Assembly (NCBI GenBank): GCA_963924565.1
Contig: OZ004611.1
Location: 21,018,001 to 21,082,000, forward strand
From: Ascidiella aspersa
Lineage: Eukaryota
Direction of reading: 5' to 3'
Length of the DNA: 64,000 nucleotides
In this document: positions 1 to 64,000 of the stretch, piece after piece
Numbering within the stretch: position 1 is the stretch's first letter
How the letters are laid out: the number at the start of each line of letters is the position of its first letter
Notes under the pieces: model-generated
What the model was told of the DNA's origin: nothing
Seen by the model: the letters and a program-made list of their open reading frames with translations, nothing else
Database searches by the model: none
Position numbers and translations under genes: made by a program

Positions 1-1061
1 ATGTTATTTAGATATGTTTTCAACGTTGCCAACATATTGCCAATGCAACCATCGCAAATCAAAATTATTATAGAAGAAACTACAAGTTTATTCATTTCTT
101 TAAATTGTTTTAAACTGAACATGTCAAACTAAACAATTTATTCCTATAAATCAAAATTCACTCTGTCATGTCTACAAAATTGTATTTTTTTCGCAAAGTC
201 TGCCATGTTGCACTTTCTTTCTCTGCAATTATTTTTTTACTTTGGGTCACTACATTCTACTCTAAACAACGGACACAGTGCCACTGTTTTTGATAAGATT
301 TTGTATTTTGCAGTCTGTTTTCGTTGACGGTTGCATAAACCTTAGCGTCATATCACACGAAAGTTGTGCTTTGAAGCCACAATTACTTCATATACAAATT
401 AGAATTCTATTTATTGATCGAAATGCCTAATTTAGGAATACTCTCTTTCCCGACCCATTGTGTTGATCGCTTTTAATAAAGTAATTCGAAAACAATGGCT
501 CATTCAGTGGAAACAAAGTTGTGTCTTCTTATTTATCAGATGGAATATTGCGCAAAGCCATATAGACCTTGTGGAGTATTATTCTTTGCCGAGTACTATT
601 CGCACTATAATAACAAGATATTTTGCATTTCATGAACGACTTTTCGAATTAATCTTTGTTGTCGTCTCACAGCAGTGGAGAGTGCAATAAAGGGACATTT
701 GTAAAGCAATTTCTTATTCAAACATCTTGCTAAGGATATATATTAATTTAAAGCGATTAACACCACTAATTCATTCTACAAAATCGCTTCAAATTATATT
801 GGGTTACATTGTTTTTTTATACAAATTTACGCCTATAGTCTATATTAAAATAAACTTTAAATGTAGATCATCTTCTTAGGTAACATTTTTGTGGGATGCT
901 GTTATCGTACATATTTTTCACCAAACAGATTAACAGTTTATCTGTGTTTTTGTTTAAGTTCTTTTGTTCTTATTCGAACAAACATTTTGTCAAATTAGCC
1001 TGGAAAAAGTTACTCTTTAATTGTGGGTTATTCTTAATTTTCCCTAAAATAAAAAAAATAT

Positions 1062-1860
1062 TTATTTTAGCCCAAACTTTTCACAAACAACATCTGGCAA
1101 TATGTATTTATTCTCAATTTTTTTTTCGCGCATTAAACCAGCAGCAAAACTCTGTTTCTTGTTAAAGATTTTCACGCTCACTCTGTTACCAGCATCTAGT
1201 GTTTCGTTGACAGAGAGTGTTGTCAAACAAATGTCTTCTTTCATAGAGAAAACGTTGTCTATATGTCCAGCTCGTTGTCGTGGCGCAAAGAATCTGCGAA
1301 ATCAAACAGCATTTATCGCATTTAGGTTATATTTCTGCTTACGCATTATCAAAGATCAAACATATCATGCCTAAACAACCTTTCACCTAACCCCAAAACC
1401 CACCCTGAAGTACATCACTAACTCTCCTAACAGTATTAACCCTAAGCCAATTTCTAACCCCTACCATTGCCCCTAAAATATGCTTGCATTATAAAAGCTA
1501 AGGGAATAATGAAATATTCGAAACGTTTGAAATGATACCTGCTTATATATGGGCTTTGATATTCCAAGTGCTTCCAACTAAAATCTCCAATCGTTATGCT
1601 CCAAAAACTATCAAGCTTGTACTTTGTTTTTTTTTCAAGTTGTTTTAATTGTGAAAGCAACGCGCAACAAAATTAACCGATTTGTTATCAAAAAAAAAAA
1701 CTGTAATCTGTCTTCATTTGTTTAAAATTATGCCGTTTTTCCGGTTATTTGCCGCGAGATCAGACAGGATGGCGAGGAAAGTGGCTTACCTTAAACGCAG
1801 GCCCCGATCGCAAACAACAGATTTAGTCAGATGTTTACACTCCCTGGTGATTTCTGCCAT
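1062..1860 (-). CDS. Putative two-exon gene of unknown function (about 100 aa; MAEITRECKHLTKSVVCDRGLRLR-FFAPRQRAGHIDNVFSMKEDICL...); may be incomplete or a pseudogene
   Basis: ATG at 1860. Exon 1860-1790 ends AG|gtaagc (phase 2). Acceptor tttcgcag at 1293 continues in frame into ORF 1062..1244. No recognisable homology beyond a weak Neuralized/NHR-like spacing. Confidence 0.35.
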
Positions 1861-1885
1861 TGTGTAAAGCGTTCAAAGTCTAGTG

Positions 1886-2201
1886 CAGGTGTTCTTGAAC
1901 TGGGGTCCATGGACCCTTGGGGGTCCGTGAACTAATTTCAGGGGGTCCATGAAGGCCAAATTGAAATATTAGTGTACGTTTGAAAAGTAATCAAATTAAA
2001 AAAAGAGTTTAATTAAAAATGAAACGTTTTACCACTGAATTAGACTCCTTTTTACATAAACCATCAGCATATTTCTGACAGACTATTTGATTGTGACGTC
2101 AATTTATGAGATCATTTTTAACAATTTCTTACCTACAGGGGTCCACGTGAAGCAAAAAATAATTTTAGGGGTCCGCGGTGAAAAAAGTTTAAGAACCCCT
2201 G
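1886..2201. mobile_element. hAT-type MITE
   Basis: Imperfect TIRs CAGGTGTTCTTGAAC / GTTTAAGAACCCCTG; perfect 8-bp TSD GTCTAGTG at 1878-1885 and 2202-2209. Confidence 0.85.
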
Positions 2202-2296
2202 GTCTAGTGCGAAGACTGACGGACGAATTTGAATTTTATTTTTGCGTTTTATTTCATTACATAACATCTAACGAGGCTTAATGGAATTGTTTAATG

Positions 2297-2494
2297 TTAA
2301 GTGGCCAACTCACCCCGGTCTTGGTCATACCAGTTGCCCCATTCGCCATACCAGAGTTCCCGGTCGTCATACCAAGCACGTCTTCTACGAGAAAGCTGTT
2401 TATACTTCTTGTACTTGTTGCCATGATGGCTTCCAGAACCAAGAACGGACGAAACCAGAAATAAAAATACGATGGTCAAAATCAACTTGTTCAT
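2297..2494 (-). CDS. Secreted WYD-motif peptide precursor 1 (signal peptide, basic pro-region ending RRRR, then AWYDDRELWYGEWGNWYDQDR)
   Basis: MNKL + hydrophobic signal. Acceptor ttttcag lies immediately before the ATG. Non-coding exon 1 ends CAAG|gtaagg at 2713; TATAAA at 2769-2764. A phase-1 donor G|gtgagt at 2314/2313 may splice over a 46-nt intron to 2267 (DVM*); otherwise read-through gives GELAT*. Confidence 0.8.
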   Translation of the reverse strand: MNKLILTIVFLFLVSSVLGSGSHHGNKYKKYKQLSRRRRAWYDDRELWYGEWGNWYDQDRGELAT

Positions 2495-2712
2495 CTGAAA
2501 AAAAACAGCAAATGGTTATGTTTTATTTTGAATGGCGTCAACTGCGGTTATAGATAATACTGGGACCAGCCCAAACGGACCACCCACAAACGTTATACTC
2601 TATTCTTTATGGAATTTTAAATTCTACTTTGATTACTTCATATATTCTATACTCCTAATAGCGGAATAATACTTAATAATGTTATTCATCATTGTTTCGC
2701 AAATGGCCTTAC

Positions 2713-2826
2713 CTTGGCTTGAGTGAAATAAGGCAACGTGATTACAGCGTACCCTGGAGATTATTTATAGGTTGGACCAGGGCGTTTTACTTATCAACTT
2801 CCTTTAACATTCCAGGAAAATTCCAA
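2713..2826 (-). promoter_or_regulatory. TATA promoter and short non-coding exon 1 of WYD precursor 1
   Basis: TATAAA about 50 bp upstream of the CAAG|gtaag donor. TGATAA (GATA site) and a kappaB-like GGAATTTTCC (2824-2815) lie upstream. Same layout in the two paralogs. Confidence 0.6.
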
Positions 2827-5572
2827 GCGACCGTTTGGCAGTCGGCGCACTCTTTAGCAACAACAGGTTTTGTTTCACTCATATGCTTGGCAAAGTGTCT
2901 TGGAACAAGGAAATATTTTTAACAGACTGCACGTCATTGTCCTGTGGAACGTTTGCTTTTGCCTTCTATAAAACATTGGTAAACGAGTCTTTTCCAGAAA
3001 TCAAAACCCATATCGTTTGTCAAATATTGGGACCGGTCCGCTGTAAGCCATAGTCTGCAACAACTGTTTTTCAGGACCGAAACCCCACTTTGCTTTAGAT
3101 CATACGAAACAATTGGTTCCTAGAGATCATTTTGTTGCAAAAACTATTCACTGCCATCACAGCGAATGTTCTCAACCTTAAAACTTTAACTGAAACTTTA
3201 CAGTACAAGTTTTGAGTTAAGCTTGGCATCGTTACAATCAAAGAAGCAATTATGCAATTACAATTTTCAGTTTTTTTTTCTTTTTATAATAGGCTAATCG
3301 CGAGAAAAATGTGTTAGCTCATGATAGTTGAATGATATCTAAAAATATTTTATAGAACTTTAGAATTGTTTTAGGTCAACATTGTTTTTGTGTTCGGCCT
3401 GCACATAAACGTCTTCCCGTTGTTTTTGGCATAGTTTACACGACTGGAAGTATCGTATAAAGTGCCTGTTTGGTTTCGTTTAAAATAGAGGAACGGTCAG
3501 AAGCACAAACGTTTCGTACAGAGACACTTCCTGGAAATGTTGCGCTTCGACACTCCGGGTACGACAAGTTTTCCTAAGATCGTGGGCGGTTTCGCCAAAA
3601 CGTGTGGAAATCCCTCTTCAACTGTTCTGTTGACGATAACCGGGCGATGAAAATCATCACGAAACTTACGCAATGCAATACTACTCGCCAAAGTTGTGCA
3701 ATCACACACCCTTTGAAGGGAGTTTTCGGGCAGATTTTCAATGTTGCAACGCTCTGTATTGATCTTTTTGTTAAAAACCAACATTCTAAACCAGTACTAC
3801 GCAACCTTTTTTTTTACTGGCGGCACACTATGAGCTAATCGATATTTGGCGGCACCAAATAATTGTAAATCGACGTTACAGATAAGAACCATGCAAGACA
3901 ATCTATAAGTTAAGGAACGTTTTTTGGTTAAATAGGCCTAAGGCACAAAAAATTGGCGTGTTAATGTGTCTTCATATTACAATTTTGCTGTATTTGTCCT
4001 AAAATACCTTATGCCGCTTAAATTCATAAAAAAATACTTTTCTTGCTATAGTCAGAGGACTGTATAAAATCCAAGTACGTCTTGAAGTTAAACCACAGTT
4101 AGTGCATGTAGGCTTGGAAAACTTTTGGCTTCTTTTTATAGTTTAAGTCAAACATTATTCGCCTAACTTAAAACACGTGTGTGTTGTTTTAACATTTATT
4201 TAGCATCTACGATGCATGCTAAACCACGAAGGAAACTAAAAGTGTCTCTTTTAAAAGACAATAGCTTTATATTTCGAGTAGGCTAATGGAACGTACCAAA
4301 TTATTATCAGTAAGCTTTTTGTATCGTGGTTAAGTAAATGGTATTAAACATTCTGTTTTAACCGTTTTCAGAAAATACCGGCATACTTGAGCAAATCGTT
4401 TTATTTTTCAGTACAAAATTAGCATTTTAGTTCAGTTGAGCATTTCTAAACGGAATATATTCATTGGTGTGCTGCTTTGTTGAGTAAATGGTAATTCTAG
4501 CCTAAAAATGAACATCGTCAAGTTTGCAAATTGATTTTATTAACAACTTGTTGGCTAACGGCAACTGTGTGTAACGCAGTTTCGAAATCCCGAGTTTTCA
4601 GTCTGCCTCCGGCAAATTTGCCGATTCTGTCTTGCGACTCCGACTCTATGCCATGCACAACATCCCTTTAGATGTTTAAAATAGGGTGGATGATCTATAT
4701 CAATCCACTGAATGTGGGGTACCATATAACTTATCCGCCAACTATTCGTAGTTGGCAAATTTTTACCACATGCCATTTCACCTATACAATTTACAATTTT
4801 ATCGGTTTCGAATATCGCGGCCTCTTTTGGGTTATTTGGACTTTGGACTCGGGTATCATACGAAATTTTACGCAAGTTTCAAGTCCCTAGTTTGATTGTA
4901 GCAAAATAAACCGACTTTGTCGAGTCCTTAATCCAAACACCGCGGTCCTGCTTACAATAGAAATACTTTGGCTTTTATTGATATTATCATTTTTCGTTTT
5001 TATAACGACAGGTGTACTATCTATAAACTAGCAAAAACATTATTCGTGACGCTTTCAAGAATGAATAGCTTTATATTCTGGGTAATCGATTGTAATGAGT
5101 TGTTATCAATAAGCTGCATGAAAATATATTACTCTTTAAAGATGAAATATGACAGCCCAGGCTATAATTTTACTAATTTTTAACTAAATTTTTATCTTGG
5201 TTAAGTAAATGTAATATTAATATATATTCCTGTTTAAACCATTTAAAAAAAAACTACTGCCATATGGGCCTACTTATAGCACAACGCTTTCTTTTTTAGC
5301 GGTCAGTTTCACATTTAGGCTAACATTCCATTTCGTTTTGAGCATATATATACCGAATATGTAGCTGAATATTTAAGTTCATAGCAATACTGTCCTTCAT
5401 AGAAATGTACAAAAATACACATTGCCAAAAGTTTTGATTTTATTATAATAGCAACAGTTAAAATAAACACATTTCAATTAGTTTCCGAAACCCTGTCAAT
5501 CATCGATGTCATCTTAATATAATCCATAATCCTATTTACAAGAGGTAACGTGTGGCCATCTAGAAAATCAAG

Positions 5573-6309
5573 TTAGGCACCAGCTTCTTCACTGTCCGCC
5601 ATGGGGAAATAAATTTCGTTTTCTGCAAAATAATATTACAAAATATGTCATATCAAGATACTAAATGCCTTTGTCGAATAAAAAGCATTGATATCATGGG
5701 TATATGTTAAATAAAGCATTAATATTATAATTTTTGCTGAAACTATATATTTTCATTCAAAAGAAATTGCAGTGTACTTCACAAAATTCTTTTTAACTAA
5801 GATTATCCATATGTAATGATCCGTTAACCTGATCGTAGCCTCAATACCAGTGTTTTTTAACACAAAACATTTGTTCCCCCTTTACACAAAACAGCAGTTT
5901 TATTACTTTTTCCCTTCATACATGGACAAGAGATAAATTTCTTCATATTATCTGCTTACTAATGGTGCGTTCAAGCTATATTTTCCAAAATGAACAAACG
6001 TTACCCGGCACTGCTAAGAATCTTCAGCATATAGTTTGAGAATCACAGCTCTTTAGGCAAAACACTCACCAACAAACCAACACTAGTGTTTGCTGAAAGT
6101 ACAAATTAATTACCTTCTTGGTCAAACCAAGGCCCCTGTGTAGGTTCTTGGTAATGCCACGGCTTCTGTTTTTGCTGCTGGTAATTCCACGGCCCCTGTT
6201 TAGGGTAATTGTGCCGTGGCCACTGTTTATTCGGATTCTGTTTGCCTTGCACATTTAGGATGGAGATGGTCAACATCAGTAGCACGAGGGTCAAAGAAAG
6301 CTTGTTCAT
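5573..6309 (-). CDS. Secreted Trp/Tyr/Gln/Lys-rich peptide precursor 2 (exons 6309-6114 and 5622-5573; about 81 aa)
   Basis: MNKLSLTLVLL signal peptide; acceptor tttttag directly before the ATG. 10-aa periodic PW motifs (GPWNY, KPWHY, GPWFD). Phase-1 donor G|gtaatt; the in-frame acidic last exon ENEIYFPMADSEEAGA* follows a ttttgcag acceptor. The last-exon assignment is less certain than exon 2. Confidence 0.8.
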
Positions 6310-6570
6310 CTAAAAAGGTAAACATTGAGAAAATGTTACAACAAAATCAGTTCGCCAATTATAATAAACAAATTTTTTTATAGAAAATTCAAACCCTAAT
6401 AAAGGATTTGATGCTGATAAACAGTTATCAGCCACTATAGACGCAAATTGTTCTTTTTCATAAGCGTACAATGTACATATTTTTTAAACAATGCAACTTT
6501 GCTCTTCGCGTTACAAACAAAAAGGATAAATAACGTAAATTAGATAATATTTTTGATGGCTTTCACTTAC

Positions 6571-6690
6571 CTTGATGGAAGTGTATAAAACATAGTGATT
6601 AAATGGCGCTCGCACACGATTTATATAGTTGTCAGCTTGGGCGTTTTCTGTTATCATTCCTCCTTACTTTTAAGAAATTTTAAAACAAGC
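6571..6690 (-). promoter_or_regulatory. TATA promoter and non-coding exon 1 of precursor 2
   Basis: CTATATAA at 6628-6621; donor CAAG|gtaagt at 6571; TGATAA; upstream block alignable to that of precursor 3. Confidence 0.6.
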
Positions 6691-6979
6691 CTTTGTCAGT
6701 GCCAGTTTCTGGAAACAAAATTGACAGACACCATACTTCCTATATTTTGTTATCATTACATTTTAAGTTAGGTTCTCATTGTTTAACTTACTTCAAATCT
6801 GTCAAACTGCTACCTTTTCAAAACGATAAACCAACTAAAAATGGGTCGTAAGAGTAAATATGGATAATAATCTTCAGTACGGACAAACTTAAATTTTCTG
6901 CTCCATAAGATAACCTATTTTGGACACAACAGAATGTCGTTATAGAAAACACGACCTTCGTAATGCCCTAGGCCTAATG

Positions 6980-8318
6980 CAAGGGTCGAGCTCGCGAGCC
7001 ATATATGGTTCTTTCGACGAAAGAATCTTGCTTGCAGAAAAACCTAATATATCATTTCTCAGCTTGATTTCAATAAAACTGCACGCGGGCCGCTTTCCTA
7101 ACCTTAATGGCCGCTTTCCTTACCTTATATTTCCTTTTTATTAACATAGTAGCAAATTTTCGGCGCTTCGCGCGAATCCTACTTGTTTGTTTTTAGACTG
7201 TTATCCCATTTGAAGGAATCTCTTAATATCCAAAAGGTCCTGTTCTTTTAACGGAACGGCGTAATCAAAGTTGTGTAAATTTGGCTAATTCATTTTTGGT
7301 GCATATCGTGTTCTGTCCTTTTAATGAGAACAAAATAAAACGGCCCTGCTCAATTTTCTATATTTTTGCCAGCCTATAACTAGATCAGCGCTTCTCAACC
7401 GGTGCGCCGCGAGCAAAAGGAAAAATTTTGTAATATGTAAAAATTATTTTTAACTTTCCTATTAAGCTTAGCTCATTGATTCCAAAGTACTTTTAAGTAC
7501 AAAGCTCAATAAGACCTTCAAAGCAACAGCATCTAAATCAGATCTATAATACCATAGTATACCACCGACATATAATAACTCCAACTTCGCAGTAATAACC
7601 ACGACAGAATAAGATCTAAAATAGTTTACATGAGACCTTAACATGTCGAAATAAGTCCAAAATTAATCGGAAAAATACAACGTCCCAGACTGTAAGGAAA
7701 GGGTATGGGTTGATTAGGGGACACCTGTTTGGCATTGGACGTTTGCTGTCGACATTTGGGCGCCTCTGTTTTGGCCCTGGATGTTTTGCCCCTGTTTGGG
7801 CTTATGGCGGGTAGCTTGTGGTGTTAGCATTTGGGTTAGGGTTGAAAATATTAGGAAAGTTAGTGATAGTTATAGGTGGGGCTTAGGGTTAGATAAGAGG
7901 TTATATAGGCAATATTTTGGCAATTTTTATCTGATTTCGATTTCGTTATTATTACGACTATTAGGTATTAGTCTTATTTTCGCCCTTTTCCTAACTGTCT
8001 TTTATTCCGAAGTTGCTTTTGTTCTTATTTTGGTCTCAAGGCTAGAGACCCTTTAAAGATATGCAACTATAAATCCTATATAACCAAAAATTGCAAGCAT
8101 TTTAAAAGAAATACCGGTACACCTAAAAAATTTCGCACTCGCTTCCCTCGCAAGGTGCGCCGCGGCGTTTCCAGATGTCTCTACGTGCGCCACCAAGTAA
8201 AAAAGGTTAAGAAACGCTGAATTAGATATTAAAAAAGTGTTATATGGCTCTCATGGAAATACAACGAAGGAAATTTGGCTTTTATGTCTCCCTTAGGTAA
8301 AAAGGTTCCCGACCTCTG
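6980..8318. mobile_element. hAT-type MITE (outer) containing a nested MITE
   Basis: Ends CAAGGGTCG.. / ..GGTTCCCGACCTCTG; near-TSD GCCTAATG / CCCTAATG. Confidence 0.55.
7386..8219. mobile_element. Nested hAT-type MITE
   Basis: TIRs CAGCGCTTCTCAACC / GGTTAAGAAACGCTG; TSD AACTAGAT / AATTAGAT (1 mismatch). Confidence 0.75.
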
Positions 8319-8863
8319 CCCTAATGGGTTTTCTTTCGTCACCTGTCGCTAATAAAAGCGGTAATTAAAATCACTTTCTGCTCAACTGCTAAAATAAATT
8401 TCTCGCCTTATAAAGTATTCTATCGGTTCGTAAACGCTATTTAGGCTTAACAAGATTGACATCATAAATAAAATCGATTAGATTTTTTTTTAGTTCATAA
8501 ATTCATAAATGGACGAGTAGCCTAATGCAAAGTAATGCATAGGTATTGCAAACTTTCTTTTACTATTGAAAAGTTTTAATTTTCTTATTAAATCCATTCC
8601 ATCATATATTTTCTATTGTTGACCTTGTAATATATTTATGACTAAGCTATAGACTGTTTAGCAACCGTAAAGTTTGGTTTCTGGACATTTCGAGGTTTCT
8701 TGCGTCGTTGGTGTATCCAATAAGCTTACTATTGCAGAGGGTATTTAAATGCTGTATGCTTTGCAAAAAGAAAACAAATATTTTAAACTTCTTTGTTTAT
8801 TATTTATTTGGCAACGCAGTTTCTCAATGATGGCGTGCTCATCGATGTCATCTCTGTGTGATC

Positions 8864-10233
8864 CTACTGGCCTTCATTTTCCTGCAGACCAGCATCTGGA
8901 AAATTAAAAGGGTCAGTCATGTTTTCCTTGTCCAGCATTGGCAAACATTTTAATTTTGGCAAAATGATAGACAAGATGTTGCAACCTGCCAAGTGCGATG
9001 TGAAACTCAAAGTATCAATATTCTAGTCATAAATTTGTTGTTTAAAATATCAATAATGTTTGACAGCCGCATTTGTCTTAGTAAACAACTGAAAAAGCAG
9101 TGGCATTGTAGGCAAAGCCGAGCTTTCGCAGAACCGTTCTTCTTCAGGTCAGAGAAGAATAAAATAAATAATTCTTCCTCCGACCTGAGCACAGTTATGC
9201 GGAAGCTCGTCAACTTCAAAATACGATTTTTCTACAGTGGCTCTTTTTTTACCTCTATTTACAATTATACGGCGAAATCGGATGTCGCTCATAAAATCAT
9301 TATCGGTTGGGTAAGTATATTCGCATTGGACCAAACTCGTAGTACCAAGCGCTAGTCGCCCTACAACACTGGGTCTATATATTGCTAAGGACTCAACAAG
9401 AACTCACCGTGGTCATACCAGCTACCAGCTTTATGATGGTCATACCAGTTTTCAGCTTTTGGCTGGTCATACCAGTTTTCAGCTTTAGGCTGATCATACC
9501 AGCTACCACCTTTGTAATGGTCGTACCAGTTTTCAGCTTTTGGCTGGTCATACCAGTTTTCAGCTTTAGGCTGGTCATACCAGCTACCAGCTTTATGATG
9601 GTCATACCAGTTTTCAGCTTTAGGCTGGTCATACCAGTTTTCAGCTTTAGGCTGGTCATACCAGCTACCAGCTTTATGATGGTCATACCAGTTTTCAGCT
9701 TTAGGCTGATCATACCAGCTACCACCTTTGTAATGGTCATACCAGTTTTCAGCTTTTGGCTGGTCATACCAATTTTCAGCTTTAGGTTGGTCATACCACC
9801 TGCCAGCTTTATGATGGTCATACCAGTTTTCAGCTTTTGGCTGGTCATACCAATTTTCAGCTTTAGGTTGGTCATACCAGCTGCCAGCTTTATGATGGTC
9901 ATACCAGTTTTCAGCTTTAGGCTGGTCATACCAGTTTTCAGCTTTAGGCTGATCATACCAGTTACCACCTTTGTAATGGTCATACCAGTTTTCAGCTTTT
10001 GGCTGGTCATACCAATTTTCAGCTTTAGGTTGGTCATACCAGCTACCAGCTTTATGATGGTCATACCAGTTTTCAGCTTTAGGCTGGTCATACCAGTTTT
10101 CAGCTTTAGGCTGGTCGTACCAGGACTTATCTTCAAGCTGGTCGTACCAAGAACCCCCCTTGGCCTTTCCATGTACATCCAGAATGGAAATGGCCAGAAC
10201 CAACAACACGAGAGTAAACGAAAGCTTGTTCAT
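8864..10233 (-). CDS. Secreted WYD-repeat precursor 3 (exons 10233-9408 and 8895-8864; about 285 aa; 28 nine-residue xxKxxxWYD-type units)
   Basis: Signal peptide MNKLSFTLVLLVLAISILDVHG; acceptor tttttag before the ATG. Units: 17x QPKAENWYD, 6x HHKAG(S/R)WYD, 3x HYKGG(S/N)WYD and 2 divergent N-terminal units. Phase-1 donor G|gtgagt; last exon DAGLQENEGQ* after ttttccag, followed by AATAAA. Confidence 0.9.
9412..10167 (-). repeat. Coding 27-bp tandem repeat (28 units) with 81-bp higher-order periodicity
   Basis: Recurring ggtcataccagttttcagctttaggct and variants; unit order mostly A-A-B. Confidence 0.95.
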
Positions 10234-10579
10234 CTAAAAAAAAATCGTCAAATGACGCTCATTATGTTATGTTCAGGTGCCTCACAGATAGCCAGATTCA
10301 AACCTCAGTAAAAATGAGACAGTGTTTATTAAAAAATAATATATTTAAAAAACTTACTTTATTTGTAACTATAATCTATATTTGTGTCAAAGAGATATAA
10401 TGAAGGAAACCTATCACTACAAAGCATTGTATCTTTTTATTTAAAGTACTGTTTTCTACGATTAAAAAATCGTTAATGCAAAATAGAAAATCATCTATTG
10501 GCCCAGCCATACTTTTGACCAGTTACAAAGTGAAATCAATAAATTAATAAATCTATAATTCGATTTACCTTTCGCTTAC

Positions 10580-10700
10580 CTTGATATAATAAAATACAAC
10601 TATAATGAATACATGGCAATCCAGCGGGACTTATATAGAGTTTTTGCGTGACAATTTTTGTTGTCAATTCCATAAACTTTCAAGAAAATTTCAAACAATA
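10580..10700 (-). promoter_or_regulatory. TATA promoter and non-coding exon 1 of precursor 3
   Basis: CTATATAA at 10638-10631; donor CAAG|gtaagc at 10580; same spacing as in the paralogs. Confidence 0.6.
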
Positions 10701-11203
10701 ATTTTGACGATGGCAGTTGCTCAATGCCATGATGACAAACGCTGGGTTCGACTTTGGTGTCATGACCTCTAGCGACCGGTCGATTAGAACCGAAATTATT
10801 AAAAGATTGCCACGTTGCTGCATGCTGTACAAACTGCAGTAGTAAAATCCTATTAGGAAAACATTGACAACCAACAAGTCAAATCATTGGAGTTAACACC
10901 TTTTTGTAAAGACATCCTTTCGAGTTACCCACACTTTAGACAGCGCTATCATCAAAGAAAACAAACATGCAATTTTTGAAAGTCAAGTTCGTAAAAATAT
11001 CTTGATGTTTTTCTCTTGTCAAAAAGCTAGTATAATTTATTAAAATCTTCTACTCAACCAATTTCGGTTTTGTACTTTGACGGCTTAATAAAAAAATGTA
11101 AAAATGTAAAACAAAAACACGAGAAAATGTACGTAATTTCGAAGTGTACAAATACAACATCACATACCATTGCCAAAAACATAGCGAACGGAACATTGTG
11201 GAG

Positions 11204-12018
11204 CAGCGGTTCTTAACCAGGGGCGAGTAATTCTTATGGGGACGCGAGCTCTACTTCAATATTTATATTTTTTGCTGTGATTTTAAGGGTTTTGTTTGGG
11301 TTGGGACCACTCCTACAGCTGTACTAACTCTTTTGAGTCAACTTTATGATTGAAACTGCCAAAATTTTGCCGATCCGCGCCAATCTTCGATTTATTACAT
11401 TTGTTAACTTTTTTTTAGAGTATTTTTGAGTGCCATTGCGTGTTTTCTGTTTTTTGGAATTGCCCTCATCGAAGGTATAACGGCCCTCTGTAATTTCAGC
11501 TTTGCTAACTTATAGATAAATGATAAAAGTTACCCCCCTTTCGAAATATTTTATGTCCATAGTTTATGTACGATATTAGGCTTGAAAAAGGTATACTCGA
11601 ACTTTTTTGAGAGAATCTATATATTTTTTGCAATATTGCCGTTGTATAGTATGTTGTTACATTTTTTGAAAAACGATAAGCAAGGTTTAATTTTTGAGCT
11701 TGACATTTTTTTTAGCTTGACATCGGTCGACATCACGGCCTTACAACTGTGGAGTCAATGCCCCAACACGTTTGTCGAAATCAGCTTGATAAGAATTAAT
11801 ATGTCGGGTACCAGCTGTATGTTGTGTGCGCATTACGAAGAGCCTCCTGAATGACAGTTTAACCAATTCAACCAGATAAAACTCAAGTTGTTTCTCTTTT
11901 TTTTGTCTCTGTGATAATTAATTACAAAATGCCGAATTGCTTTTCGTATTGGGTATAGCGCAATGCATAGGAAAGTTACCAAAGATGGGCGCGGCTGACA
12001 AAAGGTTAAGAACCACTG
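11204..12018. mobile_element. hAT-type MITE
   Basis: TIRs CAGCGGTTCTTAACC / GGTTAAGAACCACTG; degenerate TSD TTGTGGAG / CTATGGAG. Confidence 0.7.
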
Positions 12019-12730
12019 CTATGGAGGGTTACATAATAAAGTTATTGTTGATGGGATTACAAACACTGACTTAAAGGAAGCGCCAGAAAAGGGACTTTAC
12101 GGATGTACGGCGCACGCCTAACGGAAGCTAGTATTTTTGAGGTTGTATTTTTAGAGGTTCCCCAAATCGTTGTCGCAAACCCTGAATTGAATGTTTCGAC
12201 ATCCGATGATCAAAGGGGAAGTAGTTGTTGCTGTTGTTCACTTTTTAGGCAAAATTCCACAGCTAATAATAACGTTGTACTGTATAGATTTGATTTGTTG
12301 CCACAAAGTGCAAAAGGCGATTGCTGCAAAGTTGCGCAAGTGGTAGCCATGCGCAACTCCATGCCTGTATGCGGAGTTGCTGCTGTGCTGTAAACGAGTC
12401 ATTTTGAAATGACGTAAGTACAATTATTTTGCTAAAATAAAAGTCCCAGTCCGAGTCATTTTGAGAGTAAAACTTCAAGTCACGTCATTGACAAAATAAA
12501 TGAAACGTTTAACTATTAAAATTCGCGAACCCGTTTGATTATGAATAACTCGACTAAAAATAACAAAAAACACAATATACAGCTAGCAAACTGTTTTGAA
12601 GATAACAAACCAACTTTATTAAAAACACTTTAAATGAAAATATTTAATTTAAACCTAAGTTATTTGACACAATGACTTTAGTCCAAGTCAAGTCATTTGA
12701 AAACAGTGAATTGAGTGCATTGGCTTAAGT

Positions 12731-13159
12731 CAGTGGTCGGCAAACTTTTTTTGTCGCGGCCCAAAGTAGTCTTTTCAGAGCTATTAAAGGCCCACTACGT
12801 AAAACCACTACATAACAGCGGCTGATTTCGGACATTCGTTTTTAAGGTGAAATATAACACACATCGCCTTGGCGCCAAAAACACTGCCATATCATAATGT
12901 AAACCATACTATGAAACGAAGAATTTACGCGCGAAGCGCGAAAATTTTTTTAATTACATACAGTTTAAGTTGAAAACATATGGGTCGACAGGCTCCGAAG
13001 ATCACATTTGGCACGTGGGCGTTTCCAAGCGACTTCTAATATAAAGTGCAAATGAATATAGGACTATCAAGCGGCCCACAACCACATTATAACACTAAGC
13101 TATTCAAAAGTAACTCGCGGCCCACATTTGGGCCGCGGCCCACAGTTTGCCAACCGCTG
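12731..13159. mobile_element. hAT-type MITE (family also at 28666-29111 and partially at about 43230-43553), inserted into an AAGTCA-rich repeat
   Basis: TIRs CAGTGGTCGGCAAAC / GTTTGCCAACCGCTG; perfect TSD GCTTAAGT; internal sequence shared with the other copies. Confidence 0.85.
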
Positions 13160-16100
13160 GCTTAAGTGATTACAACACTGGTGTCTGGTTAATATTACAA
13201 CACTGGTATCAAGGGATAACAGTCTTAAATGTAAATCTTTTGTATGAATTCTTTTTTAAATCAGACACGTTTCGTATTGGTTTAACAGGTTAATCCTTAT
13301 CTTGTACTTGCAACAATAGCCAAGGTCGTTTGTTAAATCATTCCACAAGGCACTTATTTGTAACTTGAATTCAGCTATCATCAAAATAAAATTAATAAAA
13401 AAATTCAAGCAATTATTTGGTCAGAGTATAGTTTAGGTCTCTATTTCTATAATAACGTTGAATAGGTAATATCCAACTGCGCTTCGCAATCTTGTTTCAA
13501 TAGTTTTCAAATAATTCGGCGCCACGCCCACTAAATATCAGTTAATAGCAGTCTAAGTTACAGAAACTTTTTATGGTTGAATGCGCAAGAAAAACTTTGG
13601 CGTATTTTGTTCCTTTATATTTTAATTTTCGTAACGGTCCCGCTGAAATACCTTTCGCCGCTTAATTGAAAAAAATGCTTTCAATAGAGGGTAAGAGTAT
13701 ATGGTGCGCTTTTAGCATTGAAAAAACAAGCCTGACAATTGTATTAAGTTTGTGTCTCGTAATATACATTTCCGTCTTCATTCTTCTCTGTATTAAAATG
13801 TACCTTTGAAAGAAGTATTACACTTCCTGGAACAACGCGGCACACCTAGCATGGTCTTAAGCAGTGCTGTAAAGTCTCAGGTCAATGACTTGAATGAATT
13901 GACTTGACTTAAGTCTTTTGGGTAAAATTACTTGACTTGACTTTCGGGCAAGTGGCATGGACTAAATAAAGCGTTTTCATTAGGCATTTTTTCATTATAA
14001 AATTAAGGCTTTTATTTTACGTTTTACACGTTAAATCCACGTTAAATACTTTGCTTGTATTGTGTTGGAATTTTGTTGTCTTTAGTAGAGGTAAAGTAAC
14101 CCATGTAAATGAAATTTTATTTAAACCATATATTCCACTTGGCGTTTTCGTGTAATGTTCGGTTTTCAAGCTTGTATGTCCCAACTTACTTTAGAAAAAT
14201 GACCATAAAATCTAAATGAAACATTTTTTTTATATAAATCCATATCGAAACATACAATCCATTTAATTTTCCAATAATTATTAGGGTAAAGCACTGAAAC
14301 TTTCTGCTTAAACAAAAAATCGTTTGTGTGGCAATCCTTCCAGCTTGCAGAAGACCAAACTATTAACGGAAGTAGGGCGGTCCCATTCAAATTTCAAAAC
14401 TTGGCCCACTTAGATCAAAAAAAATTATCACCCAAGTGTTTTTCAAGCATGAAAATATGTCAAACATTTTGGCAGTTCGCGAATAGGCATAGGATACGAC
14501 AACCGCAATGTATCGAGTTTTCGCAAGGGAAATTACGACACGCTGAAAACAGGTTGCAAATCTTTGAAATTACACCGTTTTAATTTTAGTTTTTTGACGG
14601 TTGATTACTACTTATTCGTTCTTGTTAACGGATTGAAGCTCTGTGAGCTGGTCAATATAAATATAAGAAAGACCTTTTGGTTAAACTAAGAACAATGAAA
14701 GCAGGAACCTCTGATCTTCAATAGGAAGAAGAACAAAAACTACTTTTGTGAGCTAATATAAGGGAAAAGTTTGTGCAACAACTACCCGTTAAAATGTGCA
14801 AAGTTGTTTCTTTCACATGTCAAAACTTTACCATATATACCTAATGTATAGCCTACTTAAAGCTATAAAACAGGAGATCCGTTAGTTTTGCTCAAATCAG
14901 CTGTTCGCATTAAAATGACTGGTTTAGTGGGAATCCTGGGCATAGATTGACAGAAATATAATGTTACCAGCTGCACTCGACGTCCAAATTAAAAAAAAGT
15001 GTTCACTTTGCCGACAGATTTTAGCTTTTAACCCACGGTGTTAAATTGGTGTTGCTGTTCGGATACCCTGTGCCGTTTTTAGTGCGGTCTTAAGTGCAAA
15101 GCAACTGCAACTTTAAGTGTAAAGTAAGGGCAAAGCGTCACTTTTTCGCCATTCTTCGGGATACATTTTTGCAATTAATAAAAATAGTGACAAGCGGATG
15201 TAGAATGCGTTCTTTCAAACCCCGGAAACACTAAACAGTTACTGAGCCTGCACGGTTGTCGTGCACGATTTTTATCTACTCGTCTTTAGAACTCAGTTTG
15301 CTTGCTGGAGAGTTTAAAATGATCTTTTAATAGATTTTAACGAAAACCATGAATATAACACCATACTTTTTTCTGGGTGATCTGCTATTGCAAAAAAAAT
15401 GATTATCGTAAACGTCTCTTTCGCGAATCCTGGCATATCCACCAAGGGCCGGTTACGATAGAAATAAAAAAGGACGTTTTATTTCCAGTTCCGTACCGAC
15501 AGTTCTTATAAGACGTCGGTCTGGCATCGGTCGTGAGTTGTGCGTGGTCGCTCTTACCGCTTTTTATTTTTGAACGTTGTTTAGCGCATTTTTTCTCCTT
15601 TTTTTCTTTCTGTCAATTTACTTCGCAGTGTTGTTGGGCGTGGCGGGTTACATTCCTTGATGAAGGCTTTCTGAATAGCCGAAACGTTGGACAAACAAAT
15701 ATATACCGGAATATCTTACTTTTAGTAAACCACCATACATATGTCTTCACAGTAAAATGAATAAAATGTATAAAGCTATGAAAAAATTAATGAAATCGAC
15801 ATATCATATATGCACATTTGCTAAGAAATATGCAACGCTCTTTACTTGTTTTAGTTTTCCTAAACCCTAAACGTAGCCCTATATTGCATTTTGCAGTAAT
15901 GTTTTGGTGCTGTTAGCTTAAATACAGTTTCTCTGTAGAGGAGTTTAAATTTCGTTTCCGCCACAGATCAAAACGTTAATGTGTCAGTATATAAAATTGC
16001 CTTGTAATAGCTAACGTCGATGACAATTTCTGACAAAATTTGATGTATGCTGATCACTTTTTCTCGCGAACGACACGCAAAAAATAGTCATTTCTCATTT

Positions 16101-17427
16101 AGAGTAGTTCGCAAAATTAGGTTTAAAATTAGTTTAAAACAAAAATAAACCACACGATATTGTCACAGTTGATAATACAAACGATTTTGGTCTAAAAATG
16201 TAAATAATATCACGGCAGTTGGCTAAACATTTTGTTAATAGCAAGTTTTGCTTTATATTTTTCTAAATATTTGTATTATTTTACGAAATTGTATTTTATT
16301 CTTTGTGGGCATTGCCTCCCAGTGGTAGTTTTTCTAATTAGATTTTATGTACCTGTCGTACGGAAATGTTAGTTTATTTTCTAAGATTGTTTTTGCAAGG
16401 CTATAGCCGTTATACTTCAAGTTCTAGGTCAATTGTAAAAGTTTTACAGAGCAGTAGTAAACGGGAGACTTCCTCAGACTCTGAATTAGCATCTCATACA
16501 CCTGACTTTATTAGCTTATAGCGGAAAAACGTGGAAAAATATCGATTACACAGAAAATTTATCACAGAAATTTTTTACTGAGAAGGTGACGTTAGCTGGA
16601 CAAAACGTGATAAAAACATTTATTGCATTGAATTTGAGATGACGTCACAAAGCAGCGTCATACCGTGACGTGGCAAAGTTTCTTAAAAGTTTGACGTCAT
16701 AATGAAGTGGCTTTAAGAACACTACACGCTTCGCTTATTTGGTTACAGTTTTAGGTTGGAGAGGTTTTACTTTCAATATAAAAGATGCATTACAAAGATA
16801 TTATCGATTCACGCAAAGCATGACGCCTTTTGACTAAACGATTTACGAAAAATAGGCTAGACATATTTAAACCACACCTAGTTGATGGTAAATTTGTAAC
16901 GATTTGGGCAATGACATTTGTGATTTGTTACAACCATTTACCCAACTTTAGTAGCTATGCTGGAACCGTAACAAACAATCAAAAACCAGTTCATTCCAAG
17001 CACCGTGTCTAGTAATAGATTTCAATTTCTGCTGTCTAAATAGTAATTTAATCATGCGAATAATCCTAAAAATGCTAGCTAACAGTGTTATGTTGATAGG
17101 CTAATAATTTTCATGAAACACCACGACCAATCTTATGAAAGAAGCTATCAATAAAAGTGCAAGATTAGAAATCCTCGGCGCAGTCAAACGTAGCCGCGTA
17201 TTTCGTGGGAATTCAACGTGAAATTAGTTCAGCTGCGTAAACGTTAGTCAGCAAACGCGAAAAACTTAGGCCGTGCGGCGTGCGTAGAGTTTGCGATAGT
17301 AATTCGTTTACAGCCACGCAAATGTCGGAAGTAACGTTGTTCCCACCTCGCAAATTTAAGATTGACAGCTGCCGAAACATCTTCCTTGTGCAATATACAA
17401 GGGTTCAATCTAAGCAAGTATATAGAT

Positions 17428-17804
17428 CAGGGATGTCCAACCTGCGGCCCGCCTAATGTTTATGTCCGGCCCACCACTTATTCTTACTTTCTAGCCTTTA
17501 TTTAAGGCAATTGTTTCGACTATCATCAAAATGTGTAAAACGCGCAGTATTTGATGTAGACCTAATCTAATATCTTTTCTGATACTATAATGGAGTCTAA
17601 TGTTGTATTTCAAAATCCAGCAAACACTTGCGCACCACCCATCATCGTTAAGCAAGATGTGTGTTTTTATACGTTAAGTAGTTTTATGACGTCACGATAT
17701 GACGTAACTATGACGTCACACCTTTAATTTAATGGGTTTCGCGGCGCATCGAAATTTTTAAAGTGGCAATGCGGCCCATTCTGCTAAAAGGTTGGACATC
17801 CCTG
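17428..17804. mobile_element. hAT-type MITE upstream of GCLC
   Basis: Perfect 15-bp TIR CAGGGATGTCCAACC; perfect TSD ATATAGAT. Confidence 0.9.
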
Positions 17805-18270
17805 ATATAGATGGATCTATTGTGAAATTTAAGGTCGCCTGGTTCTCAACCAGTATATGACACAATTAAGGCTTTGTAATATCGGTATGATTGGTGTACA
17901 TATTATGTAACATTTGTATCAACATAAAGTAACAAGAAAAAACATTAATCGTAAAACAATCTGTTGCAGACTTTTTTTGGTATCCCTCGTGAGCGTCAAC
18001 TAGGGCGCCGGAAATATTGCCTGTCATGCATAGTGTGCCGCCGGCTATTCAACTGACAACAATGCTGTTAAGTCTCGGAGATATGTTGTAACCATTACGA
18101 GTATTTAAGTGAGTTGTTTTCGTTTAAAGAAAATTTCGTTACACCCTACATTACGCCAACATAGAAAGAATTGAAAGGTAAAATAGCTGTCAATCTTAGT
18201 TGTTACTGTGAACCAATATTCTGCCGTTTTAAAGATTGTTTTCATTGCTGTAGTTATAAAAGTTATAAAC

Positions 18271-21200
18271 ATGGGACTGCTTTCATTTGATGGCGAGCCG
18301 TTAGACTGGGAGGACATAAAGGATCACGTGGACTATGTCAAAAAACATGGAATCACCCAGTTCATTTATAACTTCCAACGTTTGATGCAAAGACCGGAAG
18401 ATATACTGAAATGGGGAGACGAGGTAATTCGTGTAATAGATAGCATTTTGTTACTAACTTGCTGCCACTGTCGCATGACATAATATATTTTGTCAAATGT
18501 TGTTACCTTGGACTCAACCATTTTAACTGTTTGTTTTTTTGTTTGTTTGGCGATACACAAGTCATATAATTTACAATAAAACAGACTTTACAGACAATTT
18601 TTATTTGGGTCATTTTTTATTTCAAAACTGTTATGTTTTCAATAAATAAATCGTTTTTTTTTTATTTTTTCAGGTTGAGTTTATGATCGTTCGATTTGAT
18701 GACATAAATAAAAAAGTGCAGCTATCTTTACACGGAAACCAAGTCTGCGAAATCTTGCAAGAGAGAGAAAAAAAATTAAACAGGTTAGTAATGTTGTGAC
18801 TTGTGGGTCAGCGAAATTTTGAACGATTTTCAACCTTGGACAAACTTTTTCAATAATTTTAAACAAAAATCATGATGTGTGTTTGTAACTATCCGGTTTA
18901 GAAGTTTTATTAGCTGCACAAACCGTTAGCATATTAGTAATTAGTCAACAAAAATAACTAATACGTTTGCCAGATAAACAACTGATTTGTTCTAGACTGC
19001 TATCCTATATTTTTTATATAAACGGGCTTGTATATCCTGTTTTCCCTAATTTGCAACACCGATGTTTTTAATCAAATATAGTTTTACAAACGTTTTAGGC
19101 TTTTCGCAATACATGTGCTTTGGTAGCTAATCGCTTATTAGGTCGTGCTATGAGCGGATTAGGTTGGGACCTTTAAACTATTTGTTTTTACAACTAACTA
19201 TACTGCTCTGAAGTCGCGCAATCGTTGTGTGCCTTCAACGTGTGTTTTTGTGGCCGAATTGAATACCACAACACAAACCTGAAGAACGAATTACTTAAAA
19301 AAAAAATATTAATTGAGATCCCATATCGATTTGCTTTCAACTGCAAAGTTCGGCCATGATAAGCAGCTGGAAGCCAATTTGCAACAAATATCATCAGGCT
19401 ATTCCTGGTATTTCTATTTTTGTCCTTAATATTTAAATTTATATAAGTTAATTGCAATAGAGTACTAATGAGGTTGAGTTTTGCGTTTTACTCATCACAA
19501 ATCGAGTGCCTTATGAAAATGTAAAATCGACACCAAATGACCAAGCGGCGTAACCAAGCCACCGTTTTTATGTTTCTTATTTGACCTAGCGTAAACACAT
19601 TTAACTTTTATAACATTACTCATAAACTCACATAACATTATATTCCAGTACCTGATATTATAATTTATAATAAAGCCTACAGCGAATTAACCTGACACCT
19701 ACGAAGATTTAAGCATCTTAACGGTTAACAGAGAATTATAGCATCAAATAAAGCCTAATTATTATGCGTTTTTTTATTTATTGGACAAACAGTCTATTGG
19801 TAGGCTATGTCCACAAGCGTTGGCTCTATAGTGTTAAAGTGTCTGATTCGTGCTGCCTTAAACTAAAGACCACAAAAGTCTAACTCGAGGGTATTTATTC
19901 CTAGATTGATGTCCCTGTGGCAACCTGAATACGCAAGTTATATGATCGAAGGAACCCCTGGCATACCGTACCTTGGATTTGTATCCCAGTTTACCGAAGT
20001 GGAAGCAAACATGAGACAGAGGTAGTTGGTTGTGCATGTTCAAAGAGACAATTCATGTTATGTGCATTGCCCAGTTCGACCGGTTTTTTGTTATAGGTTA
20101 ACGGTTGTAATTGTTTGTTACGTGCTCTACGTGGTTACGAGGTACAATGCCTTGTTGGCAGTGTTTTTCGCCCGGTCTGTGTAATTGGAAGCCTCTCTTT
20201 CGTAACTTCATTTGACATTTCGGTTACTGTTAAAGGTACTAATCGCTGATTTTGAATGAACTTACCTGACGTAAAGGAAAAGAATAAAATTACTTAACTC
20301 ATTTGACTGAATTCTACGAAACAGAACCTATGGAGTTTAGTAACCGCATTTGTAAGTATAAGTTTAGTATTCGTTTCAAGATATACATGTTTCTTCCGCA
20401 AACTGTCCTTACAACTGTGATCTCTGCTCCGTTCTATTCAATCTTTCAGAAGACAAGCCTATAAATACCCGAATATCATGATTGGTGGGTTAATCTAAAT
20501 GTGTTTACCAGTTGTTTAAAATTTGAGCCGTATATCATTTCGTTTTAGGCGAAAAGAAGTACAAAGTGTGCTGGAGCCGGGCGAACGAATTATGACCATT
20601 TCCGTGTTTCCAAGGTATGACTATATACTTAATCTTATTTAAGGAACAATGTTATACATTTATAAACGTAAGTTAGGGTATTACTAGAATGGTTTAAAAA
20701 TGGCCTTGTTAAAAACATTTTCGTTTTAAAATTCATGTATTCGTTTAACGAAAAGGTATAATTTTAAGGGCGTTACACAACTGTACAAAGTAAAATCTGG
20801 TTTAATCAAAGTGAACTCAAACTGAACCCGAATCAGATTTTTAAGAACCTGTTTTAACCTCATTTTTCTCAAATCGTTACCGAACTTAAACGCTTTTTAT
20901 GAATTTAATTAGACGAACCAGAACTGAACCTGACAAAAAGCTGTACACTCAAATAATACGGCACAACTTATAGGCTACTTAGCTTTGAGTGTCAAATTCT
21001 ATCATGATCGAATTTTGTGCAGTTTGCAAAATATAAAGAATGTTTGTCTATGTGAAAGAGAACAAACTTTTAGTCGTTAACCTAATTGCATATATATTCT
21101 GGTGAAATATTAAATATGTGTTAGACTAAAAAATTTTTCTCAGGGGTAAGTTTAGAAAGAATGAGGGAGGTTTAACCGTCCGGTTAGGCTATTAATAAGA

Positions 21201-24200
21201 AAAATAGTATACTCTACAAAAGCGCGAAAATTGTTTAAAAAAAGAATGCTCGCATATTCTTTAAATAAAATGTTGTATTTTTAGTGGTCAGAGGTTTTTT
21301 TTATTTTTTAATGAAACATAGATTAAATACGAGTTTTAATATGTTATATCCATTTATTGACCCACAGTTTCAAGTTTAATTCAGGTTAGATTGAAACCGA
21401 GCCGGAACCTTATAACACCTGTTTTATGATCGAACCGGAGATGAACCGCTCCGAACCCAAAAACGAAAATCCAAACGAATTTTGAACCGAAAAATCGCTT
21501 TTTTTGAGTAAAACACATTCAGTAATGCTGATATATATAAATTTATTGCTTTTTTGTTTTTGTTTTTCATGTTGTCTTGTTCCAGACTCGGATGTCCTGG
21601 TTTTACTTACCCAATACACGAAATTATTGGACCCGAATCGAATCCCGTGTCAAGGTCTCTCTTCTTTCCCGATCAAGCTATAAGCGGACATCCTCGATTT
21701 CCGTAAGTTTACCGTCAGCTGGACTTTGTTTAACTATAAAAATAAATATAACTGAGTCAGGTCCAACGAATCTCTGGACTGTTGATCACAATCCAGAATA
21801 AAACTTAAAAAAGTGTACGTAAAAAACACAATTGTTTCCACGTATTACTATATGCTGGCAAAGTTTCTATGTAAATAGATCACCTGAACATTTTTATGAT
21901 GCTGCTTGTTTCATGGACCACAAGTAGGCTTAGCTATTCAAACGCATACAAGAACAAAAAACTAGCAGCGCTCAGCGCAATCCACATTTTCAACTTTCAC
22001 ACAACTTGTACCTTTCCGCAACCTAACACACAGCATTCTCAGCGCATTTTTGCAGTTTTGTTTTGTTAACTTTGATAAGAGCTTTTGACTCAAAATCATG
22101 AACTGGCTAGTAACTAACTGTTACGATGTCGTGTTTCACGTAACTCAAAGATCGTGCTTTATACAAATTACTGTTTAACCCTTCGTGTCTTTTGGACCTT
22201 TCGTACACTATTAGCCGTATAATATTCAACTTCATATTTCATTTTTTGGACTTCTTTATTTTAAGGTATCTGACGAAAAATATACGTAAGCGCCGAGGGG
22301 AAAAGATTGCAATCCACGTTCCAAGTAAAAATTAAGCTTTGTTTTGTTGAACGCTTACTATTTTTTCTATTTTTTTATATATATGTTTTGGTATATATAT
22401 AATTTTTCACAAGGTTATGCGGGTTTCATTGTGTAATCCTTTTGTTATTATCTGTGGATTTCCGATTGTTAAAACTGTAAATCAGGAGGACAAATTGTGC
22501 AGTTTCTCAATTACTTCTTTCACGTCAAGCATCCATAACAAACAATGTAGTGACCTTTGGGGTGCCACAAGCATATATGGTTTTAATTATGTTTAAGTTC
22601 ACTTTAGATTGGTTTTCACTATACTTGTCCTAACTTGTCCCGTTTAGTAAATATTTCTGAAACGTGAGCAGAGGGCAAAAAAGATTTGAAAACCTTTGAA
22701 AGGGGGCATAACTCATAATTAATTCAGGATATAACTGTAATTTGCCACAAAACAGAAAATGCCTTTATTGCAGTTCAGTAAATCACAACAGCTATAACCA
22801 ATAAAAAACGACAAACGACCCGCTCTTTCCGTCTTGTAGTTTTTTATAGCTTTGCGTCGGTGATGTGGTATATAGGTAATAAATACGTCTCTCGGGGCGA
22901 AAGATGCATTTCAAAACGCGTCTTAAACAGCCTGACTCACACCTAAGGCAGCAATTCAATTATAACCTATCAGTGACTTGCGACATGACGCTACAAATTT
23001 GCTGCAGTATTCAAAGACGAACGTACTCCGTCGCCATTCATCGAAAAGTTTAATCACCCTGACGCGACTAAAGCGGCCAAGCCCGACCACATTTACATGG
23101 ACTGCATGGGATTCGGAATGGGCAACACTTGTCTGCAAGTCACCTTTCAAGCTTGCAACGTCCAGGAAGCCAAGTTTCTTTACGATCAACTGGCGCCTGT
23201 TTGTCCCGTTATGGTGGGTATACGGCGCCTCCTTACCGAACTATTTATAAGAACAATGATGGCAAATTCAAACACTATACTCTTGTATTACTTTACGTAT
23301 GGTTACGAGAAAATACGGACGTGTGGTTACGCGAAAACACCCATCATTAAAATACCAATAATGCATGCTTTCGAACTGGCTGGTACCAGATTGCTGTAGT
23401 CCGGTACAACAATGACATTTGTATGGTTTTCACTGGAAAAATACAATATCTGTGAACAGTTGAACACCCATCCTAAAGAACTTGATAACAACTGGTTTAG
23501 GCGGGATTTAATATTTGTTGATGTTAAACTTTCTTATTGTTTATTGTACATTCTGGTATTTTGAACATATAAATTAATTGTAGGTATTTAACTAAAACAT
23601 ACATATACACATTGACATAGTGCGCATTTTGTGATCAAGCCCTTTTGGAGTTGTACTGACCAACGATAACGGCATCCGTAAATTCCATGATATAGCACCA
23701 GATGACATAAGAAAGGCTTATCTAAATCAGTCAGCCTAATCGGGATTGTAGTGCAAGCAAGGTTAGTTACAATAGTTGTTTTTTTAGTATGTCCTTTTCT
23801 TGCACTACAATCCTGATCAGGCTGAATGATTTCGGTAACCCTCTCCGAAGGCGCCCTGTACTATAGGCATCTTGTATGTACAAACTTTTAAAAACTTTTG
23901 ATATCACTATATTAAACAATGTTTCTCGGGCCACGGATGATAATATTGGGCCTTTGTTTGGACCTTACTGTTTTAAAACATCCGGAAATATGCTTGTTTT
24001 AAAACATCCAGAAATATGCCCGAAAATATGCGAATGTAAACTTAATATTGAACTGCATCATCATCAGGAATGTCTAGCAAGCACGTGGTATAAAAAACAT
24101 TCTTTAAATACAAAATAACTGTAATAAATCGAGAATCGAACGTTACATATTACTGGAAACTCCATTAACGTATTTGCAATCGCAATTCGGCCTCGGTGCT

Positions 24201-27200
24201 AAAATGCGTTTAAAGCTCCAGGCTGTTTTTGTTAAACACGAGGCACCTGAAAATCATAAAGCATTTCTGTTAATTGCACCCAGACTTGGCACGAGTGTCG
24301 CAAATTTTTGTTCATCGGCTTAGTACAGTTACAAGCCTTAGAGTGAGCTTTAAAGGCCCCCTGCCAGCAATTCATGAAAAATGTAGAATAGGTTTCATAA
24401 AAGATCACACCGCCTTTGCAAATTAAACCATCAGGGCATCGCATGAAAGTAGTTACTGAAAGTCATTAGAACACAGTTGTTTTAAACTTCAAACAAGTAT
24501 CGCATCACGGTAGCTTGTAAAAAAACTTGCTGCACTTAGTCGGCCTACCAAGTACTTGCACGCAAGCTTATCAGAGAAATAAGTCAAAAAGGGCATTTAC
24601 AGCATGGATTTTCGATGTTATCTAAGCAGCAGCGAAACCCAAGCCAAATGGTAGTTTCGCTATCGATGCGATGCCAAACTGATAAAAGGTATTGTATCAG
24701 TGCTTTTTGATCAAGGGCAACGTTTTATGCGTTAAAAATATTAATTTAGGAAAATAGTGATTGACAAATCGAGAACATTAACCATAAAGAAAATTTGACC
24801 TCAATATTCTGAAAAATGTTATATTTTTACGTTTAATTTTATTGATTTTCCTCTTTTACCTTTTGTGAAAATGACATTTGTATTTTTTCCGAAATGTCTT
24901 GTATCAGGGTCGAAAAATGTAAAAAATATCCAAAATTGTTTACCGGATCAAATTTCTGCAACATTGATTTACAGTTCCGTTTAAGTAATCCCGGAATGTG
25001 ACCTTTGATGCAGTTGCCTGTAAAGACCTGTCCACTCTCTTTGTAGTAATAGCGCAGTAACATGAGCGTGGCAATCGCGTACCAACACTTGTACTCGTAC
25101 AGATGGCGTTAAGTGCTGCTTCGCCCATATTCCGAGGCTATCTGTCAGAGATCGATGTTAGATGGCCGGTAACCGCTGGGAGCGTTGATGATCGAACGCC
25201 AGAGGAACGGGGCTTGGCGCCGGCCAAGAACAATGACCTTGGCTTACACAAGCACAACAGGTACACTTTGAGCTTGTTATAGCCGTAAGGCAGTGCTTCT
25301 CAACCTATCGGTCGCGACCCCAAATTGGGTCGCTGTTTGATTTCGTTGGGTCGCTGACTGCAGCAATTCATATGTTTATACTAATTGAGATTGTTTCTGA
25401 GCAAGATTTCTCAATTAGGAAAATTTAGGAAGCAATACAAATAATGTATAGTTATTAGAATTCAAAATTCTTTATGCTAATGCCTAGTTTTTTTCGCTTA
25501 CAAGAAGCTATTTTTAGTTCGCTTACAAGAAAAACTGTTTGGTCGCCAAACCTTAGACATCATAGCGAAAAAGGGTTGAGAAACACTGCCGTAGGGCGTT
25601 GACCTGTACATTTTACTTAAAAGCTCGTAATGGCATTGTCTCTGTAGCGATGCCGATTTCTTCATACCGGATCGTAGAAATGCGAAGTACCAAACTCGAA
25701 AACTGTAAAATTTATGCCTTATTGCTATTTGTAAAAATAGTATGCTGCATGCTTACAAAAAAAATATGTACCTAATGAACCTGGTAAAAACTGAATCAAA
25801 CATTTATTTTAAAAGATGATTTTGGTAGATTTTTGAATGTTGTGGTTCATTGTTGAATTGTAATTATATCTTTTCTGTTATGGTTTATCTATTTCAGAAA
25901 TGCAATTCGCAAATCGAGGTTTGATTCCCTCGATAGCTACCTTTCAAAAACTTCTGCGGAATTTAACGACATTAATTTTAAAATCGACGAAGACGCAAAG
26001 AAAATGCTGATTGATGCAGGTTTCATTTTAATTCTATCTTGTCTGTAATATTTTACCGAGTTATGCATGCCGAAGAAGTCTCAGTACCAACCAAGAAACG
26101 TACTATACAATTCAACGTAACAAAGCATAGTAGTTGACTTCGTTGACTGATATAAGTTTAAAAGCTTTTCCTAAATGAGTTTAATTTTTAGTCAAGGCCT
26201 AAACTATGTGACTATTAGATAGTTTCTTTAAATGTTGTACATTTTCTTTAAGTGTTTGTACATTTTTTTTTTGACCTGTGTTAATATTTAATGGACTCCT
26301 AAGTTTGTCTGAAGATTTGTATGGCGAAGAAAATAGTTACATTTTGAAGTTAAACTTCTTCAAATATCTAACTCTTGTTTTGTAACTTTTTCAAAGCTTG
26401 ACTTTACGTTTGCAGACTGGATAAACTGACCAAAATTTTAAATATTCTACAAAGACCCATGTTGTATTTCTATCGTTAAATATTACTGACCTTTTTATTA
26501 TTATATTATATATTAGGTATTGTCTTCATCATCTTTTGTTAAGGCATCGACGAACCATTGGCACAACATTTGGGGCATTTGTGGATCCGTGACCCTCTGA
26601 CCTTATTCTCTAAGAAAATTGAATTGGACGATGAAAACGAAACGTATCATTTCGAGGTAGTTAGATAGCTAACTTCTTTGCACGTAGTATTGTTTGTTTC
26701 AATAAATTAAAATTGCATTCTGATTTACCAATTAGTTGCAAATCAAATATGGTGTGTTAAGTTTATCAAACCATGCAAACATCGCCAGTAACAATTTTGA
26801 GACATTGTCCGTTTTAAAGGTTTATGCAAAGGATTCGTGTATAATTTGAGTGATACCTGTTGCAAGTATTTTTTAAGCTTGATCTCCGTAGAGTTAGAAA
26901 TACATTTTAGTTAAAGCAACCGAGACAAGAAGTGGGATTAAACAAACATCACAATTCGATGGGTTTAAAAAGTAATTTGTTTGTATCTACGCAACAACAA
27001 AGCAACGTTTCGCCCGATGATCACATGTTTCGCCCGGTCTATTAACTGTTAAAATATGTACTAGCGGTTTAAGAATCTAACCTTCTCGTTACAGAACATT
27101 CAATCGACCAACTGGCAGTCGCTGCGTTTTAAGCCTCCACCGCCGCGCTCAGACATTGGCTGGCGAATCGAATTCCGCGTCATGGAATCTCAGTTGACCG

Positions 27201-30200
27201 ACTTCGAGAGCGCCGCTTTGGTGGTCTTCGTCGTTCTGTTGACCAGGACCATTCTAACGTTTAAGCTCGACTTTCTCATACCCATGTCGCTGGTAGGAAC
27301 ACCCTTCGTTAACCACCCATATACTTTACGTGGAAGAAGAATAAACACATTTAGCAGTTACAAAATAGTAAAATAGACTTAGGATTAAATTACTGTTTTT
27401 GGAGAAGTGATAAACGGTTGTCCCAGAATCGGATCTGTAATTTTAAGATTTGTTGTTTTTTTCTGAAGCGACGTCACAACACTATAAATAACAACCGGTG
27501 CCAGTTTGAACAAAATCGTCAAAAATACAATACTACAAGTTACTATATAATTTACAACTAAAATTTTGTAACTTTTTATTGGGGACACATTTTTAATGCA
27601 GCTTGCTAAGTTGTATATTGTGTTATAATATGGTCACATTTAGAGACAATAAGTATATTCACACAATGTACTGTCAACTGTTACATAACAGTAGTTGTGG
27701 GAGAAATTGCTTGGTGCATTGAACGAATTGCTTGGTGCACTAAACACGCGGATGCCTAGTGTATGGGAAATTAGTCATTCGATAAAGGACGTGTCGAATA
27801 ACAAAACAGGAAAACACGAGTTCCGAAAAAATTAAGCTAGAGCGTGTATCGCGCGATCGCGTGTGTAGGCAATTGACTGCGTCTAACATAGGCCGCGCAG
27901 TTCGTAGACATACGCCACCCTATTGCAACTAACGACAATGCTTTGAAATAAAACATTTATGTGAGAAAACTGTTGTTATGCAACACAATTAATTAAAATT
28001 CGTTGAAGATATATAATCACAGATAAACATTTATTTTTCCATCTATATTTAAAATTGCATGTAGAATACGTCTGCAAAATTCACAAATGGATGTATAGCA
28101 TATACATATAAACCTTTTTAGTAAGGTCAAGACAATCAGTAATAATTTAAAATTTAATACCAAAATTGGATAAAGCAGTATAATTCGACCAAATAGTCCA
28201 GTAGCACAGCAGAAGCAACCAATGTTTCCCAACAATAAAACAAAAAAGCTATACTTCGTTTAAAATCGTCCACAAAATGCACGTTTCTCAGAAGGCTCGG
28301 CTTGAGAACTTCAACTTCGATGTTTAACCTCAGTATAGTATAGTATAGTATAGTATCATTGGTTGAACGATCGCAAATAACCATCGGCGCCTTTTGTCGT
28401 TGTCTTTAGGTGGAGGAAAACATGAGACGCGCCCAAAAGAACAACGCCGTCAACAGGGAGAAGTTCCACTTTCGCGAGAATGTCTTTGGCGCCACAGAAA
28501 AATCAAGGCAATCGGACCACATGGAAGTGAACGGCGGTGGGTTCACGACCCGATTGCATAGAGTTCTTAGTTTAAAGTCCGACAGTTTGTACTGTTCGAA
28601 ACACGGTTCATCTTCCAGTAGTATTGATCAGTTATTTTCAACCGTATGTATTGTACACCCTAGGGCAGTGGTCGGCAAACTTTTTTTGTCGCTGCCCAAA
28701 GTCTTTTTAGAATTATTAAAGGCCCACCACGTAAAACTACGAAATCAGTGGCGGATTCAGGATATTTGATTTTATGTTGAAGCCTTTATGCCCAAATCAA
28801 CGCCATGCCATAATGTAAAACATAATATAAAGAAGAATATTCGAAAAACATTGCGTTTACATCAAGTTGAGGTTGGCAAAAAAATATATTTTGACAGACT
28901 TTCAGGACACATTTAGCACTTGGGCTTTTCCAAGCTGAACCAATTTTAGAATGATATGCCACACCAACCTTTAAAATAAAGTGCAATGATTGTACGGCTC
29001 TCACGCGGCCCACAACTACATTATAACACTAAGCTATTCAAAACTCCCGGCACACTAAAAATGGCTCTGCGGCCCACATTTGGGCCGCGGCCCACAGTTT
29101 GCCGACCAATGCCCCAGGGTGTACCAGAATTGTTAAAAGGGTGTACCACAATAACGGGGTGTACTGGGGTGTGCAAGATACCTCAAAACAGTAAGCCTAT
29201 GATGAAGTATCACAATAAATAAACAGGTTTATGACCAGACTGAATGGAGTTACAATACATGGCACAACATGTATTTAAGCGTACGAAGCTTTGAAGATAC
29301 TATATTATATTTGTGACATCATAACCAAATATTTCTCTTGATGTATCAGTATTGTGGGGTACTAACTAGTTCTTCATAACGGTTAATAATAGTTTAACTT
29401 TAGCAGGTGTATGACTGTATATCTCCAGTCAAATCTTATTGTTTTGTACGCCCTTATATTTTTCGCATTGAAATCAAAAGCGTTGGTTTCGACGGACTTT
29501 TGAGCTGTGTTTCGTTAAATCTTTGTCAGATAATTTTCTGGTTCGATAGTGCAACCCATTTTTTAAAGAATTGCTTTAGATCACAAAACAAGACGATTGG
29601 TTGCGGAAATATTTGAGTTTAATTTGAAAATCTACGTCAGTTTCGGACTCTTTTACCTACGGCTTATCTGTACAGTTCTTAAAGTCAACCTAAACATTTT
29701 GCTTAATGACATGGATCTAATAATAGGGCAGGCTGTATTTTAAAGTTTCCACATGAAAGAAAACAGCGATGCGTTTGCAGACTATAAGTGTTATATTATA
29801 CGCTTTTAGTAACTCGATGTCGATAGTTGTTGATAGCGTTTGAAATGAAATGCATCATATTTCCTTAGTCCGCTCTAGATATTTAGTAAAGATCTCGGGG
29901 CGGATGGTTGTGGCCAATTTGGCATCATTGCAATTGCATCTCGAAACAATTGGACAATTGGGCATTCTTTAATGTGTTAAAAATGACATCGACCATTTCG
30001 TTAGTTTTTAATCGCAACCTGTTCTTATGCTTTGTTCACAACGTGTCGACACATACTAATACAATGACGTTAACATACTAGGTGCGGACAAAAAACATTG
30101 GATTTTACTATACTTTAGAACAGTGCTTGTTAAACTTTTTGAGTTTTGGTAACCCCTAACATCTTTCTCCAGATTTCATTCACACATGTCTCGTCATATG

Positions 30201-32186
30201 ATAAAATCTCGTCTATATATAGCAGCACAAAATGAACACCCGGAATATCCGCCCTGCTCGCAAGCTATCATCCATTTCTGACGGTTCACCCATATTCACC
30301 CCTCTTGGTTGGTTCACCCCTGCAAAAATCTTATTCACCCTGGGGTGAACCATTCACCTGGTTAAGAAACACTGCTTTATAACACAGGTTAACTTGGAAG
30401 ACAGAATGCTAGTTTCTACGGCAACTGTCAGTCCACCATATGAATAAAAATAAATTAAAATTACCCAAAATAAATTTTACAGCCATCAGGTCAATCTTAA
30501 GGTACAATGTTTAACAAAAAATATTGTGTGTTGTTTGTTTTTAGATGACTTTTCAGCTACTAGCAACAAACCCGCCACATACCAGGAGATGTCAGTCAAC
30601 ACTATCATTAACGGAAAGGTAAGAGATTTTGTTGTCTTTTTTGTCCTATAAGAGTGTTGTTCAAGCATTGTGGTGGCGATAATAATATGAGTTAAATTCA
30701 ATTTAGCCGTCTGTTTTAAAAACAGGGTATAAACGCTACAAAAAACATGCAATAAATAAAAATATCGTTCTAAAGTCTAAACCATTTTTTCCTATAGGGC
30801 AGCCAAATATTTTGCTGCAAAGATAAATCTAGACAACTTGGCCAAGTGTTTTGCCGAAAAGACTACACAACTACAACATAGGGCATATGTATCCCATCCT
30901 AACTCTACAATCTACATCAATGTTTTTAAATGTTATTTACACATATGGCGACAGTCGCTTTATATTTCGGTGACGATATTTTTTGGTTCAGGCCGAAGTG
31001 TTTCCTGGATTTATTCCCCTTATTCAACGATACCTTGACAGCGTCGAAATCGAGGTTTCGGCAAGATGTAGAATTTCCAAGTACCTCAAACTTATCAGCA
31101 AAAGGGCCTCTGGTATATATAATGTGAAAGTTGTTGTCGATGTGTATAGAACGTTTTATTTCTAAACGGGCGCCGCAAAAATATTACCAAGCTAGACAAA
31201 AAAAAACAATTTTTGTTCTTCTATTTTACTGTTTACTTCTGTTGTTTAAAACATTGAAAGAATGAAAGTCCTTGCGACTAAACAATCGTACACACCAAAT
31301 AATTTAAAAATGAAAATAAAATATTTAAACTGGGTTCCGTGGACCAATTGGTGGTACGTCGACTGGATTTAGGGTTCTATGAAGGCGTCATGAATCTATA
31401 TGCATTACGTTATACACAGTAACAAAATTTCCAAAATATAACATTTTAAAAATACCCTTTGGCCTCTAATTGCTCTAATATAGACTTAACTTCTTCTGTT
31501 GCATATTTGGGCAGAAGTTCTGTTAAAAACATCAGGGTAGTGGAGTAATTTTTTAGTCCCCGCAAAGCAAAAAAACAGTAGCCTCTGTGGAAAAACCTGT
31601 GTTAAACGAACTTTTAACTAAGTGCGACTCTTTTCATAAGGAACGTAAACTCAAATTGCAAGCTATATAACATGCACATATGTTAAGATGTGAAGTGGTT
31701 TAATTCCAACACTGACTGTTACGTGTTTATTAACACTTAAACACCTAAATTAATTAATTGTCATAAGCCAAATCTTAGAGTTCATTAAGTTATTTTACGA
31801 TGTGATAAATAGGGTTTTAGATAACGCGTTTCAGCTTTCGTTTGCCAAATATGTTCTTCAGTTACATAATATCATATTTGATGATGTAAAGTTTTCCGTA
31901 TTTTTGTGTATAATATTCTTGTGTTTTCCTGCGTCAGTTCGCCTCGTTTCTTCAAACTTGACACTGACCTTAACCATTACCAGGTGAGCTGATGAACACC
32001 GCGCAGTGGATGCGACATTTCGTGACGTCACACCCGGAATACGAGCGCGATTCTGTCGTCACAGACTCGATCGCGTACGACCTCTTGCGGAGGATGGATC
32101 GCATCGAACAGGGCGAAGTCGTTTGTCAAGAACTTTTCGGGTCGCTCAGGCCTAACAACCATGACTTGATCGACAACAGCTCATGA
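18271..32186 (+). CDS. GCLC: Glutamate-cysteine ligase catalytic subunit (gamma-glutamylcysteine synthetase), 15 coding exons, about 647 aa
   Basis: Exons: 18271-18423, 18674-18783, 19905-20021, 20549-20614, 21586-21702, 22266-22324, 23008-23213, 25103-25260, 25898-26019, 26544-26656, 27095-27292, 28410-28536, 30545-30618, 30992-31112, 31984-32186. All introns are GT-AG and phase-consistent (1944 nt). Signature motifs: [68 protein letters not shown]. Confidence 0.97.
23724..23832. repeat. Imperfect inverted repeat (foldback/MITE remnant) in GCLC intron 7
   Basis: aaatcagtcagcctaatcgggattgtagtgcaag pairs with cttgcactacaatcctgatcaggctgaatgattt. Confidence 0.75.
25291..25588. mobile_element. 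hAT-type MITE in GCLC intron 8
   Basis: TIRs CAGTGCTTCTCAACC / GGTTGAGAAACACTG; TSD CCGTAAGG / CCGTAGGG. Confidence 0.8.
28666..29111. mobile_element. hAT-type MITE in GCLC intron 12
   Basis: TIRs CAGTGGTCGGCAAAC / GTTTGCCGACCAATG; TSD CCCTAGGG / CCCCAGGG; similar to 12731-13159. Confidence 0.85.
30121..30374. mobile_element. hAT-type MITE
   Basis: TIRs CAGTGCTTGTTAAAC / GGTTAAGAAACACTG; TSD CTTTAGAA / CTTTATAA. Confidence 0.7.
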
Positions 32187-32687
32187 GGCGGACGCGGTCC
32201 CTCCGTGTCAAGTCATTCGTAAATAACTTAAATCTAAGTCAAGCAATTTTTAACAAATCAAGTCAATTCATAATAATGGCAAGTCAATTCCAAGTCAAGT
32301 ATTTGTTATAAATATTAAACCTTAAACTATTGTACTAAAATTGTGTAACGAGCCCAATAACGAGGAATCACTCAACTAAACAAAATAGCAATAACGCAGC
32401 GTATATCAAGCTAATTGTTTGAAGTAGAAAAATTAAGATGTGTAATTCAATTTTATAATATAAAATGCTTCATGAAAACACTTAATTTTAACCTAAGTCA
32501 TTTGTCAGAAAGACTTAAGTTAGGTCAAGTCATTTACCCAAAAGACTTAAGTCAAGTCATCCTTCCCAATTTACTCAAGTCAAGTCATTTGAATTCAGTG
32601 ACTCAACTGGGCGGACTCATAGCGTCTGAACTCATTGCTTTATGTTTATTCCTGCGACCAAGTCCATCTGAAGTACTGTATCTAAAC

Positions 32688-33018
32688 CAGCGGTTCTCAA
32701 CCAGTGGGCCATGGCTCACCATTTGAGGTGGACCACAGACCAATTTAAGAAAGCTAGATTTAGTTTCATTTGTGTCACTATTTTTAATTTTACAGGAATT
32801 ATGGCTTGGGGAGGAATTAAAAAAGGATTATTAATTTATTGTTCAGCCACAAGTATCTCACAAATGCACGGTTGAATTAATAATCAGTTTTGAAATATGT
32901 TCTGCTGTGTTTTGTTCTAAACCTATTTTACAATTTTTTCTTTTAGCAAACTATTGGGCCACAGAATTTTTTTGCAGCGTAAATGGGCCACGAAAGAAAA
33001 AAAGGTTAAGAACCACTG
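32688..33018. mobile_element. hAT-type MITE
   Basis: TIRs CAGCGGTTCTCAACC / GGTTAAGAACCACTG; perfect TSD ATCTAAAC. Confidence 0.85.
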
Positions 33019-33499
33019 ATCTAAACCAACCATAACTGCGCTTTTTGGTACACTTATTTCTCGAATTCGCACTTTATCGCAAACTACCTGCTACGAATGT
33101 TTATTTCTCAGAATGTATGTTGTGTACTTTCCCTATTCGCCTGGTTGATCGTGCATCTTTGCATTGCCATTATTTATTAAATCACGCAACACCCATGGCG
33201 TTTGGGTATTTATTTTACCAGATTTGGGGAAAATGACAAAAACGCCCTTCATTTTTTAATATACGTTTGTCTGCAGTTAAAACATTATTAAATTTGCGTT
33301 AAATTCACCCTTCCCACAGAACGCTTTTCGTTACTATTGTCTCATTTAAGTGATACAAGTTTAAATTAGGAATGTCAAACCTAAAAAGCTCTCATTTAAT
33401 CTTATGTTCTCAGCAATCCTAAATATTTCGTGGTCGTGTTTGTTTCGTACAGGGGTTCTTAAACATTTTGAGCCCCGCTCCCCTTTACACAATTTATAC

Positions 33500-34066
33500 C
33501 AGGGAGTCGAACCGGACCCGACCCGGAACTTTATGAACCGGTTTTGGTCCAATTTTTTACGAACCGTAACCGAACCTGAACCGGGTTTTTTTTAACGATT
33601 TTAAAAATCCGAACCGGAACTGAACCGAATTTTGAAAGAAAATGAACCTTAACCGAACCCGAACCTGTTAACAAAAGCGAATCACTCCAGCATGACGTCA
33701 CAACTTGTATTTTTAAGACTCAAGTTAAGCCATGTTTAAAGTTTTATGAACAAATTTAAATATTGATTAAAAAACGTTGATTTTTTGTAGATATTTAAAT
33801 AATGAGTTGCTGTTTTTTAATACGTCACGTAACTTTGATTAAATGACTTACTATTCAAAGATTATTCTCCACATTTTTAGATTTAACGCAACTTAGGCCT
33901 ATATAATATCCGAACCGGAACTTTATGAACCGGTTTTGGAATAACGATGGTCGAACCGGAGCTTAACCGGAACTTTTAAATTGCTCCGAACCGAAACCGT
34001 AACTGAACCGTATTCCGTAAAAATCCTTGAACTTGAACTGGAAAAGTCGAACGGTTCGACTCCCTG
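33500..34066. mobile_element. GAACCG-rich MITE nested within an outer element (33450-34709)
   Basis: Perfect TIR CAGGGAGTCGAACCG; perfect TSD ATTTATAC; many sub-terminal GAACCG hexamers. Confidence 0.9.
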
Positions 34067-35548
34067 ATTTATACCCACCCCCTTTACGAGTAAAAGAATG
34101 TTTTATACCCACAAAATCCATGTGCTTTCACTCTTATTTTACAGCATGAAACTCTTCACAGATGACGTCACAAAACATGAAGTCACAACAAGACTATCTA
34201 AAACACGTGTAGGCCTACTCAATCTAATGGACGCAAAACACATGATGGGCACATTAAAGAGCTTCGCATATTGCTCTGTATTATTGCATTTGATAATTTA
34301 GTAGAGATTGCAAACCTAGAGTATGATTTCAAACGGCGCATTTGGTCTGAGTAAAGTTGAATGTATATAGTAAAATTTGGCAAAAAATATATATTAATAG
34401 GACATGGTCTGGTGCAACCGCCTCGCAACCGCCTCGAAAACTTACCAATGTGACAACACCGTACTGTGTGTTAAGTAAGTAACCTGCCAAATTCTGGCCA
34501 CTGTAATTAATTGACCAGATAAATATTTAAAAAACAAACCGGAAAACAAGATTCGTGTAACTGCGGCGAATAACTTAAGTGATTGGCATGAAACAATGTG
34601 TTCCAGTCACAGTAAAAATTAAGTGTATTCTTAGTGAGTTCTTTGCCCCCTACTTTTTAACAAATTTACGCCCCCTATCGGTGGGTCGACCCCAGTTTAA
34701 GAACTCCTGCTTTAGCAGAAATAATTTACTAAACATTAAAATAATAAGATTGTATGTGGGGTTGTTATTTGAAATAAAATAGAAGCTGATATGCGATACC
34801 ATGAGGTAGTTTATTTACTCGTCTGATACTCGGCTAGCATCGTTACTGATACCCTTCTTTACTAAAGCGTGCTTTTCAACCTTGGCAATTTCTACCAGTC
34901 ATTTCGTGTATTATTTGTTTGCTTCAAGCATTTAACCGCCAATCACCCCTTAAGAAGAGGGCTGGATTCTCACTATCGCGTGCGTTAAACAAAATTATTT
35001 GGTGCGTAACATTTTTAGAAACAACATTGACTGTTTTTAAAGTACCTTTGTTATAGTATGGCGGTTACAAGTTGAAGTGTAATGAAATGCCTATACTGCC
35101 TTGCAGGTTTAATTACACCCCGAAATATACATTCGAACTTATTATAACCAAAACCTAGCGTCAATCCAATGAATTCAGAAAAAAACAAATAATAAATTAC
35201 TAGCAAAAAAGCATCAAAAATGCAGGGGCTATACAGCTATAATAACTGTCCATTTTCTTCCTTTCGATTAGTTAATGGCAAATAAACTTATCGAAAGAAA
35301 GTTTTAATGTCATTAAAAAAAAATTATTTACTTTTGTAAGGAGTCACCAGGCTCTATATTCGCCGGCCGAATAACTGTTGGGTTTTCCGATCATGGGCTT
35401 GGTATAAAATTATGTGACGAACTTGATTAACTTGAACATTATCTTTAACCAAAGAGAATAAATAACTATTTGACAAAACTGTAGTATAGACTAAGCTTTA
35501 TAAAATTGTCTTCGATTATTATAAAATTTTCCTAGAATTAAATGCAAT

Positions 35549-35814
35549 TAATAGATAAAAGATTCATTCTTTTATTAGCAAACGTTTCGGCAATTTATTT
35601 TGCCATCATCAGTGCAGTAAGTGAGACTAAGATAAAAACGAGTCACTATATATACGCTTGGACGTTTTAGAACGTTATATAAACAGAAAAGGAAGTCGCA
35701 AAGTAACGGAAACGTTTGCTAATAAAAGAATGAATCTTTTATCTATTATTTGGGCCACTCTCTTTCTACTGAAGATAATCAACAGATCCGTGTTTAGTGT
35801 TCCTAAATGCAATT
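35549..35814. mobile_element. Penelope-like element terminal (pLTR-type) remnant
   Basis: Perfect 40-bp inverted repeat at 35549-35588 / 35709-35748; hammerhead core followed by AATAAA; TAAATGCAATTA repeated at 35539 and 35803. Confidence 0.55.
35578..35615 (-). ncRNA. Minimal type I hammerhead ribozyme motif
   Basis: Minus strand reads GCA-CUGAUGA-U-GGCAA(AAUAAA)UUGCC-GAAAC-GUU-UGC. Both conserved core boxes are present, with a 5-bp stem II, a 3-bp stem I and palindromic AACGUU in place of stem III. Confidence 0.65.
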
Positions 35815-36096
35815 AGAATGGCATCCGACAATACTGTACTTCACTTCATTACGGCGATATTTCGTGGCCGGACCGCGGGCCGTAATTTGGTGACATCTGG
35901 TATAAATGGTAGTAAGTTTTACATAAGTCGAATACTAAAATGTTTTCGAAACATTTTGTCCTGCATCACTGCTCTATACAGTGTATACTCATTAAAGAAC
36001 AAGTTTACTTATTGGCGGTTTCATTGCTAATTACTTTTTGCATTGTATCGTAAGACTTAAATCAACACATTTCGACTTTATAAAGATGCTATTTTC

Positions 36097-36670
36097 CAGG
36101 GAGTCGAACCGGAACCGAACCGGAACTTTATGAACCGGTTTTGGGTCAATTTTTTCCGAACCGTAACCCAACCTGAACCGGTTTTTATAAGATTTTAAGG
36201 AGCCGAACCGGAACTGAACCGAATAATTTGAAAGTACCTGAACCTTAACCGAACCCGAACCTGTAAACAAAAGCGGTTCGCTCCAGCATGACGTCACAAC
36301 TTCTATTTTAGAGAGTCAAGTCACGCCATGTTCCAAATTTTATGAAAAAAATATGAATATTGAATGAAAAAATTGTTGATTGTTTAGTTTTTAGATATTT
36401 CAATATTGAGTTGCTGTTTTCTTAATAAGTCACGTAACTTAGACTAAATGACTTACAATTAAAATATTATTCTCTACATTTATCGACCCACATTTTGAGA
36501 TTTAACGCAAATTATATTGTATCTGAACCGGAACTTTATAAACCGGTTTTGAAATAACGATGGTTGAACCGGAGCTGAACCGGAATTTTTAAATTCCTCC
36601 GAACTGAAACCGGAACTGAACCGAATTCCAAAAAAATCCTTAAACCCGAACCGGAAAAGTCAGACGGTTG
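36097..36670. mobile_element. Second copy of the GAACCG-rich MITE (right TIR truncated)
   Basis: Colinear with 33500-34066; a more decayed copy lies in GCLC intron 4 (about 20800-21500). Confidence 0.85.
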
Positions 36671-38228
36671 CTATTTTATTGTAACAGCAAAGTCGGCTTC
36701 GGTCAAAAAAATTGATAATCGCACGGTCCTTCAGCAGACATAATGAAGAAGTGGTTTAGGAACAAGGCTAGACAATTTGCAGTCAGTTTGTGCCTTTATT
36801 TGCTTTGGTTTAACCCCAATTTTTGATTAGATAGATAATGCAGTTTAGCGATATAATTTATTTAATGAATATAGATTTGTCACGCGTAAGTTGTGTTCTT
36901 GTCTATTAGGTAATACACAATCTTTATCGCGCAATTTATTATCGTACAAAAGAAAAATTTGTAATCGCTATTGGGAAGAGTGCGTAAGATATACATGCCT
37001 ACAGAGGTAAAACTAATTCAAACATAGCATAATGGGAAAGTGATACAGGGGGAAATCCTGACAAACGTGTTCCCCTATGGGTGGTATATTTATTTGTCAA
37101 GCGCAATTAATTTTAACTGCTATTGCGACAACCGTCGTAAAACAAACAGCGGACTTTACCCTTTGGAATTGCGATTGCAATTCAACTACTTTCGCATTAA
37201 AGCGGTCAACCTCACTTAATAGGCATCAATCCTTCCAATTTCGACATTTGTGTAACGACGTCAATCTGCATGAACAAAAAAGCATAAATATATTACACAC
37301 ATAACAGTAAAAAAAGAATTAAAATAAGCCATGGTCTGTACAACGCAATGTCACAACAAAAGATTAAAACATCTCGCAAAAGTCGAAAATAATATATAAA
37401 TATTCTGCATATCTCGTTGATGTTTTTAAAGCTTTCGACTTTGAAGGCGTCATCACAACTACGAAACCATTACGGCTGCTAAAAATTATACACTCAATTT
37501 TATTCCTTAATTAAAGCAGATTTTTTGTTAGATTTGATAAAAAGTGCAATACTTATTTTTACGTATAGTCGCGTGGTCATTTACAAATATTTTTTATTAC
37601 ATTTACTCGTAGTATATCTCGCAAGTAACAAAGAGACTGTTTCACCATTGTATTACAAACATTTACGCAGTAAACACGCATAAGGTCAGCTGAATCACTT
37701 TCATTTTGAGCTGCGTTTGTTTAATGCGTGGTATACTTCAAACGCAGAGTTGAGTGAAGCGAAACTTAAATTTAGCCGACCACGACAGAAATTGTTCAAT
37801 TGTGTCAGGTGATGCAATAGGCATGAGCTAAAAAAACAATTGTAAGTTACGATGTAAACGGCTCACGTTCAAGAATTATACGTAGAAAAAAGTCAGTATT
37901 ATACAAAATAACACATTTAAATTATTTTGTTAGTCGAGTACGTATTACTCATTTAAGTATGCATTAATTTAATTTTACTTTCTTGGTCGGTTAAATTGCT
38001 TCTGCGAATAAGTTGTTCTCTAGTTGGTTTCTCCAACCAGTTGCGTTATTAGGGTGAAAAGCATCGTACCGGCATGGACACCTTATCACAAATGATTAGG
38101 GTCAACTATTAAATCAGTCTTGTCCGATTTTAATACTTGTAAGTCAGGGTTTTTCTTGACTTATCTGGAGGTTGTTTTGTTTTTCAAGAAGTAAAAATTC
38201 ACAGGGTTAACTTTAACCAGTAATAGTG

Positions 38229-41200
38229 ATGATGACGGAGTACAAGCCGAGCAAGATCTTCGGGATTCCTGGCGAATCTGGTGTTATAAGCATAAATTCA
38301 GACAACATGGTTATTTTCGGCAAGCACGATACACTTCCGATGCTGGCGGTCAAATGCCATATACCAAAGGGCGATGGCACCGACAATATTGAAGGGTATG
38401 ACATTCAACAACAATTCACTGTCTATCGGGAATAAATTTTCACGTGTAATTTGCAGGCTAAAATTTAAAAAAAAAATATTTTTTTAATTACCTTACTTTG
38501 CCTTTTATCCAAATTACCTGACTTGGCTTGCAAAGCAGTTTACTCGTTATACGTTGTATTTCTGTTGTTTGCTGATTCAAATATCGCCCCATGATCCGAT
38601 AAGTTTATCTCGTTTCTTTAGCGTCAAGAATCATGTCGGCCTGTGCCAGCAAATTGACCACAAGAACGCAGTGAAAACCCTGGGTTTCACAACATGGCAA
38701 TCCGGTGCCGCGACCCTGATGAAGTTCGAGCCTGGCACCACTTTAGAAAGCCTCCTGCGAAACGGCGATCGCATGAACCCGGCAGTCAAACTGCAACTGA
38801 TCCGAGACGTCGTAAGCGGAATCAGCCACTTGCACAACCTGTCCGATTACACCCAGGTCACTCACGGCAACATCGAACTAAGCAACATCCTGGTCACTCA
38901 CGATATGCGCTGCAAAATCGCCGGGCTCAGTCACTTACGTGAGTGGGATTTCCGAGAGCAAAGCTGCACAGCGCATGATCTTCAGTCAGCCAAGGAGAAA
39001 GACGTGCACGCCGTCGGCAAGATCATGCACGCAGTGCTGGCGGAAAGCCCTCAAGGAGCGACTTATTTCAACATCGACCAAATCCCGATTCCTGATGGTC
39101 CGAGCGGCGAGGTTATCAAACACCTCAAATCGTTGGCGGTTCAATGCGTTAGCCGAATCCCAACGATGCGACCCGCTGCGCTATATCTCGAACACCAGCT
39201 GATAAGCTTGGAAAAATATTTGAGCGCCAATAAGATGCAGTCATGCTGCTACGAAAGCGTTTTAGGAAGTGTCTTGTTATGTTGTCCGTCCCAAGACCAA
39301 ATGATACAACCGTTAAATAGATACTTCGACGAAGACCTGACAAGTAAGTTAAACTCAATTATCCCGTATAATACAGGAACTAAAATAACTGGAGATCAGT
39401 GACGGCGCATAATCGATATTGGGCGTTATTCGTTAAACCCACACAAAAGTAAATGTAATAAGAATATCAAAGCCCATACAGAAGTAGGTATCAAAGTAGA
39501 TGTGATTCATCCAAGCCAGTGTTAAATTTTTCACAATAAAAATGAATTTAGTGGGATAGCCTTCATTGATGGCCTTACTTAACAAAGTTGCTTGTAAAGT
39601 GGAATATTTTTCCTAATTTCGTATTTTACGAATTGCTGTGTCTGGTATAATTTGTGTATTATGTATATTTTGTGTCTATGTTTAAAGAACAAATATATAT
39701 ATTCGAAAAGTTGAGACAAAGTTACTCATCACAGGGATGTACAATAATATCGCATCGGAGCCGATGCCCGATACCCTTATAAATTTCTTGGTCCAACGAT
39801 AAACAAGATTTCTTATGTGAAAGAAATTTTGCTCATTTACTTATTCGCAAATTATTCCCTTTGTACGTTTCTATTTGATAAATCGTACTTGACAAAAAGA
39901 CATACTTTGGTATCGGATCGAAGCCGTACTTTTGTTCAAAAAATCATGTATCGGCTATGGAATAAAATATACGTGTATCTACGAACTTTAATATTTTGTT
40001 TGGTATACGAAACTAAAGTATTTTCCTTAAAATATGTTTGGTATCGATTAGAGATCGATTATAATTTTTGTAATGCGTATAGCCCAACTGAGCCATGGAC
40101 TTGTGATCTAACCTTTTGAAGCTGTACTGAACATAAACTATACATACCTGATAGGGCCAACTGATTTTCTGTGGCCCATCATACAAATATCTACGCACAG
40201 ATTTAAAAGATATAACCTCTTACTGTTTTCAAGGCCAGGCGTCGGGTTTTTGCAGCGACGATTCCGATCCCGTCTTTGTCGAATCAGACGAAACCTATCC
40301 GAAGTCACCAGTTGGCGATCGAACGCCAAGCAAAAACGGTGAGTTTTTTCTAAGCGAGTTCACAACTTTCTCGCTAAATCGTCTAAACGGTTTACGCAAG
40401 GGGTTTGCAACACTTCACTAGTCGCTGACCATACCTACACTCACAAAGGTACCTGCAGGCCGTACTAAATGTTAACTTATACTTATGTTAAAGCGTGTTT
40501 AGTTTAGGCTTTTACACAACAACTGGAAATCAACCTCGTTTTTTTGCATTTGAAAAATGGTCTAATTAGCCTACATTTAAGAAAGCATGTGCTTGCGTTT
40601 GTTTGGTTTAAATTTCGGGTCAGCGCTACGTCATCCATGATCAAAATGAAAAAGTATAATAGAAATATTTTAGGGAAACGCGATATATTTAATCGTTAAT
40701 CTAGCTTATAGTGTAATTTAAATAGGGCGGTTAAACTTTTGATATTATGTTCATATTTCAAAGACGCAAAAACTGGTGCGCAGCACAACAAAAACATTCA
40801 GATCTAGGTGCCGTACTAAGTTGGCGAAACTTTCTTTGCTGATTGTTTCAGGTTATGTACAGCGCATTTAGGCTGAAAAGCTTCCCTTTAAACGCAAACA
40901 TACCAGATGAATAAATAAGATTCGCGAGAGTTTTTTACGTTTACGTTGTTAGAATAGACAAAAAATATATAGAAAACTCTAGCTTGTCCGGTTTGCAAAA
41001 GAAGTGACGGTCGGTGGGTTGGATGATAGAGTTCAAGCCAAGCGAACAGGATCCTTCCCGCGGGCCGCAGGTTTCCGAACCCTTGGCATTACTGATATTT
41101 TGCGGACCCCAAAAGCACCACAATCCCGGTTTTTCGAACCGCAACTGCCGAAAAAGGATTTTTTTTTTAAATGTAAAATATATTTAGGCTACCCCTTGGG

Positions 41201-44200
41201 ATGCAAAAATGTTTTACGAATTTCCCACATACAGACTTAGTGGTTTGGTATAACTATGTCCTTCTGCATAAAAAGTTACGTTTTTTTCATGTGGTAGGCT
41301 AAATCTCGGTTTGAAAGTTACGAAGTATGGATTATAAAATGGATATAATTTTAAACTGTATGAAGTGCGTCATTTTGAAATACTACGAAATGTTACTGGC
41401 ATATTCAAACGTACAAATTTTAAACATACGCTTTTGAAAAAATGTACATATAGCACGCCTCTATTTATTATTCGTGTCTGCTATGCTATAAAATAAAAAA
41501 AAAAAATATATGTATACTATATAGGCGCTAAACTGTGCAGAGCAAATTAAAAAAAATCAAGTATGGAATAACTGAATTATCACGAAATAGTTGACGTTGC
41601 CGGCTGCAACTTAGTGACGCTCGTGGCAACACCTTACACAGCTTCACGATAAGGTTGTGTTTGTTTTAGACCGACGAAGTCGCGCCGATGCCATCAATGA
41701 AAATCAACAACCTCTCAACAGGCAAAGTGCAAGGTGTGTTTGACTCGCTTAAGATTATTTAAAACAAAACTATTTTTTATGTGTTCAATAAATCAGGGGT
41801 GAGCAACCTACGACTCGCCAATGTAAATTATCTGTCCCGCCGCCTTTTTGACCTACTTGGAAAGACAGGCCATCCGACATATAGTTGGCATATGCTTGCA
41901 TTTTGAATAAATTATTCCAGCCTAAATTAAGTCACCGTGCATACCGTCGATAACTATCAACTTTTTAATTGCCTAAATATCCTAGGCCAGCCTTATAACA
42001 GGTGTCATCATAAAATGATTAATGAAAAAAAAACAAGTTGAGACAACAAAATTGTGCGTGAAACCATAGAATACTAATCACAATTAGTATTCTATGGTGA
42101 AACTTAATTACGGTCCGCGGAGCGGCCGAGACCTTTTTGAATTTGGCGGTTTGTTTTGCTGAAGAATCGGACTCGGGACTCGAGTAAGACGACCAAAAAC
42201 TACCCGAGTCCGACATGCGTATGTGCAGTACGAAATTTTTAAACTGATATTGCTGCCAACTGGAAAAAAGGCGGAATAGCATATGGTGGATATTTTCCGG
42301 CGCTCTTTCACTATTGTACGTGAAAAGTTATGCAAAAAAATAATAATAATAATACCGCATACCACAACGCATATTGTTTGGGTTAGGGTGCGGGTTTGGG
42401 TGAGGGTGGGTCAAGTAATATTATGTTTATTATTAATAATAACTTGACCCACCCTCAACCAAACGCTAACCCGCACCCTAACCCAAGCAATATGTGTTGT
42501 GGTATGCAGCATTTAAAGAAAAATTTTTATCTATTAATTTTTACGTACAATAGTGAAAGAGCGCCTATTTTCCAACCATGTATTGTGAGTAAATGGTTTA
42601 TATGACACCCCTATAAATGGATTGCTGAATATCCACCGATCCAAGTTATTTTAGTTGTGTAAATTGGCAGAATACAGGCTGTAGAGTCAGGGCCGGCGTT
42701 GGGACTCGAGGAAATCGCACATTTGACCTCAGTCGGACTCAGGTTATTTTTAACCGACTCCGCAGCCCTGCCCACCATTGCCATAACTGATGGTATATCG
42801 CCTACATCAGCAGAGAATGTTTGCTGCTCTACACCGATGAACTGCATATTTCCGTCAGCTTATATAAATTACCGTGATCTAAGTAAACACGTCTTATATA
42901 GTAAAATGACCTTCCTCGAGCTTATGTTTAATAGGTTTTCCTACTCATAAAGGTGTTGACCTACGGTTTATTTAGAATTTGTGAAATGTTGGCAGAAACC
43001 ATAATTCGTCAAGCCTGGCAGGCACTTATTCAACCGAGATAAGCAACAATGGGGAAAGTAATCAAGTAGATGAAGGCTCGTACAGTCAATATAGCGGTAA
43101 GAACCCATTTGAATTCGAGTAGTAACAAACTTTTCTGTACGTTAAACAGTACACGAATGTTTAATATAATTTCACAACATGTGGCCATTCAATAATGCAA
43201 AACAAAACGCTCTTCTGAGTTTAATTCGCAAGTATTTGATAACTATAAAACGAAGAATATACGCGCAAAGCGTGAAATGTTTTTTAAATGCATATAGCCT
43301 AGTAAAAGTTGGCAAAAAATATAGTTCAACAGGCTCTTAGAACCACATTTGACACGTGGGCCTTTCCAAGCTGAGCCAATTTAAAAATTCTATGACACAC
43401 CAACTTTTGAAATAGAGTGCCACGATTGCACGGCTATCATGCGGCCCACAACTACATGATAACACTAAACTATTCTACAAAAATAACTCACGGCCCACAA
43501 AAATGGCTCTGCGGCCCACATTTGGGCCGCGGCCTACAGTTTGCCGACCACTGCTTTTACACCATCCTTCTAAGAATTTAATCATAGGTTATTTACTTTT
43601 TTTGTATTTTAGATTTTTTATATTCAAAGGAAATTGTGTTGGGGGATCTCATGCACTTATACGATAGAAGGGTTAAAGTAAACTTAATCACAATAAACTT
43701 TGTTCTTAATGAGAACCTTTCTAAATAAAAAACATAACAGGACTACAAATTATAAAGCGAGCCTCTATGTGCATAAACTTAATGCGAGACTTATCTATCA
43801 CAGAAATAGATCCGCCGCCAGAAGAAACCGTAACCATCAAAAACCAGTAAGATTTTCATATTATTTTTGTTTTCTAATTATCTAAACGTTAGTTATTTTC
43901 AATTCAATTGTTTGTAAATCTTTGATACTGCTAGTATGTTTACAACAAAACCTTGTTTGATATTGCAAAAGTTGTTTTAAAATACCGATTATATGCCATT
44001 TTTTGAATATTGTAATTTAATTTGTAAATTAAAGCACACTGTCGTAGGCCCCGTCAAGTATTGGCAAATACTTTTAAGGATTTTGTTCCAGTATATTTTT
44101 CTTTCTGTAAGCCTATAAATGTAGTTATTTAACAGTAATTAAAGATACTGCGATACTAAAAATGTGACAGTTTACTGAAACAATTTGCCCTGAATATGTT

Positions 44201-47200
44201 ACAAGTTACATAGATTTTAATATAAAAGATGCTGAAGGTAAACTGCAGGCAGGGGTTGAGGGACAACGATTTTGATTTTGTCACATTGTTATGTCATAAC
44301 AGGATCCATGATACATGTAACTTAAAGAAACTATCGTTTTTGAAATGTGCAACTAGATTTTGTCTTCATATACTGGTACTAAAGAAGTTGATGTCGAAAA
44401 GATAGTGTAAAAATGCGTTGATGTAGTTCAAATTGACCAAACGTTTAATTTAGAAGATACTGTGATGCCGTGATCACAAGATCATTATATTTGCACATTA
44501 CTCGATAAACTGGCCTTCATCAATGTGATTTAAGAAAAAAGGTGTGAGATGTTGACCACACAGCTGTACAGAAACTACTATCAAAGTTTGCGCAAAGCGA
44601 GAAAACATACCGGTCATTTACCTAGTTTAAATCTCGAGTTGGATGCCAGTAACATGCGATAAAATGAGCATATAGCAAAGAAGTTTTAGATTCAACCAAA
44701 AGCGCAAAACAAATGGCGTTAATTGGAATTGGCAGAAATTGCGTTTCGACCGAGTATAAGTTCAAGAGGCAATACCAGCTAATATTTAAATTGGCTTGAG
44801 TTGTAATTTAAATTTGGTATATTTACCGAACAATACAGCCACCATAAAACACGAAATTTTCTGCAAAACATATTAAAAGTGACTACAAAAATGCATATAA
44901 AACACACTTTTGAAATTTTGTTTACATAGGTAAAATAGACATAAAGTATAGTTTAAGGGGGTGGCCTCGTTCCTTGCTTTGTGCCAGTTGTAAGTTCAAA
45001 CTTTAAAGGAACTTTAGTATGTTACTTTCCAGAAGCAGCAATGCTCAGACGAAGAAATCCCAGCTACCATCTCAACCTTGTCAGGTATTAGTGTCCTGTT
45101 GTCATTTATATCGGAAGGTACTGTATATACCTACTTATTTCAACCAATATTTGTATCAGATTTAAGTTTAAGTATCATTTGTGTAGCTGGTAAACCGGAA
45201 ATATTGCGATGTTTAGGCCTATGCGAAAGGGCAAAAATATAGTTGTCTATATACATACATATATTCATGTATTTTTAAATGAGGTAAATAAAATGTAAAT
45301 GCACTTTCACGTTAAAGGGTCCCAATGCTCTCGAAAATAAATCAACAACCTAATGTCCAATGCAGTTCAAAAATTAAAACCATTAGGTGTAAACCATGAA
45401 AGATTTATTATTTTTTATTTCACCAGACTCTTAAGAAAGATTCGTGGTCTAGCTGTGAGCTCTATAGTAAATATAACAAAAAAAGGTATGTATTCTATAA
45501 AAAAGCTATGTATACTAGAAGACAAAAGTCTTTACAAGTGAAACTTTTAGTTGATAGCACTAGCAGTATATTTTGAAAGCTTAATTGCAATTAGTTTTAT
45601 TGCTTTGTTATTATAATCTAAAACAATAAATTTCTGTGGTCCCAACTATTTTAAAATCATATTTCTTTATACAGAAAACTAATTGCATGAAATGATAACT
45701 TGTTTGCTGAATATTTGAGAAGTCCCTGAAACATAAATTTTGCGTTTGTGTTGTATAGATCTCAAATCAAAACGGAACCATCACGCAAGCCACGATTCGT
45801 TGATCTGCCTCGCAGGGTATAAACTAACATATATGGGTTTACGTTTGAGCAGATTTCAGAAACATTAGGTCGCGCCCCCTCTACATTAGTATTCCAAACC
45901 CTTGACACTAGTATTTCAAAAACATATACTATGTTTGAAAGTCAATTCTTTCGCTTTTTTTAATATGTAAAATGATCTGCTTTATACATTCAATGTTTTT
46001 AGAATAGTATGCACAGCGCGCAGAAAATACAAAGGGCTGTGTAATATTTTGCTATAGTCAGCTTTTGTTTAAAAAACCTTTTTAGGGGCGCCCCCTACTT
46101 AAAAAAATTAAATTAAAGGGATTTGTTCGTTGCAGCAACTTATACTATAGGCACACAGTTTAATACATCTTCTTACGCACATTCTAAACGTGTAAATTGT
46201 ATTTTTACAGGCAAAATCTTTGTTTGCGAAAACTAATCAACAAGGTGAGTCATATATTTAAAGTAATATTTTCCTATGATTTGCACCCAAAAAAGATTAC
46301 AAATGTTTTGTGGTACGCCCATAACATCATATATAAAACAAGTCAAACTTTTTAATCCACAACATCAATAAATACTAATGTTATAAACATTTCAAGTCCA
46401 ATGAGTTTTGATATACTTGCAACGATATTGATTCAGAAACAGATTGTTATCGCCATTTTGTTTTTTAAGCGACAGTCCGTCGGGGAGTAAATCTACTTAA
46501 TCCATGCTGTTCGTTTTGTTAAGAAAACGTTCAAACCAGCCAGAGAAAGGATCTCTCGTGGGTGACGCTACCGGAGGAACTGTGGCAGTTAAAAAGAAAA
46601 AGAGGTTTGTGACAAAATAGTTTCAGTTGATCTCTGTTGGGTAACGATGGCAGTCTTGTATTTTTTTCGGTAAAAAGAGTGACACGGAAAAAATCATAAT
46701 TTATTCTTGAAAAATCACAGTGTGTAGAACAATTTCTGAAATTTGTTCGCCCGTTTGTGATCTCCCTCTATTATAGTAAACTGTGCGCCATTGATAAAAA
46801 CCCAAAACAGGAATATTCATGCAGGATGACTCCGGGTATGGGTCTACAGAAAATCGATCGGCCATTCATAGATTTCTACACATGGTAACGCAAGTAAAAA
46901 ATAACCTGTGGTGAGACCCTGAAGTCCTCAGGCTAATCGGCCCTAACTTGTTTATTCAAGGGTTTTCGAAAGCTTTCCCGCATTCGGGTTGTTACCTCGT
47001 TATTTTTATAGAAACAACATCGTCAAGTCCGCCACTTTCGAGTGGCGGCGTGGCGAAAAATCTGCGCGAAAAAAACGCCAAGGGTCTGCAAAACCAAAAT
47101 TTTAATTCGGCGATGGAATGGTGTCGAAAAATGTGGCGGGAATGCGTGCAGAAAAGCGAACCTTCATGCTGCCGGGGCCTCAGAATGTTTGCAAACCAGC

Positions 47201-48022
47201 TTGGCGACAAAGGCGAAATTTACGACGCGATGCTTCTACTTGTTCTCGCCCTTCGACTCACTTTGGCCATTCAAAAGGCTGAAACGAGATACGGTGAAAT
47301 CGAGAAGTGTTCCGTTGACCTCGTGTATCTCGCCAAAAACCTTGGTCAACCTCTCGTGGTGAACTACCTTCTGCCTTTGGTGGAGGAAATCGGAAATGAT
47401 GTAACGGATGACGTCGAACCCTTCTTCAACTTTACTTTAAGTACTTTGGAGTACTTTTCCGGAGAATACCGGCAAGCTAAAGGTGATTTAAATGGTGCAT
47501 GATGTTTATGAGAGCGCGATGTAATTTAATTTGCAAAATTGCTTAATGCTGTTATGTGTAACCTTTGAAGCCAAGATGTGCATCTCAGCCTTGCTGAAGT
47601 AGGGGTTTCAAGGATTAGGTTGAGAAGTTGCGTGGTAGGTTATGTGTGTATCTGCTTGGCCGCTGAAAACAGTCACGCCTAAACCTGTGTCGTATGAGAT
47701 AGATGAGAACGTTTTTAATCGAGGCTGACTTTTTCGCGTGCATTTTCTAGCTCTGCTCGAGAAAGCGGTTGCTGGCTTGACGCAGCGACACCAGTTAACA
47801 TACAACACCCAAGGCCTTTGCAAGTTCTTTCTTGGCTGTCTGTATATGCGAGACGATACTGACGTCAAGATGTTCGGCAAGGCCATTGCCAGCTTTGAAG
47901 AAGCGAAGCTGGTTTTTGAGAAAAGCAGGAGCACCGTCGACCAAAATCTTTGCTCTCGGGCAATCGAGCAAATAAACATCCGAAAGCAACTGCTGAAATT
48001 AAGTGAAGAGTACATGTTTTAG
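38229..48022 (+). CDS. Pseudokinase (RIPK/TKL-like) + low-complexity linker + TPR-like helical domain protein, paralog A (about 705 aa minimal model)
   Basis: Phase-consistent exons: 38229-38395, 38622-39343, 40234-40338, 41670-41733, 42996-43096, 43804-43846, 45759-45816, 46211-46244, 46524-46604, 47012-47482, 47751-48022 (a further exon is possible at 45033-45084). Kinase motifs LAVK, HKNAVKTLG, HGNIELSNIL, KIAGLS, MRP. Exon phases and motifs mirror paralog B. The kinase and helical exons are solid; the linker exons are less certain. Confidence 0.7.
42281..42579. repeat. About 300-bp palindromic foldback element nested in other repeats
   Basis: ggcgctctttcactattgtacgt..gggttagggtgcgggtt..gagggtgggtcaagt is mirrored by acttgacccaccctc..aacccgcaccctaaccc..acgtacaatagtgaaagagcgcc. 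Confidence 0.85.
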
Positions 48023-49487
48023 GAAAAGTCTAAAAAAGTCATTTATACATAAACCAGGCAATAAAATATTTTACCAACTTGTGTTTATACTTTAAATGCG
48101 TAAATTTCGTTTACCATTTTAATATGTTTGTTCTCATGTGAATATATTTTTAGAGCCAGATTGCAACGTGCTTAATCAGTCGTTATACTTTCTAAACTAA
48201 AAGTTACACCAACTTAATCGAGTAAATGCAAGTTTACCTTATTTGTAAGTATTGTTGTATTTAAAATGTGATCCGAGCACCGAAGGTAATCCGCGTGGAC
48301 TGGATATTGTGTCGTAATTCACGCTTCACCTGTATTCATCTTTCTCAATTTGAACTTTCATTTGTGCTCTTTTGTATATTAAGTAAAATAATGCAGATAC
48401 GGGGTAAATGGTCCCTCCAACGTACACGTTTTGCCAAATCATAAACTCAAAACGTCGAGCGATGTGCGAATACTTTCAGGTGTTAAATGTGTCACGTCTT
48501 CCTCAACTTTAACATTTTTGCCAACGTAATCCAAATAAACGCCATTTTTTCCCGCTTTGCAAGTAGTTTTTTTTTGTTTCATATCTTTGAATGTATGTCG
48601 ATTCGATTTCCGCACGAGAACGAACGCTAACGTAATAAATTTAGGACCGGTATCTTGCAATGCCTGCTTCAAGAACTTTTGACATTATAAGCTCTTTTAG
48701 GACTGAATCTTGCAATCCCAGGCATACCTGTGAATAGCAATGTGCGCTATTTTGAAACCCACGTATTTTTGCCTATTGCCCCAAACTATATTGTTTTTAA
48801 CATATGGCTATTGTATTATGCATATCAACTTTGAAAACAAGATAAACATAATCACAAGAAACACTTTTTGGTTTCTAAACATACAGCTGTGAATTCAATA
48901 GCCCTCGCAACGTGTTTGTCAAAATCATTTGGAAAAATGACTTTACAATAATAACTGTTCAAGTTTGTTGTGTTCCCGGATACCTCTCATCACCTGCACC
49001 CGCTGTATCATACATTTTTTCGTCCTTTGAAAACATACTATTTTTTCAAGAAATTGATAACTGGATGTTAAGTCATGATAGTGAACGAGTCCAGTGGTCG
49101 CTTGCAGCATCCACAATAATTTTAGCATCCATGCTTATCTCAGAGTAAAAAAGGTCATTCAAAACTTTGCCTATTAAAAGAAAAGCTTCTAATCAGTCTA
49201 AAGCTAGTGTTGGTAGTTCTGCTTTAAAGAATACTACTACTTGCTTTGTTAAGATTTGTACCAAGATCCCCCTCAAACGAATTTGGACCAAAAAGTAGTA
49301 AATGTAAAGATGTGTTCAATGAACCATATTCTGACTATTCTGAACATGGGTACGTCGCTTGTGAAATGCAGTTTGCGATAGACGATGTTTTGTTTAAATT
49401 TAAAAAAAGTTATTTTGGTATTTGTTTCACTTCTATTAATTTGGTAGCATATGAGAAATATTAGGTCAGCTAATGCACAGCCTAGAC

Positions 49488-50366
49488 CAGGGTGGTCCAA
49501 ACCCAGGCCTGCGGACCACATGTGACCCGCGACATCATTTTTCGTAGCCCGCGAAACACTGTTGACTTAATTGCCATGCGTATGCCTTTAAGGGTTTAAT
49601 CAAGAAATGTAAGAGAACAACGAACAGCAAGCTTCTTCGAATTGTTTGGTTATGATTACATTTCCCCGTTGCACCATTAAATAAACCAGTTTGCCGCTCA
49701 TCAAGTTTTGATCCAGGGGGTGTCAAGAAAGACTAATTTTTGATATATGTTAGACCGGTTTGAAGGTCGCAGAACGTCCTATATGGAACTTTTCTAAATG
49801 GCCGTTTGGCGAACTTTTAAGTTATATTTGCGTTTTGTTTTGTTTTTTGATATGAACATAACATAAAAAGTAGCCTACGACCCTATATAAATAATAACTT
49901 TTAAGAAAATGAACGATAAAATATATCGCGCTTCTAGAAAGTATTGTTTTTCAGGTTTTCACTGTGACTAAAGGCTAACGTCCTGACTTTTTCCTGGTGC
50001 AATTTCAGCAAAATTGATCTAGTTAAAATGCATTCTACGCCTATAAAATGCAGTCTTCTAAAGTAAAAGTTTTGTAAAAATAAGCAATTTTTTCGCGCTT
50101 CGCGCGCACCATTTTGCCGGTCTCATTATCACTCGATTGCATTTCGCACAAGTTCGATGAGAGCAGCAAGTTTCTGAAGTTTACAGTGCATTCTTTCGAT
50201 GTTCCTTTTTTACGAAGCTTTGTGGCGTCATCTTTAAACAATTCATGCCTCGACCAAACGAAAATCATTGATCGGCTCCTGGCACGCATGTAGCACTTAA
50301 TGTGGCCTGCGAAGAATAAGCAAGAAATATTGTGGCCCGCGATGCTGTCAACCTGGGACCACCCTA
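49488..50366. mobile_element. hAT-type MITE
   Basis: Ends CAGGGTGGTCCAAACC / CCTGGGACCACCCTA; degenerate TSD ..TAGAC. Confidence 0.6.
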
Positions 50367-52122
50367 ACATAGACAACCATTTCAATTTTATATTAACCAG
50401 ATTCAACGCTCTTACGACGTAGGCCTATAGTACTCAACTAAAATATGTTCAGCCTATAAGAAGCTATAAAAGAAGCATGTATGGAATAACTTGACTGATG
50501 ACGTCACGTAACTTCTAACGACATTTCAAAACTTTTTGTGCGCCCAAAAACCAAAATTCTAAATCCGCCACTTCCACCACCGAAAGAACTTAAATTACTT
50601 TTTAGACGTTAGGAACACAGGAGGAACCAACATCAAAGCCTTTTCGGTTGCTGCCATTTAAAATAGATTTCCAAAAGTAAATAGGATTTCGTCCTGAATG
50701 GACCCGGTTTGCCCCACCTTTTCTATTTTCCTCGTCTTTCTGGTGCAACCGTATGAAGGCCATAGGATCTATACCAGTTCAATTTGTGTTTGTCAATTTT
50801 GCATTAAGAAAGAGTTGAATTAATCAACCAAAATGTCACTAAACCTATTGCTAATTCTTATGAAATTAATTTTTTTTGATACTAAAGCGTATAAAATATT
50901 TATATATTTTAGAGTATTTAGTCATTAAGGCTAAACATTTTGACAAGTTTCTAAGGAATATTTCTTTTATAGTTAAACCCTAGGACATTTATCGTGGGAA
51001 TAAAAAAATTGACGAGAGTTTTTTTTGAAATAGTTGAGTTCATACGTAACCTATAGTGCTTGCAATTGTTACAATCCGAAAACGGAAAAGGAACCACAAC
51101 TGCATAGTGAAAAGATACCTAATAACTTTTTCGATAAACCAATTGTTTATTCATCTTTAAGGTTCAGTTTCCATAAAAAGTATTTGTTCATGATCTTTTT
51201 TCTTGTTTTAAGTCGATTACGGCTTTTTTCATTTCTTCGTCGGCGTTCTTGACAACCAGCCCACATATGTGAGAAATAGAATTCAACAACTATTTAGAAT
51301 TACCCGACACCTGCGACAAAACACCTATTTTACAATACCAACGTTCGGTGAACTAAAACCACTTTGCTGGACAAGACGACAGTACCATGCTTAAACAATT
51401 TTGGGGTTAAAATTGGTCGAGTCCGTTCATTAATGTGATCAAATATTTTTAGGGTCGGAAAATTTGAACCTACATGATTTTCATATAAATCTGACGGTTT
51501 TAAAGGCAAATGTATCATTTACCGCCGAAGTTGTGTGGCCCGTGAACCTGTGTTATTAAACTTCAAACCTTGATATTCAAGCCGCAACGGCTTACTACCA
51601 CAAATATATTCATTAAGATAATTTCCAACATCTGACAAAATCTCTTGCTTCAATTTTTAGGGATATATGGGTGACCATGTGATATGTGTTATCGCTTAAT
51701 TGATCAGTATTAACTAACGAAAACTCGGAAATCTTGGGTTACCTGCAATCCAGGTGGTGAATTAGGATGGACTGGTTTAGAAAAAAGCCATTGAAACATA
51801 TACAATTTTTTTTTTGTTTAAGCACTTGTATCTTTATCAAAATAAACTAATTTCAATTTTTCGTAGTACTAGGTGTTGGGAATAGCAGCAGTCAACCCTA
51901 GATTTAGCTTACTTTTTGCAATGTTTAAAAAAAGTGTAAATTTCTTTTTTTCGCACGCGCAAATGTTTTACGATATTCTGTTCTGTTTTAGCCTGGTTTG
52001 ACAATTTTTTAATATCATATCGACCTGATAACTGCCCCATTCCAAAAGCAAGTTTTGACTTAAACCAGATGATTAATAAAGTTAACCCTGTTCCAGAATT
52101 GTTTTTTTACGACCTTCTATAT

Positions 52123-52518
52123 CAGCGGTTCCCAAACTGGGGTCCGTACAGGAGTTTCAGGGGGTCCGCAAGGAGAATTATTTATTATTTTATAAACATT
52201 AGGCTTTAGCGAATGTTTTTGAACATTGTCTGTCATAATTATTAGTTATCACTCATCAGTTATGCTTTATTATTCGATAATAAAGCGCGTTGTACGAGGT
52301 CTCTTGTGGCATCATAAAGCATATATTACGTTGTACTATGCTATACCTGCTAATCGTTCATATTAGTTGGAAAGTTGTTACATTAGAATCATGACTGCAC
52401 CAGTGTACTACAAAAACATGGGTCAACTGACCCTTGAATTTTTGTAGGGCCGCGAAATAATAAAATCATTGCAAAGGGTCCGCCAGGCAAAATTTTTGGA
52501 AGAGTTTGGGAACCGCTG
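52123..52518. mobile_element. hAT-type MITE
   Basis: Perfect 16-bp TIR CAGCGGTTCCCAAACT; perfect TSD TTCTATAT. Confidence 0.9.
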
Positions 52519-54151
52519 TTCTATATCATCACAGGCTAACGTCACGTATAGGCCATACTCCACACAAAATCCAATTGCTGCACAATTAATTAAATTAATT
52601 CAACCTTTGCCGTTTAGATAATTCTATAATGTCTTGAAGAATGTTCATTTAATCATAGGAAACACGTCTCAAACTTTTTAATAAGGTAAACGCTTCTAGC
52701 GAAATGTTTACGTTGTTTCGACGCAGCAGCATAGCTTGGAGTTGAAGTACCTCACAACTTGTTTGCCCAAATCTTATTCGAGAACTACTAGGTACAAAAC
52801 AGTGCCTGTTTCATAACGTTAGTTGACGTAACTTAAAGGCCTTAATCCGGATACGCTTATTTGTCCCGTCGGTATAAAAGTTTGCACACCCCTGATTTTA
52901 GACAACGACAGTTTGCAGCTCGTGAGACTAGTCGGTTAACATTATAACTTACAAAATAACATTACAGTATAGAAACGGTAATATAATTAGACAATTGGTA
53001 ATTGTTGATTCTCGACTCACTTCGAGTTTCGGACAAATAAATATATCGCATTATAAACTATGCTGCGTTCACTATAGCATGTCGTTTATTTACTGCTTTC
53101 GCGACACGCGTTATGCGTCTCGTTGTACCTCGTTGTGTTGCTTGTAATTTACAGTGTTATGCTTGTGGCCCCCAGTGACTTTATGCTCCGTGCCTACTTT
53201 TTTGCTGTTTGTGACGTAACTACTTTCGTGAAAATACTTCTGTCAAAAAGGGCCAAAGGTGCCAGTTTTTCTCGCGTGCAACGTTTCGACTGTAATAAAT
53301 TAAGACTGTATAAAGTTAGTATTTTCATTTTGCGCTTTACTACGGTAATGAAATATTTTTGTGAGATTTGCAGTTCAACTTATTTTGTTAAACTTTACGT
53401 CTCCTAAAAGTGTTAAGTAACTCAGCCCATTTGTGGGGGCTGATTTAGTGTCCTCGACAATCAAAAGTTAAAAAATTGTTTTGATATGTGTTTGCAGCAC
53501 TTCAAACCCAATAATTGAAGCGGTTAAGAGGTCAAACCATAAATATATTTAAAGCCCTTTGACGTGTGAAGCCACAAGTAGTGAAGCAGTCTAATGCAGA
53601 CTTTTTAGGCATGCAATGTTTTTTTTTTATATTGTTTGGGTACGACTAATAATCGCGCTCAGCATTGTAAACATACTGGCCTGAATTTAAAATGACTTGT
53701 CTTTGAATAAAATAACTTTTGTAAAATTCTATTATCAATCCGTAATTTTGTACACGTAAGTAGATACTTGCTAATTGTTTCGTTTTATATGATGGTTGTT
53801 AAAAATATTTAATACTTACAGAAACACACAAAAAGATTTTCGTCGTAGAATAATTTTTGCAAAAATTAAAACTTGTAATAACGAAAAACATTTAAAGTTT
53901 TATTACATTTAACATTGTGAGATGTTCAAACAGCTTAAACAACTTGCTTCTGTTTATGAAAATTAAAAAAGTTTCATTATTGCACGACACCTTCTGAAAA
54001 TATTGCACCATCCTTCAATTGGCGGTGAAAGGTTAAAACATTTAACAACGACAATTGGTCATTCCGCCGTAGTTTTTAGGGTCACACAATGCGAGGCGGC
54101 GGGCCATGATTTAGAAATTTATTTCAACGACTCTTGATTGTGCAGGGAAGA

Positions 54152-57100
54152 TTAGATTTTTCCGGACATAGTGTACTTCTCGCGGAGCTCTTTCAGCTTT
54201 AGTTGGCAAATCCTTATTTCCCCTTTGAGTTTGATTTGCTCGATTGCCTGACAGCAAAGCTCACCGTCCTTGCTGCAGTTTTGGGTCTGGTAGGCGAGCA
54301 TTGCATCTTTCACGCTCTGCAAGGCCTTGCGAGCTTGGTCCAGGTTGTCGGGCTGAGCCGCCGACATGTACAGACAGCCCTGGAAGAACCTGCAGTGGCC
54401 GAAGGCTCTGCATTTGAACTGTAGCTGCGGGTCCAGGTCATCTTCAAGTTTGACGACCGCCTGCATCAGAGTACCTTGGCAAAGAGCAAAATAAGGTTGC
54501 GCGACAAAGGACACTTTGCATGCAAGCGGCACTTTTTTGTGGTATTCTTTAGCATGACCTTAGTTTTAGTGCAAACAAAATTTGCAGCTCCTTAAAAAAT
54601 ATTGAAAAGTCACCATAAATGATATTTTGAATCGCAGCTGCTTTATTGAGCTGCATGTTGTCAACTTATACGAAAAGGTTATTTTGCCGTGAATGAACGT
54701 CGCGCTTTTGCATTATAACAAAAGGTGCACACTTTAAAATGACGTTTTTTGGTCTATAGTGTCTATACCAGGGATGGTTTACCACGGCACGCCAATCAAT
54801 TCAACGCTCATGTTATATCACAGTGGTTCTCAAAGTATGGGTCGCGACCCAAACGTGGGTCGCGCAGGGTCAAAAAATGGGTCGCTCTATGATGATTCAA
54901 TCCTGCACAAACGGACTTTTTTCATTTCATTTTTTTTAATATTTTCAATGCAATCATAACTGAGTTGTTGCAACATAAGCTTTCCACGTGACTTCGAATC
55001 TGTAACGTGGATTATTGCACCATAAGTGGTTTTATGAACGTTTGACAGCCAACTACAGTAGCTGCTAAGACTGGTGTAAGCTTTTAGTCACCAAACAAGC
55101 CACGCTGACATTATAAAGGAAAAAGTCAGTTTCACCAATCACACTAAAATAAATCAATCATTTGTTTGTAATCAATCATTGTTCCATAGAACTGTGTACT
55201 ACATCTGGTTGTCGGGGTCTTTTTCTATTTCATGCATATCGGAAAAAGTACATTTTTTGTTGTTTGAGACTTGGGTCGTGAGTTGCTTATAAAACTCAGA
55301 TTTGGGTCGCGCTTAAAAAGTTTAAGAACCACTGTTATATCACCTTACGAAAGTACAACATTTCATCACTACTACATAATTAATTAATTTAATATTACAT
55401 CACTAACACTAGCGCTAACTAAATGGTTTAACACATTTCCAGCTCGTGTCACGAATATGTGTCTTAACTGTTGTATTCAACATTATTTTTTGAGTGCGTT
55501 AAACTTGTTGTTTAACGACTAACCGTTCGTATTACGTCACAATGCCCCAAAAGTGGCGTGACGCTTACTGCGTTAATGCAGGGCATTCCACAGTACATTA
55601 GTGGTTCTCAACCGCCGGTTCGCGTCAACTTTCCTACCGGTCCGTGAAATATGTTACAATTTTATATCTTAATTGCAAAATGCAAGATGTTGAAGGCTGC
55701 TTGTCCATCAAATTTAGAACTTCGCCAGTTCCGTAATTTGCAGCCTTGTGACGTAAATAGAGTTAATGATATTATTTGGACTTCATTGTACGTCACAATG
55801 CTCCAGTGTTTAAAATTAGGCTACAACTCGTTTAAGTCTTAAACTTTAAGAACAGTTGTACGTGAAAAACTTCCATAGAACCATGTATAACACGTATGAT
55901 ATCAAAAAGACAGCAGCGAATTGCTCATTACATTGAAGTTTCCGTTATTTGCTTTTAAGTTGCATACTTTTGTCGTTTTTTTAGTTTTTTGGTGATTTTA
56001 ATTTTTGAAGGTCCACCGGTCCGCAAAATTTGTTTTGAAATTTTATCGGTCCGTATGCTAAAAAGGTTGAGAACCACTGTTCTACGTTACAATCAAGCAC
56101 GTGTGTTTTTTCGCGACTGAGAGACCAACTAAAAGCGAAAGTTATAGCTAACATTTCTAGGTATCGGCTGAAAAACATTGAAGTATATTCCAAAAAAGAT
56201 AGGTAAATTAGATGTCAGATCACAGGGCTGCAGAGTCGGACTCGGGACTCAAATCCGACGTGTGCGCATGCGCACGACAAAATTTCGAAACTGATAAGCC
56301 AGAAAACTGTAACCCTGGTTTGCCAGTGCAAAACTAAACATAGAAAAATGTTTGGCACGCGAGTTGTTGATATTTTGACAGTATTCATAAACTGGCACAC
56401 TGAGTACAAAAGGTTGCCGACCCCTGGTCTATACCTTCGGATTTTGAGTGATCCTTGGAGAAATACTCGAGGATGCCGACGGTGTAGCTATAGAGGAAAT
56501 TGTACATTGGATCACAGTCACTGGTTTCCCGTTTCATTTGCAGCAACGAAGGCAGGAGGTAGTTTTTCACCAACGCGGGATTAGAAGCGTCCAGGTCCTT
56601 GACTAGGTACAGGAGGTCGCCTGAACACTTTTCTACCTCCTCCTGGTGGTACTCGATCGGTCGGGCGAGCGAGGAAAGGCGAAAGGCGAACACAAGCAAG
56701 AGTACAGCGTCGTAAATCGCCCCCTGCTCGCCCAGACGGTTCGCGTAGAGTCGCAGGTTGGTCGAGCTACACGCGTTGCTCTTCTGCACGCACTCGCACC
56801 ACATTTTCTCGCGTGTTTTTCCAGCATTTGCAAAACTGCCCTGGACGAGTTCCTTGGAATGGCGTTTGAGCAGCTTCGCCACCGCGCCGCTATTCGCAAA
56901 GCTCGGTGCAATGGAGGTCGTTTCTAGCAAGGGCGAAAAAATAAATTATTTCCAATTAGTTATTCTACTGTTCAATCTGATAAACCATCTATAGTTGTTT
57001 GTTTGTCATTTATTCCAACTAAACGCCACTGGAAACAGCATTTCCATTTAATTTGAAAAATTTTCTGCACATTTTATTGCGTATGAGTAAATACTCATTT

Positions 57101-60100
57101 TATTTAGTATTTGAACCATATAAACCAGTGGTTTTTAACTAGGGGTTCAGCGCGATGTTTTCTGAAACATTAACTCACAGCCTACCTGAAGCTCCATCAA
57201 TTATTTTTTACCAGTCCAAAGTTGGTTGTTATAAGAAGCAACTACGTAAATAAATTATTTGACACTGATCGTATATCTTTATTGTTGAATAATTGACTCA
57301 TATCCCGGATTCTCACTATTGGTCGCGGAAAAAACACAAAATTATGCGCATTTAAATGTTGTGTATTACATATATTTGCATTAAATATGATGAATTTCCT
57401 GTTTTTGTGACCGAGCGAAATGTTGGGGTTTAACAAAAGTTATATGAATGACGTAGGGGGTTAAATTAGCAAAGGTTAAAAACTACTGATATAAACGGAA
57501 ATTAAACATGAACATAACTGTATGCGAATTAGTTACCAACCTCTCTTCTTTTTAAGAAAAGACAATTCTTTTGGAAGCTCTTCCCACGAGCAACATTTGG
57601 GTTTATTCTTGCTGAGAGCGTTTCCTTTAAAAAGAAATAGCGTCACCCTCAAACAACATACTCTTATTAAAACGGTTTAATTTTAAACTGTACATTTTCA
57701 TATCCCATAACTTAAACAGGTAAACATTTTTCGGAAATTAACTCACGTCTTTGTAGCTCATTGGGCCTTGGAGGAACCTTAGGTTTTTTGCCTGCAAAAA
57801 AAGCATTCTAACAAACAATTTATTTAAAAGCTTAGTACAGTGGTTCCCAACCGCTTAATGCTTGCATATGCTATCAGGACTGTAAAATAGACTGCGGCAC
57901 CCTTAGCCTACTGGAATAAGTTGTAATGTCACAATAAACGCATCAACACTTCACAATGCAGGAAATCGAATTTCATTTACTGAACTCAACTCGCACACAA
58001 AGAATTGTAAGCGGCTTAACAATTAAGCAAAACACAGGTTCTTAAAAATTCCCAAATATCTCTCGTAAATTTAAATCTTAGAAATTATTTTTTTTTATGA
58101 ATTACTTTTTCTCAAGTTCTTTTAGACAACAGAGACCACAAAGCGCTAAAAATATGTCCACCGGTTTCGCATTATTATGGAACTACATTTGGATCTTTGT
58201 TTCCATTGTCTTACCGCGACACAACATAAATAATAATAATCAGTAACACTCGCCGCTACGGAAAAAATGGTATACTTCGCCACAATAAAAAGGTGGTTTT
58301 TAAAATCTAACCAGAATACCTACCGTCGCCAACCGAGTTAGAATGACTTGGTGTTGCACTCTTCGTCTGTTTTGTAAAAAAACATAACTTAACTTTACAC
58401 CAATGCATAACTATAGTATTGCATAATGCCACCGCGTGGCATATTGAGATCAAACCATGTATAAACCATACAAAGTATTTAATTTAGCTCTAACATAACA
58501 AATTAAAGAAACAAGTTTATCGCACTCAGTACTAAATTAAGTCAGCAAGAAAGTCTACCTGCTTTTAAAAACAGGAAAATATTAAGTGAAAAATTCGTTG
58601 TTCCTACAGAGTATTTTTGGCTATTATTTTAGTCGGTCTTACAAATAAAAATGTTCGCAGAATGGTTGGTTTGGTTTAAGCTGAGTTGTTGTTCAACGAT
58701 TTGAAGTTAAGGATTGTCAAGGATGTAAAAATACTTTATTAACAAAATACAAATGCACATAAAAATAATATATTGCGTCCAAAATTAAAGTGTAGCCATC
58801 TGCTGACAGAACGTTAAATGATCTAGCCTACACGGATTTTACCGATCGAAGTAAGGGTTTTTCAGGCGGTGTGTATGACGCAGGTTCAGTTTCGCTGCGT
58901 GTCCTGTAATTTAAAATTATACCTTTTGTTAAAAATCTCGTTCAGTGTTGCTAAATTAAATATTATATTGAATAATCTATGTGGGCAAGCAAGATTGACA
59001 GTTAAGTCAATAAATGCAAAATGGAAAAGTCCATTAAAAGAAGAAAACACAATTGCTGAAATGTTTTTAACACAATCGTGTACATTGTACAACATTACAG
59101 CAGTTGTAACAACATCTAAAAAACATAACATAAATCAAAGAAAGACTGACGACCTATACAATTGTATTTCAGCTTTATTGCTTTATTTAATTGTTCTTTA
59201 GTTCTTCACCCTAAAGTCGTTGCTAAAATACTGGCTATGATGAATTTATGTTTGCAACTCACATTCGGCCAATAAACTTTAATATCATACAGAATACCCT
59301 ATGTTACATGCCTATTGGCATTTTGTATTGCCTTCATAATTGATCGGGATTGGACTTACAGTTATTTCCTTTTGGGACTCACAAGAGTTACATAAGGGCT
59401 CACTATAGAGTATCTTAACTTGGCCCACAAAAGACCTTCTGAGTTATCGATTTGTACTGTAAAAAAACTGCGCTGCGATATCTGCAAGCGGAATCTGCTA
59501 TGCCTATTAGTTTACTTGCTCCGCTGATATATGGCTTGAAACTTGTCGTTCGTTTATGAACTAATACAATTCTGATCACCTTAGCTTAGCCCAGTGGTTC
59601 TCAACCGGGATTCTAATGCTCAAGGGTGCCGAGAGATATTTGAGAATCTTAAAAAATCTGATTTTTGCTCAATTCTTACAAATTTTTTTGTAAAGATTAG
59701 ATGGGAATAAATCCAATTATAACTTCCTACGTTGTGAAGAGTTGGTGTGTGTTGTTCGCCGTTCGTTATTGTGTCATTCTAGCAAATTACCTACGGAAAA
59801 ATCTTGTAGGGCTGCCGCAATCCATTTGTTATTTCTGCGGTGTGCCGCCAGCCATAAAGTGTTGAGAAACGCTACCTTAGCCTATTGTGGTTGGCTTGCG
59901 TGTTTGACGCGCAGTCTGAGACTGGAGTTTAACAGAAGGCGTCAATTGGAACGCCCGTCTATTGAATCAACAATATAATTCCATAGGCGTAGCCAGGGGG
60001 GCTGAGGGGTTATGGCCCCCACCCAAAAAAATTATAAATATTTTTCTCTTAATAATTTGTTTTTTCGCTTTATGAGCAGTATCAAAACAGTCGATCACAA

Positions 60101-63100
60101 GCATGCCACACCTTCAATTGTCATGAACTGTTACGCCACAAATGATGTAGTTATTATTACGTTTGCTATACATTAAAGTAGTTTTAGTACTTCAAGTCAG
60201 TTTTTGCTCTTTGAATGGTTTTTCAGTATTGCGTTAACACTCAGTCAGTTGCTGCTCGAAACGGTTTGCTAGCATTGTTATTGTGTTCGATACGGCGGTT
60301 AATACAATGACAAAAGCTAAACAAAAAAGTTCAAATTTTTGGCCCCCCAAAAAAATATTCGGCTGGCTACGCCGCTGTATAGTTCACCAAACTGAACTCG
60401 AGCCCCACTGCGCTTGGCAGAAAACAATTTTAGCGTATTTTTATGTTGTATGAAATAATACGAACTGACAGTAGGTACTAATATATATATATTTTTTGGG
60501 AGTAATATTAGCTAATCAGCAGTGCAAGCAATGTGTTGGGTTTTTACCAAAAATCTCTCTTCCTAAAAAAAAACGTTTTTATTACGAAGAAAGGGTTTTG
60601 TAAAAAAAAATCAACCCAATAACCCTCTGAAGACCGTCGAAATTAACAACATTAAAGATATGGTTAAAATACAAATATTCCTCTACAAGCCCACCTTTCG
60701 TTATTACACGTCAGTTGATTTTCGCTGATGAGAGGGAGGCGCGACGGATCTTCATACAGACGAGGCTAAAACAATGAAAATACATAGGTAGCTGAGTTAT
60801 GAAATACTATATTCGGGCTGTTTTCTTCCTTTTCACTAAACATGAAACTCAAGTCGTCAACATCCGTTGAACAATTCCATGGCGCCACGATCTTTTTCTT
60901 TATGCCATAAGCCAGGGGTGTCGAACATGTGGCACGCGTGCCAATAAAAAATGGCACGCAAGCTTATCAAATATACTAAATTTGTTATTTAGCCAATTGT
61001 CAAAAAATGCTAAATTTGTTATTCAGCTTTTTTTTCAGCGATTTGCTACTGTTTATTCACAATATAAAACAATCGCGGCAATCACGACAATTAACGATTA
61101 CTTCTAATATCAGCAAAATAATCTAGCAAATCTAGCAATTCAGGTGAGACACATTTACCAGATCTTAAAAGATCAGGAACTAAGGTCGACATTTATCTTG
61201 CAAGGGTCAAGGTGATTTCTATTATTCACATATTCAGTGCAACATTACTTCTAATATTATAGCATTATGCTGTAGTGGAGGATAGCATTCACATAGTTAT
61301 ATATAGCTTGGTTTAAAGTAGAAAAAGCCAGCTCACCAATGATTACTTAGATCTAGTAATGCACATTTCTACTACGCAGCTTAAGGCCAATCTATTTTTA
61401 GAGTCTGGCCCATGTTTTTCATGTGAAAACGTTTTTATTTTTTTGCAAAAAAGCTCTTTTACGATTAAAACGAATTAGTTACGAAATTGTGGCACAGGAA
61501 TAAGTTATAAGATAAAAATTGGCACCCAAGCATGTTTGAGTTGGACACCCCGGCGTCCGCCTTCCGCACAGTAAAACGTAACTTATTTTGTGCCTGTATA
61601 GCCAAAATATACCTGTGAGTCGTGCATATCGGATTGGAGAAAAGATGAAGAACCAGATTCCCGACTACGATCATATACAGCTCTACACAAAAAACAGTTA
61701 ACATGTTTTTTAATATGACCAAAGATCAGAGCCTAATCTATTTACAAATATTTTCTATAAAAGCATTTGATTTTACGGTTTTACATTTTTTTTTTTACTG
61801 TAATGGTCGTATCTGATCGTTAAGCTTCCCTTTTTAATGATTTGGCATAAAAAGCAATCAATTTATTCTATTGTAACGCCGAGTATTATATAACTTACTG
61901 TCTCGACATTTTTGACTAATATATCAAACGATATTACATTCATTTATTTATGTTTATCTTGCTGCAGTACGTTACATCTTTGAAGTATTTTTCTATCGAA
62001 TACAACTTGAATTATACTTACTCTGATCCATCCGTTTGCAGTTTGATATCTGCAACACAAAATGAATGTTTTGTGCGCACGACTCCCACAACGCATTGGA
62101 ATTTCTTGACAATTTTAACTAACACCCGGTATGATTGTTAAATAAATTGTTCGATTTATCGAAAGTTCTGGCTAATATAACTAGTTTAACCTTTCGTACA
62201 TCGTTTATGACGCTAAACGAAAAAACAACACTCAAAAAATGGGAGGTTGATTGTAAAAGCCACAACTCGCCATTTATATTGAAATTGATTGTATACAACC
62301 CGTCGCCCTTAAAATAAACAATCTTTGCAAATAAATCGAGGACACACAGATTCGAACGGCAGCCTATATTGCTGCTTTTTTGACACAGATTGATTTTTAC
62401 TGTGATTTAAATACACTCTAACCTATTTCTTACCCTCATACTGGTGATTAAGGTGCGAACCAGATGGGAGGCATCTTTTTTGCCGATCACTGCAAACCGG
62501 CTGAGTTCTGACCATCTCCACCGGACAGCTAATTTCAATTTCGTAATCTAAATTTGGGAGGATTCCTGTATTTGATGACTGACTCCTATAAAGAGATAGG
62601 TTTAAGTTAAGCAAAATGTGCTAGAGAACGTAGTCTTTAACTTAGGCGTTAGTGGTAATGGGTAAGTCTTGGTTGTGCTATAACGTGATTGGATTTGGTT
62701 TGAATAGGAGTTATACCAGCGTCTCTTAATCGGTGTGCCATGAAAAGTTGCCAGGTGTGCCCCGTGAAAATTGGAAATAATATAAAAAATATTAATATAT
62801 TATTGTTATTATTTTTTACTATGTCTTCCAGCTTAGGTCATTGTACAGTGAATATTATAAAGAATATGCAACTATGAGGCCAATGTTATAATAACTTACA
62901 AGAAATTTAAGAGAACTATCGCTAAAATTAAAAAAAAAGTTGATGTGCCATTTCTAATGCTCAAGGATGCCGGGAGATATTTGAGAATCTTTAAAAATCT
63001 AATTTTTGATTACCTCTTCCAGTTTTTTATGTAAGATTAGAGTGGAATACGTCCAATTATAACTTGCTACGTTGTTTAGAGTCGATGTGTGTTGTTCCAG

Positions 63101-64000
63101 TTCCGTTTATTTTGGCACTAGTGAATTACCTACGTTCTTGTAGTAATTCTTGTAGGGTTGCCGCAATCGATTTATCATTTCTGAGGGATACCGCTAGCCA
63201 TAAAAGGCTGAGAAACACCGGGCCAAGGGTTGGATTAATGTCAACTGACCTTTGCGTTTTATGATCTCTTTGTTTGATGCGCTGATGGTCTTCATGATTG
63301 GCAGGAACAACTCTCTGTCGAAATCCTGAAATGATGGACAGTCGTACAAAATGTATACGTTGGCTAATTTTTGGTATGCTTCTGTACTTACCATTTTCCG
63401 TTGGCATCCGAGGTGTCTCGTATCGATTTGGATCAGAAGAGTGATTTCGGTTGCGCACTTTTGCTCGAGGGGCGACCACTAACTTCGGATTTGTCTCATC
63501 TGACTTATCAAAACAAGAGTTGACATCATCGTAGTAGTCCAAATCCAGTGTACGATCTAATTTACAGAATCGCATTTATGACCAAAGTATGGTTAGACCA
63601 AGTTCGAAAAAGTGCCTAATTATAATATAATTATATAATTATTGATCAGCCAGATTAATAAATAAAATAAGCATCTGCAGAAAACCCACTTGGCTCGTCG
63701 ACGCACGCATCCAACGATTCGAGCGTTTGGCCTTGGAAGACATCAATTGGCCATGGGCACAGACCATCGAAAGAGCCTCCGAGGCAAGTAGACACCTGGT
63801 TTCTACCAACGTGGTTCATCAGGGCCTGTAGCTGTTGTTTGAGATGCCAGGCTGTGGGTCGTAATTTAGGCAGATCGCTCAGGCACTGTTCCACGGCCGT
63901 TTTGAGGTATTTGATGATAAGTTGCCGTTTGCTGTCGTCCGAAGTCGGAAGATCGGCAACGTCCGAATCCGCCGAAGGCCTTCGACCGATTACCACGGCG
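54152..64000 (-). CDS. Kinase-fold + Tyr-motif linker + TPR-like helical domain protein, paralog B (5' end beyond the window)
   Basis: Phase-consistent exons: >64000-63690, 63556-63392, 63325-63250, 62585-62434, 62049-62022, 61682-61613, 60765-60710, 59402-59360, 58366-58324, 57791-57747, 57624-57541, 56923-56435, 54474-54152. Homology to paralog A: IKYLKTAVEQCLSDLPKLRP vs IKHLKSLAVQCVSRIPTMRP; SDETNPK vs SDETYPK; SWEELPKEL vs SWVTLPEEL; KMWCECVQKS vs KMWRECVQKS; GCLYM; AIEQI. Confidence 0.75.
54769..56426. mobile_element. Composite hAT-type element with nested MITEs (54821-55334, 55599-56079)
   Basis: Ends CAGGGATGGTTTACC / GGTTGCCGACCCCTG; perfect TSD GTCTATAC. The inner element 54821-55334 has its own perfect TSD TTATATCA. 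Confidence 0.8.
57126..57488. mobile_element. hAT-type MITE
   Basis: TIRs CAGTGGTTTTTAAC / GTTAAAAACTACTG; perfect TSD ATATAAAC. Confidence 0.85.
59592..59874. mobile_element. hAT-type MITE (longer relative at 62717-63220)
   Basis: CAGTGGTTCTCAAC / GTTGAGAAACGCTA ends; TSD GCTTAGCC / CCTTAGCC; internal sequence from ttctaatgctcaagg onward is shared with 62952-63220. Confidence 0.75.
60913..61551. mobile_element. hAT-type MITE
   Basis: Ends CAGGGGTGTCGAAC / GTTGGACACCCCG; sub-terminal TGGCAC motifs; no clean TSD. Confidence 0.55.
62717..63220. mobile_element. hAT-type MITE
   Basis: Degenerate TIRs; homologous to 59592-59874. Confidence 0.6.

What the first reader, a model, noticed from the sequence alone, without database searches (positions are those of the whole stretch)
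2250..10700. Tandem cluster of three secreted Trp-Tyr-Asp peptide precursor genes: candidate animal ribosomal modified-peptide system
Seen: three same-strand genes with the same design. Each has a TATA box, a tiny non-coding exon ending CAAG|gtaag, an acceptor abutting the ATG, an MNKL signal peptide and an aromatic core. A phase-1 intron follows the last W(Y/F)D motif, then a short mostly acidic tail exon. The cores are highly divergent but keep Trp next to or near Tyr/Phe. Established: ascidian blood-cell peptides such as styelin D, halocyamines, plicatamide, tunichromes and morulin carry bromotryptophan and/or DOPA/TOPA-derived residues, and clavanin/styelin precursors have acidic C-terminal extensions. 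Inference: this is a fast-evolving family of precursors for modified aromatic peptides used in defence, metal binding or tunic cross-linking. I do not recognise it as a named family, and no modifying enzyme is encoded in this window.
Basis: partly seen in the sequence, partly recalled or inferred. Interest (0 to 1): 0.88.

Follow-up and report, generated by a model that had tools for sequence, protein, structure and literature searches.

The report
Secreted Trp-Tyr repeat gene cluster
Three neighbouring sea-squirt genes encode small secreted, probably unfolded proteins built from repeated Trp-Tyr(-Asp) motifs; they form a real, unnamed, lineage-restricted family, but nothing yet shows that they are expressed, cut into peptides or chemically modified.

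Summary
Three minus-strand genes start at window 2494, 6309 and 10233. Each has a TATA box, an identical CAAG|GTAAG donor 56-57 nt further on, an acceptor abutting ATG, an MNKL signal peptide, a Cys-free Trp-Tyr/Phe core, a phase-1 donor after the last W(Y/F)D, and a plausible short acidic last exon.

They are paralogues. B and C match in promoter plus exon 1, signal-peptide exon and last exon/3'UTR. A matches both in the signal exon.

Gene C carries 28 WYD units. Its variation pattern (10 of 15 variant states at codon position 3) shows selection in that frame.

No homologue, Pfam family or paper was found, and there are no further copies in the genome.

The scan had already found a WYD-repeat family on other DNA of this genome (s1-790822). 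I relocated it, and it has a different gene design and shares only the WYD motif. One Ciona protein (H2XTU4) has a similar layout.

The modified-peptide (RiPP) reading is untested. B and C lack processing sites between units, and no tyrosinase or haem peroxidase match fell on this contig.

Best reading: intact secreted aromatic repeat proteins acting outside the cell.

The parts
2763..2769 (-). Gene A TATA box
   Evidence: TATAAAT, 56 nt upstream of the exon-1 donor. The spacing is the same in all three genes.
2713..2740 (-). Gene A non-coding exon 1. The 3' end at 2713 is read from the sequence; the 5' end is an estimate.
   Evidence: CAAG|GTAAG at 2716-2708, an identical 9-mer in all three genes. 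The start site is inferred at about 30 nt after the TATA box.
2314..2494 (-). Gene A coding exon: signal peptide, a basic stretch ending in RRRR, then three WY units (WYD, WYG, WYD)
   Evidence: ORF. Acceptor CAG|ATG, donor G|GTGAGT, phase 1. The signal exon is similar to C (E 6e-7) and B (E 4e-4).
1259..1293 (-). Gene A predicted last coding exon (11 residues, acidic). Uncertain.
   Evidence: An acceptor ...TTTCGCAG and a phase-1 reading to TAG. AATAAA at 1107-1112. There is no similarity to the B/C tails. A read-through stop at 2297-2299 is an alternative.
6621..6627 (-). Gene B TATA box
   Evidence: TATATAA, inside the promoter block conserved with C.
6571..6598 (-). Gene B non-coding exon 1. 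The 3' end at 6571 is read from the sequence; the 5' end is an estimate.
   Evidence: CAAG|GTAAG at 6574-6566. B 6710-6510 aligns with C 10721-10522 at 66% identity, E 3e-15.
6114..6309 (-). Gene B coding exon: signal peptide, then a Gln/Pro-rich core with four Trp units, the last one WFD
   Evidence: ORF. TAG|ATG acceptor, G|GTAAT donor, phase 1. The signal exon is 77% identical to C, E 1e-12.
5573..5622 (-). Gene B predicted last coding exon (16 residues, net charge about -5)
   Evidence: An acceptor ...ATTTTGCAG and a phase-1 reading to TAA. B 5644-5500 aligns with C 8977-8839, E 2e-5, and both share the 3'UTR block GATGACATCGATGA. AATAAA at 5439-5444.
10631..10637 (-). Gene C TATA box
   Evidence: TATATAA.
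10580..10607 (-). Gene C non-coding exon 1. The 3' end at 10580 is read from the sequence; the 5' end is an estimate.
   Evidence: CAAG|GTAAG at 10583-10575.
9408..10233 (-). Gene C coding exon: signal peptide plus 28 WYD units
   Evidence: A 282-aa ORF. The units are listed. Donor G|GTGAGT, phase 1.
9410..10123 (-). 27-nt tandem array inside gene C (26.4 copies, 81% matches), ordered mostly as Q-type, Q-type, H-type units
   Evidence: Tandem Repeats Finder. Unit types: WYDQPKAEN x17, WYDHHKAG(S/R) x6, WYDHYKGG(S/N) x3.
8864..8895 (-). Gene C predicted last coding exon (10 residues, acidic)
   Evidence: A branch-like CTGAC, a pyrimidine tract and CAG acceptor, and a phase-1 reading to TAG. It is conserved with B's tail region. 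AATAAA at 8796-8808.

Best explanation
This is a lineage-restricted tandem family of three protein-coding genes. Each product has a 22-residue cleavable signal peptide (cleavage predicted after V-x-G), a Cys-free low-complexity core, and a short acidic C-terminal exon. In the core, Trp sits next to Tyr or Phe at regular intervals.

The proteins are most likely secreted and act outside the cell largely intact, as disordered 'sticker-and-spacer' chains. In gene C, 28 Trp-Tyr dyads occur every nine residues, each with an invariant Asp and an invariant Lys, and every third unit is His-rich. That layout would give many weak aromatic, cation-pi and charge contacts. It suits a matrix, adhesive or coacervate material, or coating of a polysaccharide such as tunic cellulose. 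The Tyr and Trp residues are possible substrates for the oxidative chemistry known from ascidian blood cells.

Shown: paralogy, gene design, selection on the WYD frame, and absence of known domains.

Inferred: secretion (from the sequence of the signal peptide), disorder, extracellular role, and the splice to the last exon.
For: - Conserved promoter, exon-1 donor, signal exon and tail block between the paralogues, with unrelated introns.
- Signal peptides are hydrophobic (GRAVY 1.4-1.6 over 22 residues) and have a small residue at -1 and Val at -3.
- In gene C, 10 of 15 variant states fall on codon position 3 (p = 0.0085). Trp and Lys codons are invariant, and Tyr and Asp vary only synonymously. 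There are 5 distinct 9-mers in this frame against 10-11 in the other two frames.
- The mature core of C is 11% W, 12% Y, 11% D and 11% K, with pI 5.3, GRAVY -2.0 and no Cys.
- AlphaFold2 models only the signal helix with confidence. Mean pLDDT is 43.6 and there is no secondary structure in the array.
- B and C have no dibasic sites between units.
Against: - There is no RNA, protein or tissue evidence.
- The last exons are predictions.
- The tandem array keeps other frames open too, so ORF length alone proves nothing.
- A single-sequence AlphaFold2 model is weak evidence of disorder.
- A and B are short (about 50-60 mature residues) and basic. That fits a peptide precursor at least as well as a material protein.
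- No orthologue was found, so long-term conservation is not shown.
Confidence: 0.42

Rival explanations
1. The genes are multi-copy peptide precursors. The chains are cut into short Trp-Tyr-containing peptides that act as signals or defence molecules. The peptides may be modified (DOPA/TOPA, bromo-Trp, sulfo-Tyr, C-terminal decarboxylation).
For: - Signal peptide plus many near-identical short units, with selection holding W-Y-D-x-x-K constant.
- A has an RRRR furin-type site just before its first WYD.
- The same WYD triplet recurs in a second, differently built gene family in this genome and in a Ciona protein. The triplet itself therefore seems to be the functional unit.
- W-Y natural products with a decarboxylated C-terminal Tyr derivative exist (clionamide, celenamides), and morulin Pm of an ascidian carries 6-bromo-Trp plus a TOPA-derived C-terminus (PMC3039461).
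- The tunichrome pathway is still unidentified (PMC10880069).
Against: - B and C have no dibasic or other recognised cleavage sites between units.
- The residue before Trp varies (N, S, R, G, P, L, A).
- No tyrosinase or haem-peroxidase match lies on this contig.
- Clionamide and the celenamides are sponge products, and no ascidian W-Y product is listed in the review read.
- No product data exist.
Confidence: 0.23
2. The genes are antimicrobial-peptide-type precursors. A cationic mature peptide (the cores of A and B) is paired with an anionic C-terminal pro-piece, as in ascidian clavanin and styelin precursors. C would be a repeat-expanded derivative.
For: - The mature exon-2 parts of A and B have pI 9.7 and 9.5, and their predicted tails are acidic.
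- The genes sit in a tandem cluster with a conserved signal exon and fast-diverging cores, as in many defence-peptide families.
- Trp/Pro-rich cationic peptides are a known antimicrobial class (my own knowledge).
Against: - Net charge is only about +3, and the cores are very hydrophilic (GRAVY about -2.2) and Gln-rich. They are not amphipathic.
- C is acidic (pI 5.3).
- No antimicrobial family matched in Pfam.
Confidence: 0.12
3. The units form short beta-hairpin aromatic repeats, like the OCRE domain or bacterial choline- and glucan-binding repeats. These would make a folded ligand-binding solenoid.
For: - A gene of the other WYD family (L046:4221-5522) passes the Pfam OCRE cut-off (42 bits).
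- The Ciona WYD protein is automatically named 'OCRE domain-containing'.
Against: - A, B and C give no OCRE hit even at E <= 10.
- The period is 9 residues, not 8.
- AlphaFold2 predicts no strands.
Confidence: 0.08
4. The genes are not functional. They would be untranscribed or decaying duplicates, or a minisatellite that happens to stay open.
For: - There is no expression evidence.
- There are no homologues in 5.8 and 1.8 billion-protein libraries.
- Several frames are open across the array.
Against: - Three copies keep an intact ATG, signal peptide, splice consensus and open frame despite roughly 30% divergence of the flanks.
- There is a third-position bias in the WYD frame.
Confidence: 0.12

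Closest known systems
R-x-WYD secreted repeat genes of the same genome (scan note s1-790822; loci L045-L051)
   Same: - Signal peptide.
- Cys-free acidic tandem array with an invariant Trp-Tyr-Asp every 8-13 residues.
- Up to 42 units.
   Different: - Unrelated signal peptides.
- CATAAAAG-type promoter about 40 nt before the ATG, with no 5' intron.
- In six of the seven copies the frame runs to a stop within a few codons of the last WYD, with no phase-1 donor in between. At the seventh (C4) this is unclear.
- Arg two residues before Trp, which B and C lack.
- No alignment outside the motif.
Ciona intestinalis H2XTU4 (UniRef, automatic name 'OCRE domain-containing protein'; P0065)
   Same: A 126-aa protein with a signal peptide, seven WYD units at 9-10 residue spacing, and an acidic stretch after the array.
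   Different: - Flanks of the motif resemble the R-x-WYD type (H/R at -2).
- A basic, Cys-containing C-terminus.
- Only the repeat aligns (E 4e-6).
- It has no relatives of its own in the 5.8-billion library.
- It is uncharacterised.
OCRE domain (Pfam PF17780)
   Same: Short aromatic-Asp repeats at about 8-residue spacing.
   Different: No HMM match for A, B or C. OCRE is an intracellular domain of RNA-binding proteins such as RBM5 and RBM10 (my own knowledge).
Mussel-foot-protein-type tandem-peptide adhesives (Mfp-1; Perna Pvfp-1 with modified Trp). From my own knowledge, not tested.
   Same: Signal peptide plus tens of copies of a 9-10-residue unit containing an aromatic residue, Lys and Pro. 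No Cys. Disordered. The aromatic residues are the working groups.
   Different: No sequence relation. Gene C is acidic, not basic. Modification and tissue are unknown.
Eukaryotic multi-core peptide precursors (yeast alpha-factor, apidaecin, fungal ustiloxin UstA). From my own knowledge.
   Same: Signal peptide followed by repeated short cores.
   Different: Those have Kex2/furin KR or RR sites at every unit, and in fungi they have clustered modifying enzymes. Neither is present here.
Ascidian clavanin and styelin precursors
   Different: Those cores are amphipathic, strongly cationic helices. Here the cores are hydrophilic repeats, and no similarity was found.

Membership tests
R-x-WYD secreted repeat family of this genome | Repeated invariant Trp-Tyr-Asp in a secreted Cys-free array | tested here: met
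   C has 28 units and A has 2 WYD plus 1 WYG. B has only 1 WFD.
R-x-WYD secreted repeat family of this genome | Arg two residues before the Trp | tested here: not met
   In C the preceding pairs are EN, GS, GN, GR and KS. In B they are GP, KP and KQ. Only A's first unit has RA-WYD.
R-x-WYD secreted repeat family of this genome | Shared gene design and signal peptide | tested here: not met
   - No 5' intron in the five copies whose 5' ends were read.
- A different promoter motif.
- The frame reaches a stop soon after the array at six of seven loci, with no phase-1 donor.
- Unrelated signal peptides.
OCRE domain (PF17780) | HMM match over the curated cut-off | tested here: not met
   No hit for A, B or C at E <= 0.1 or E <= 10. 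A gene of the other WYD family does pass.
Multi-core ribosomal modified-peptide precursor (RiPP-like) | Signal or leader followed by repeated short cores | tested here: met
   Gene C has 28 nine-residue units after a signal peptide. A and B have 3-4 loose units.
Multi-core ribosomal modified-peptide precursor (RiPP-like) | Recognisable cleavage sites flanking each core | tested here: not met
   There is no KR, RR or RxxR between units in B or C. A has a single RRRR.
Multi-core ribosomal modified-peptide precursor (RiPP-like) | Modifying enzyme encoded nearby | tested here: not met
   ORFs of 110 aa or more in the window give only kinase-like hits. All 14 tyrosinase and all 72 haem-peroxidase exon matches at E <= 1e-5 lie on other contigs. 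Animal pathways need not be clustered, so this is weak evidence.
Multi-core ribosomal modified-peptide precursor (RiPP-like) | Modified peptide product detected | not testable with these tools
   This needs mass spectrometry.
Ascidian cationic antimicrobial-peptide precursor (clavanin/styelin type) | Cationic mature core followed by an anionic C-terminal extension | tested here: inconclusive
   The cores of A and B have pI 9.5-9.7 with acidic predicted tails. C has pI 5.3. The cores are hydrophilic and not amphipathic.
Ascidian cationic antimicrobial-peptide precursor (clavanin/styelin type) | Sequence similarity to known members | not tested
   No reference sequences were obtained from a tool. 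The library searches gave no named hits.
Tandem-peptide marine adhesive proteins (Mfp-1 type) | Modified aromatic residues and expression in a secretory or adhesive tissue | not testable with these tools
   No reads or proteomics were available.

The most novel reading that the evidence does not exclude
The WYD units of this cluster, and of the second WYD family, are ribosomal cores. They would be excised and converted by hydroxylation, bromination and C-terminal oxidative decarboxylation into tunichrome-, clionamide- or morulin-like Trp-Tyr compounds. That would make these the first genetically identified precursors of this class of animal natural products.
Probability: 0.08. Interest if true: 0.9.

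Novelty: new variant of a known kind. Interest (0 to 1): 0.4.

Why it matters
If expressed, these genes add an unnamed, fast-evolving family to the secreted repertoire of sea squirts.

Together with a second, independently built WYD-repeat family and a Ciona protein, they point to Trp-Tyr-Asp as a recurring functional unit in ascidian secreted proteins.

Ascidian blood cells and tunic are known for DOPA/TOPA and bromo-Trp chemistry whose genetic substrates are largely unknown. These genes give concrete sequences to look for in proteomic and metabolomic data.

As it stands, this is a well-supported gene prediction with an open function.

Tried and rejected
**Searches that found nothing**
- Word-indexed searches of 5.8 billion proteins with C and B gave no hits.
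- Pfam gave nothing for A, B or C, even at E <= 10.
- The ESM Atlas gave only sub-threshold hits for C and A.
- No paper holds the motif strings, H2XTU4, or 'OCRE domain' together with Ciona.
- The tunic proteomics supplements of PMC7401272 contain neither H2XTU4 nor OCRE.

**Searches that gave only unrelated matches**
- phmmer of C against 1.84 billion representatives gave 134 hits. The motif count showed only a handful with WYD, and only Ciona H2XTU4 shares the layout.
- A scan of metagenome contigs for period-9 WYD arrays returned simple-sequence DNA of unrelated origin and was dropped. Some of those contigs are labelled gut metagenome. I did not take any of them for human, and none was pursued.

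**Search for further family members in the genome**
- Protein, DNA and 28-nt pattern searches found only the three genes.
- Scanning 30 kb beyond the window start and the rest of the window found no further MNKL gene.

**Structure**
- AlphaFold2 of C gave no fold, so no fold search was made.

**Enzyme linkage**
- No tyrosinase or haem-peroxidase match lies on contig C5.

- The joined (spliced) proteins were not searched. The coding exon of each gene was searched by reference; the short last exons were not searched.
Full report
**What is there**

The window is G000:C5:21018001-21082000 of a 308.6-Mb, 75-contig genome. Earlier notes of this scan call the organism a sea squirt. My only independent pointer is a GH6-family match on the same contig (28.1 bits, just over the cut-off). 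Tunicate cellulose synthase is known to carry such a domain (my own knowledge).

Reading 1800-11200 and listing ORFs shows three minus-strand ORFs that begin MNKL followed by a hydrophobic stretch:
- A, 2494..2297
- B, 6309..6106
- C, 10233..9385

Each ATG directly follows an AG acceptor preceded by a T-run. Each gene has an identical 9-mer CAAGGTAAG 220-350 nt upstream, and a TATA box 56-57 nt upstream of that donor.

Each coding exon ends with one extra G before GTGAGT or GTAAT, which is phase 1. That point comes right after WYDQDR in A, WFDQE in B and WYDH in C.

Downstream, each gene has an AG acceptor from which the phase-1 frame reads a short acidic peptide to a stop. A poly-A signal follows 50-150 nt later. 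The exons are A 1293-1259, B 5622-5573 and C 8895-8864.

**Is it more than chance?**

- blastn between the three loci finds similarity only where the model puts functional parts.
  - B against C: promoter plus exon 1 (207 nt, 66% identity, E 3e-15), acceptor plus signal-peptide codons (75 nt, 77%, E 1e-12), and intron end, last exon and 3'UTR (150 nt, 65%, E 2e-5). The last block includes a shared GATGACATCGATGA.
  - A matches C (E 6e-7) and B (E 4e-4) in the signal exon. A's last NWYDQ unit also matches C's repeat unit at the DNA level.
- A 28-nt degenerate pattern of the shared signal exon, with up to two mismatches, occurs only at these three places in the genome.
- Protein and DNA searches of the whole genome find no fourth member.
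- None lies in the 30 kb beyond the window start.

**Gene C**

Tandem Repeats Finder reports 26.4 copies of a 27-nt unit at 9410-10123. Translated, there are 28 WYD units:
- 17 of WYDQPKAEN
- 6 of WYDHHKAG(S/R)
- 3 of WYDHYKGG(S/N)
- a diverged first unit and a truncated last one

They are ordered mostly as two Q-type units followed by one H-type unit.

Several frames stay open across the array, so I tested the frame by the pattern of variation among 26 units.
- 10 of 15 variant states lie on codon position 3 of the WYD frame (binomial p = 0.0085).
- The Trp and Lys codons never vary.
- Tyr (TAT/TAC) and Asp (GAC/GAT) vary only synonymously.
- The WYD frame gives 5 distinct 9-mers, against 11 and 10 in the other two frames.

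This is evidence for translation in that frame and for selection on W-Y-D-x-x-K.

**Properties**

- The N-termini are hydrophobic (GRAVY 1.4-1.6) and end V-L-G, V-Q-G and V-H-G. That fits signal-peptidase cleavage by the (-3,-1) rule. This is a reading by rule. No predictor was available.
- The mature parts contain no Cys.
- C's core is 11% W, 12% Y, 11% D and 11% K, with pI 5.3.
- The cores of A and B are basic (pI 9.7 and 9.5), and their predicted tails are acidic.
- A has a Lys/Tyr-rich basic stretch ending in RRRR just before its first WYD.
- AlphaFold2, run on the single sequence, is confident only for the signal helix. Mean pLDDT is 43.6, with no secondary structure in the array.

**Relatives**

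Nothing was found for C or B in the 5.8-billion-protein library. Pfam gave nothing, even at E <= 10, and the Atlas gave nothing meaningful.

phmmer of C against 1.84 billion representatives gave 134 hits. The ones I looked at are unrelated repeat proteins, and very few carry WYD at all.

The exception is P0065, UniRef H2XTU4 of Ciona intestinalis. It is 126 aa, with a signal peptide, seven WYD units and then an acidic stretch. Its automatic name is 'OCRE domain-containing protein'. It has no relatives of its own in the library and appears in no paper searched.

**The other WYD family**

An earlier scan note (s1-790822) reported a 42-unit R-x-WYD gene and at least eight such genes elsewhere in this genome. 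A triple-WYD DNA pattern gives 111 matches against 19 for the control. Apart from gene C itself, the listed matches locate such genes on C4, C5 (31.9 Mb) and C8 (four loci), plus a probable non-coding repeat on C1.

I fetched these loci. They have the following features:
- different signal peptides
- a CATAAAAG-type promoter about 40 nt before the ATG, with no 5' intron, in the five copies whose 5' ends I read
- Arg two residues before each Trp
- a frame that runs to a stop within a few codons of the last WYD, with no phase-1 donor in between, at six of the seven loci; the C4 copy is unclear

One of them passes the Pfam OCRE cut-off (42 bits). That probably explains the Ciona protein's name.

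The A/B/C cluster is therefore a separate gene lineage that shares only the WYD triplet with that family. The recurrence of one triplet in two gene designs and in Ciona suggests that the triplet itself is what matters.

**The modified-peptide reading**

The background is sound. A review lists styelins, halocyamines, plicatamide, tunichromes, ferreascidin and morulin Pm. Morulin Pm carries 6-bromo-Trp plus a TOPA-derived C-terminus. The review also lists the sponge compounds clionamide (6-bromo-Trp-dehydrotopamine) and the celenamides. It states that the route is unresolved, either ribosomal plus modification or non-ribosomal (PMC3039461). A 2023 review still files tunichromes under unidentified pathways (PMC10880069).

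A W-Y core cut before Asp is therefore chemically conceivable. Nothing here supports it, though.
- B and C lack cleavage motifs between units.
- The residue before Trp varies.
- No enzyme gene is in the window.
- None of the reported tyrosinase or haem-peroxidase matches lies on this contig. Animal pathways need not be clustered, so this is weak evidence.
- No W-Y product of an ascidian appears in the review.

**Best reading and rivals**

I commit to intact secreted, disordered aromatic repeat proteins acting extracellularly by multivalent Trp/Tyr, Lys and Asp contacts. They would form a matrix, adhesive or coacervate, or bind polysaccharide, and could be substrates of oxidative cross-linking. 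Confidence is 0.42.

The rivals are:
- multi-copy peptide precursors, with or without modification (0.23)
- antimicrobial-type precursors for A and B (0.12)
- an OCRE-like folded repeat (0.08)
- non-functional DNA (0.12)

**Limits**

The 124 genomic sites of the 14-mer YAGATGAACAAGYT could therefore not be read.
- The joined, spliced proteins were not searched. Only the coding exon of each gene was searched, by reference.

Noticed in passing
G000 genome-wide; for example C1:8.89-9.10 Mb (17 sites), C4:0.36-0.43 Mb (7 sites), C2:37,209,121/37,219,373/37,229,625: The 14-mer YAG|ATGAACAAGYT (an acceptor abutting Met-Asn-Lys-Leu) occurs 124 times, against 11 for the control pattern, and often in tandem clusters. 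A longer pattern shows these are not close relatives of A, B or C. They may be other secreted-gene families that start MNKL, or a repeat element.
   Followed up: partly
window 38554-39402 (+), 46948-47502 (+), 54152-54532 (-), 56385-56930 (-), 63126-63996 (-): These are at least two paralogous genes with a protein-kinase C-lobe (Pfam PK_Tyr_Ser-Thr, E 4e-10) and a helical N-terminal exon. The two N-terminal exons are 41% identical (E 1e-40). The kinase tails are 33% identical (E 6e-11).
   Followed up: partly
L002 952-2157 (+) = G000:C1:36,969,890-36,971,095: A 401-aa open frame made of about 44 copies of a 9-residue unit, SYLSDR(L/P)KS. It turned up as a weak hit to gene C (27% identity). It is another period-9 repeat ORF and has no WYD.
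   Followed up: no
L046:4221-5522 (+) = G000:C5:31,917,221-31,918,522: A gene of the R-x-WYD family passes the Pfam OCRE cut-off (42.1 bits, 7 stretches). It also passes the cut-offs of Slx4 and DUF6525. These look like repeat-composition matches.
   Followed up: partly
window 1860-2210, and about 7385-8225: Short elements lie inside A's second intron and between B and C. The first has GGGGTCC(R)TG motifs in both orientations. The second has ends that read as inverted copies (CAGCGCTTCTCAACC ... GGTTAAGAAACGCTG). They look like miniature transposons. The insertion may explain why A's second intron is twice as long as those of B and C.
   Followed up: no
window 95 downward (-): A fourth ATGAATAAACTT (MNKL) start has only a 31-aa frame. 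It has no acceptor, no TATA/donor design and no aromatic core. It is probably chance.
   Followed up: partly
G000:C5:19,613,851-19,614,090 (+): A glycoside-hydrolase family 6 match (28.1 bits, over the cut-off) lies 1.4 Mb from the window. It fits the GH6-like end of tunicate cellulose synthase.
   Followed up: no

What the first reader, a model, noticed from the sequence alone, without database searches (positions are those of the whole stretch)
8864..10233. Multi-core precursor with 28 nine-residue WYD units in an ordered higher-order pattern
Seen: WYD is invariant in all 28 units and Lys occupies the same position in 27. Three unit types (QPKAENWYD x17, HHKAG(S/R)WYD x6, HYKGG(S/N)WYD x3) run A-A-B with one unit missing, and HY units recur every 8-9 units, which implies 27-bp, 81-bp and roughly 243-bp duplication rounds. 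There are no dibasic sites or amidation glycines between units, so classical neuropeptide processing is unlikely. Inference, two models: (a) a polyprotein cut at Lys or at Tyr-Asp, releasing many ..NWY/..SWY peptides at about 2:1, analogous to multi-core fungal or plant RiPP precursors; (b) an intact adhesive or structural protein like the Tyr/Lys repeats of mussel foot proteins, with His pairs for metal binding and Gln/Lys for transglutaminase cross-linking.
Basis: partly seen in the sequence, partly recalled or inferred. Interest (0 to 1): 0.82.

Follow-up and report, generated by a model that had tools for sequence, protein, structure and literature searches.

The report
Secreted Trp-Tyr-Asp repeat protein gene
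This looks like an intact sea-squirt gene for a secreted, probably unfolded protein made of 28 nine-residue units that all end in Trp-Tyr-Asp; it is a divergent member of a larger, undescribed sea-squirt family, and neither its expression nor its function has been shown.

Summary
On the minus strand, a 22-residue signal peptide is followed by exactly 28 nine-residue units ending in WYD: 17 QPKAENWYD, 6 HHKAG[S/R]WYD, 3 HYKGG[S/N]WYD and 2 odd units. They are ordered as three copies of a nine-unit super-repeat, with one unit missing from the middle copy.

The array sits in a clean three-exon gene model. Two small paralogues lie 4 and 8 kb away and share its promoter and exon layout.

The gene is not unique. 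This probably ascidian genome has at least seven more secreted WYD arrays of 8 to 42 motifs on three chromosomes, and Ciona has one (UniProt H2XTU4). The scan had already met this family on other DNA (note s1-790822).

Those other arrays carry Arg two residues before Trp. This gene has Glu or Gly there, and it also has His-rich units.

Both AlphaFold models are disordered. No canonical cleavage sites separate the units, and no modifying-enzyme genes were seen nearby.

My best reading is that the protein acts intact as a multivalent aromatic matrix or adhesive protein. A peptide-precursor role is less likely but not excluded.

The family is unpublished as far as I could search. Interest is moderate.

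The parts
10631..10637 (-). TATA box (TATATAA) of gene C, inside an upstream block conserved among the three paralogues
   Evidence: Read. The alignment of the three promoter and exon-1 regions has 72% mean column identity, and the TATA box and the exon-1 donor are conserved.
10580..10605 (-). Non-coding exon 1. The 5' end is only estimated, about 30 nt after the TATA box; the 3' end at caag|gtaagc is read from the sequence.
   Evidence: Genes A and B have the same ATCAAG|GTAAG or CAAG|GTAAG donor. The transcription start is not determined.
10234..10579 (-). Intron 1 (346 bp), ending in a T-run and ag directly before the ATG
   Evidence: All three paralogues have ...ttttag|ATGAACAAG or ...ttcag|ATGAACAAG.
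10168..10233 (-). Start codon and 22-residue signal peptide, MNKLSFTLVLLVLAISILDVHG
   Evidence: It has a basic n-region, a hydrophobic core and V-H-G before the likely cut. AlphaFold places a helix at residues 3-21, the only part with pLDDT above 70. No dedicated signal-peptide predictor was available.
9412..10167 (-). Array of 28 x 27 bp encoding 9-residue units that end in Trp-Tyr-Asp
9408..9411 (-). Last His codon (CAC) and the first base of the split codon; end of exon 2
8896..9407 (-). Intron 2 (512 bp, phase 1), with a GTGAGT donor and a ttttccag acceptor
   Evidence: Genes A and B have an intron in the same phase and position.
8864..8895 (-). Exon 3 coding part: it completes an Asp codon, then encodes AGLQENEGQ and the stop
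   Evidence: It was translated separately and never joined to exon 2 in any tool call.
8796..8863 (-). 3' UTR, with the motif AGATGACATCGATGA shared with gene B, and two overlapping AATAAA signals at 8808-8803 and 8801-8796
5573..6309 (-). Paralogue B. Exon 2 is 6309..6114 (signal peptide, then degenerate PW[NHF][YD]Q units). Exon 3 is 5622..5573 (...NEIYFPMADSEEAGA, stop).
   Evidence: Its exon 2 matches gene C at E 1.7e-4 in the search of the own genome.
1259..2494 (-). Paralogue A. Exon 2 is 2494..2314 (signal peptide, a Lys/Tyr/His-rich stretch, RRRR, then AWYDDRELWYGEWGNWYDQDR). Exon 3 is tentatively 1293..1259 (SLRHDNELDI, stop).
   Evidence: Exon 3 of gene A is a best guess from an acceptor in the right phase and is not verified.

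Best explanation
Gene C is a real-looking, intact three-exon gene. Its product is a secreted protein of about 31 kDa that is acidic (pI about 5.3) and intrinsically disordered. It carries 28 evenly spaced Trp-Tyr-Asp motifs.

It is a divergent branch of an ascidian family of secreted WYD-repeat proteins. This branch lacks the Arg found before the motif in the other arrays and has His-bearing units. The array grew by 27-, 81- and 243-bp duplications.

Most likely mechanism (inferred, not shown): the protein works intact as a multivalent 'sticker and spacer' polymer.
- The regularly spaced aromatic pairs, each with a flanking Asp and Lys, would make many weak contacts with each other (condensation), with matrix polysaccharide such as tunic cellulose or glycans, or with other matrix proteins. 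They could also be substrates for oxidative Tyr cross-linking.
- The 16 His residues bring the net charge from about -17 at seawater pH to about 0 near pH 5.5. The protein could therefore be packed densely in acidic secretory granules and change state on release.

Confidence by layer: about 0.85 that it is a real gene for a secreted, disordered family member; about 0.5 that it acts intact as a matrix or adhesive component; much less for any particular ligand.
For: **Gene model.** It has a TATA box, a non-coding exon 1, ag|ATG, a strong donor and acceptor, a stop codon and two AATAAA signals. The same layout and a conserved promoter block appear in two neighbouring paralogues.

**Reading frame and selection.**
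- Six of the 7 variable sites within unit types are at third codon positions.
- Five of the 7 are synonymous, against 0.148 expected for random changes. The script's conservative test at p = 0.22 gave P = 0.007.
- W, Y and D never change, although their codons vary synonymously.

**Disorder.** AlphaFold gives mean pLDDT 43.6 with no secondary structure beyond the signal helix. The C8 paralogue gives 36.2, and the Atlas model of the Ciona protein gives 0.34.

**Composition.** W+Y make up 23%. K is 11.5%, D 11.5% and H 6.3%. There is no C, F, I, M, T or V and no N-glycosylation sequon.

**Family.**
- There are seven further arrays with 8-42 motifs and spacings of 8, 9, 10, 12 and 13 residues. 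Six of them show an N-terminal hydrophobic signal-like stretch in the frames read; the C8 18.996 Mb frame shows none.
- Ciona H2XTU4 has a signal peptide and 7 WYD units, and aligns with gene C from the K-x-K-G-G after the signal peptide onward.
- Variable spacing around an invariant motif argues for a motif-valency function rather than a fixed fold or a fixed peptide product.

**No processing or modification signals.** There are no dibasic or amidation sites. The long open frames of the 64-kb window and of 20 kb upstream showed no oxidase, halogenase or protease gene. The only matches were glutamate-cysteine ligase, a kinase fragment and weak arrestin-like frames.

**Context from the literature.**
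- Ascidian tunic has phenoloxidase activity, delivered by morula cells and thought to harden the matrix (PMC9395347).
- Halocynthia holdfast adhesive is delivered as condensates of Tyr-derived catechol peptides (PMC13079984).
Against: - No RNA or protein evidence of any kind was obtained.
- No tissue of expression is known, for this gene or for the Ciona relative.
- The protein is acidic, whereas the classical DOPA adhesives are basic.
- Single-sequence AlphaFold is a weak test of disorder for an orphan repeat protein.
- Paralogue A has a canonical furin-type RRRR site directly before its first WYD. In the other arrays an Arg always sits two residues before Trp. Some processing in the family is therefore plausible.
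- Binding to cellulose or glycans, His-driven switching and Tyr cross-linking are inferences from composition alone.
Confidence: 0.5

Rival explanations
1. Multi-core precursor. The protein is cut between units (after Lys, after Asp or Asn, or between Tyr and Asp). This would release many 9-residue or shorter Trp-Tyr peptides, possibly further modified (DOPA, bromo-Trp, sulfo-Tyr, decarboxylation). The products could act as antimicrobial, signalling or metal-binding small molecules, like the tunichrome-, halocyamine- or plicatamide-type compounds of ascidian blood cells.
For: - The core is perfectly conserved while the flanks vary, and the peptide sequence is under purifying selection.
- Paralogue A has RRRR directly before AWYD.
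- Every WYD in the seven other arrays is preceded by R-x, and some by KR.
- Ascidians are known to make small Tyr- and Trp-derived peptides whose genes are unknown (my own knowledge; reviewed in PMC3039461, which I listed but did not read).
- The unit begins with Gln-Pro, as do some plant multi-core peptides (my own knowledge).
Against: - Gene C has a single Arg, no dibasic site and no amidation Gly.
- Its only regular basic residue, Lys, sits 4 residues before Trp, not 2 as in the other arrays. A shared cleavage register is therefore lacking.
- Most of the Arg sites in the other arrays are monobasic and lack the usual upstream basic residue.
- No modifying enzyme or dedicated protease gene was seen among the long open frames of 84 kb.
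- At least eight arrays with 8 to 42 units each look more like matrix genes than hormone precursors.
- No known ascidian natural product corresponds to Trp-Tyr-Asp (my own knowledge; the sequence-string searches found nothing relevant).
Confidence: 0.15
2. Folded OCRE-like module. The units form short beta-strands that stack into a Tyr/Trp-lined sheet, as in the OCRE domain of RBM5. This sheet would bind proline-rich (polyproline II) ligands outside the cell.
For: - UniProt's automatic name for Ciona H2XTU4 is 'OCRE domain-containing protein'.
- The C8 12.55 Mb and C5 31.917 Mb paralogues score 42 bits against Pfam OCRE, above the 24.7-bit cut-off.
- OCRE is defined by octamer repeats with aromatic clusters followed by Asp, and it binds polyproline helices through exposed tyrosines (PMC5127646).
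Against: - Gene C, its two small paralogues and the C4 paralogue have no OCRE match even at E up to 10.
- The 42 bits on the two paralogues are the sum of 5-7 partial stretches. A six-frame OCRE search of the genome reports only one locus, on C2, and none of the arrays.
- AlphaFold predicts no strands and very low confidence for gene C and for the OCRE-scoring paralogue.
- Unit lengths of 9, 10, 12 and 13 residues do not fit an octamer fold.
- OCRE is an intracellular domain of five repeats, whereas these proteins have signal peptides and up to 42 units.
Confidence: 0.07
3. Not a functional gene. The array is an expanded coding-like minisatellite in a silent or decaying gene, or its copy number is an assembly artefact.
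For: - No expression evidence was obtained.
- None of nine family open frames is in the 15-billion-protein collection.
- Two other frames across the repeat are also open.
Against: - The frame is intact over 275 codons.
- Start codon, signal peptide, splice sites, stop codon and polyA signals are all correctly placed.
- Variation is biased to synonymous third positions in this frame only.
- The promoter and exon structure are conserved across three paralogues.
- A gene-model protein with the same design exists in Ciona.
- The window has no N, and the units carry distinct synonymous markers in an orderly pattern.
Confidence: 0.08

Closest known systems
Ciona intestinalis H2XTU4 (UniRef100_H2XTU4), an uncharacterised 126-residue protein auto-named 'OCRE domain-containing protein'
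   Same: - A hydrophobic N-terminal stretch that reads as a signal peptide, then K-K-G-G (gene C has K-A-K-G-G), then tandem units ending in WYD.
- Lys and Gly at -4 and -3 from Trp, as in the HYKGGSWYD units.
- A polar, acidic tail.
- BLASTP E 3e-10.
- It was the only convincing relative among 1.84 billion representatives.
   Different: - Only 7 units, alternating between 8 and 9 residues.
- His or Arg at -2 from Trp.
- A longer C-terminal part containing Cys.
- Nothing is published on it.
The R-x-W-Y-D arrays of this same genome (C4 0.242 Mb; C5 31.917 and 31.922 Mb; C8 12.55, 18.996, 19.008 and 19.021 Mb), already noted by this scan as s1-790822
   Same: - An N-terminal signal-like stretch in six of the seven frames read.
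- Long tandem arrays with an invariant W-Y-D (or W-Y-N).
- Acidic, predicted disordered, with higher-order repeats.
- Confined to ascidians as far as could be searched.
   Different: - They always have Arg at -2 from Trp; gene C has Glu or Gly.
- Their units are 8, 10, 12 or 13 residues rather than 9.
- They use TGGTACGAT rather than TGGTATGAC.
- The four read upstream show an ATG with no acceptor directly before it, and the five whose 3' ends were read run straight to a stop. They lack the 5' non-coding exon and the short last exon of genes A, B and C.
- Identity to gene C is limited to W, Y and D.
Mussel foot protein 1 and plant proline-rich or extensin-type wall proteins (short Tyr/Lys/Pro tandem repeats, cross-linked after secretion)
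   Same: - Secreted and disordered.
- Dozens of short tandem units, each with Tyr and Lys.
- Pro in the commonest unit.
- Higher-order repeat structure.
- The resemblance is one of working principle only (my own knowledge of these families).
   Different: - No sequence relationship.
- Gene C is acidic (pI 5.3) and Trp-rich, with Asp in every unit, whereas mussel foot protein 1 is strongly basic with hydroxylated Pro and DOPA.
- No evidence of DOPA or cross-links here.
OCRE domain (Pfam PF17780; RBM5, RBM10)
   Same: Short periodic units with adjacent aromatic residues followed by Asp. Two paralogues pass the Pfam threshold.
   Different: Gene C does not match. It is secreted, has 28 nine-residue units instead of five octamers, and is not predicted to form a beta-sheet. 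The Pfam score on the paralogues comes from summed partial matches.
Multi-core peptide precursors (fungal dikaritins such as ustiloxin, plant lyciumins, animal FMRFamide-type polyproteins)
   Same: A signal peptide followed by many copies of a short conserved core. The unit starts with Gln-Pro and has Trp near its end, as in lyciumin cores (my own knowledge).
   Different: No Kex2- or furin-type dibasic sites between cores. No BURP, DUF3328 or other maturase domain in the protein or among the long open frames nearby. No amidation signal.

Membership tests
Ascidian secreted WYD-repeat family (unnamed; Ciona H2XTU4 plus at least 7 other arrays in this genome) | N-terminal signal peptide | tested here: met
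   MNKLSFTLVLLVLAISILDVHG has a basic n-region, a hydrophobic core and small residues at -3 and -1. It forms the only confident helix in the model. This was judged by inspection; no SignalP was available.
Ascidian secreted WYD-repeat family (unnamed; Ciona H2XTU4 plus at least 7 other arrays in this genome) | Tandem array with an invariant Trp-Tyr-Asp at the end of every unit | tested here: met
   28 of 28 units.
Ascidian secreted WYD-repeat family (unnamed; Ciona H2XTU4 plus at least 7 other arrays in this genome) | Basic residue (Arg, or His in Ciona) two residues before Trp | tested here: not met
   Gene C has E (17), G (10) or K (1) at -2. The other seven arrays have R at -2 before nearly every motif: all in six arrays, and 35 of 37 in the C4 array, where two have K. 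Ciona has H or R. Paralogue A meets the feature at its first motif (RRRR-A-WYD).
Ascidian secreted WYD-repeat family (unnamed; Ciona H2XTU4 plus at least 7 other arrays in this genome) | Sequence similarity beyond the motif itself | tested here: inconclusive
   BLASTP E is 4e-15 to the C8 paralogue, but the identities are almost only W, Y and D. Against Ciona H2XTU4, E is 3e-10, with extra matches after the signal peptide and at Lys and Gly at -4 and -3. Common descent and convergence on the motif cannot be told apart for repeats this short.
Ascidian secreted WYD-repeat family (unnamed; Ciona H2XTU4 plus at least 7 other arrays in this genome) | Predicted lack of a stable fold | tested here: met
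   pLDDT is 43.6 for gene C and 36.2 for the C8 paralogue. The Atlas model of Ciona H2XTU4 has 0.34.
OCRE domain (PF17780) | Match to the Pfam model above its gathering score | tested here: not met
   Gene C has no OCRE match at E up to 10. Two paralogues score 42 bits as sums of 5-7 partial stretches. The six-frame genome search finds only a C2 locus.
OCRE domain (PF17780) | About five octamer repeats with aromatic triplets, folding into a small twisted antiparallel beta-sheet (PMC5127646) | tested here: not met
   Gene C has 28 nonamers with aromatic doublets, and no strands were predicted.
Mussel-foot-protein-like DOPA adhesives | Short tandem repeats rich in Tyr and Lys in a secreted, disordered protein | tested here: met
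   Y is 12.3% and K 11.5%, in 28 tandem units, and the protein is predicted disordered.
Mussel-foot-protein-like DOPA adhesives | Strongly basic protein | tested here: not met
   pI is 5.3, and net charge is about -17 at pH 8.1.
Mussel-foot-protein-like DOPA adhesives | Tyr converted to DOPA; made in an adhesive gland | not testable with these tools
   This needs chemistry and expression data.
Multi-core ribosomal peptide or neuropeptide precursors | Recognised cleavage signals (dibasic KR/RR, or monobasic with an upstream basic residue) flanking each core | tested here: not met
   There are none between the units of gene C, and the mature part has one Arg. The RRRR site is in paralogue A only.
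Multi-core ribosomal peptide or neuropeptide precursors | Maturase or modifying enzyme fused to the precursor or encoded beside it | tested here: not met
   The protein has no Pfam domain. Among the long open frames of the window and 20 kb upstream, the only matches were glutamate-cysteine ligase, a kinase fragment and weak arrestin-like frames. Animal genes need not be clustered, so this is weak evidence.
Multi-core ribosomal peptide or neuropeptide precursors | Released peptides detected | not testable with these tools
   This needs peptidomics.

The most novel reading that the evidence does not exclude
The WYD genes, including this 28-unit one, may be ribosomal multi-core precursors from which ascidian cells cut and chemically modify Trp-Tyr peptides (hydroxylation, halogenation, decarboxylation). 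That would make them the missing genes behind the small aromatic peptide metabolites of sea-squirt blood cells, and an animal counterpart of fungal and plant multi-core modified peptides.
Probability: 0.08. Interest if true: 0.88.

Novelty: new variant of a known kind. Interest (0 to 1): 0.45.

Why it matters
Sea squirts are the closest invertebrate relatives of vertebrates and the only animals that build a cellulose coat. They are also a model for underwater adhesion and for unusual aromatic peptide chemistry.

A lineage-restricted family of secreted proteins with more than 200 copies of one Trp-Tyr-Asp motif is a concrete, testable candidate component of that matrix, adhesive or blood-cell chemistry. 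It has no published description that I could find.

This gene is the family's odd member: it lacks the Arg, has His switches and sits beside two mini-paralogues. Comparing it with the Arg-bearing arrays could show which part of the motif does the work. If it turns out to be an ordinary structural repeat protein, the value is mainly in annotation.

Tried and rejected
**Searches that found nothing useful**
- Pfam on gene C and on paralogues A and B: only sub-threshold noise.
- Word-index protein search with gene C, with paralogue A and with the Ciona protein: no relatives beyond the Ciona entry itself.
- Full HMMER search of 1.84 billion representatives: 134 hits. All those I inspected except Ciona H2XTU4 were unrelated periodic repeats or spurious frames. 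P0021, a 615-residue protein with SDSWYD units and no source name, looks like an unrelated repeat protein, and I set it aside.
- ESM Atlas: nothing.
- PDB sequence search: only chance matches.
- Literature searches for the unit strings, for OCRE with ascidian and for H2XTU4: nothing relevant. The Ciona tunic proteomics supplements do not contain H2XTU4.
- Exact look-up of nine family open frames in the 15-billion collection: none present.

- As a result there is no RNA evidence and no long-read check of the array.

**Hits and ideas set aside**
- The C1 36.97 Mb hit to gene C is an unrelated SDR[LP]KS[SN]YL nine-residue repeat frame.
- I considered an OCRE-like fold and rejected it for this gene.
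- I also considered Tyr sulfation, C-mannosylation of Trp, calcium binding, and a commensurate fit of the 9-residue period to the cellulose repeat. None can be tested here, so none is claimed.

**Handling of the spliced model.** I never joined the exons. Exon 2 was searched by reference, and exon 3 was only translated on its own.
Full report
**1. Observation**

- **The array.** The minus strand of window 9385-10233 holds a 282-codon open frame. From the ATG at 10233 it reads MNKLSFTLVLLVLAISILDVHG, followed by 28 consecutive nine-residue units that all end in Trp-Tyr-Asp.
- **Unit types.** There are 17 QPKAENWYD, 5 HHKAGSWYD, 1 HHKAGRWYD, 2 HYKGGSWYD and 1 HYKGGNWYD. The two N-terminal units are KAKGGSWYD and QLEDKSWYD.
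- **Order.** The order is xxAAB-AAC-AAB | AAB-AAC-AB | AAB-AAC-AAB. This is three copies of a nine-unit super-repeat made of three-unit blocks, with one A unit missing from the middle copy. DNA self-identity is highest at lag 81 (0.886), and the 243-bp super-repeat is read from the unit order.
- **Not chance.** Tandem Repeats Finder gives period 27, 26.4 copies, score 938. The motif counts are far above shuffled expectation.

**2. Gene model**

The sequence is eukaryotic in style (36% G+C, introns). Earlier notes of this scan call the genome a probable ascidian, and the only outside relative I found is from Ciona.

| Feature | Position |
|---|---|
| TATATAA box | 10637-10631 |
| Short non-coding exon, ending caag\|gtaagc | ends at 10580 |
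| Intron 1 (346 bp), ending ...tttttag directly before the ATG | 10579-10234 |
| Exon 2 | 10233-9408 |
| G\|GTGAGT donor in phase 1 | after 9408 |
| Intron 2 (512 bp) with a ttttccag acceptor | 9407-8896 |
| Last coding piece: completes Asp, then AGLQENEGQ and stop | 8895-8864 |
| Two AATAAA signals | about 60 bp further on |

If intron 2 were retained, the frame would end after seven more codons, so the array is unaffected either way.

Exon 2 was always given by reference, and exon 3 was translated on its own.

Two other frames across the repeat are open. Only the WYD frame has a start codon, a signal peptide and splice sites in place, and only in this frame does the variation fall at third codon positions.

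**3. Selection**

- Within unit types there are seven variable nucleotide sites. Six are third positions and five are synonymous.
- Random single-base changes in these units would be synonymous 14.8% of the time. Even at an assumed 22%, the chance of five or more synonymous sites out of seven is 0.007.
- The W, Y and D codons vary synonymously (TAT/TAC, GAC/GAT) but never change the residue.
- The peptide sequence, and above all the motif, is therefore being kept.

**4. Local paralogues**

Two small genes lie on the same strand with the same layout.

- **Gene B.** Exon 2 is 6309-6114 and exon 3 is 5622-5573. It encodes a signal peptide followed by degenerate PW[NHF][YD]Q units.
- **Gene A.** Exon 2 is 2494-2314 and exon 3 is tentatively 1293-1259. 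It encodes a signal peptide, a Lys/Tyr/His-rich stretch, RRRR, and then AWYDDRELWYGEWGNWYDQDR.
- **Shared regulation.** The three promoter and exon-1 regions align at 72% mean column identity, including the TATA box and the donor site. B and C also share a 3'-UTR motif. Shared regulatory sequence suggests expression in the same cells. This is an inference.

**5. The wider family**

- **How it was found.** Searching the genome with gene C returned only its own locus, gene B and an unrelated repeat frame. The full HMMER search of 1.84 billion representatives gave 134 periodic look-alikes. Only one was convincing: UniRef100_H2XTU4 of Ciona intestinalis. It has 126 residues, a signal peptide, and seven units of NSEPHSWYD or AKG[RH]EWYD.
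- **Other arrays in this genome.** Using that protein as a probe on this genome, followed by a degenerate DNA pattern, uncovered seven further arrays:
  - C4 0.242 Mb, 37 motifs
  - C5 31.917 Mb, 40 motifs
  - C5 31.922 Mb, 18 motifs
  - C8 12.55 Mb, 41 motifs
  - C8 18.996 Mb, 8 motifs
  - C8 19.008 Mb, 8 motifs
  - C8 19.021 Mb, 42 motifs
An earlier agent of this scan had reached the same family view from the 42-unit gene (s1-790822). I saw that note only after my own census.
- **How the others differ.** Their units are 8, 10, 12 or 13 residues long, and an Arg sits two residues before nearly every Trp (R-x-W-Y-D/N). Gene C has Glu or Gly there, and Ciona has His or Arg. They use TGGTACGAT where gene C uses TGGTATGAC. 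Where I read their ends, the ATG has no acceptor directly before it and the frame runs straight to a stop, unlike the three-exon A/B/C layout.
- **Where gene C fits.** Its similarity to the other arrays is essentially confined to W, Y and D. Its similarity to the Ciona protein also includes the K-x-K-G-G after the signal peptide and the Lys and Gly at -4 and -3. Gene A's RRRR-A-WYD fits the R-x-W-Y-D pattern. I therefore treat the window cluster as a divergent branch of one family. Convergence on the motif cannot be excluded for such short repeats.

**6. Fold**

- AlphaFold (single sequence) gives mean pLDDT 43.6 for gene C, with no secondary structure after the signal helix.
- It gives 36.2 for the C8 12.55 Mb paralogue.
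- The Atlas model of the Ciona protein has pLDDT 0.34.

Ciona H2XTU4 carries UniProt's automatic name 'OCRE domain-containing protein'. Two paralogues score 42 bits on Pfam OCRE, but only as the sum of five to seven partial stretches. A six-frame OCRE search of the genome reports just one locus, on C2, and none of the arrays. Gene C, A, B and the C4 paralogue do not match at all.

OCRE is an intracellular module of five octamers that folds into a small beta-sheet (PMC5127646). I read the Pfam score as an effect of periodicity, not as membership.

**7. Properties that bear on mechanism**

- **Composition.** The mature exon-2 part has 253 residues and a mass of 31 kDa. It is 12.3% Tyr, 11.1% Trp, 11.5% Lys, 11.5% Asp and 6.3% His. 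It has no Cys, Phe, Ile, Met, Thr or Val and no N-glycosylation sequon.
- **Charge.** The computed net charge is about -17 at pH 8.1 and about 0 at pH 5.5. The shift comes from the 16 His residues in the B and C units.
- **Spacing.** Evenly spaced aromatic residues in a disordered chain favour reversible condensation, an established principle of sticker-and-spacer polymers that I cite from my own knowledge.
- **Sugar contacts.** Trp, Tyr, Asp and Arg are also the residues most enriched at protein-carbohydrate contacts (again my own knowledge).
- **Ascidian context.** Tunic has phenoloxidase activity supplied by morula cells and thought to harden the matrix (PMC9395347). The Halocynthia holdfast adhesive is delivered as condensates of catechol-rich peptides of 1.5-2 kDa (PMC13079984). 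The reported composition of those peptides (about half DOPA, plus Glx, Ser and Gly) does not match this protein.

**8. Neighbourhood**

The long open frames I examined showed no oxidase, halogenase, protease or other candidate maturase. I looked at frames of at least 65 residues in the window, of which ten were scanned against Pfam, and at the longest frames of at least 95 residues in the 20 kb upstream, of which four were scanned.

- On the right lies a glutamate-cysteine ligase gene on the plus strand; its exons match Pfam GCS at 27.1 and 32.0 kb.
- Further right is a kinase-like fragment at 38.5 kb.
- Upstream are weak arrestin-like frames in two copies.

**9. Interpretation**

- **Shown.** An intact-looking, selected gene model for a protein with a signal peptide and 28 WYD motifs, no predicted fold and no canonical processing sites. 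It belongs to, or at least resembles, an ascidian family of such proteins.
- **Inferred.** It acts intact as a multivalent aromatic matrix or adhesive polymer. It may be switched by pH through His, and it may bind polysaccharide or become cross-linked. I put this at about 0.5.
- **Rivals.** Peptide precursor, about 0.15, kept alive by the RRRR of gene A and the R-x register of the other arrays. OCRE-like folded binder, about 0.07. Silent gene or artefact, about 0.08. The remainder is something not thought of.

**10. Limits**

- No RNA, read-level or proteomic evidence could be obtained.
- Cross-species evidence rests on a single Ciona database entry.
- The signal peptide was judged by eye.
- Exon 3 of gene A and the transcription start sites are guesses.

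**11. Novelty and score**

No paper in the searchable library mentions the unit strings, H2XTU4, or OCRE in ascidians. The family therefore appears undescribed, although it is not new to this scan.

As a kind of object, a secreted disordered tandem-repeat protein rich in Tyr and Lys, it is a new variant of something well known. Interest is moderate (0.45). It would rise sharply if the units prove to be cut and modified.

Noticed in passing
window 12000-32200, plus strand: A multi-exon glutamate-cysteine ligase catalytic-subunit gene lies next to the WYD cluster. Exons at 27065-27373 and 31974-32183 match Pfam GCS (E 1e-32 and 2e-14). A frame at 18187-18480 looks like another of its exons, but it gave no Pfam match.
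   Followed up: partly
window 38488-39399, plus strand: A 304-codon open frame has a partial protein-kinase match covering Pfam positions 51-149 of 258 only. It may be a fragment or a pseudogene.
   Followed up: no
window 46915-47499 (+) and 56388-56945 (-): Two open frames in opposite orientation, about 9 kb apart, encode 41%-identical proteins (BLASTP E 2e-40). Neither has a Pfam domain. They may be an inverted pair of an unknown gene or element.
   Followed up: partly
L002 952-2157 (G000 C1, about 36.97 Mb), plus strand: An unrelated 401-codon open frame consists of about 44 nine-residue units, SDR[LP]KS[SN]YL. It surfaced only because it has the same 9-residue period, and I did not assess whether it is a gene.
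   Followed up: no
window 10660-10690, 6650-6680 and 2800-2830, minus strand: About 40-60 bp upstream of the TATA box, all three paralogues keep a T-rich block: TTTGAAATTTTCTTGAAA in C, TTTTAAAATTTCTTAAAA in B and TTGGAATTTTCCTGGAAT in A. The gene A version contains TTCCTGGAA, which reads like a STAT-type palindrome. This may be a shared enhancer element.
   Followed up: no
window 10581-10612 and 6572-6600, minus strand: The presumed non-coding first exons of genes C and B each contain a short upstream ATG frame. In C it is MYSL followed by a stop. In B it would run across the splice junction and end in a TGA that overlaps the main ATG. The transcription start sites are unknown, so this is uncertain.
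   Followed up: no
L026 and L031 (G000 C5 20998001-21018000): Nearly identical arrestin-like frames occur twice, about 8 kb apart, just upstream of the window. Both Pfam matches are weak and below cut-off: Arrestin_N E 0.008 on the L031 copy and Arrestin_C E 0.004 on the L026 copy. This suggests a recent tandem duplication.
   Followed up: partly
G000 C8 18996541-19022127: Three WYD genes with 13-residue units lie within 26 kb: two short ones with 8 motifs each and one with 42. This is a second tandem cluster of the family, in addition to the C5 31.917 and 31.922 Mb pair.
   Followed up: partly

What the first reader, a model, noticed from the sequence alone, without database searches (positions are those of the whole stretch)
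38229..64000. Convergent pair of genes with an unfamiliar pseudokinase - Tyr-motif linker - TPR-like architecture
Seen: ORFs that look like four separate genes can be joined into two. Both kinase exons end at an equivalent phase-1 donor (DEDLT|, DEP|). They connect through 7-10 small phase-compatible exons with recognisable inter-paralog homology to the same two helical-domain exons (YFSGEYRQAKALLEKAV, GLCKFFLGCLYM, AIASFEEAK are TPR-like). The copies face tail-to-tail about 6 kb apart, indicating an old inverted duplication. Inference: a lineage-specific signalling scaffold family, possibly innate-immune, related to RIPK/TKL kinases but with a TPR-like domain in place of a death domain, CARD or ankyrin repeats. 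The paralogs might work as a pair.
Basis: partly seen in the sequence, partly recalled or inferred. Interest (0 to 1): 0.75.

Follow-up and report, generated by a model that had tools for sequence, protein, structure and literature searches.

The report
Paired pseudokinase genes with TPR tails
Two neighbouring sea-squirt genes most likely each encode a catalytically dead RIP-like kinase joined by a flexible linker to a TPR-like helical tail; they are divergent members of a large, unstudied kinase-TPR gene family in this genome, and neither their expression nor their splicing has yet been seen in RNA.

Summary
The observation largely holds. Two tail-to-tail paralogs each have two kinase exons, a conserved first and last linker exon, and two helical exons. 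Their splice phases give one open frame. Both kinases lack the Gly-loop, the alphaC Glu, the HxD Asp and DFG, so both are pseudokinases.

The architecture is not unique. The nearest kinase exons in this genome are active-looking and RIPK-like, and each is followed on the same strand by one TPR_12-type terminal exon. That held for 19 of 20 chromosome-3 TPR places and for 6 of 6 nearest paralogs elsewhere. The first helical exon (H1) is homologous to the front two-thirds of that exon (hhalign 90.8%, E 1.2e-6). A family HMM built without A or B picks the two H1 exons as the top 2 of 1,203 window frames.

The link for the second helical exon (H2) is weak. Gene models from Clavelina lepadiformis fuse a related kinase to a related helical tail.

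The scan noted this kinase-TPR family before, on other DNA of this genome (s1-793404). The one RNA lay, on gene B, showed no reads on its exons, so the one-transcript claim rests on structure and comparison.

The parts
38229..38395 (+). Gene A kinase exon K1: start codon, degenerate Gly-loop, retained beta3 Lys; phase-2 donor
   Evidence: 49% identical to B's K1
38622..39343 (+). Gene A kinase exon K2: HGN in place of HxD, GLS in place of DFG; donor CAA|GTAAGT, phase 1
   Evidence: (PK_Tyr_Ser-Thr, E 3.6e-10)
40234..40338 (+). Gene A linker exon L1, phase 1-1, acidic and Ser/Pro-rich
   Evidence: homologous to B's L1
41670..41733 (+). Gene A candidate linker exon (phase 1 to 2); weak, unverified
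44587..44648 (+). Gene A candidate linker exon (phase 2 to 1) resembling the start of B's L3; poor splice scores, unverified
46524..46604 (+). Gene A last linker exon (Llast), phase 1-1, no Met, ends in KRKR
47012..47482 (+). Gene A helical exon H1, phase 1-1; homologous to the front two-thirds of the family TPR exon
47751..48022 (+). Gene A terminal helical exon H2 with stop codon; AATAAA at 48060-48065
   Evidence: weak link to the family; no HMM support
54152..54474 (-). Gene B terminal helical exon H2 with stop codon; AATAAA at 54123-54118
56435..56923 (-). Gene B helical exon H1, phase 1-1
57541..57624 (-). Gene B last linker exon (Llast), phase 1-1
62434..62585 (-). Gene B candidate linker exon L3 (phase 2 to 1) with strong splice signals
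63250..63325 (-). Gene B candidate linker exon L2 (phase 1 to 2); its 3' end abuts a high-copy repeat
63392..63556 (-). Gene B linker exon L1, phase 1-1
63690..64000 (-). Gene B kinase exon K2, 3' part only. The exon runs to window-equivalent 64474, and K1 lies about 7.5 kb beyond the window at L003 8449-8604. HGS in place of HxD, GLS in place of DFG.

Best explanation
Genes A and B are two old, inverted-duplicate paralogs. Each most likely encodes one protein of roughly 600-700 residues with three parts: an N-terminal RIPK-like pseudokinase (exons K1 and K2), a probably disordered acidic and basic linker made of several small exons, and a C-terminal TPR-like helical domain (exons H1 and H2).

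They are divergent, catalytically dead members of a sea-squirt gene family with dozens of copies. In that family an active-looking RIPK-like kinase is joined to a TPR domain of about 245 residues.

Shown here: paralogy, loss of the catalytic motifs, a gene structure shared with the family, homology of H1 to the family TPR exon, and the TPR fold of that exon.

Inferred: that kinase and tail lie on one transcript, and that the proteins act as non-catalytic scaffolds or regulators. In that reading the TPR groove holds a peptide ligand or partner, and the dead kinase domain acts as a docking or allosteric module, perhaps towards active relatives. Plant BSK scaffolds and other pseudokinases work this way.
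For: Gene structure:
- The K1|K2 intron (phase 2, just before ...VK(N/D)xVG) sits at the same site in A, B and family members.
- The K2 donor is phase 1 at the homologous ...L-x-x-F/Y-x-x-x end in A, B and L016.
- The tail acceptor is phase 1 with the same split codon G|AA in A, B and L016.
- L1 directly follows K2, and Llast directly precedes H1. Both are conserved between the paralogs, phase 1-1 and without a Met. K2-L1-...-Llast-H1-H2 therefore stays in frame in both genes.

Family context:
- The A K2 exon gives 65 matches in the own genome.
- 19 of 20 chromosome-3 TPR_12 places with open frames of 118-295 aa have such a kinase exon 2.7-14.7 kb upstream on the same strand.
- 6 of 6 nearest paralogs on C9, C5 and C2 carry a family TPR exon downstream.

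Homology of the tail:
- H1 profile against a diverse family alignment: probability 90.8%, E 1.2e-6, 132 colinear columns.
- A family HMM built without A or B ranks B-H1 (E 1.5e-5) and A-H1 (E 5.6e-5) first among 1,203 six-frame pieces of the window; the next piece scores E 0.68.
- The L046 exon bridges the two groups: E 1.8e-5 to the H1 profile and E 2.5e-20 to the chromosome-3 profile.

Fold:
- The family exon model has pLDDT 89.7 and 12 helices. Its best PDB matches are the TPR domains of LGN, KLC1 and sNASP.
- The H1-only model has 7-8 helices, with weak KLC TPR matches.

Pseudokinase status:
- The Gly-loop glycines are lost and the beta3 Lys is kept.
- alphaC Glu is H in A and Q in B. HGD is HGN in A and HGS in B. 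KPEN is ELSN in A and TPGN in B. DFG is GLS in both.

Lineage and constraint:
- An active paralog hits RIPK2, RIPK4 and RIPK1 best in the PDB.
- A and B are sisters (100/100 support) on a stem of 2.2 substitutions per site. Every identified exon is nevertheless open in both copies.

Cross-species evidence:
- Three Clavelina lepadiformis models (one submitter annotation, two RefSeq isoforms) join a 35-39% identical kinase, through a Ser-rich linker, to a helical tail.
- That tail matches the family profile: hhalign E 7.5e-5, and 23.6 bits against a best of 10.2 bits among 1000 shuffles.
Against: - No RNA supports any junction. In the single RNA lay (gene B, window 57771-63770, about 6% of run X5 read) the bins covering the K2 end and L1 had zero depth. 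All substantial depth lay on repeats, and no splice-like joint was reported.
- The interior linker exons are unresolved, and A's candidates are weak.
- The link from H2 to the family's C-terminal TPR part is weak. hhalign gave E 0.0095 at 4% probability. A plain HMM did not score A's H2, and ranked B's H2 189th against 1000 shuffles, of which about 860 sequences in all were scored. Pfam finds no TPR in H1 or H2.
- The two Ciona intestinalis isoforms of a related kinase both end exactly at the K2 exon boundary. Kinase-only products therefore exist in the wider lineage.
- A conserved Met inside H1 (...KMW...) could in principle start a tail-only protein.
- The H1 profile found no relative among 1.84 billion representative proteins. 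The Clavelina link comes through the family profile only. Against the chromosome-3 profile one of 1000 shuffles nearly equalled it (20.8 against 19.7 bits).
- The functional mechanism is inference only.
Confidence: 0.7

Rival explanations
1. Each copy is two separate genes: a short kinase-only gene ending just after K2, and a tail-only gene (Llast, H1, H2 plus an unseen first exon). They would be linked only because they were duplicated together.
For: - No RNA junction was seen.
- The A K2 frame runs on for 19 codons to a stop at 39400-39402.
- The Ciona relatives end at exactly this boundary.
- The interior linker exons are unresolved.
Against: - L1 follows K2 with consensus splice sites and is conserved between the paralogs.
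- Llast and H1 begin at phase-1 acceptors and have no Met before the conserved region.
- Kinase followed by TPR is colinear in 19 of 20 and 6 of 6 family loci.
- The Clavelina models fuse the two parts.
Confidence: 0.13
2. The two genes are decaying relics, transcribed little or not at all, left over from the kinase-TPR expansion.
For: - Zero RNA depth on gene B's exons in the sample read.
- All catalytic motifs are lost.
- The stem branch is very long.
- TPR motifs can no longer be recognised by Pfam.
Against: - K1, K2, L1, Llast, H1 and H2 are all open, with usable splice sites, in both copies, despite 0.75-1.0 substitutions per site since they split.
- The degenerate motifs are shared by both copies (GLS, HG-N/S). 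The dead state therefore predates the duplication and has been kept since.
- Only about 6% of one RNA run was read, and only for gene B.
Confidence: 0.08
3. The kinase domains are atypical but still active enzymes, like WNK or CASK, so these are signalling kinases rather than scaffolds.
For: The beta3 Lys and the catalytic-loop Asn are retained in both.
Against: Four separate elements are lost together in both copies: the Gly-loop, the alphaC Glu, the catalytic Asp and the DFG Asp.
Confidence: 0.05

Closest known systems
The unnamed kinase-TPR gene family of this sea-squirt genome (also noted by this scan as s1-793404), e.g. L016 on chromosome 3 and L046 on chromosome 5
   Same: - Same exon plan: K1|K2 phase-2 intron, phase-1 K2 donor, phase 1-1 linker exons, and a phase-1 G|AA acceptor of the tail.
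- Same kinase lineage.
- H1 is homologous to the family TPR exon.
   Different: - Family members keep GxGxxG, HGD and DFG and look active. A and B have lost them.
- The family tail is one exon of about 245 residues that passes Pfam TPR_12 in 3 of the 5 members I scanned. In A and B the tail is split by a phase-1 intron and no longer matches Pfam.
- The linker is Ser/Thr-rich in L016 but acidic and basic with some Tyr in A and B.
Vertebrate RIP kinases (RIPK1-4)
   Same: They are the best solved-structure relatives of the family's kinase domain: RIPK2, RIPK4 and RIPK1 at E about 6e-19. RIPK1 is also among the weak hits of gene A itself. The general plan is the same: an N-terminal kinase, an intermediate region and a C-terminal interaction domain.
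   Different: - No death domain, CARD or ankyrin repeats were found (Pfam). No RHIM core was found in the linker frames.
- The tail is TPR-like.
- A and B are catalytically dead.
- A RIPK survey (PMC9573974, passages read with the find mode) does not contain the words Ciona, tunicate or TPR.
Plant BSK proteins (RLCK-XII; kinase or pseudokinase with a C-terminal TPR domain, proposed scaffolds)
   Same: The order of parts is the same: a TKL-group kinase-like domain followed by a C-terminal TPR. The BSK3 paper proposes a scaffold role, and its reference list cites BSK8 as a pseudokinase (PMC6336344, passages read).
   Different: This is an analogy only. No specific sequence relationship was tested or seen: the nearest PDB hits are Eph, LIMK, RIPK and plant RLKs in general, not BSK. 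The linker is different, and BSK membrane anchoring has no counterpart tested here.
Kinases with an N-terminal TPR domain (BUB1, BUBR1, MPS1)
   Same: They combine a TPR domain with a kinase or pseudokinase in one protein. I saw only titles and abstracts in the search listing.
   Different: The domain order is reversed, the kinase group is unrelated, and their function is at the kinetochore.

Membership tests
Sea-squirt RIPK-like kinase-TPR family (unnamed; defined here from own-genome loci) | Kinase exons whose closest relatives are the family's kinase exons, with the same K1|K2 intron site and phase | tested here: met
   The nearest own-genome matches to A's K2 are family loci. The phase-2 intron lies before VK(N/D)xVG in A, B and L016. 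In the tree, A plus B fall among family members, but their placement has weak support (40/92).
Sea-squirt RIPK-like kinase-TPR family (unnamed; defined here from own-genome loci) | A terminal helical domain homologous to the family's TPR exon, downstream on the same strand | tested here: met
   H1: hhalign probability 90.8%, E 1.2e-6. The family HMM ranks the two H1 exons first and second of 1,203 window pieces. L046 is an intermediate sequence. H2 alone is inconclusive.
Sea-squirt RIPK-like kinase-TPR family (unnamed; defined here from own-genome loci) | Kinase and tail on one transcript | tested here: inconclusive
   The phases and flanking linker exons fit. The Clavelina models are fused. 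The RNA lay showed no reads on gene B's exons.
Active eukaryotic protein kinase | Gly-rich loop, beta3 Lys paired with alphaC Glu, HxD catalytic Asp, DFG Asp | tested here: not met
   Only the beta3 Lys and the catalytic-loop Asn are kept. The Gly-loop, alphaC Glu, HxD Asp and DFG are lost in both genes.
RIP kinases (RIPK1-5) | RIPK-type kinase domain | tested here: inconclusive
   An active family paralog hits RIPK2, RIPK4 and RIPK1 best. Gene A itself hits Eph, LIMK, plant RLKs and RIPK1 at E 1e-5 to 1e-3. No tree with RIPK outgroups was built.
RIP kinases (RIPK1-5) | C-terminal death domain, CARD, RHIM or ankyrin repeats | tested here: not met
   Pfam finds none of these in the exons scanned. 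No credible RHIM core was found in any linker frame.
Canonical TPR repeats (Pfam TPR clan) | A match to a TPR profile at the curated threshold | tested here: not met
   H1 and H2 of both genes give no TPR hit. The TPR reading is indirect. It rests on homology of H1 to family exons that pass TPR_12 (L046 42.4 bits, L023 34.9, L016 32.7, against a cut-off of 30.1), on fold matches and on language-model neighbours.
Plant BSK / RLCK-XII | Specific sequence relationship of the kinase and TPR domains to BSKs | not tested
   This is an architectural analogy taken from passages of PMC6336344. No BSK appears among the PDB hits listed.

The most novel reading that the evidence does not exclude
A and B are dedicated 'dead' partners of the active kinase-TPR proteins. 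The idea is a chordate counterpart of pseudokinase decoy or adaptor logic, as with MLKL and RIPK3 or plant ZED1/RKS1 with ZAR1. A catalytically silent RIPK-like domain would be docked or modified by active relatives or by pathogen factors, and the TPR tail would couple that event to an effector. The family would then be a lineage-specific intracellular surveillance system with built-in regulatory pseudokinases.
Probability: 0.12. Interest if true: 0.75.

Novelty: new variant of a known kind. Interest (0 to 1): 0.45.

Why it matters
RIP-type kinases are central switches of inflammation and cell death in vertebrates, and their pre-vertebrate history is poorly mapped. This locus shows that a sea squirt has built a large family on a different plan, a RIPK-like kinase plus a TPR tail. 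It also shows that one old branch of that family gave up catalysis and yet kept both copies intact, which is the pattern of regulatory pseudokinases.

In four searches of the held paper library I found no paper describing an animal RIPK-like kinase with a C-terminal TPR domain. The interest lies mostly in the family. This pair adds the pseudokinase branch and a split-exon version of the tail. It is also a warning for annotation: gene finders would probably report four orphan fragments here.

Tried and rejected
Searches and tests that led nowhere:
- H1 profile (A plus B) against 1.84 billion representative proteins. There was one weak hit, P0001, an RNI-type LRR_6 protein matched seven times on a short 'N-x-L-G-D-x-G' stretch. 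I treat this as chance or motif convergence.
- Word-index search with A's K2 exon: 190 candidates, none significant. Only proteins of 132-420 aa were eligible.
- Search with the tail of the Clavelina protein: it found only itself.
- RNA test. I laid gene B (window 57771-63770) because its kinase-to-tail distance is the shorter one. A 6,000-letter stretch from just inside K2 covers most of that interval, but stops about 850 bases short of H1. No reads fell on the exons, so the test was uninformative. Traces of reads in 7 of 17 single-copy bins all had the first mate on the + strand. However, 706 of the 721 reads laid were only partly on the stretch, mostly next to repeats, so I draw nothing from them.
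- Ab initio search for phase-compatible linker exons, using a generic splice-score matrix that I wrote from general knowledge, not one trained on this genome. It recovers L1 and Llast and B's L2 and L3, but does not give 7-10 exons.
- The tblastn match A 42165-42212 / B 62700-62653 was rejected. The A candidate has a phase-0 acceptor that does not fit, and B has no acceptor there.
- RHIM core scan of the linker frames: one hit, inside a repeat in gene B. Rejected.
- H1 and H2 against the chromosome-3-only profile: E 0.037 and 0.079, too weak. The link for H1 became clear only with a more diverse family alignment.
- H2 against the family HMM: no support.
- Clavelina protein against the H1 profile: only a spurious 16-residue match.
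- Findings look-ups by sequence came back blank.
- The own genome is not C. lepadiformis. The best identity to its protein is 38-43% over long matches.
- I opened no supplementary files. The tables of the RIPK survey (PMC9573974) that list invertebrate homologs might hold tunicate entries I did not see.

Step left out on instruction: I never joined exons into a spliced protein for any search or fold. All searches and both folds used single exons, or single-exon natural relatives.


Full report
WHAT IS THERE

The window is AT-rich, intron-bearing animal DNA. Earlier notes of this scan call the genome a sea squirt.

Gene A lies on the + strand.
- It starts at the ATG at 38229.
- Exon K1 (38229-38395) ends at a phase-2 donor.
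- Exon K2 (38622-39343) ends at a consensus donor CAA|GTAAGT in phase 1, right after ...DEDLT.
- About 7.7 kb downstream, exon H1 (47012-47482) begins at a good acceptor in phase 1 and ends at a phase-1 donor.
- Exon H2 (47751-48022) ends in a stop, followed by AATAAA at 48060.

Gene B is the mirror image on the - strand.
- Its K2 donor lies at 63690 (phase 1, after ...DEP).
- H1 is 56923-56435 and H2 is 54474-54152, with AATAAA at 54123.
- B continues beyond the window. K2 reaches window-equivalent 64474. K1 lies about 7 kb further on (L003 8449-8604) and is 49% identical to A's K1.

The two stop codons face each other 6.1 kb apart.

PARALOGY AND CHANCE

- H1: 41% identity, E 1e-40.
- H2: 37%, E 2e-12.
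- Kinase: 54% in the N-terminal part and 33-34% in the C-lobe.
- H1 has only these two copies in the 308-Mb genome.

These matches are far beyond chance.

ONE GENE OR TWO?

Two linker exons are conserved between the paralogs, have usable splice sites and are phase 1-1.
- L1 directly follows K2: A 40234-40338, B 63556-63392, tblastn E 0.002-0.003.
- Llast directly precedes H1: A 46524-46604, B 57624-57541, E about 1e-4.

Neither Llast nor the conserved start of H1 contains a Met, so the tail needs upstream coding exons. Because K2 ends in phase 1 and L1, Llast and H1 are all phase 1, the chain stays in frame in both genes whatever lies between.

B has two further well-signalled candidates whose phases fit each other: L2 63325-63250 (phase 1 to 2) and L3 62585-62434 (phase 2 to 1). 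A's counterparts are weak.

The bins over the K2 end and L1 had zero depth. All substantial depth lay on high-copy repeats, and no splice-like joint appeared. Expression and splicing therefore remain untested, not refuted.

On instruction I never joined exons for a search or a fold.

THE FAMILY CONTEXT CHANGES THE READING

A's K2 exon finds 65 matches in the own genome. Independently, Pfam TPR_12 finds many places.

I took the 20 chromosome-3 TPR_12 places whose open frames are 118-295 aa. I set aside 6 chromosome-3 rows with frames of 543 aa or more, and the 74 rows on other chromosomes. Of those 20 places, 19 have one of these kinase exons 2.7-14.7 kb upstream on the same strand. All 6 of the nearest kinase paralogs outside chromosome 3 (C9 twice, C5 twice, C2 twice) also carry the same type of terminal exon downstream, at E 2e-7 to 5e-51 against the chromosome-3 profile.

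These relatives look like active kinases: GxGxxG, VAIK, HGD and DFG are all present. They share A and B's exon plan: the same phase-2 K1|K2 intron, a phase-1 K2 donor at the homologous position, a phase 1-1 linker exon, and a phase-1 tail acceptor with the same split codon G|AA.

This is the kinase-TPR family that the scan noted before, on another piece of this genome (s1-793404).

IS THE A/B TAIL THE SAME DOMAIN?

Pairwise BLAST and the chromosome-3-only profile gave only hints. Three further results settle it for H1.
- With a more diverse family alignment (9 exons from four chromosomes, A and B excluded), hhalign gives H1 a probability of 90.8%, E 1.2e-6, over 132 colinear columns.
- An HMM of that alignment, run against all 1,203 stop-free pieces of at least 30 aa in six frames of the window, ranks B-H1 (E 1.5e-5) and A-H1 (E 5.6e-5) first and second. 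The third piece scores E 0.68.
- One paralog 1.1 Mb away on the same chromosome (L046) bridges both groups.

H2 aligns to the family's C-terminal part only weakly: hhalign E 0.0095 at 4% probability. It has no plain-HMM support. Its assignment rests on its position, its phase and its terminal-exon status.

FOLD

- The family exon (L046, 9-sequence alignment) folds with pLDDT 89.7 and pTM 0.85 into 12 helices.
- Its best PDB matches are TPR domains and TPR-like proteins: LGN at E 5.9e-4, KLC1, sNASP and 14-3-3.
- Three of five family exons scanned pass Pfam TPR_12.
- The H1-only model is weaker (pLDDT 64, 7-8 helices). It has KLC TPR domains among its top matches, but none at E 0.001 or better.
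- Language-model neighbours of H1 are TPR clusters. Those of H2 are mostly unnamed. I treat these as leads only.
- Pfam sees no TPR in H1 or H2 themselves.

PSEUDOKINASE STATUS

In alignments with active relatives, A and B differ as follows.
- They lack all the Gly-loop glycines.
- They keep the beta3 Lys.
- alphaC Glu is H in A and Q in B.
- HGD is HGN in A and HGS in B.
- KPEN is ELSN in A and TPGN in B.
- DFG is GLS in both.

Because the changes are shared, catalysis was lost before the duplication.

In a 20-row tree, A and B are sisters (100/100 support) on a stem of 2.2 substitutions per site, with terminal branches of 0.75 and 1.0. Their exact place among family members is unresolved (40/92), and the tool flagged long-branch effects. 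Every identified exon is still open in both copies, which argues for continued constraint.

KINASE LINEAGE

An active paralog's best solved relatives are RIPK2, RIPK4 and RIPK1 (E about 6e-19), followed by BIK1, RIPK3 and TAK1. Gene A itself gives only weak hits to Eph, LIMK, plant RLKs and RIPK1.

No death domain, CARD or ankyrin repeats were found, and no RHIM.

OTHER SPECIES

The best public relatives of a family kinase are these.
- P0002: an unnamed assembly protein, kinase only.
- P0003: from Clavelina lepadiformis, 588 aa.
- P0004: from Ciona intestinalis, 441 aa.

The Clavelina gene has three concordant models: one submitter annotation and two RefSeq isoforms of 587 and 590 aa. All join the kinase, through a Ser-rich linker, to a helical tail. 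That tail matches the family profile at hhalign E 7.5e-5. It scores 23.6 bits against a best of 10.2 among 1000 shuffles. Against the chromosome-3 profile, however, one shuffle nearly tied it. These are predictions, not cDNAs.

Both Ciona isoforms end exactly at the K2 exon boundary. Kinase-only relatives therefore exist.

The own genome is a different species from Clavelina, at 38-43% identity.

LITERATURE

Four searches of the held library turned up no paper describing an animal RIPK-like kinase with a TPR tail.
- A comparative RIPK paper (PMC9573974, passages read) lists amphioxus LRR-, DEATH- and SH3-type combinations. It does not contain the words Ciona, tunicate or TPR.
- Plant BSKs (PMC6336344, passages read) are the closest architectural analogue: a kinase-like domain plus a C-terminal TPR, proposed as scaffolds.
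- For BUB1, BUBR1 and MPS1, which carry an N-terminal TPR, I saw only search listings.

VERDICT

But the architecture is the common plan of a large family in this genome, already noted by the scan. What is particular to this locus:
- an old, inverted pair of catalytically dead members;
- a tail split by an intron and diverged beyond Pfam recognition.

That kinase and tail lie on one transcript is probable (about 0.8) but unproven. A scaffold or regulatory role is inference. An immune role and pair-wise action are speculation.

Noticed in passing
window 59571-61570 and 62771-63370: High-copy dispersed repeats sit inside gene B's linker introns. DNA word depth reaches more than a thousand times the single-copy level. 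RNA reads fall on both strands. A pair of 83-86% identical direct copies lies at 59611-59757 and 62952-63097. These look like expressed transposon families. One of them abuts candidate exon L2.
   Followed up: partly
window 42299-42565: Inverted repeat with 110-nt arms (80% complementary, 47 nt apart) inside gene A's linker interval. It looks like a MITE.
   Followed up: no
G000 chromosome 3, about 32.66-38.35 Mb: Dense tandem arrays of kinase-TPR genes, with near-identical neighbours (e.g. 36.90, 37.06 and 37.15 Mb) and a regular kinase-to-TPR spacing of about 4.4 kb. One TPR place (38353770) has no listed kinase upstream.
   Followed up: partly
P0004 / P0073 (Ciona intestinalis LOC104266030): Both RefSeq isoforms of this related kinase end exactly where exon K2 ends in A, B and the family (...DQFQQSS). 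This could be a true kinase-only relative, or a model that misses downstream exons.
   Followed up: no
P0075 (Clavelina lepadiformis LOC143468728), residues 497-590: The annotated protein stops at family-profile position of about 176, close to where H1 ends in A and B. This hints at a shared intron there, with the models reading into it or lacking a last exon.
   Followed up: no
window 47150-47220 (H1 residues 47-70): The stretch ...LRMFANQLGDKGEIY... matched seven repeats of an RNI-type LRR_6 protein (P0001) at a whole-library E of 2e-4. This is probably motif resemblance only.
   Followed up: partly
L003 2390-2761 (about 2.4-2.8 kb beyond the window's right edge, inside gene B's K1-K2 intron): An open frame with an internal repeat (...NLGLIP(V/M)NLGLIP...) lies on the - strand. 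It is unexplained.
   Followed up: no
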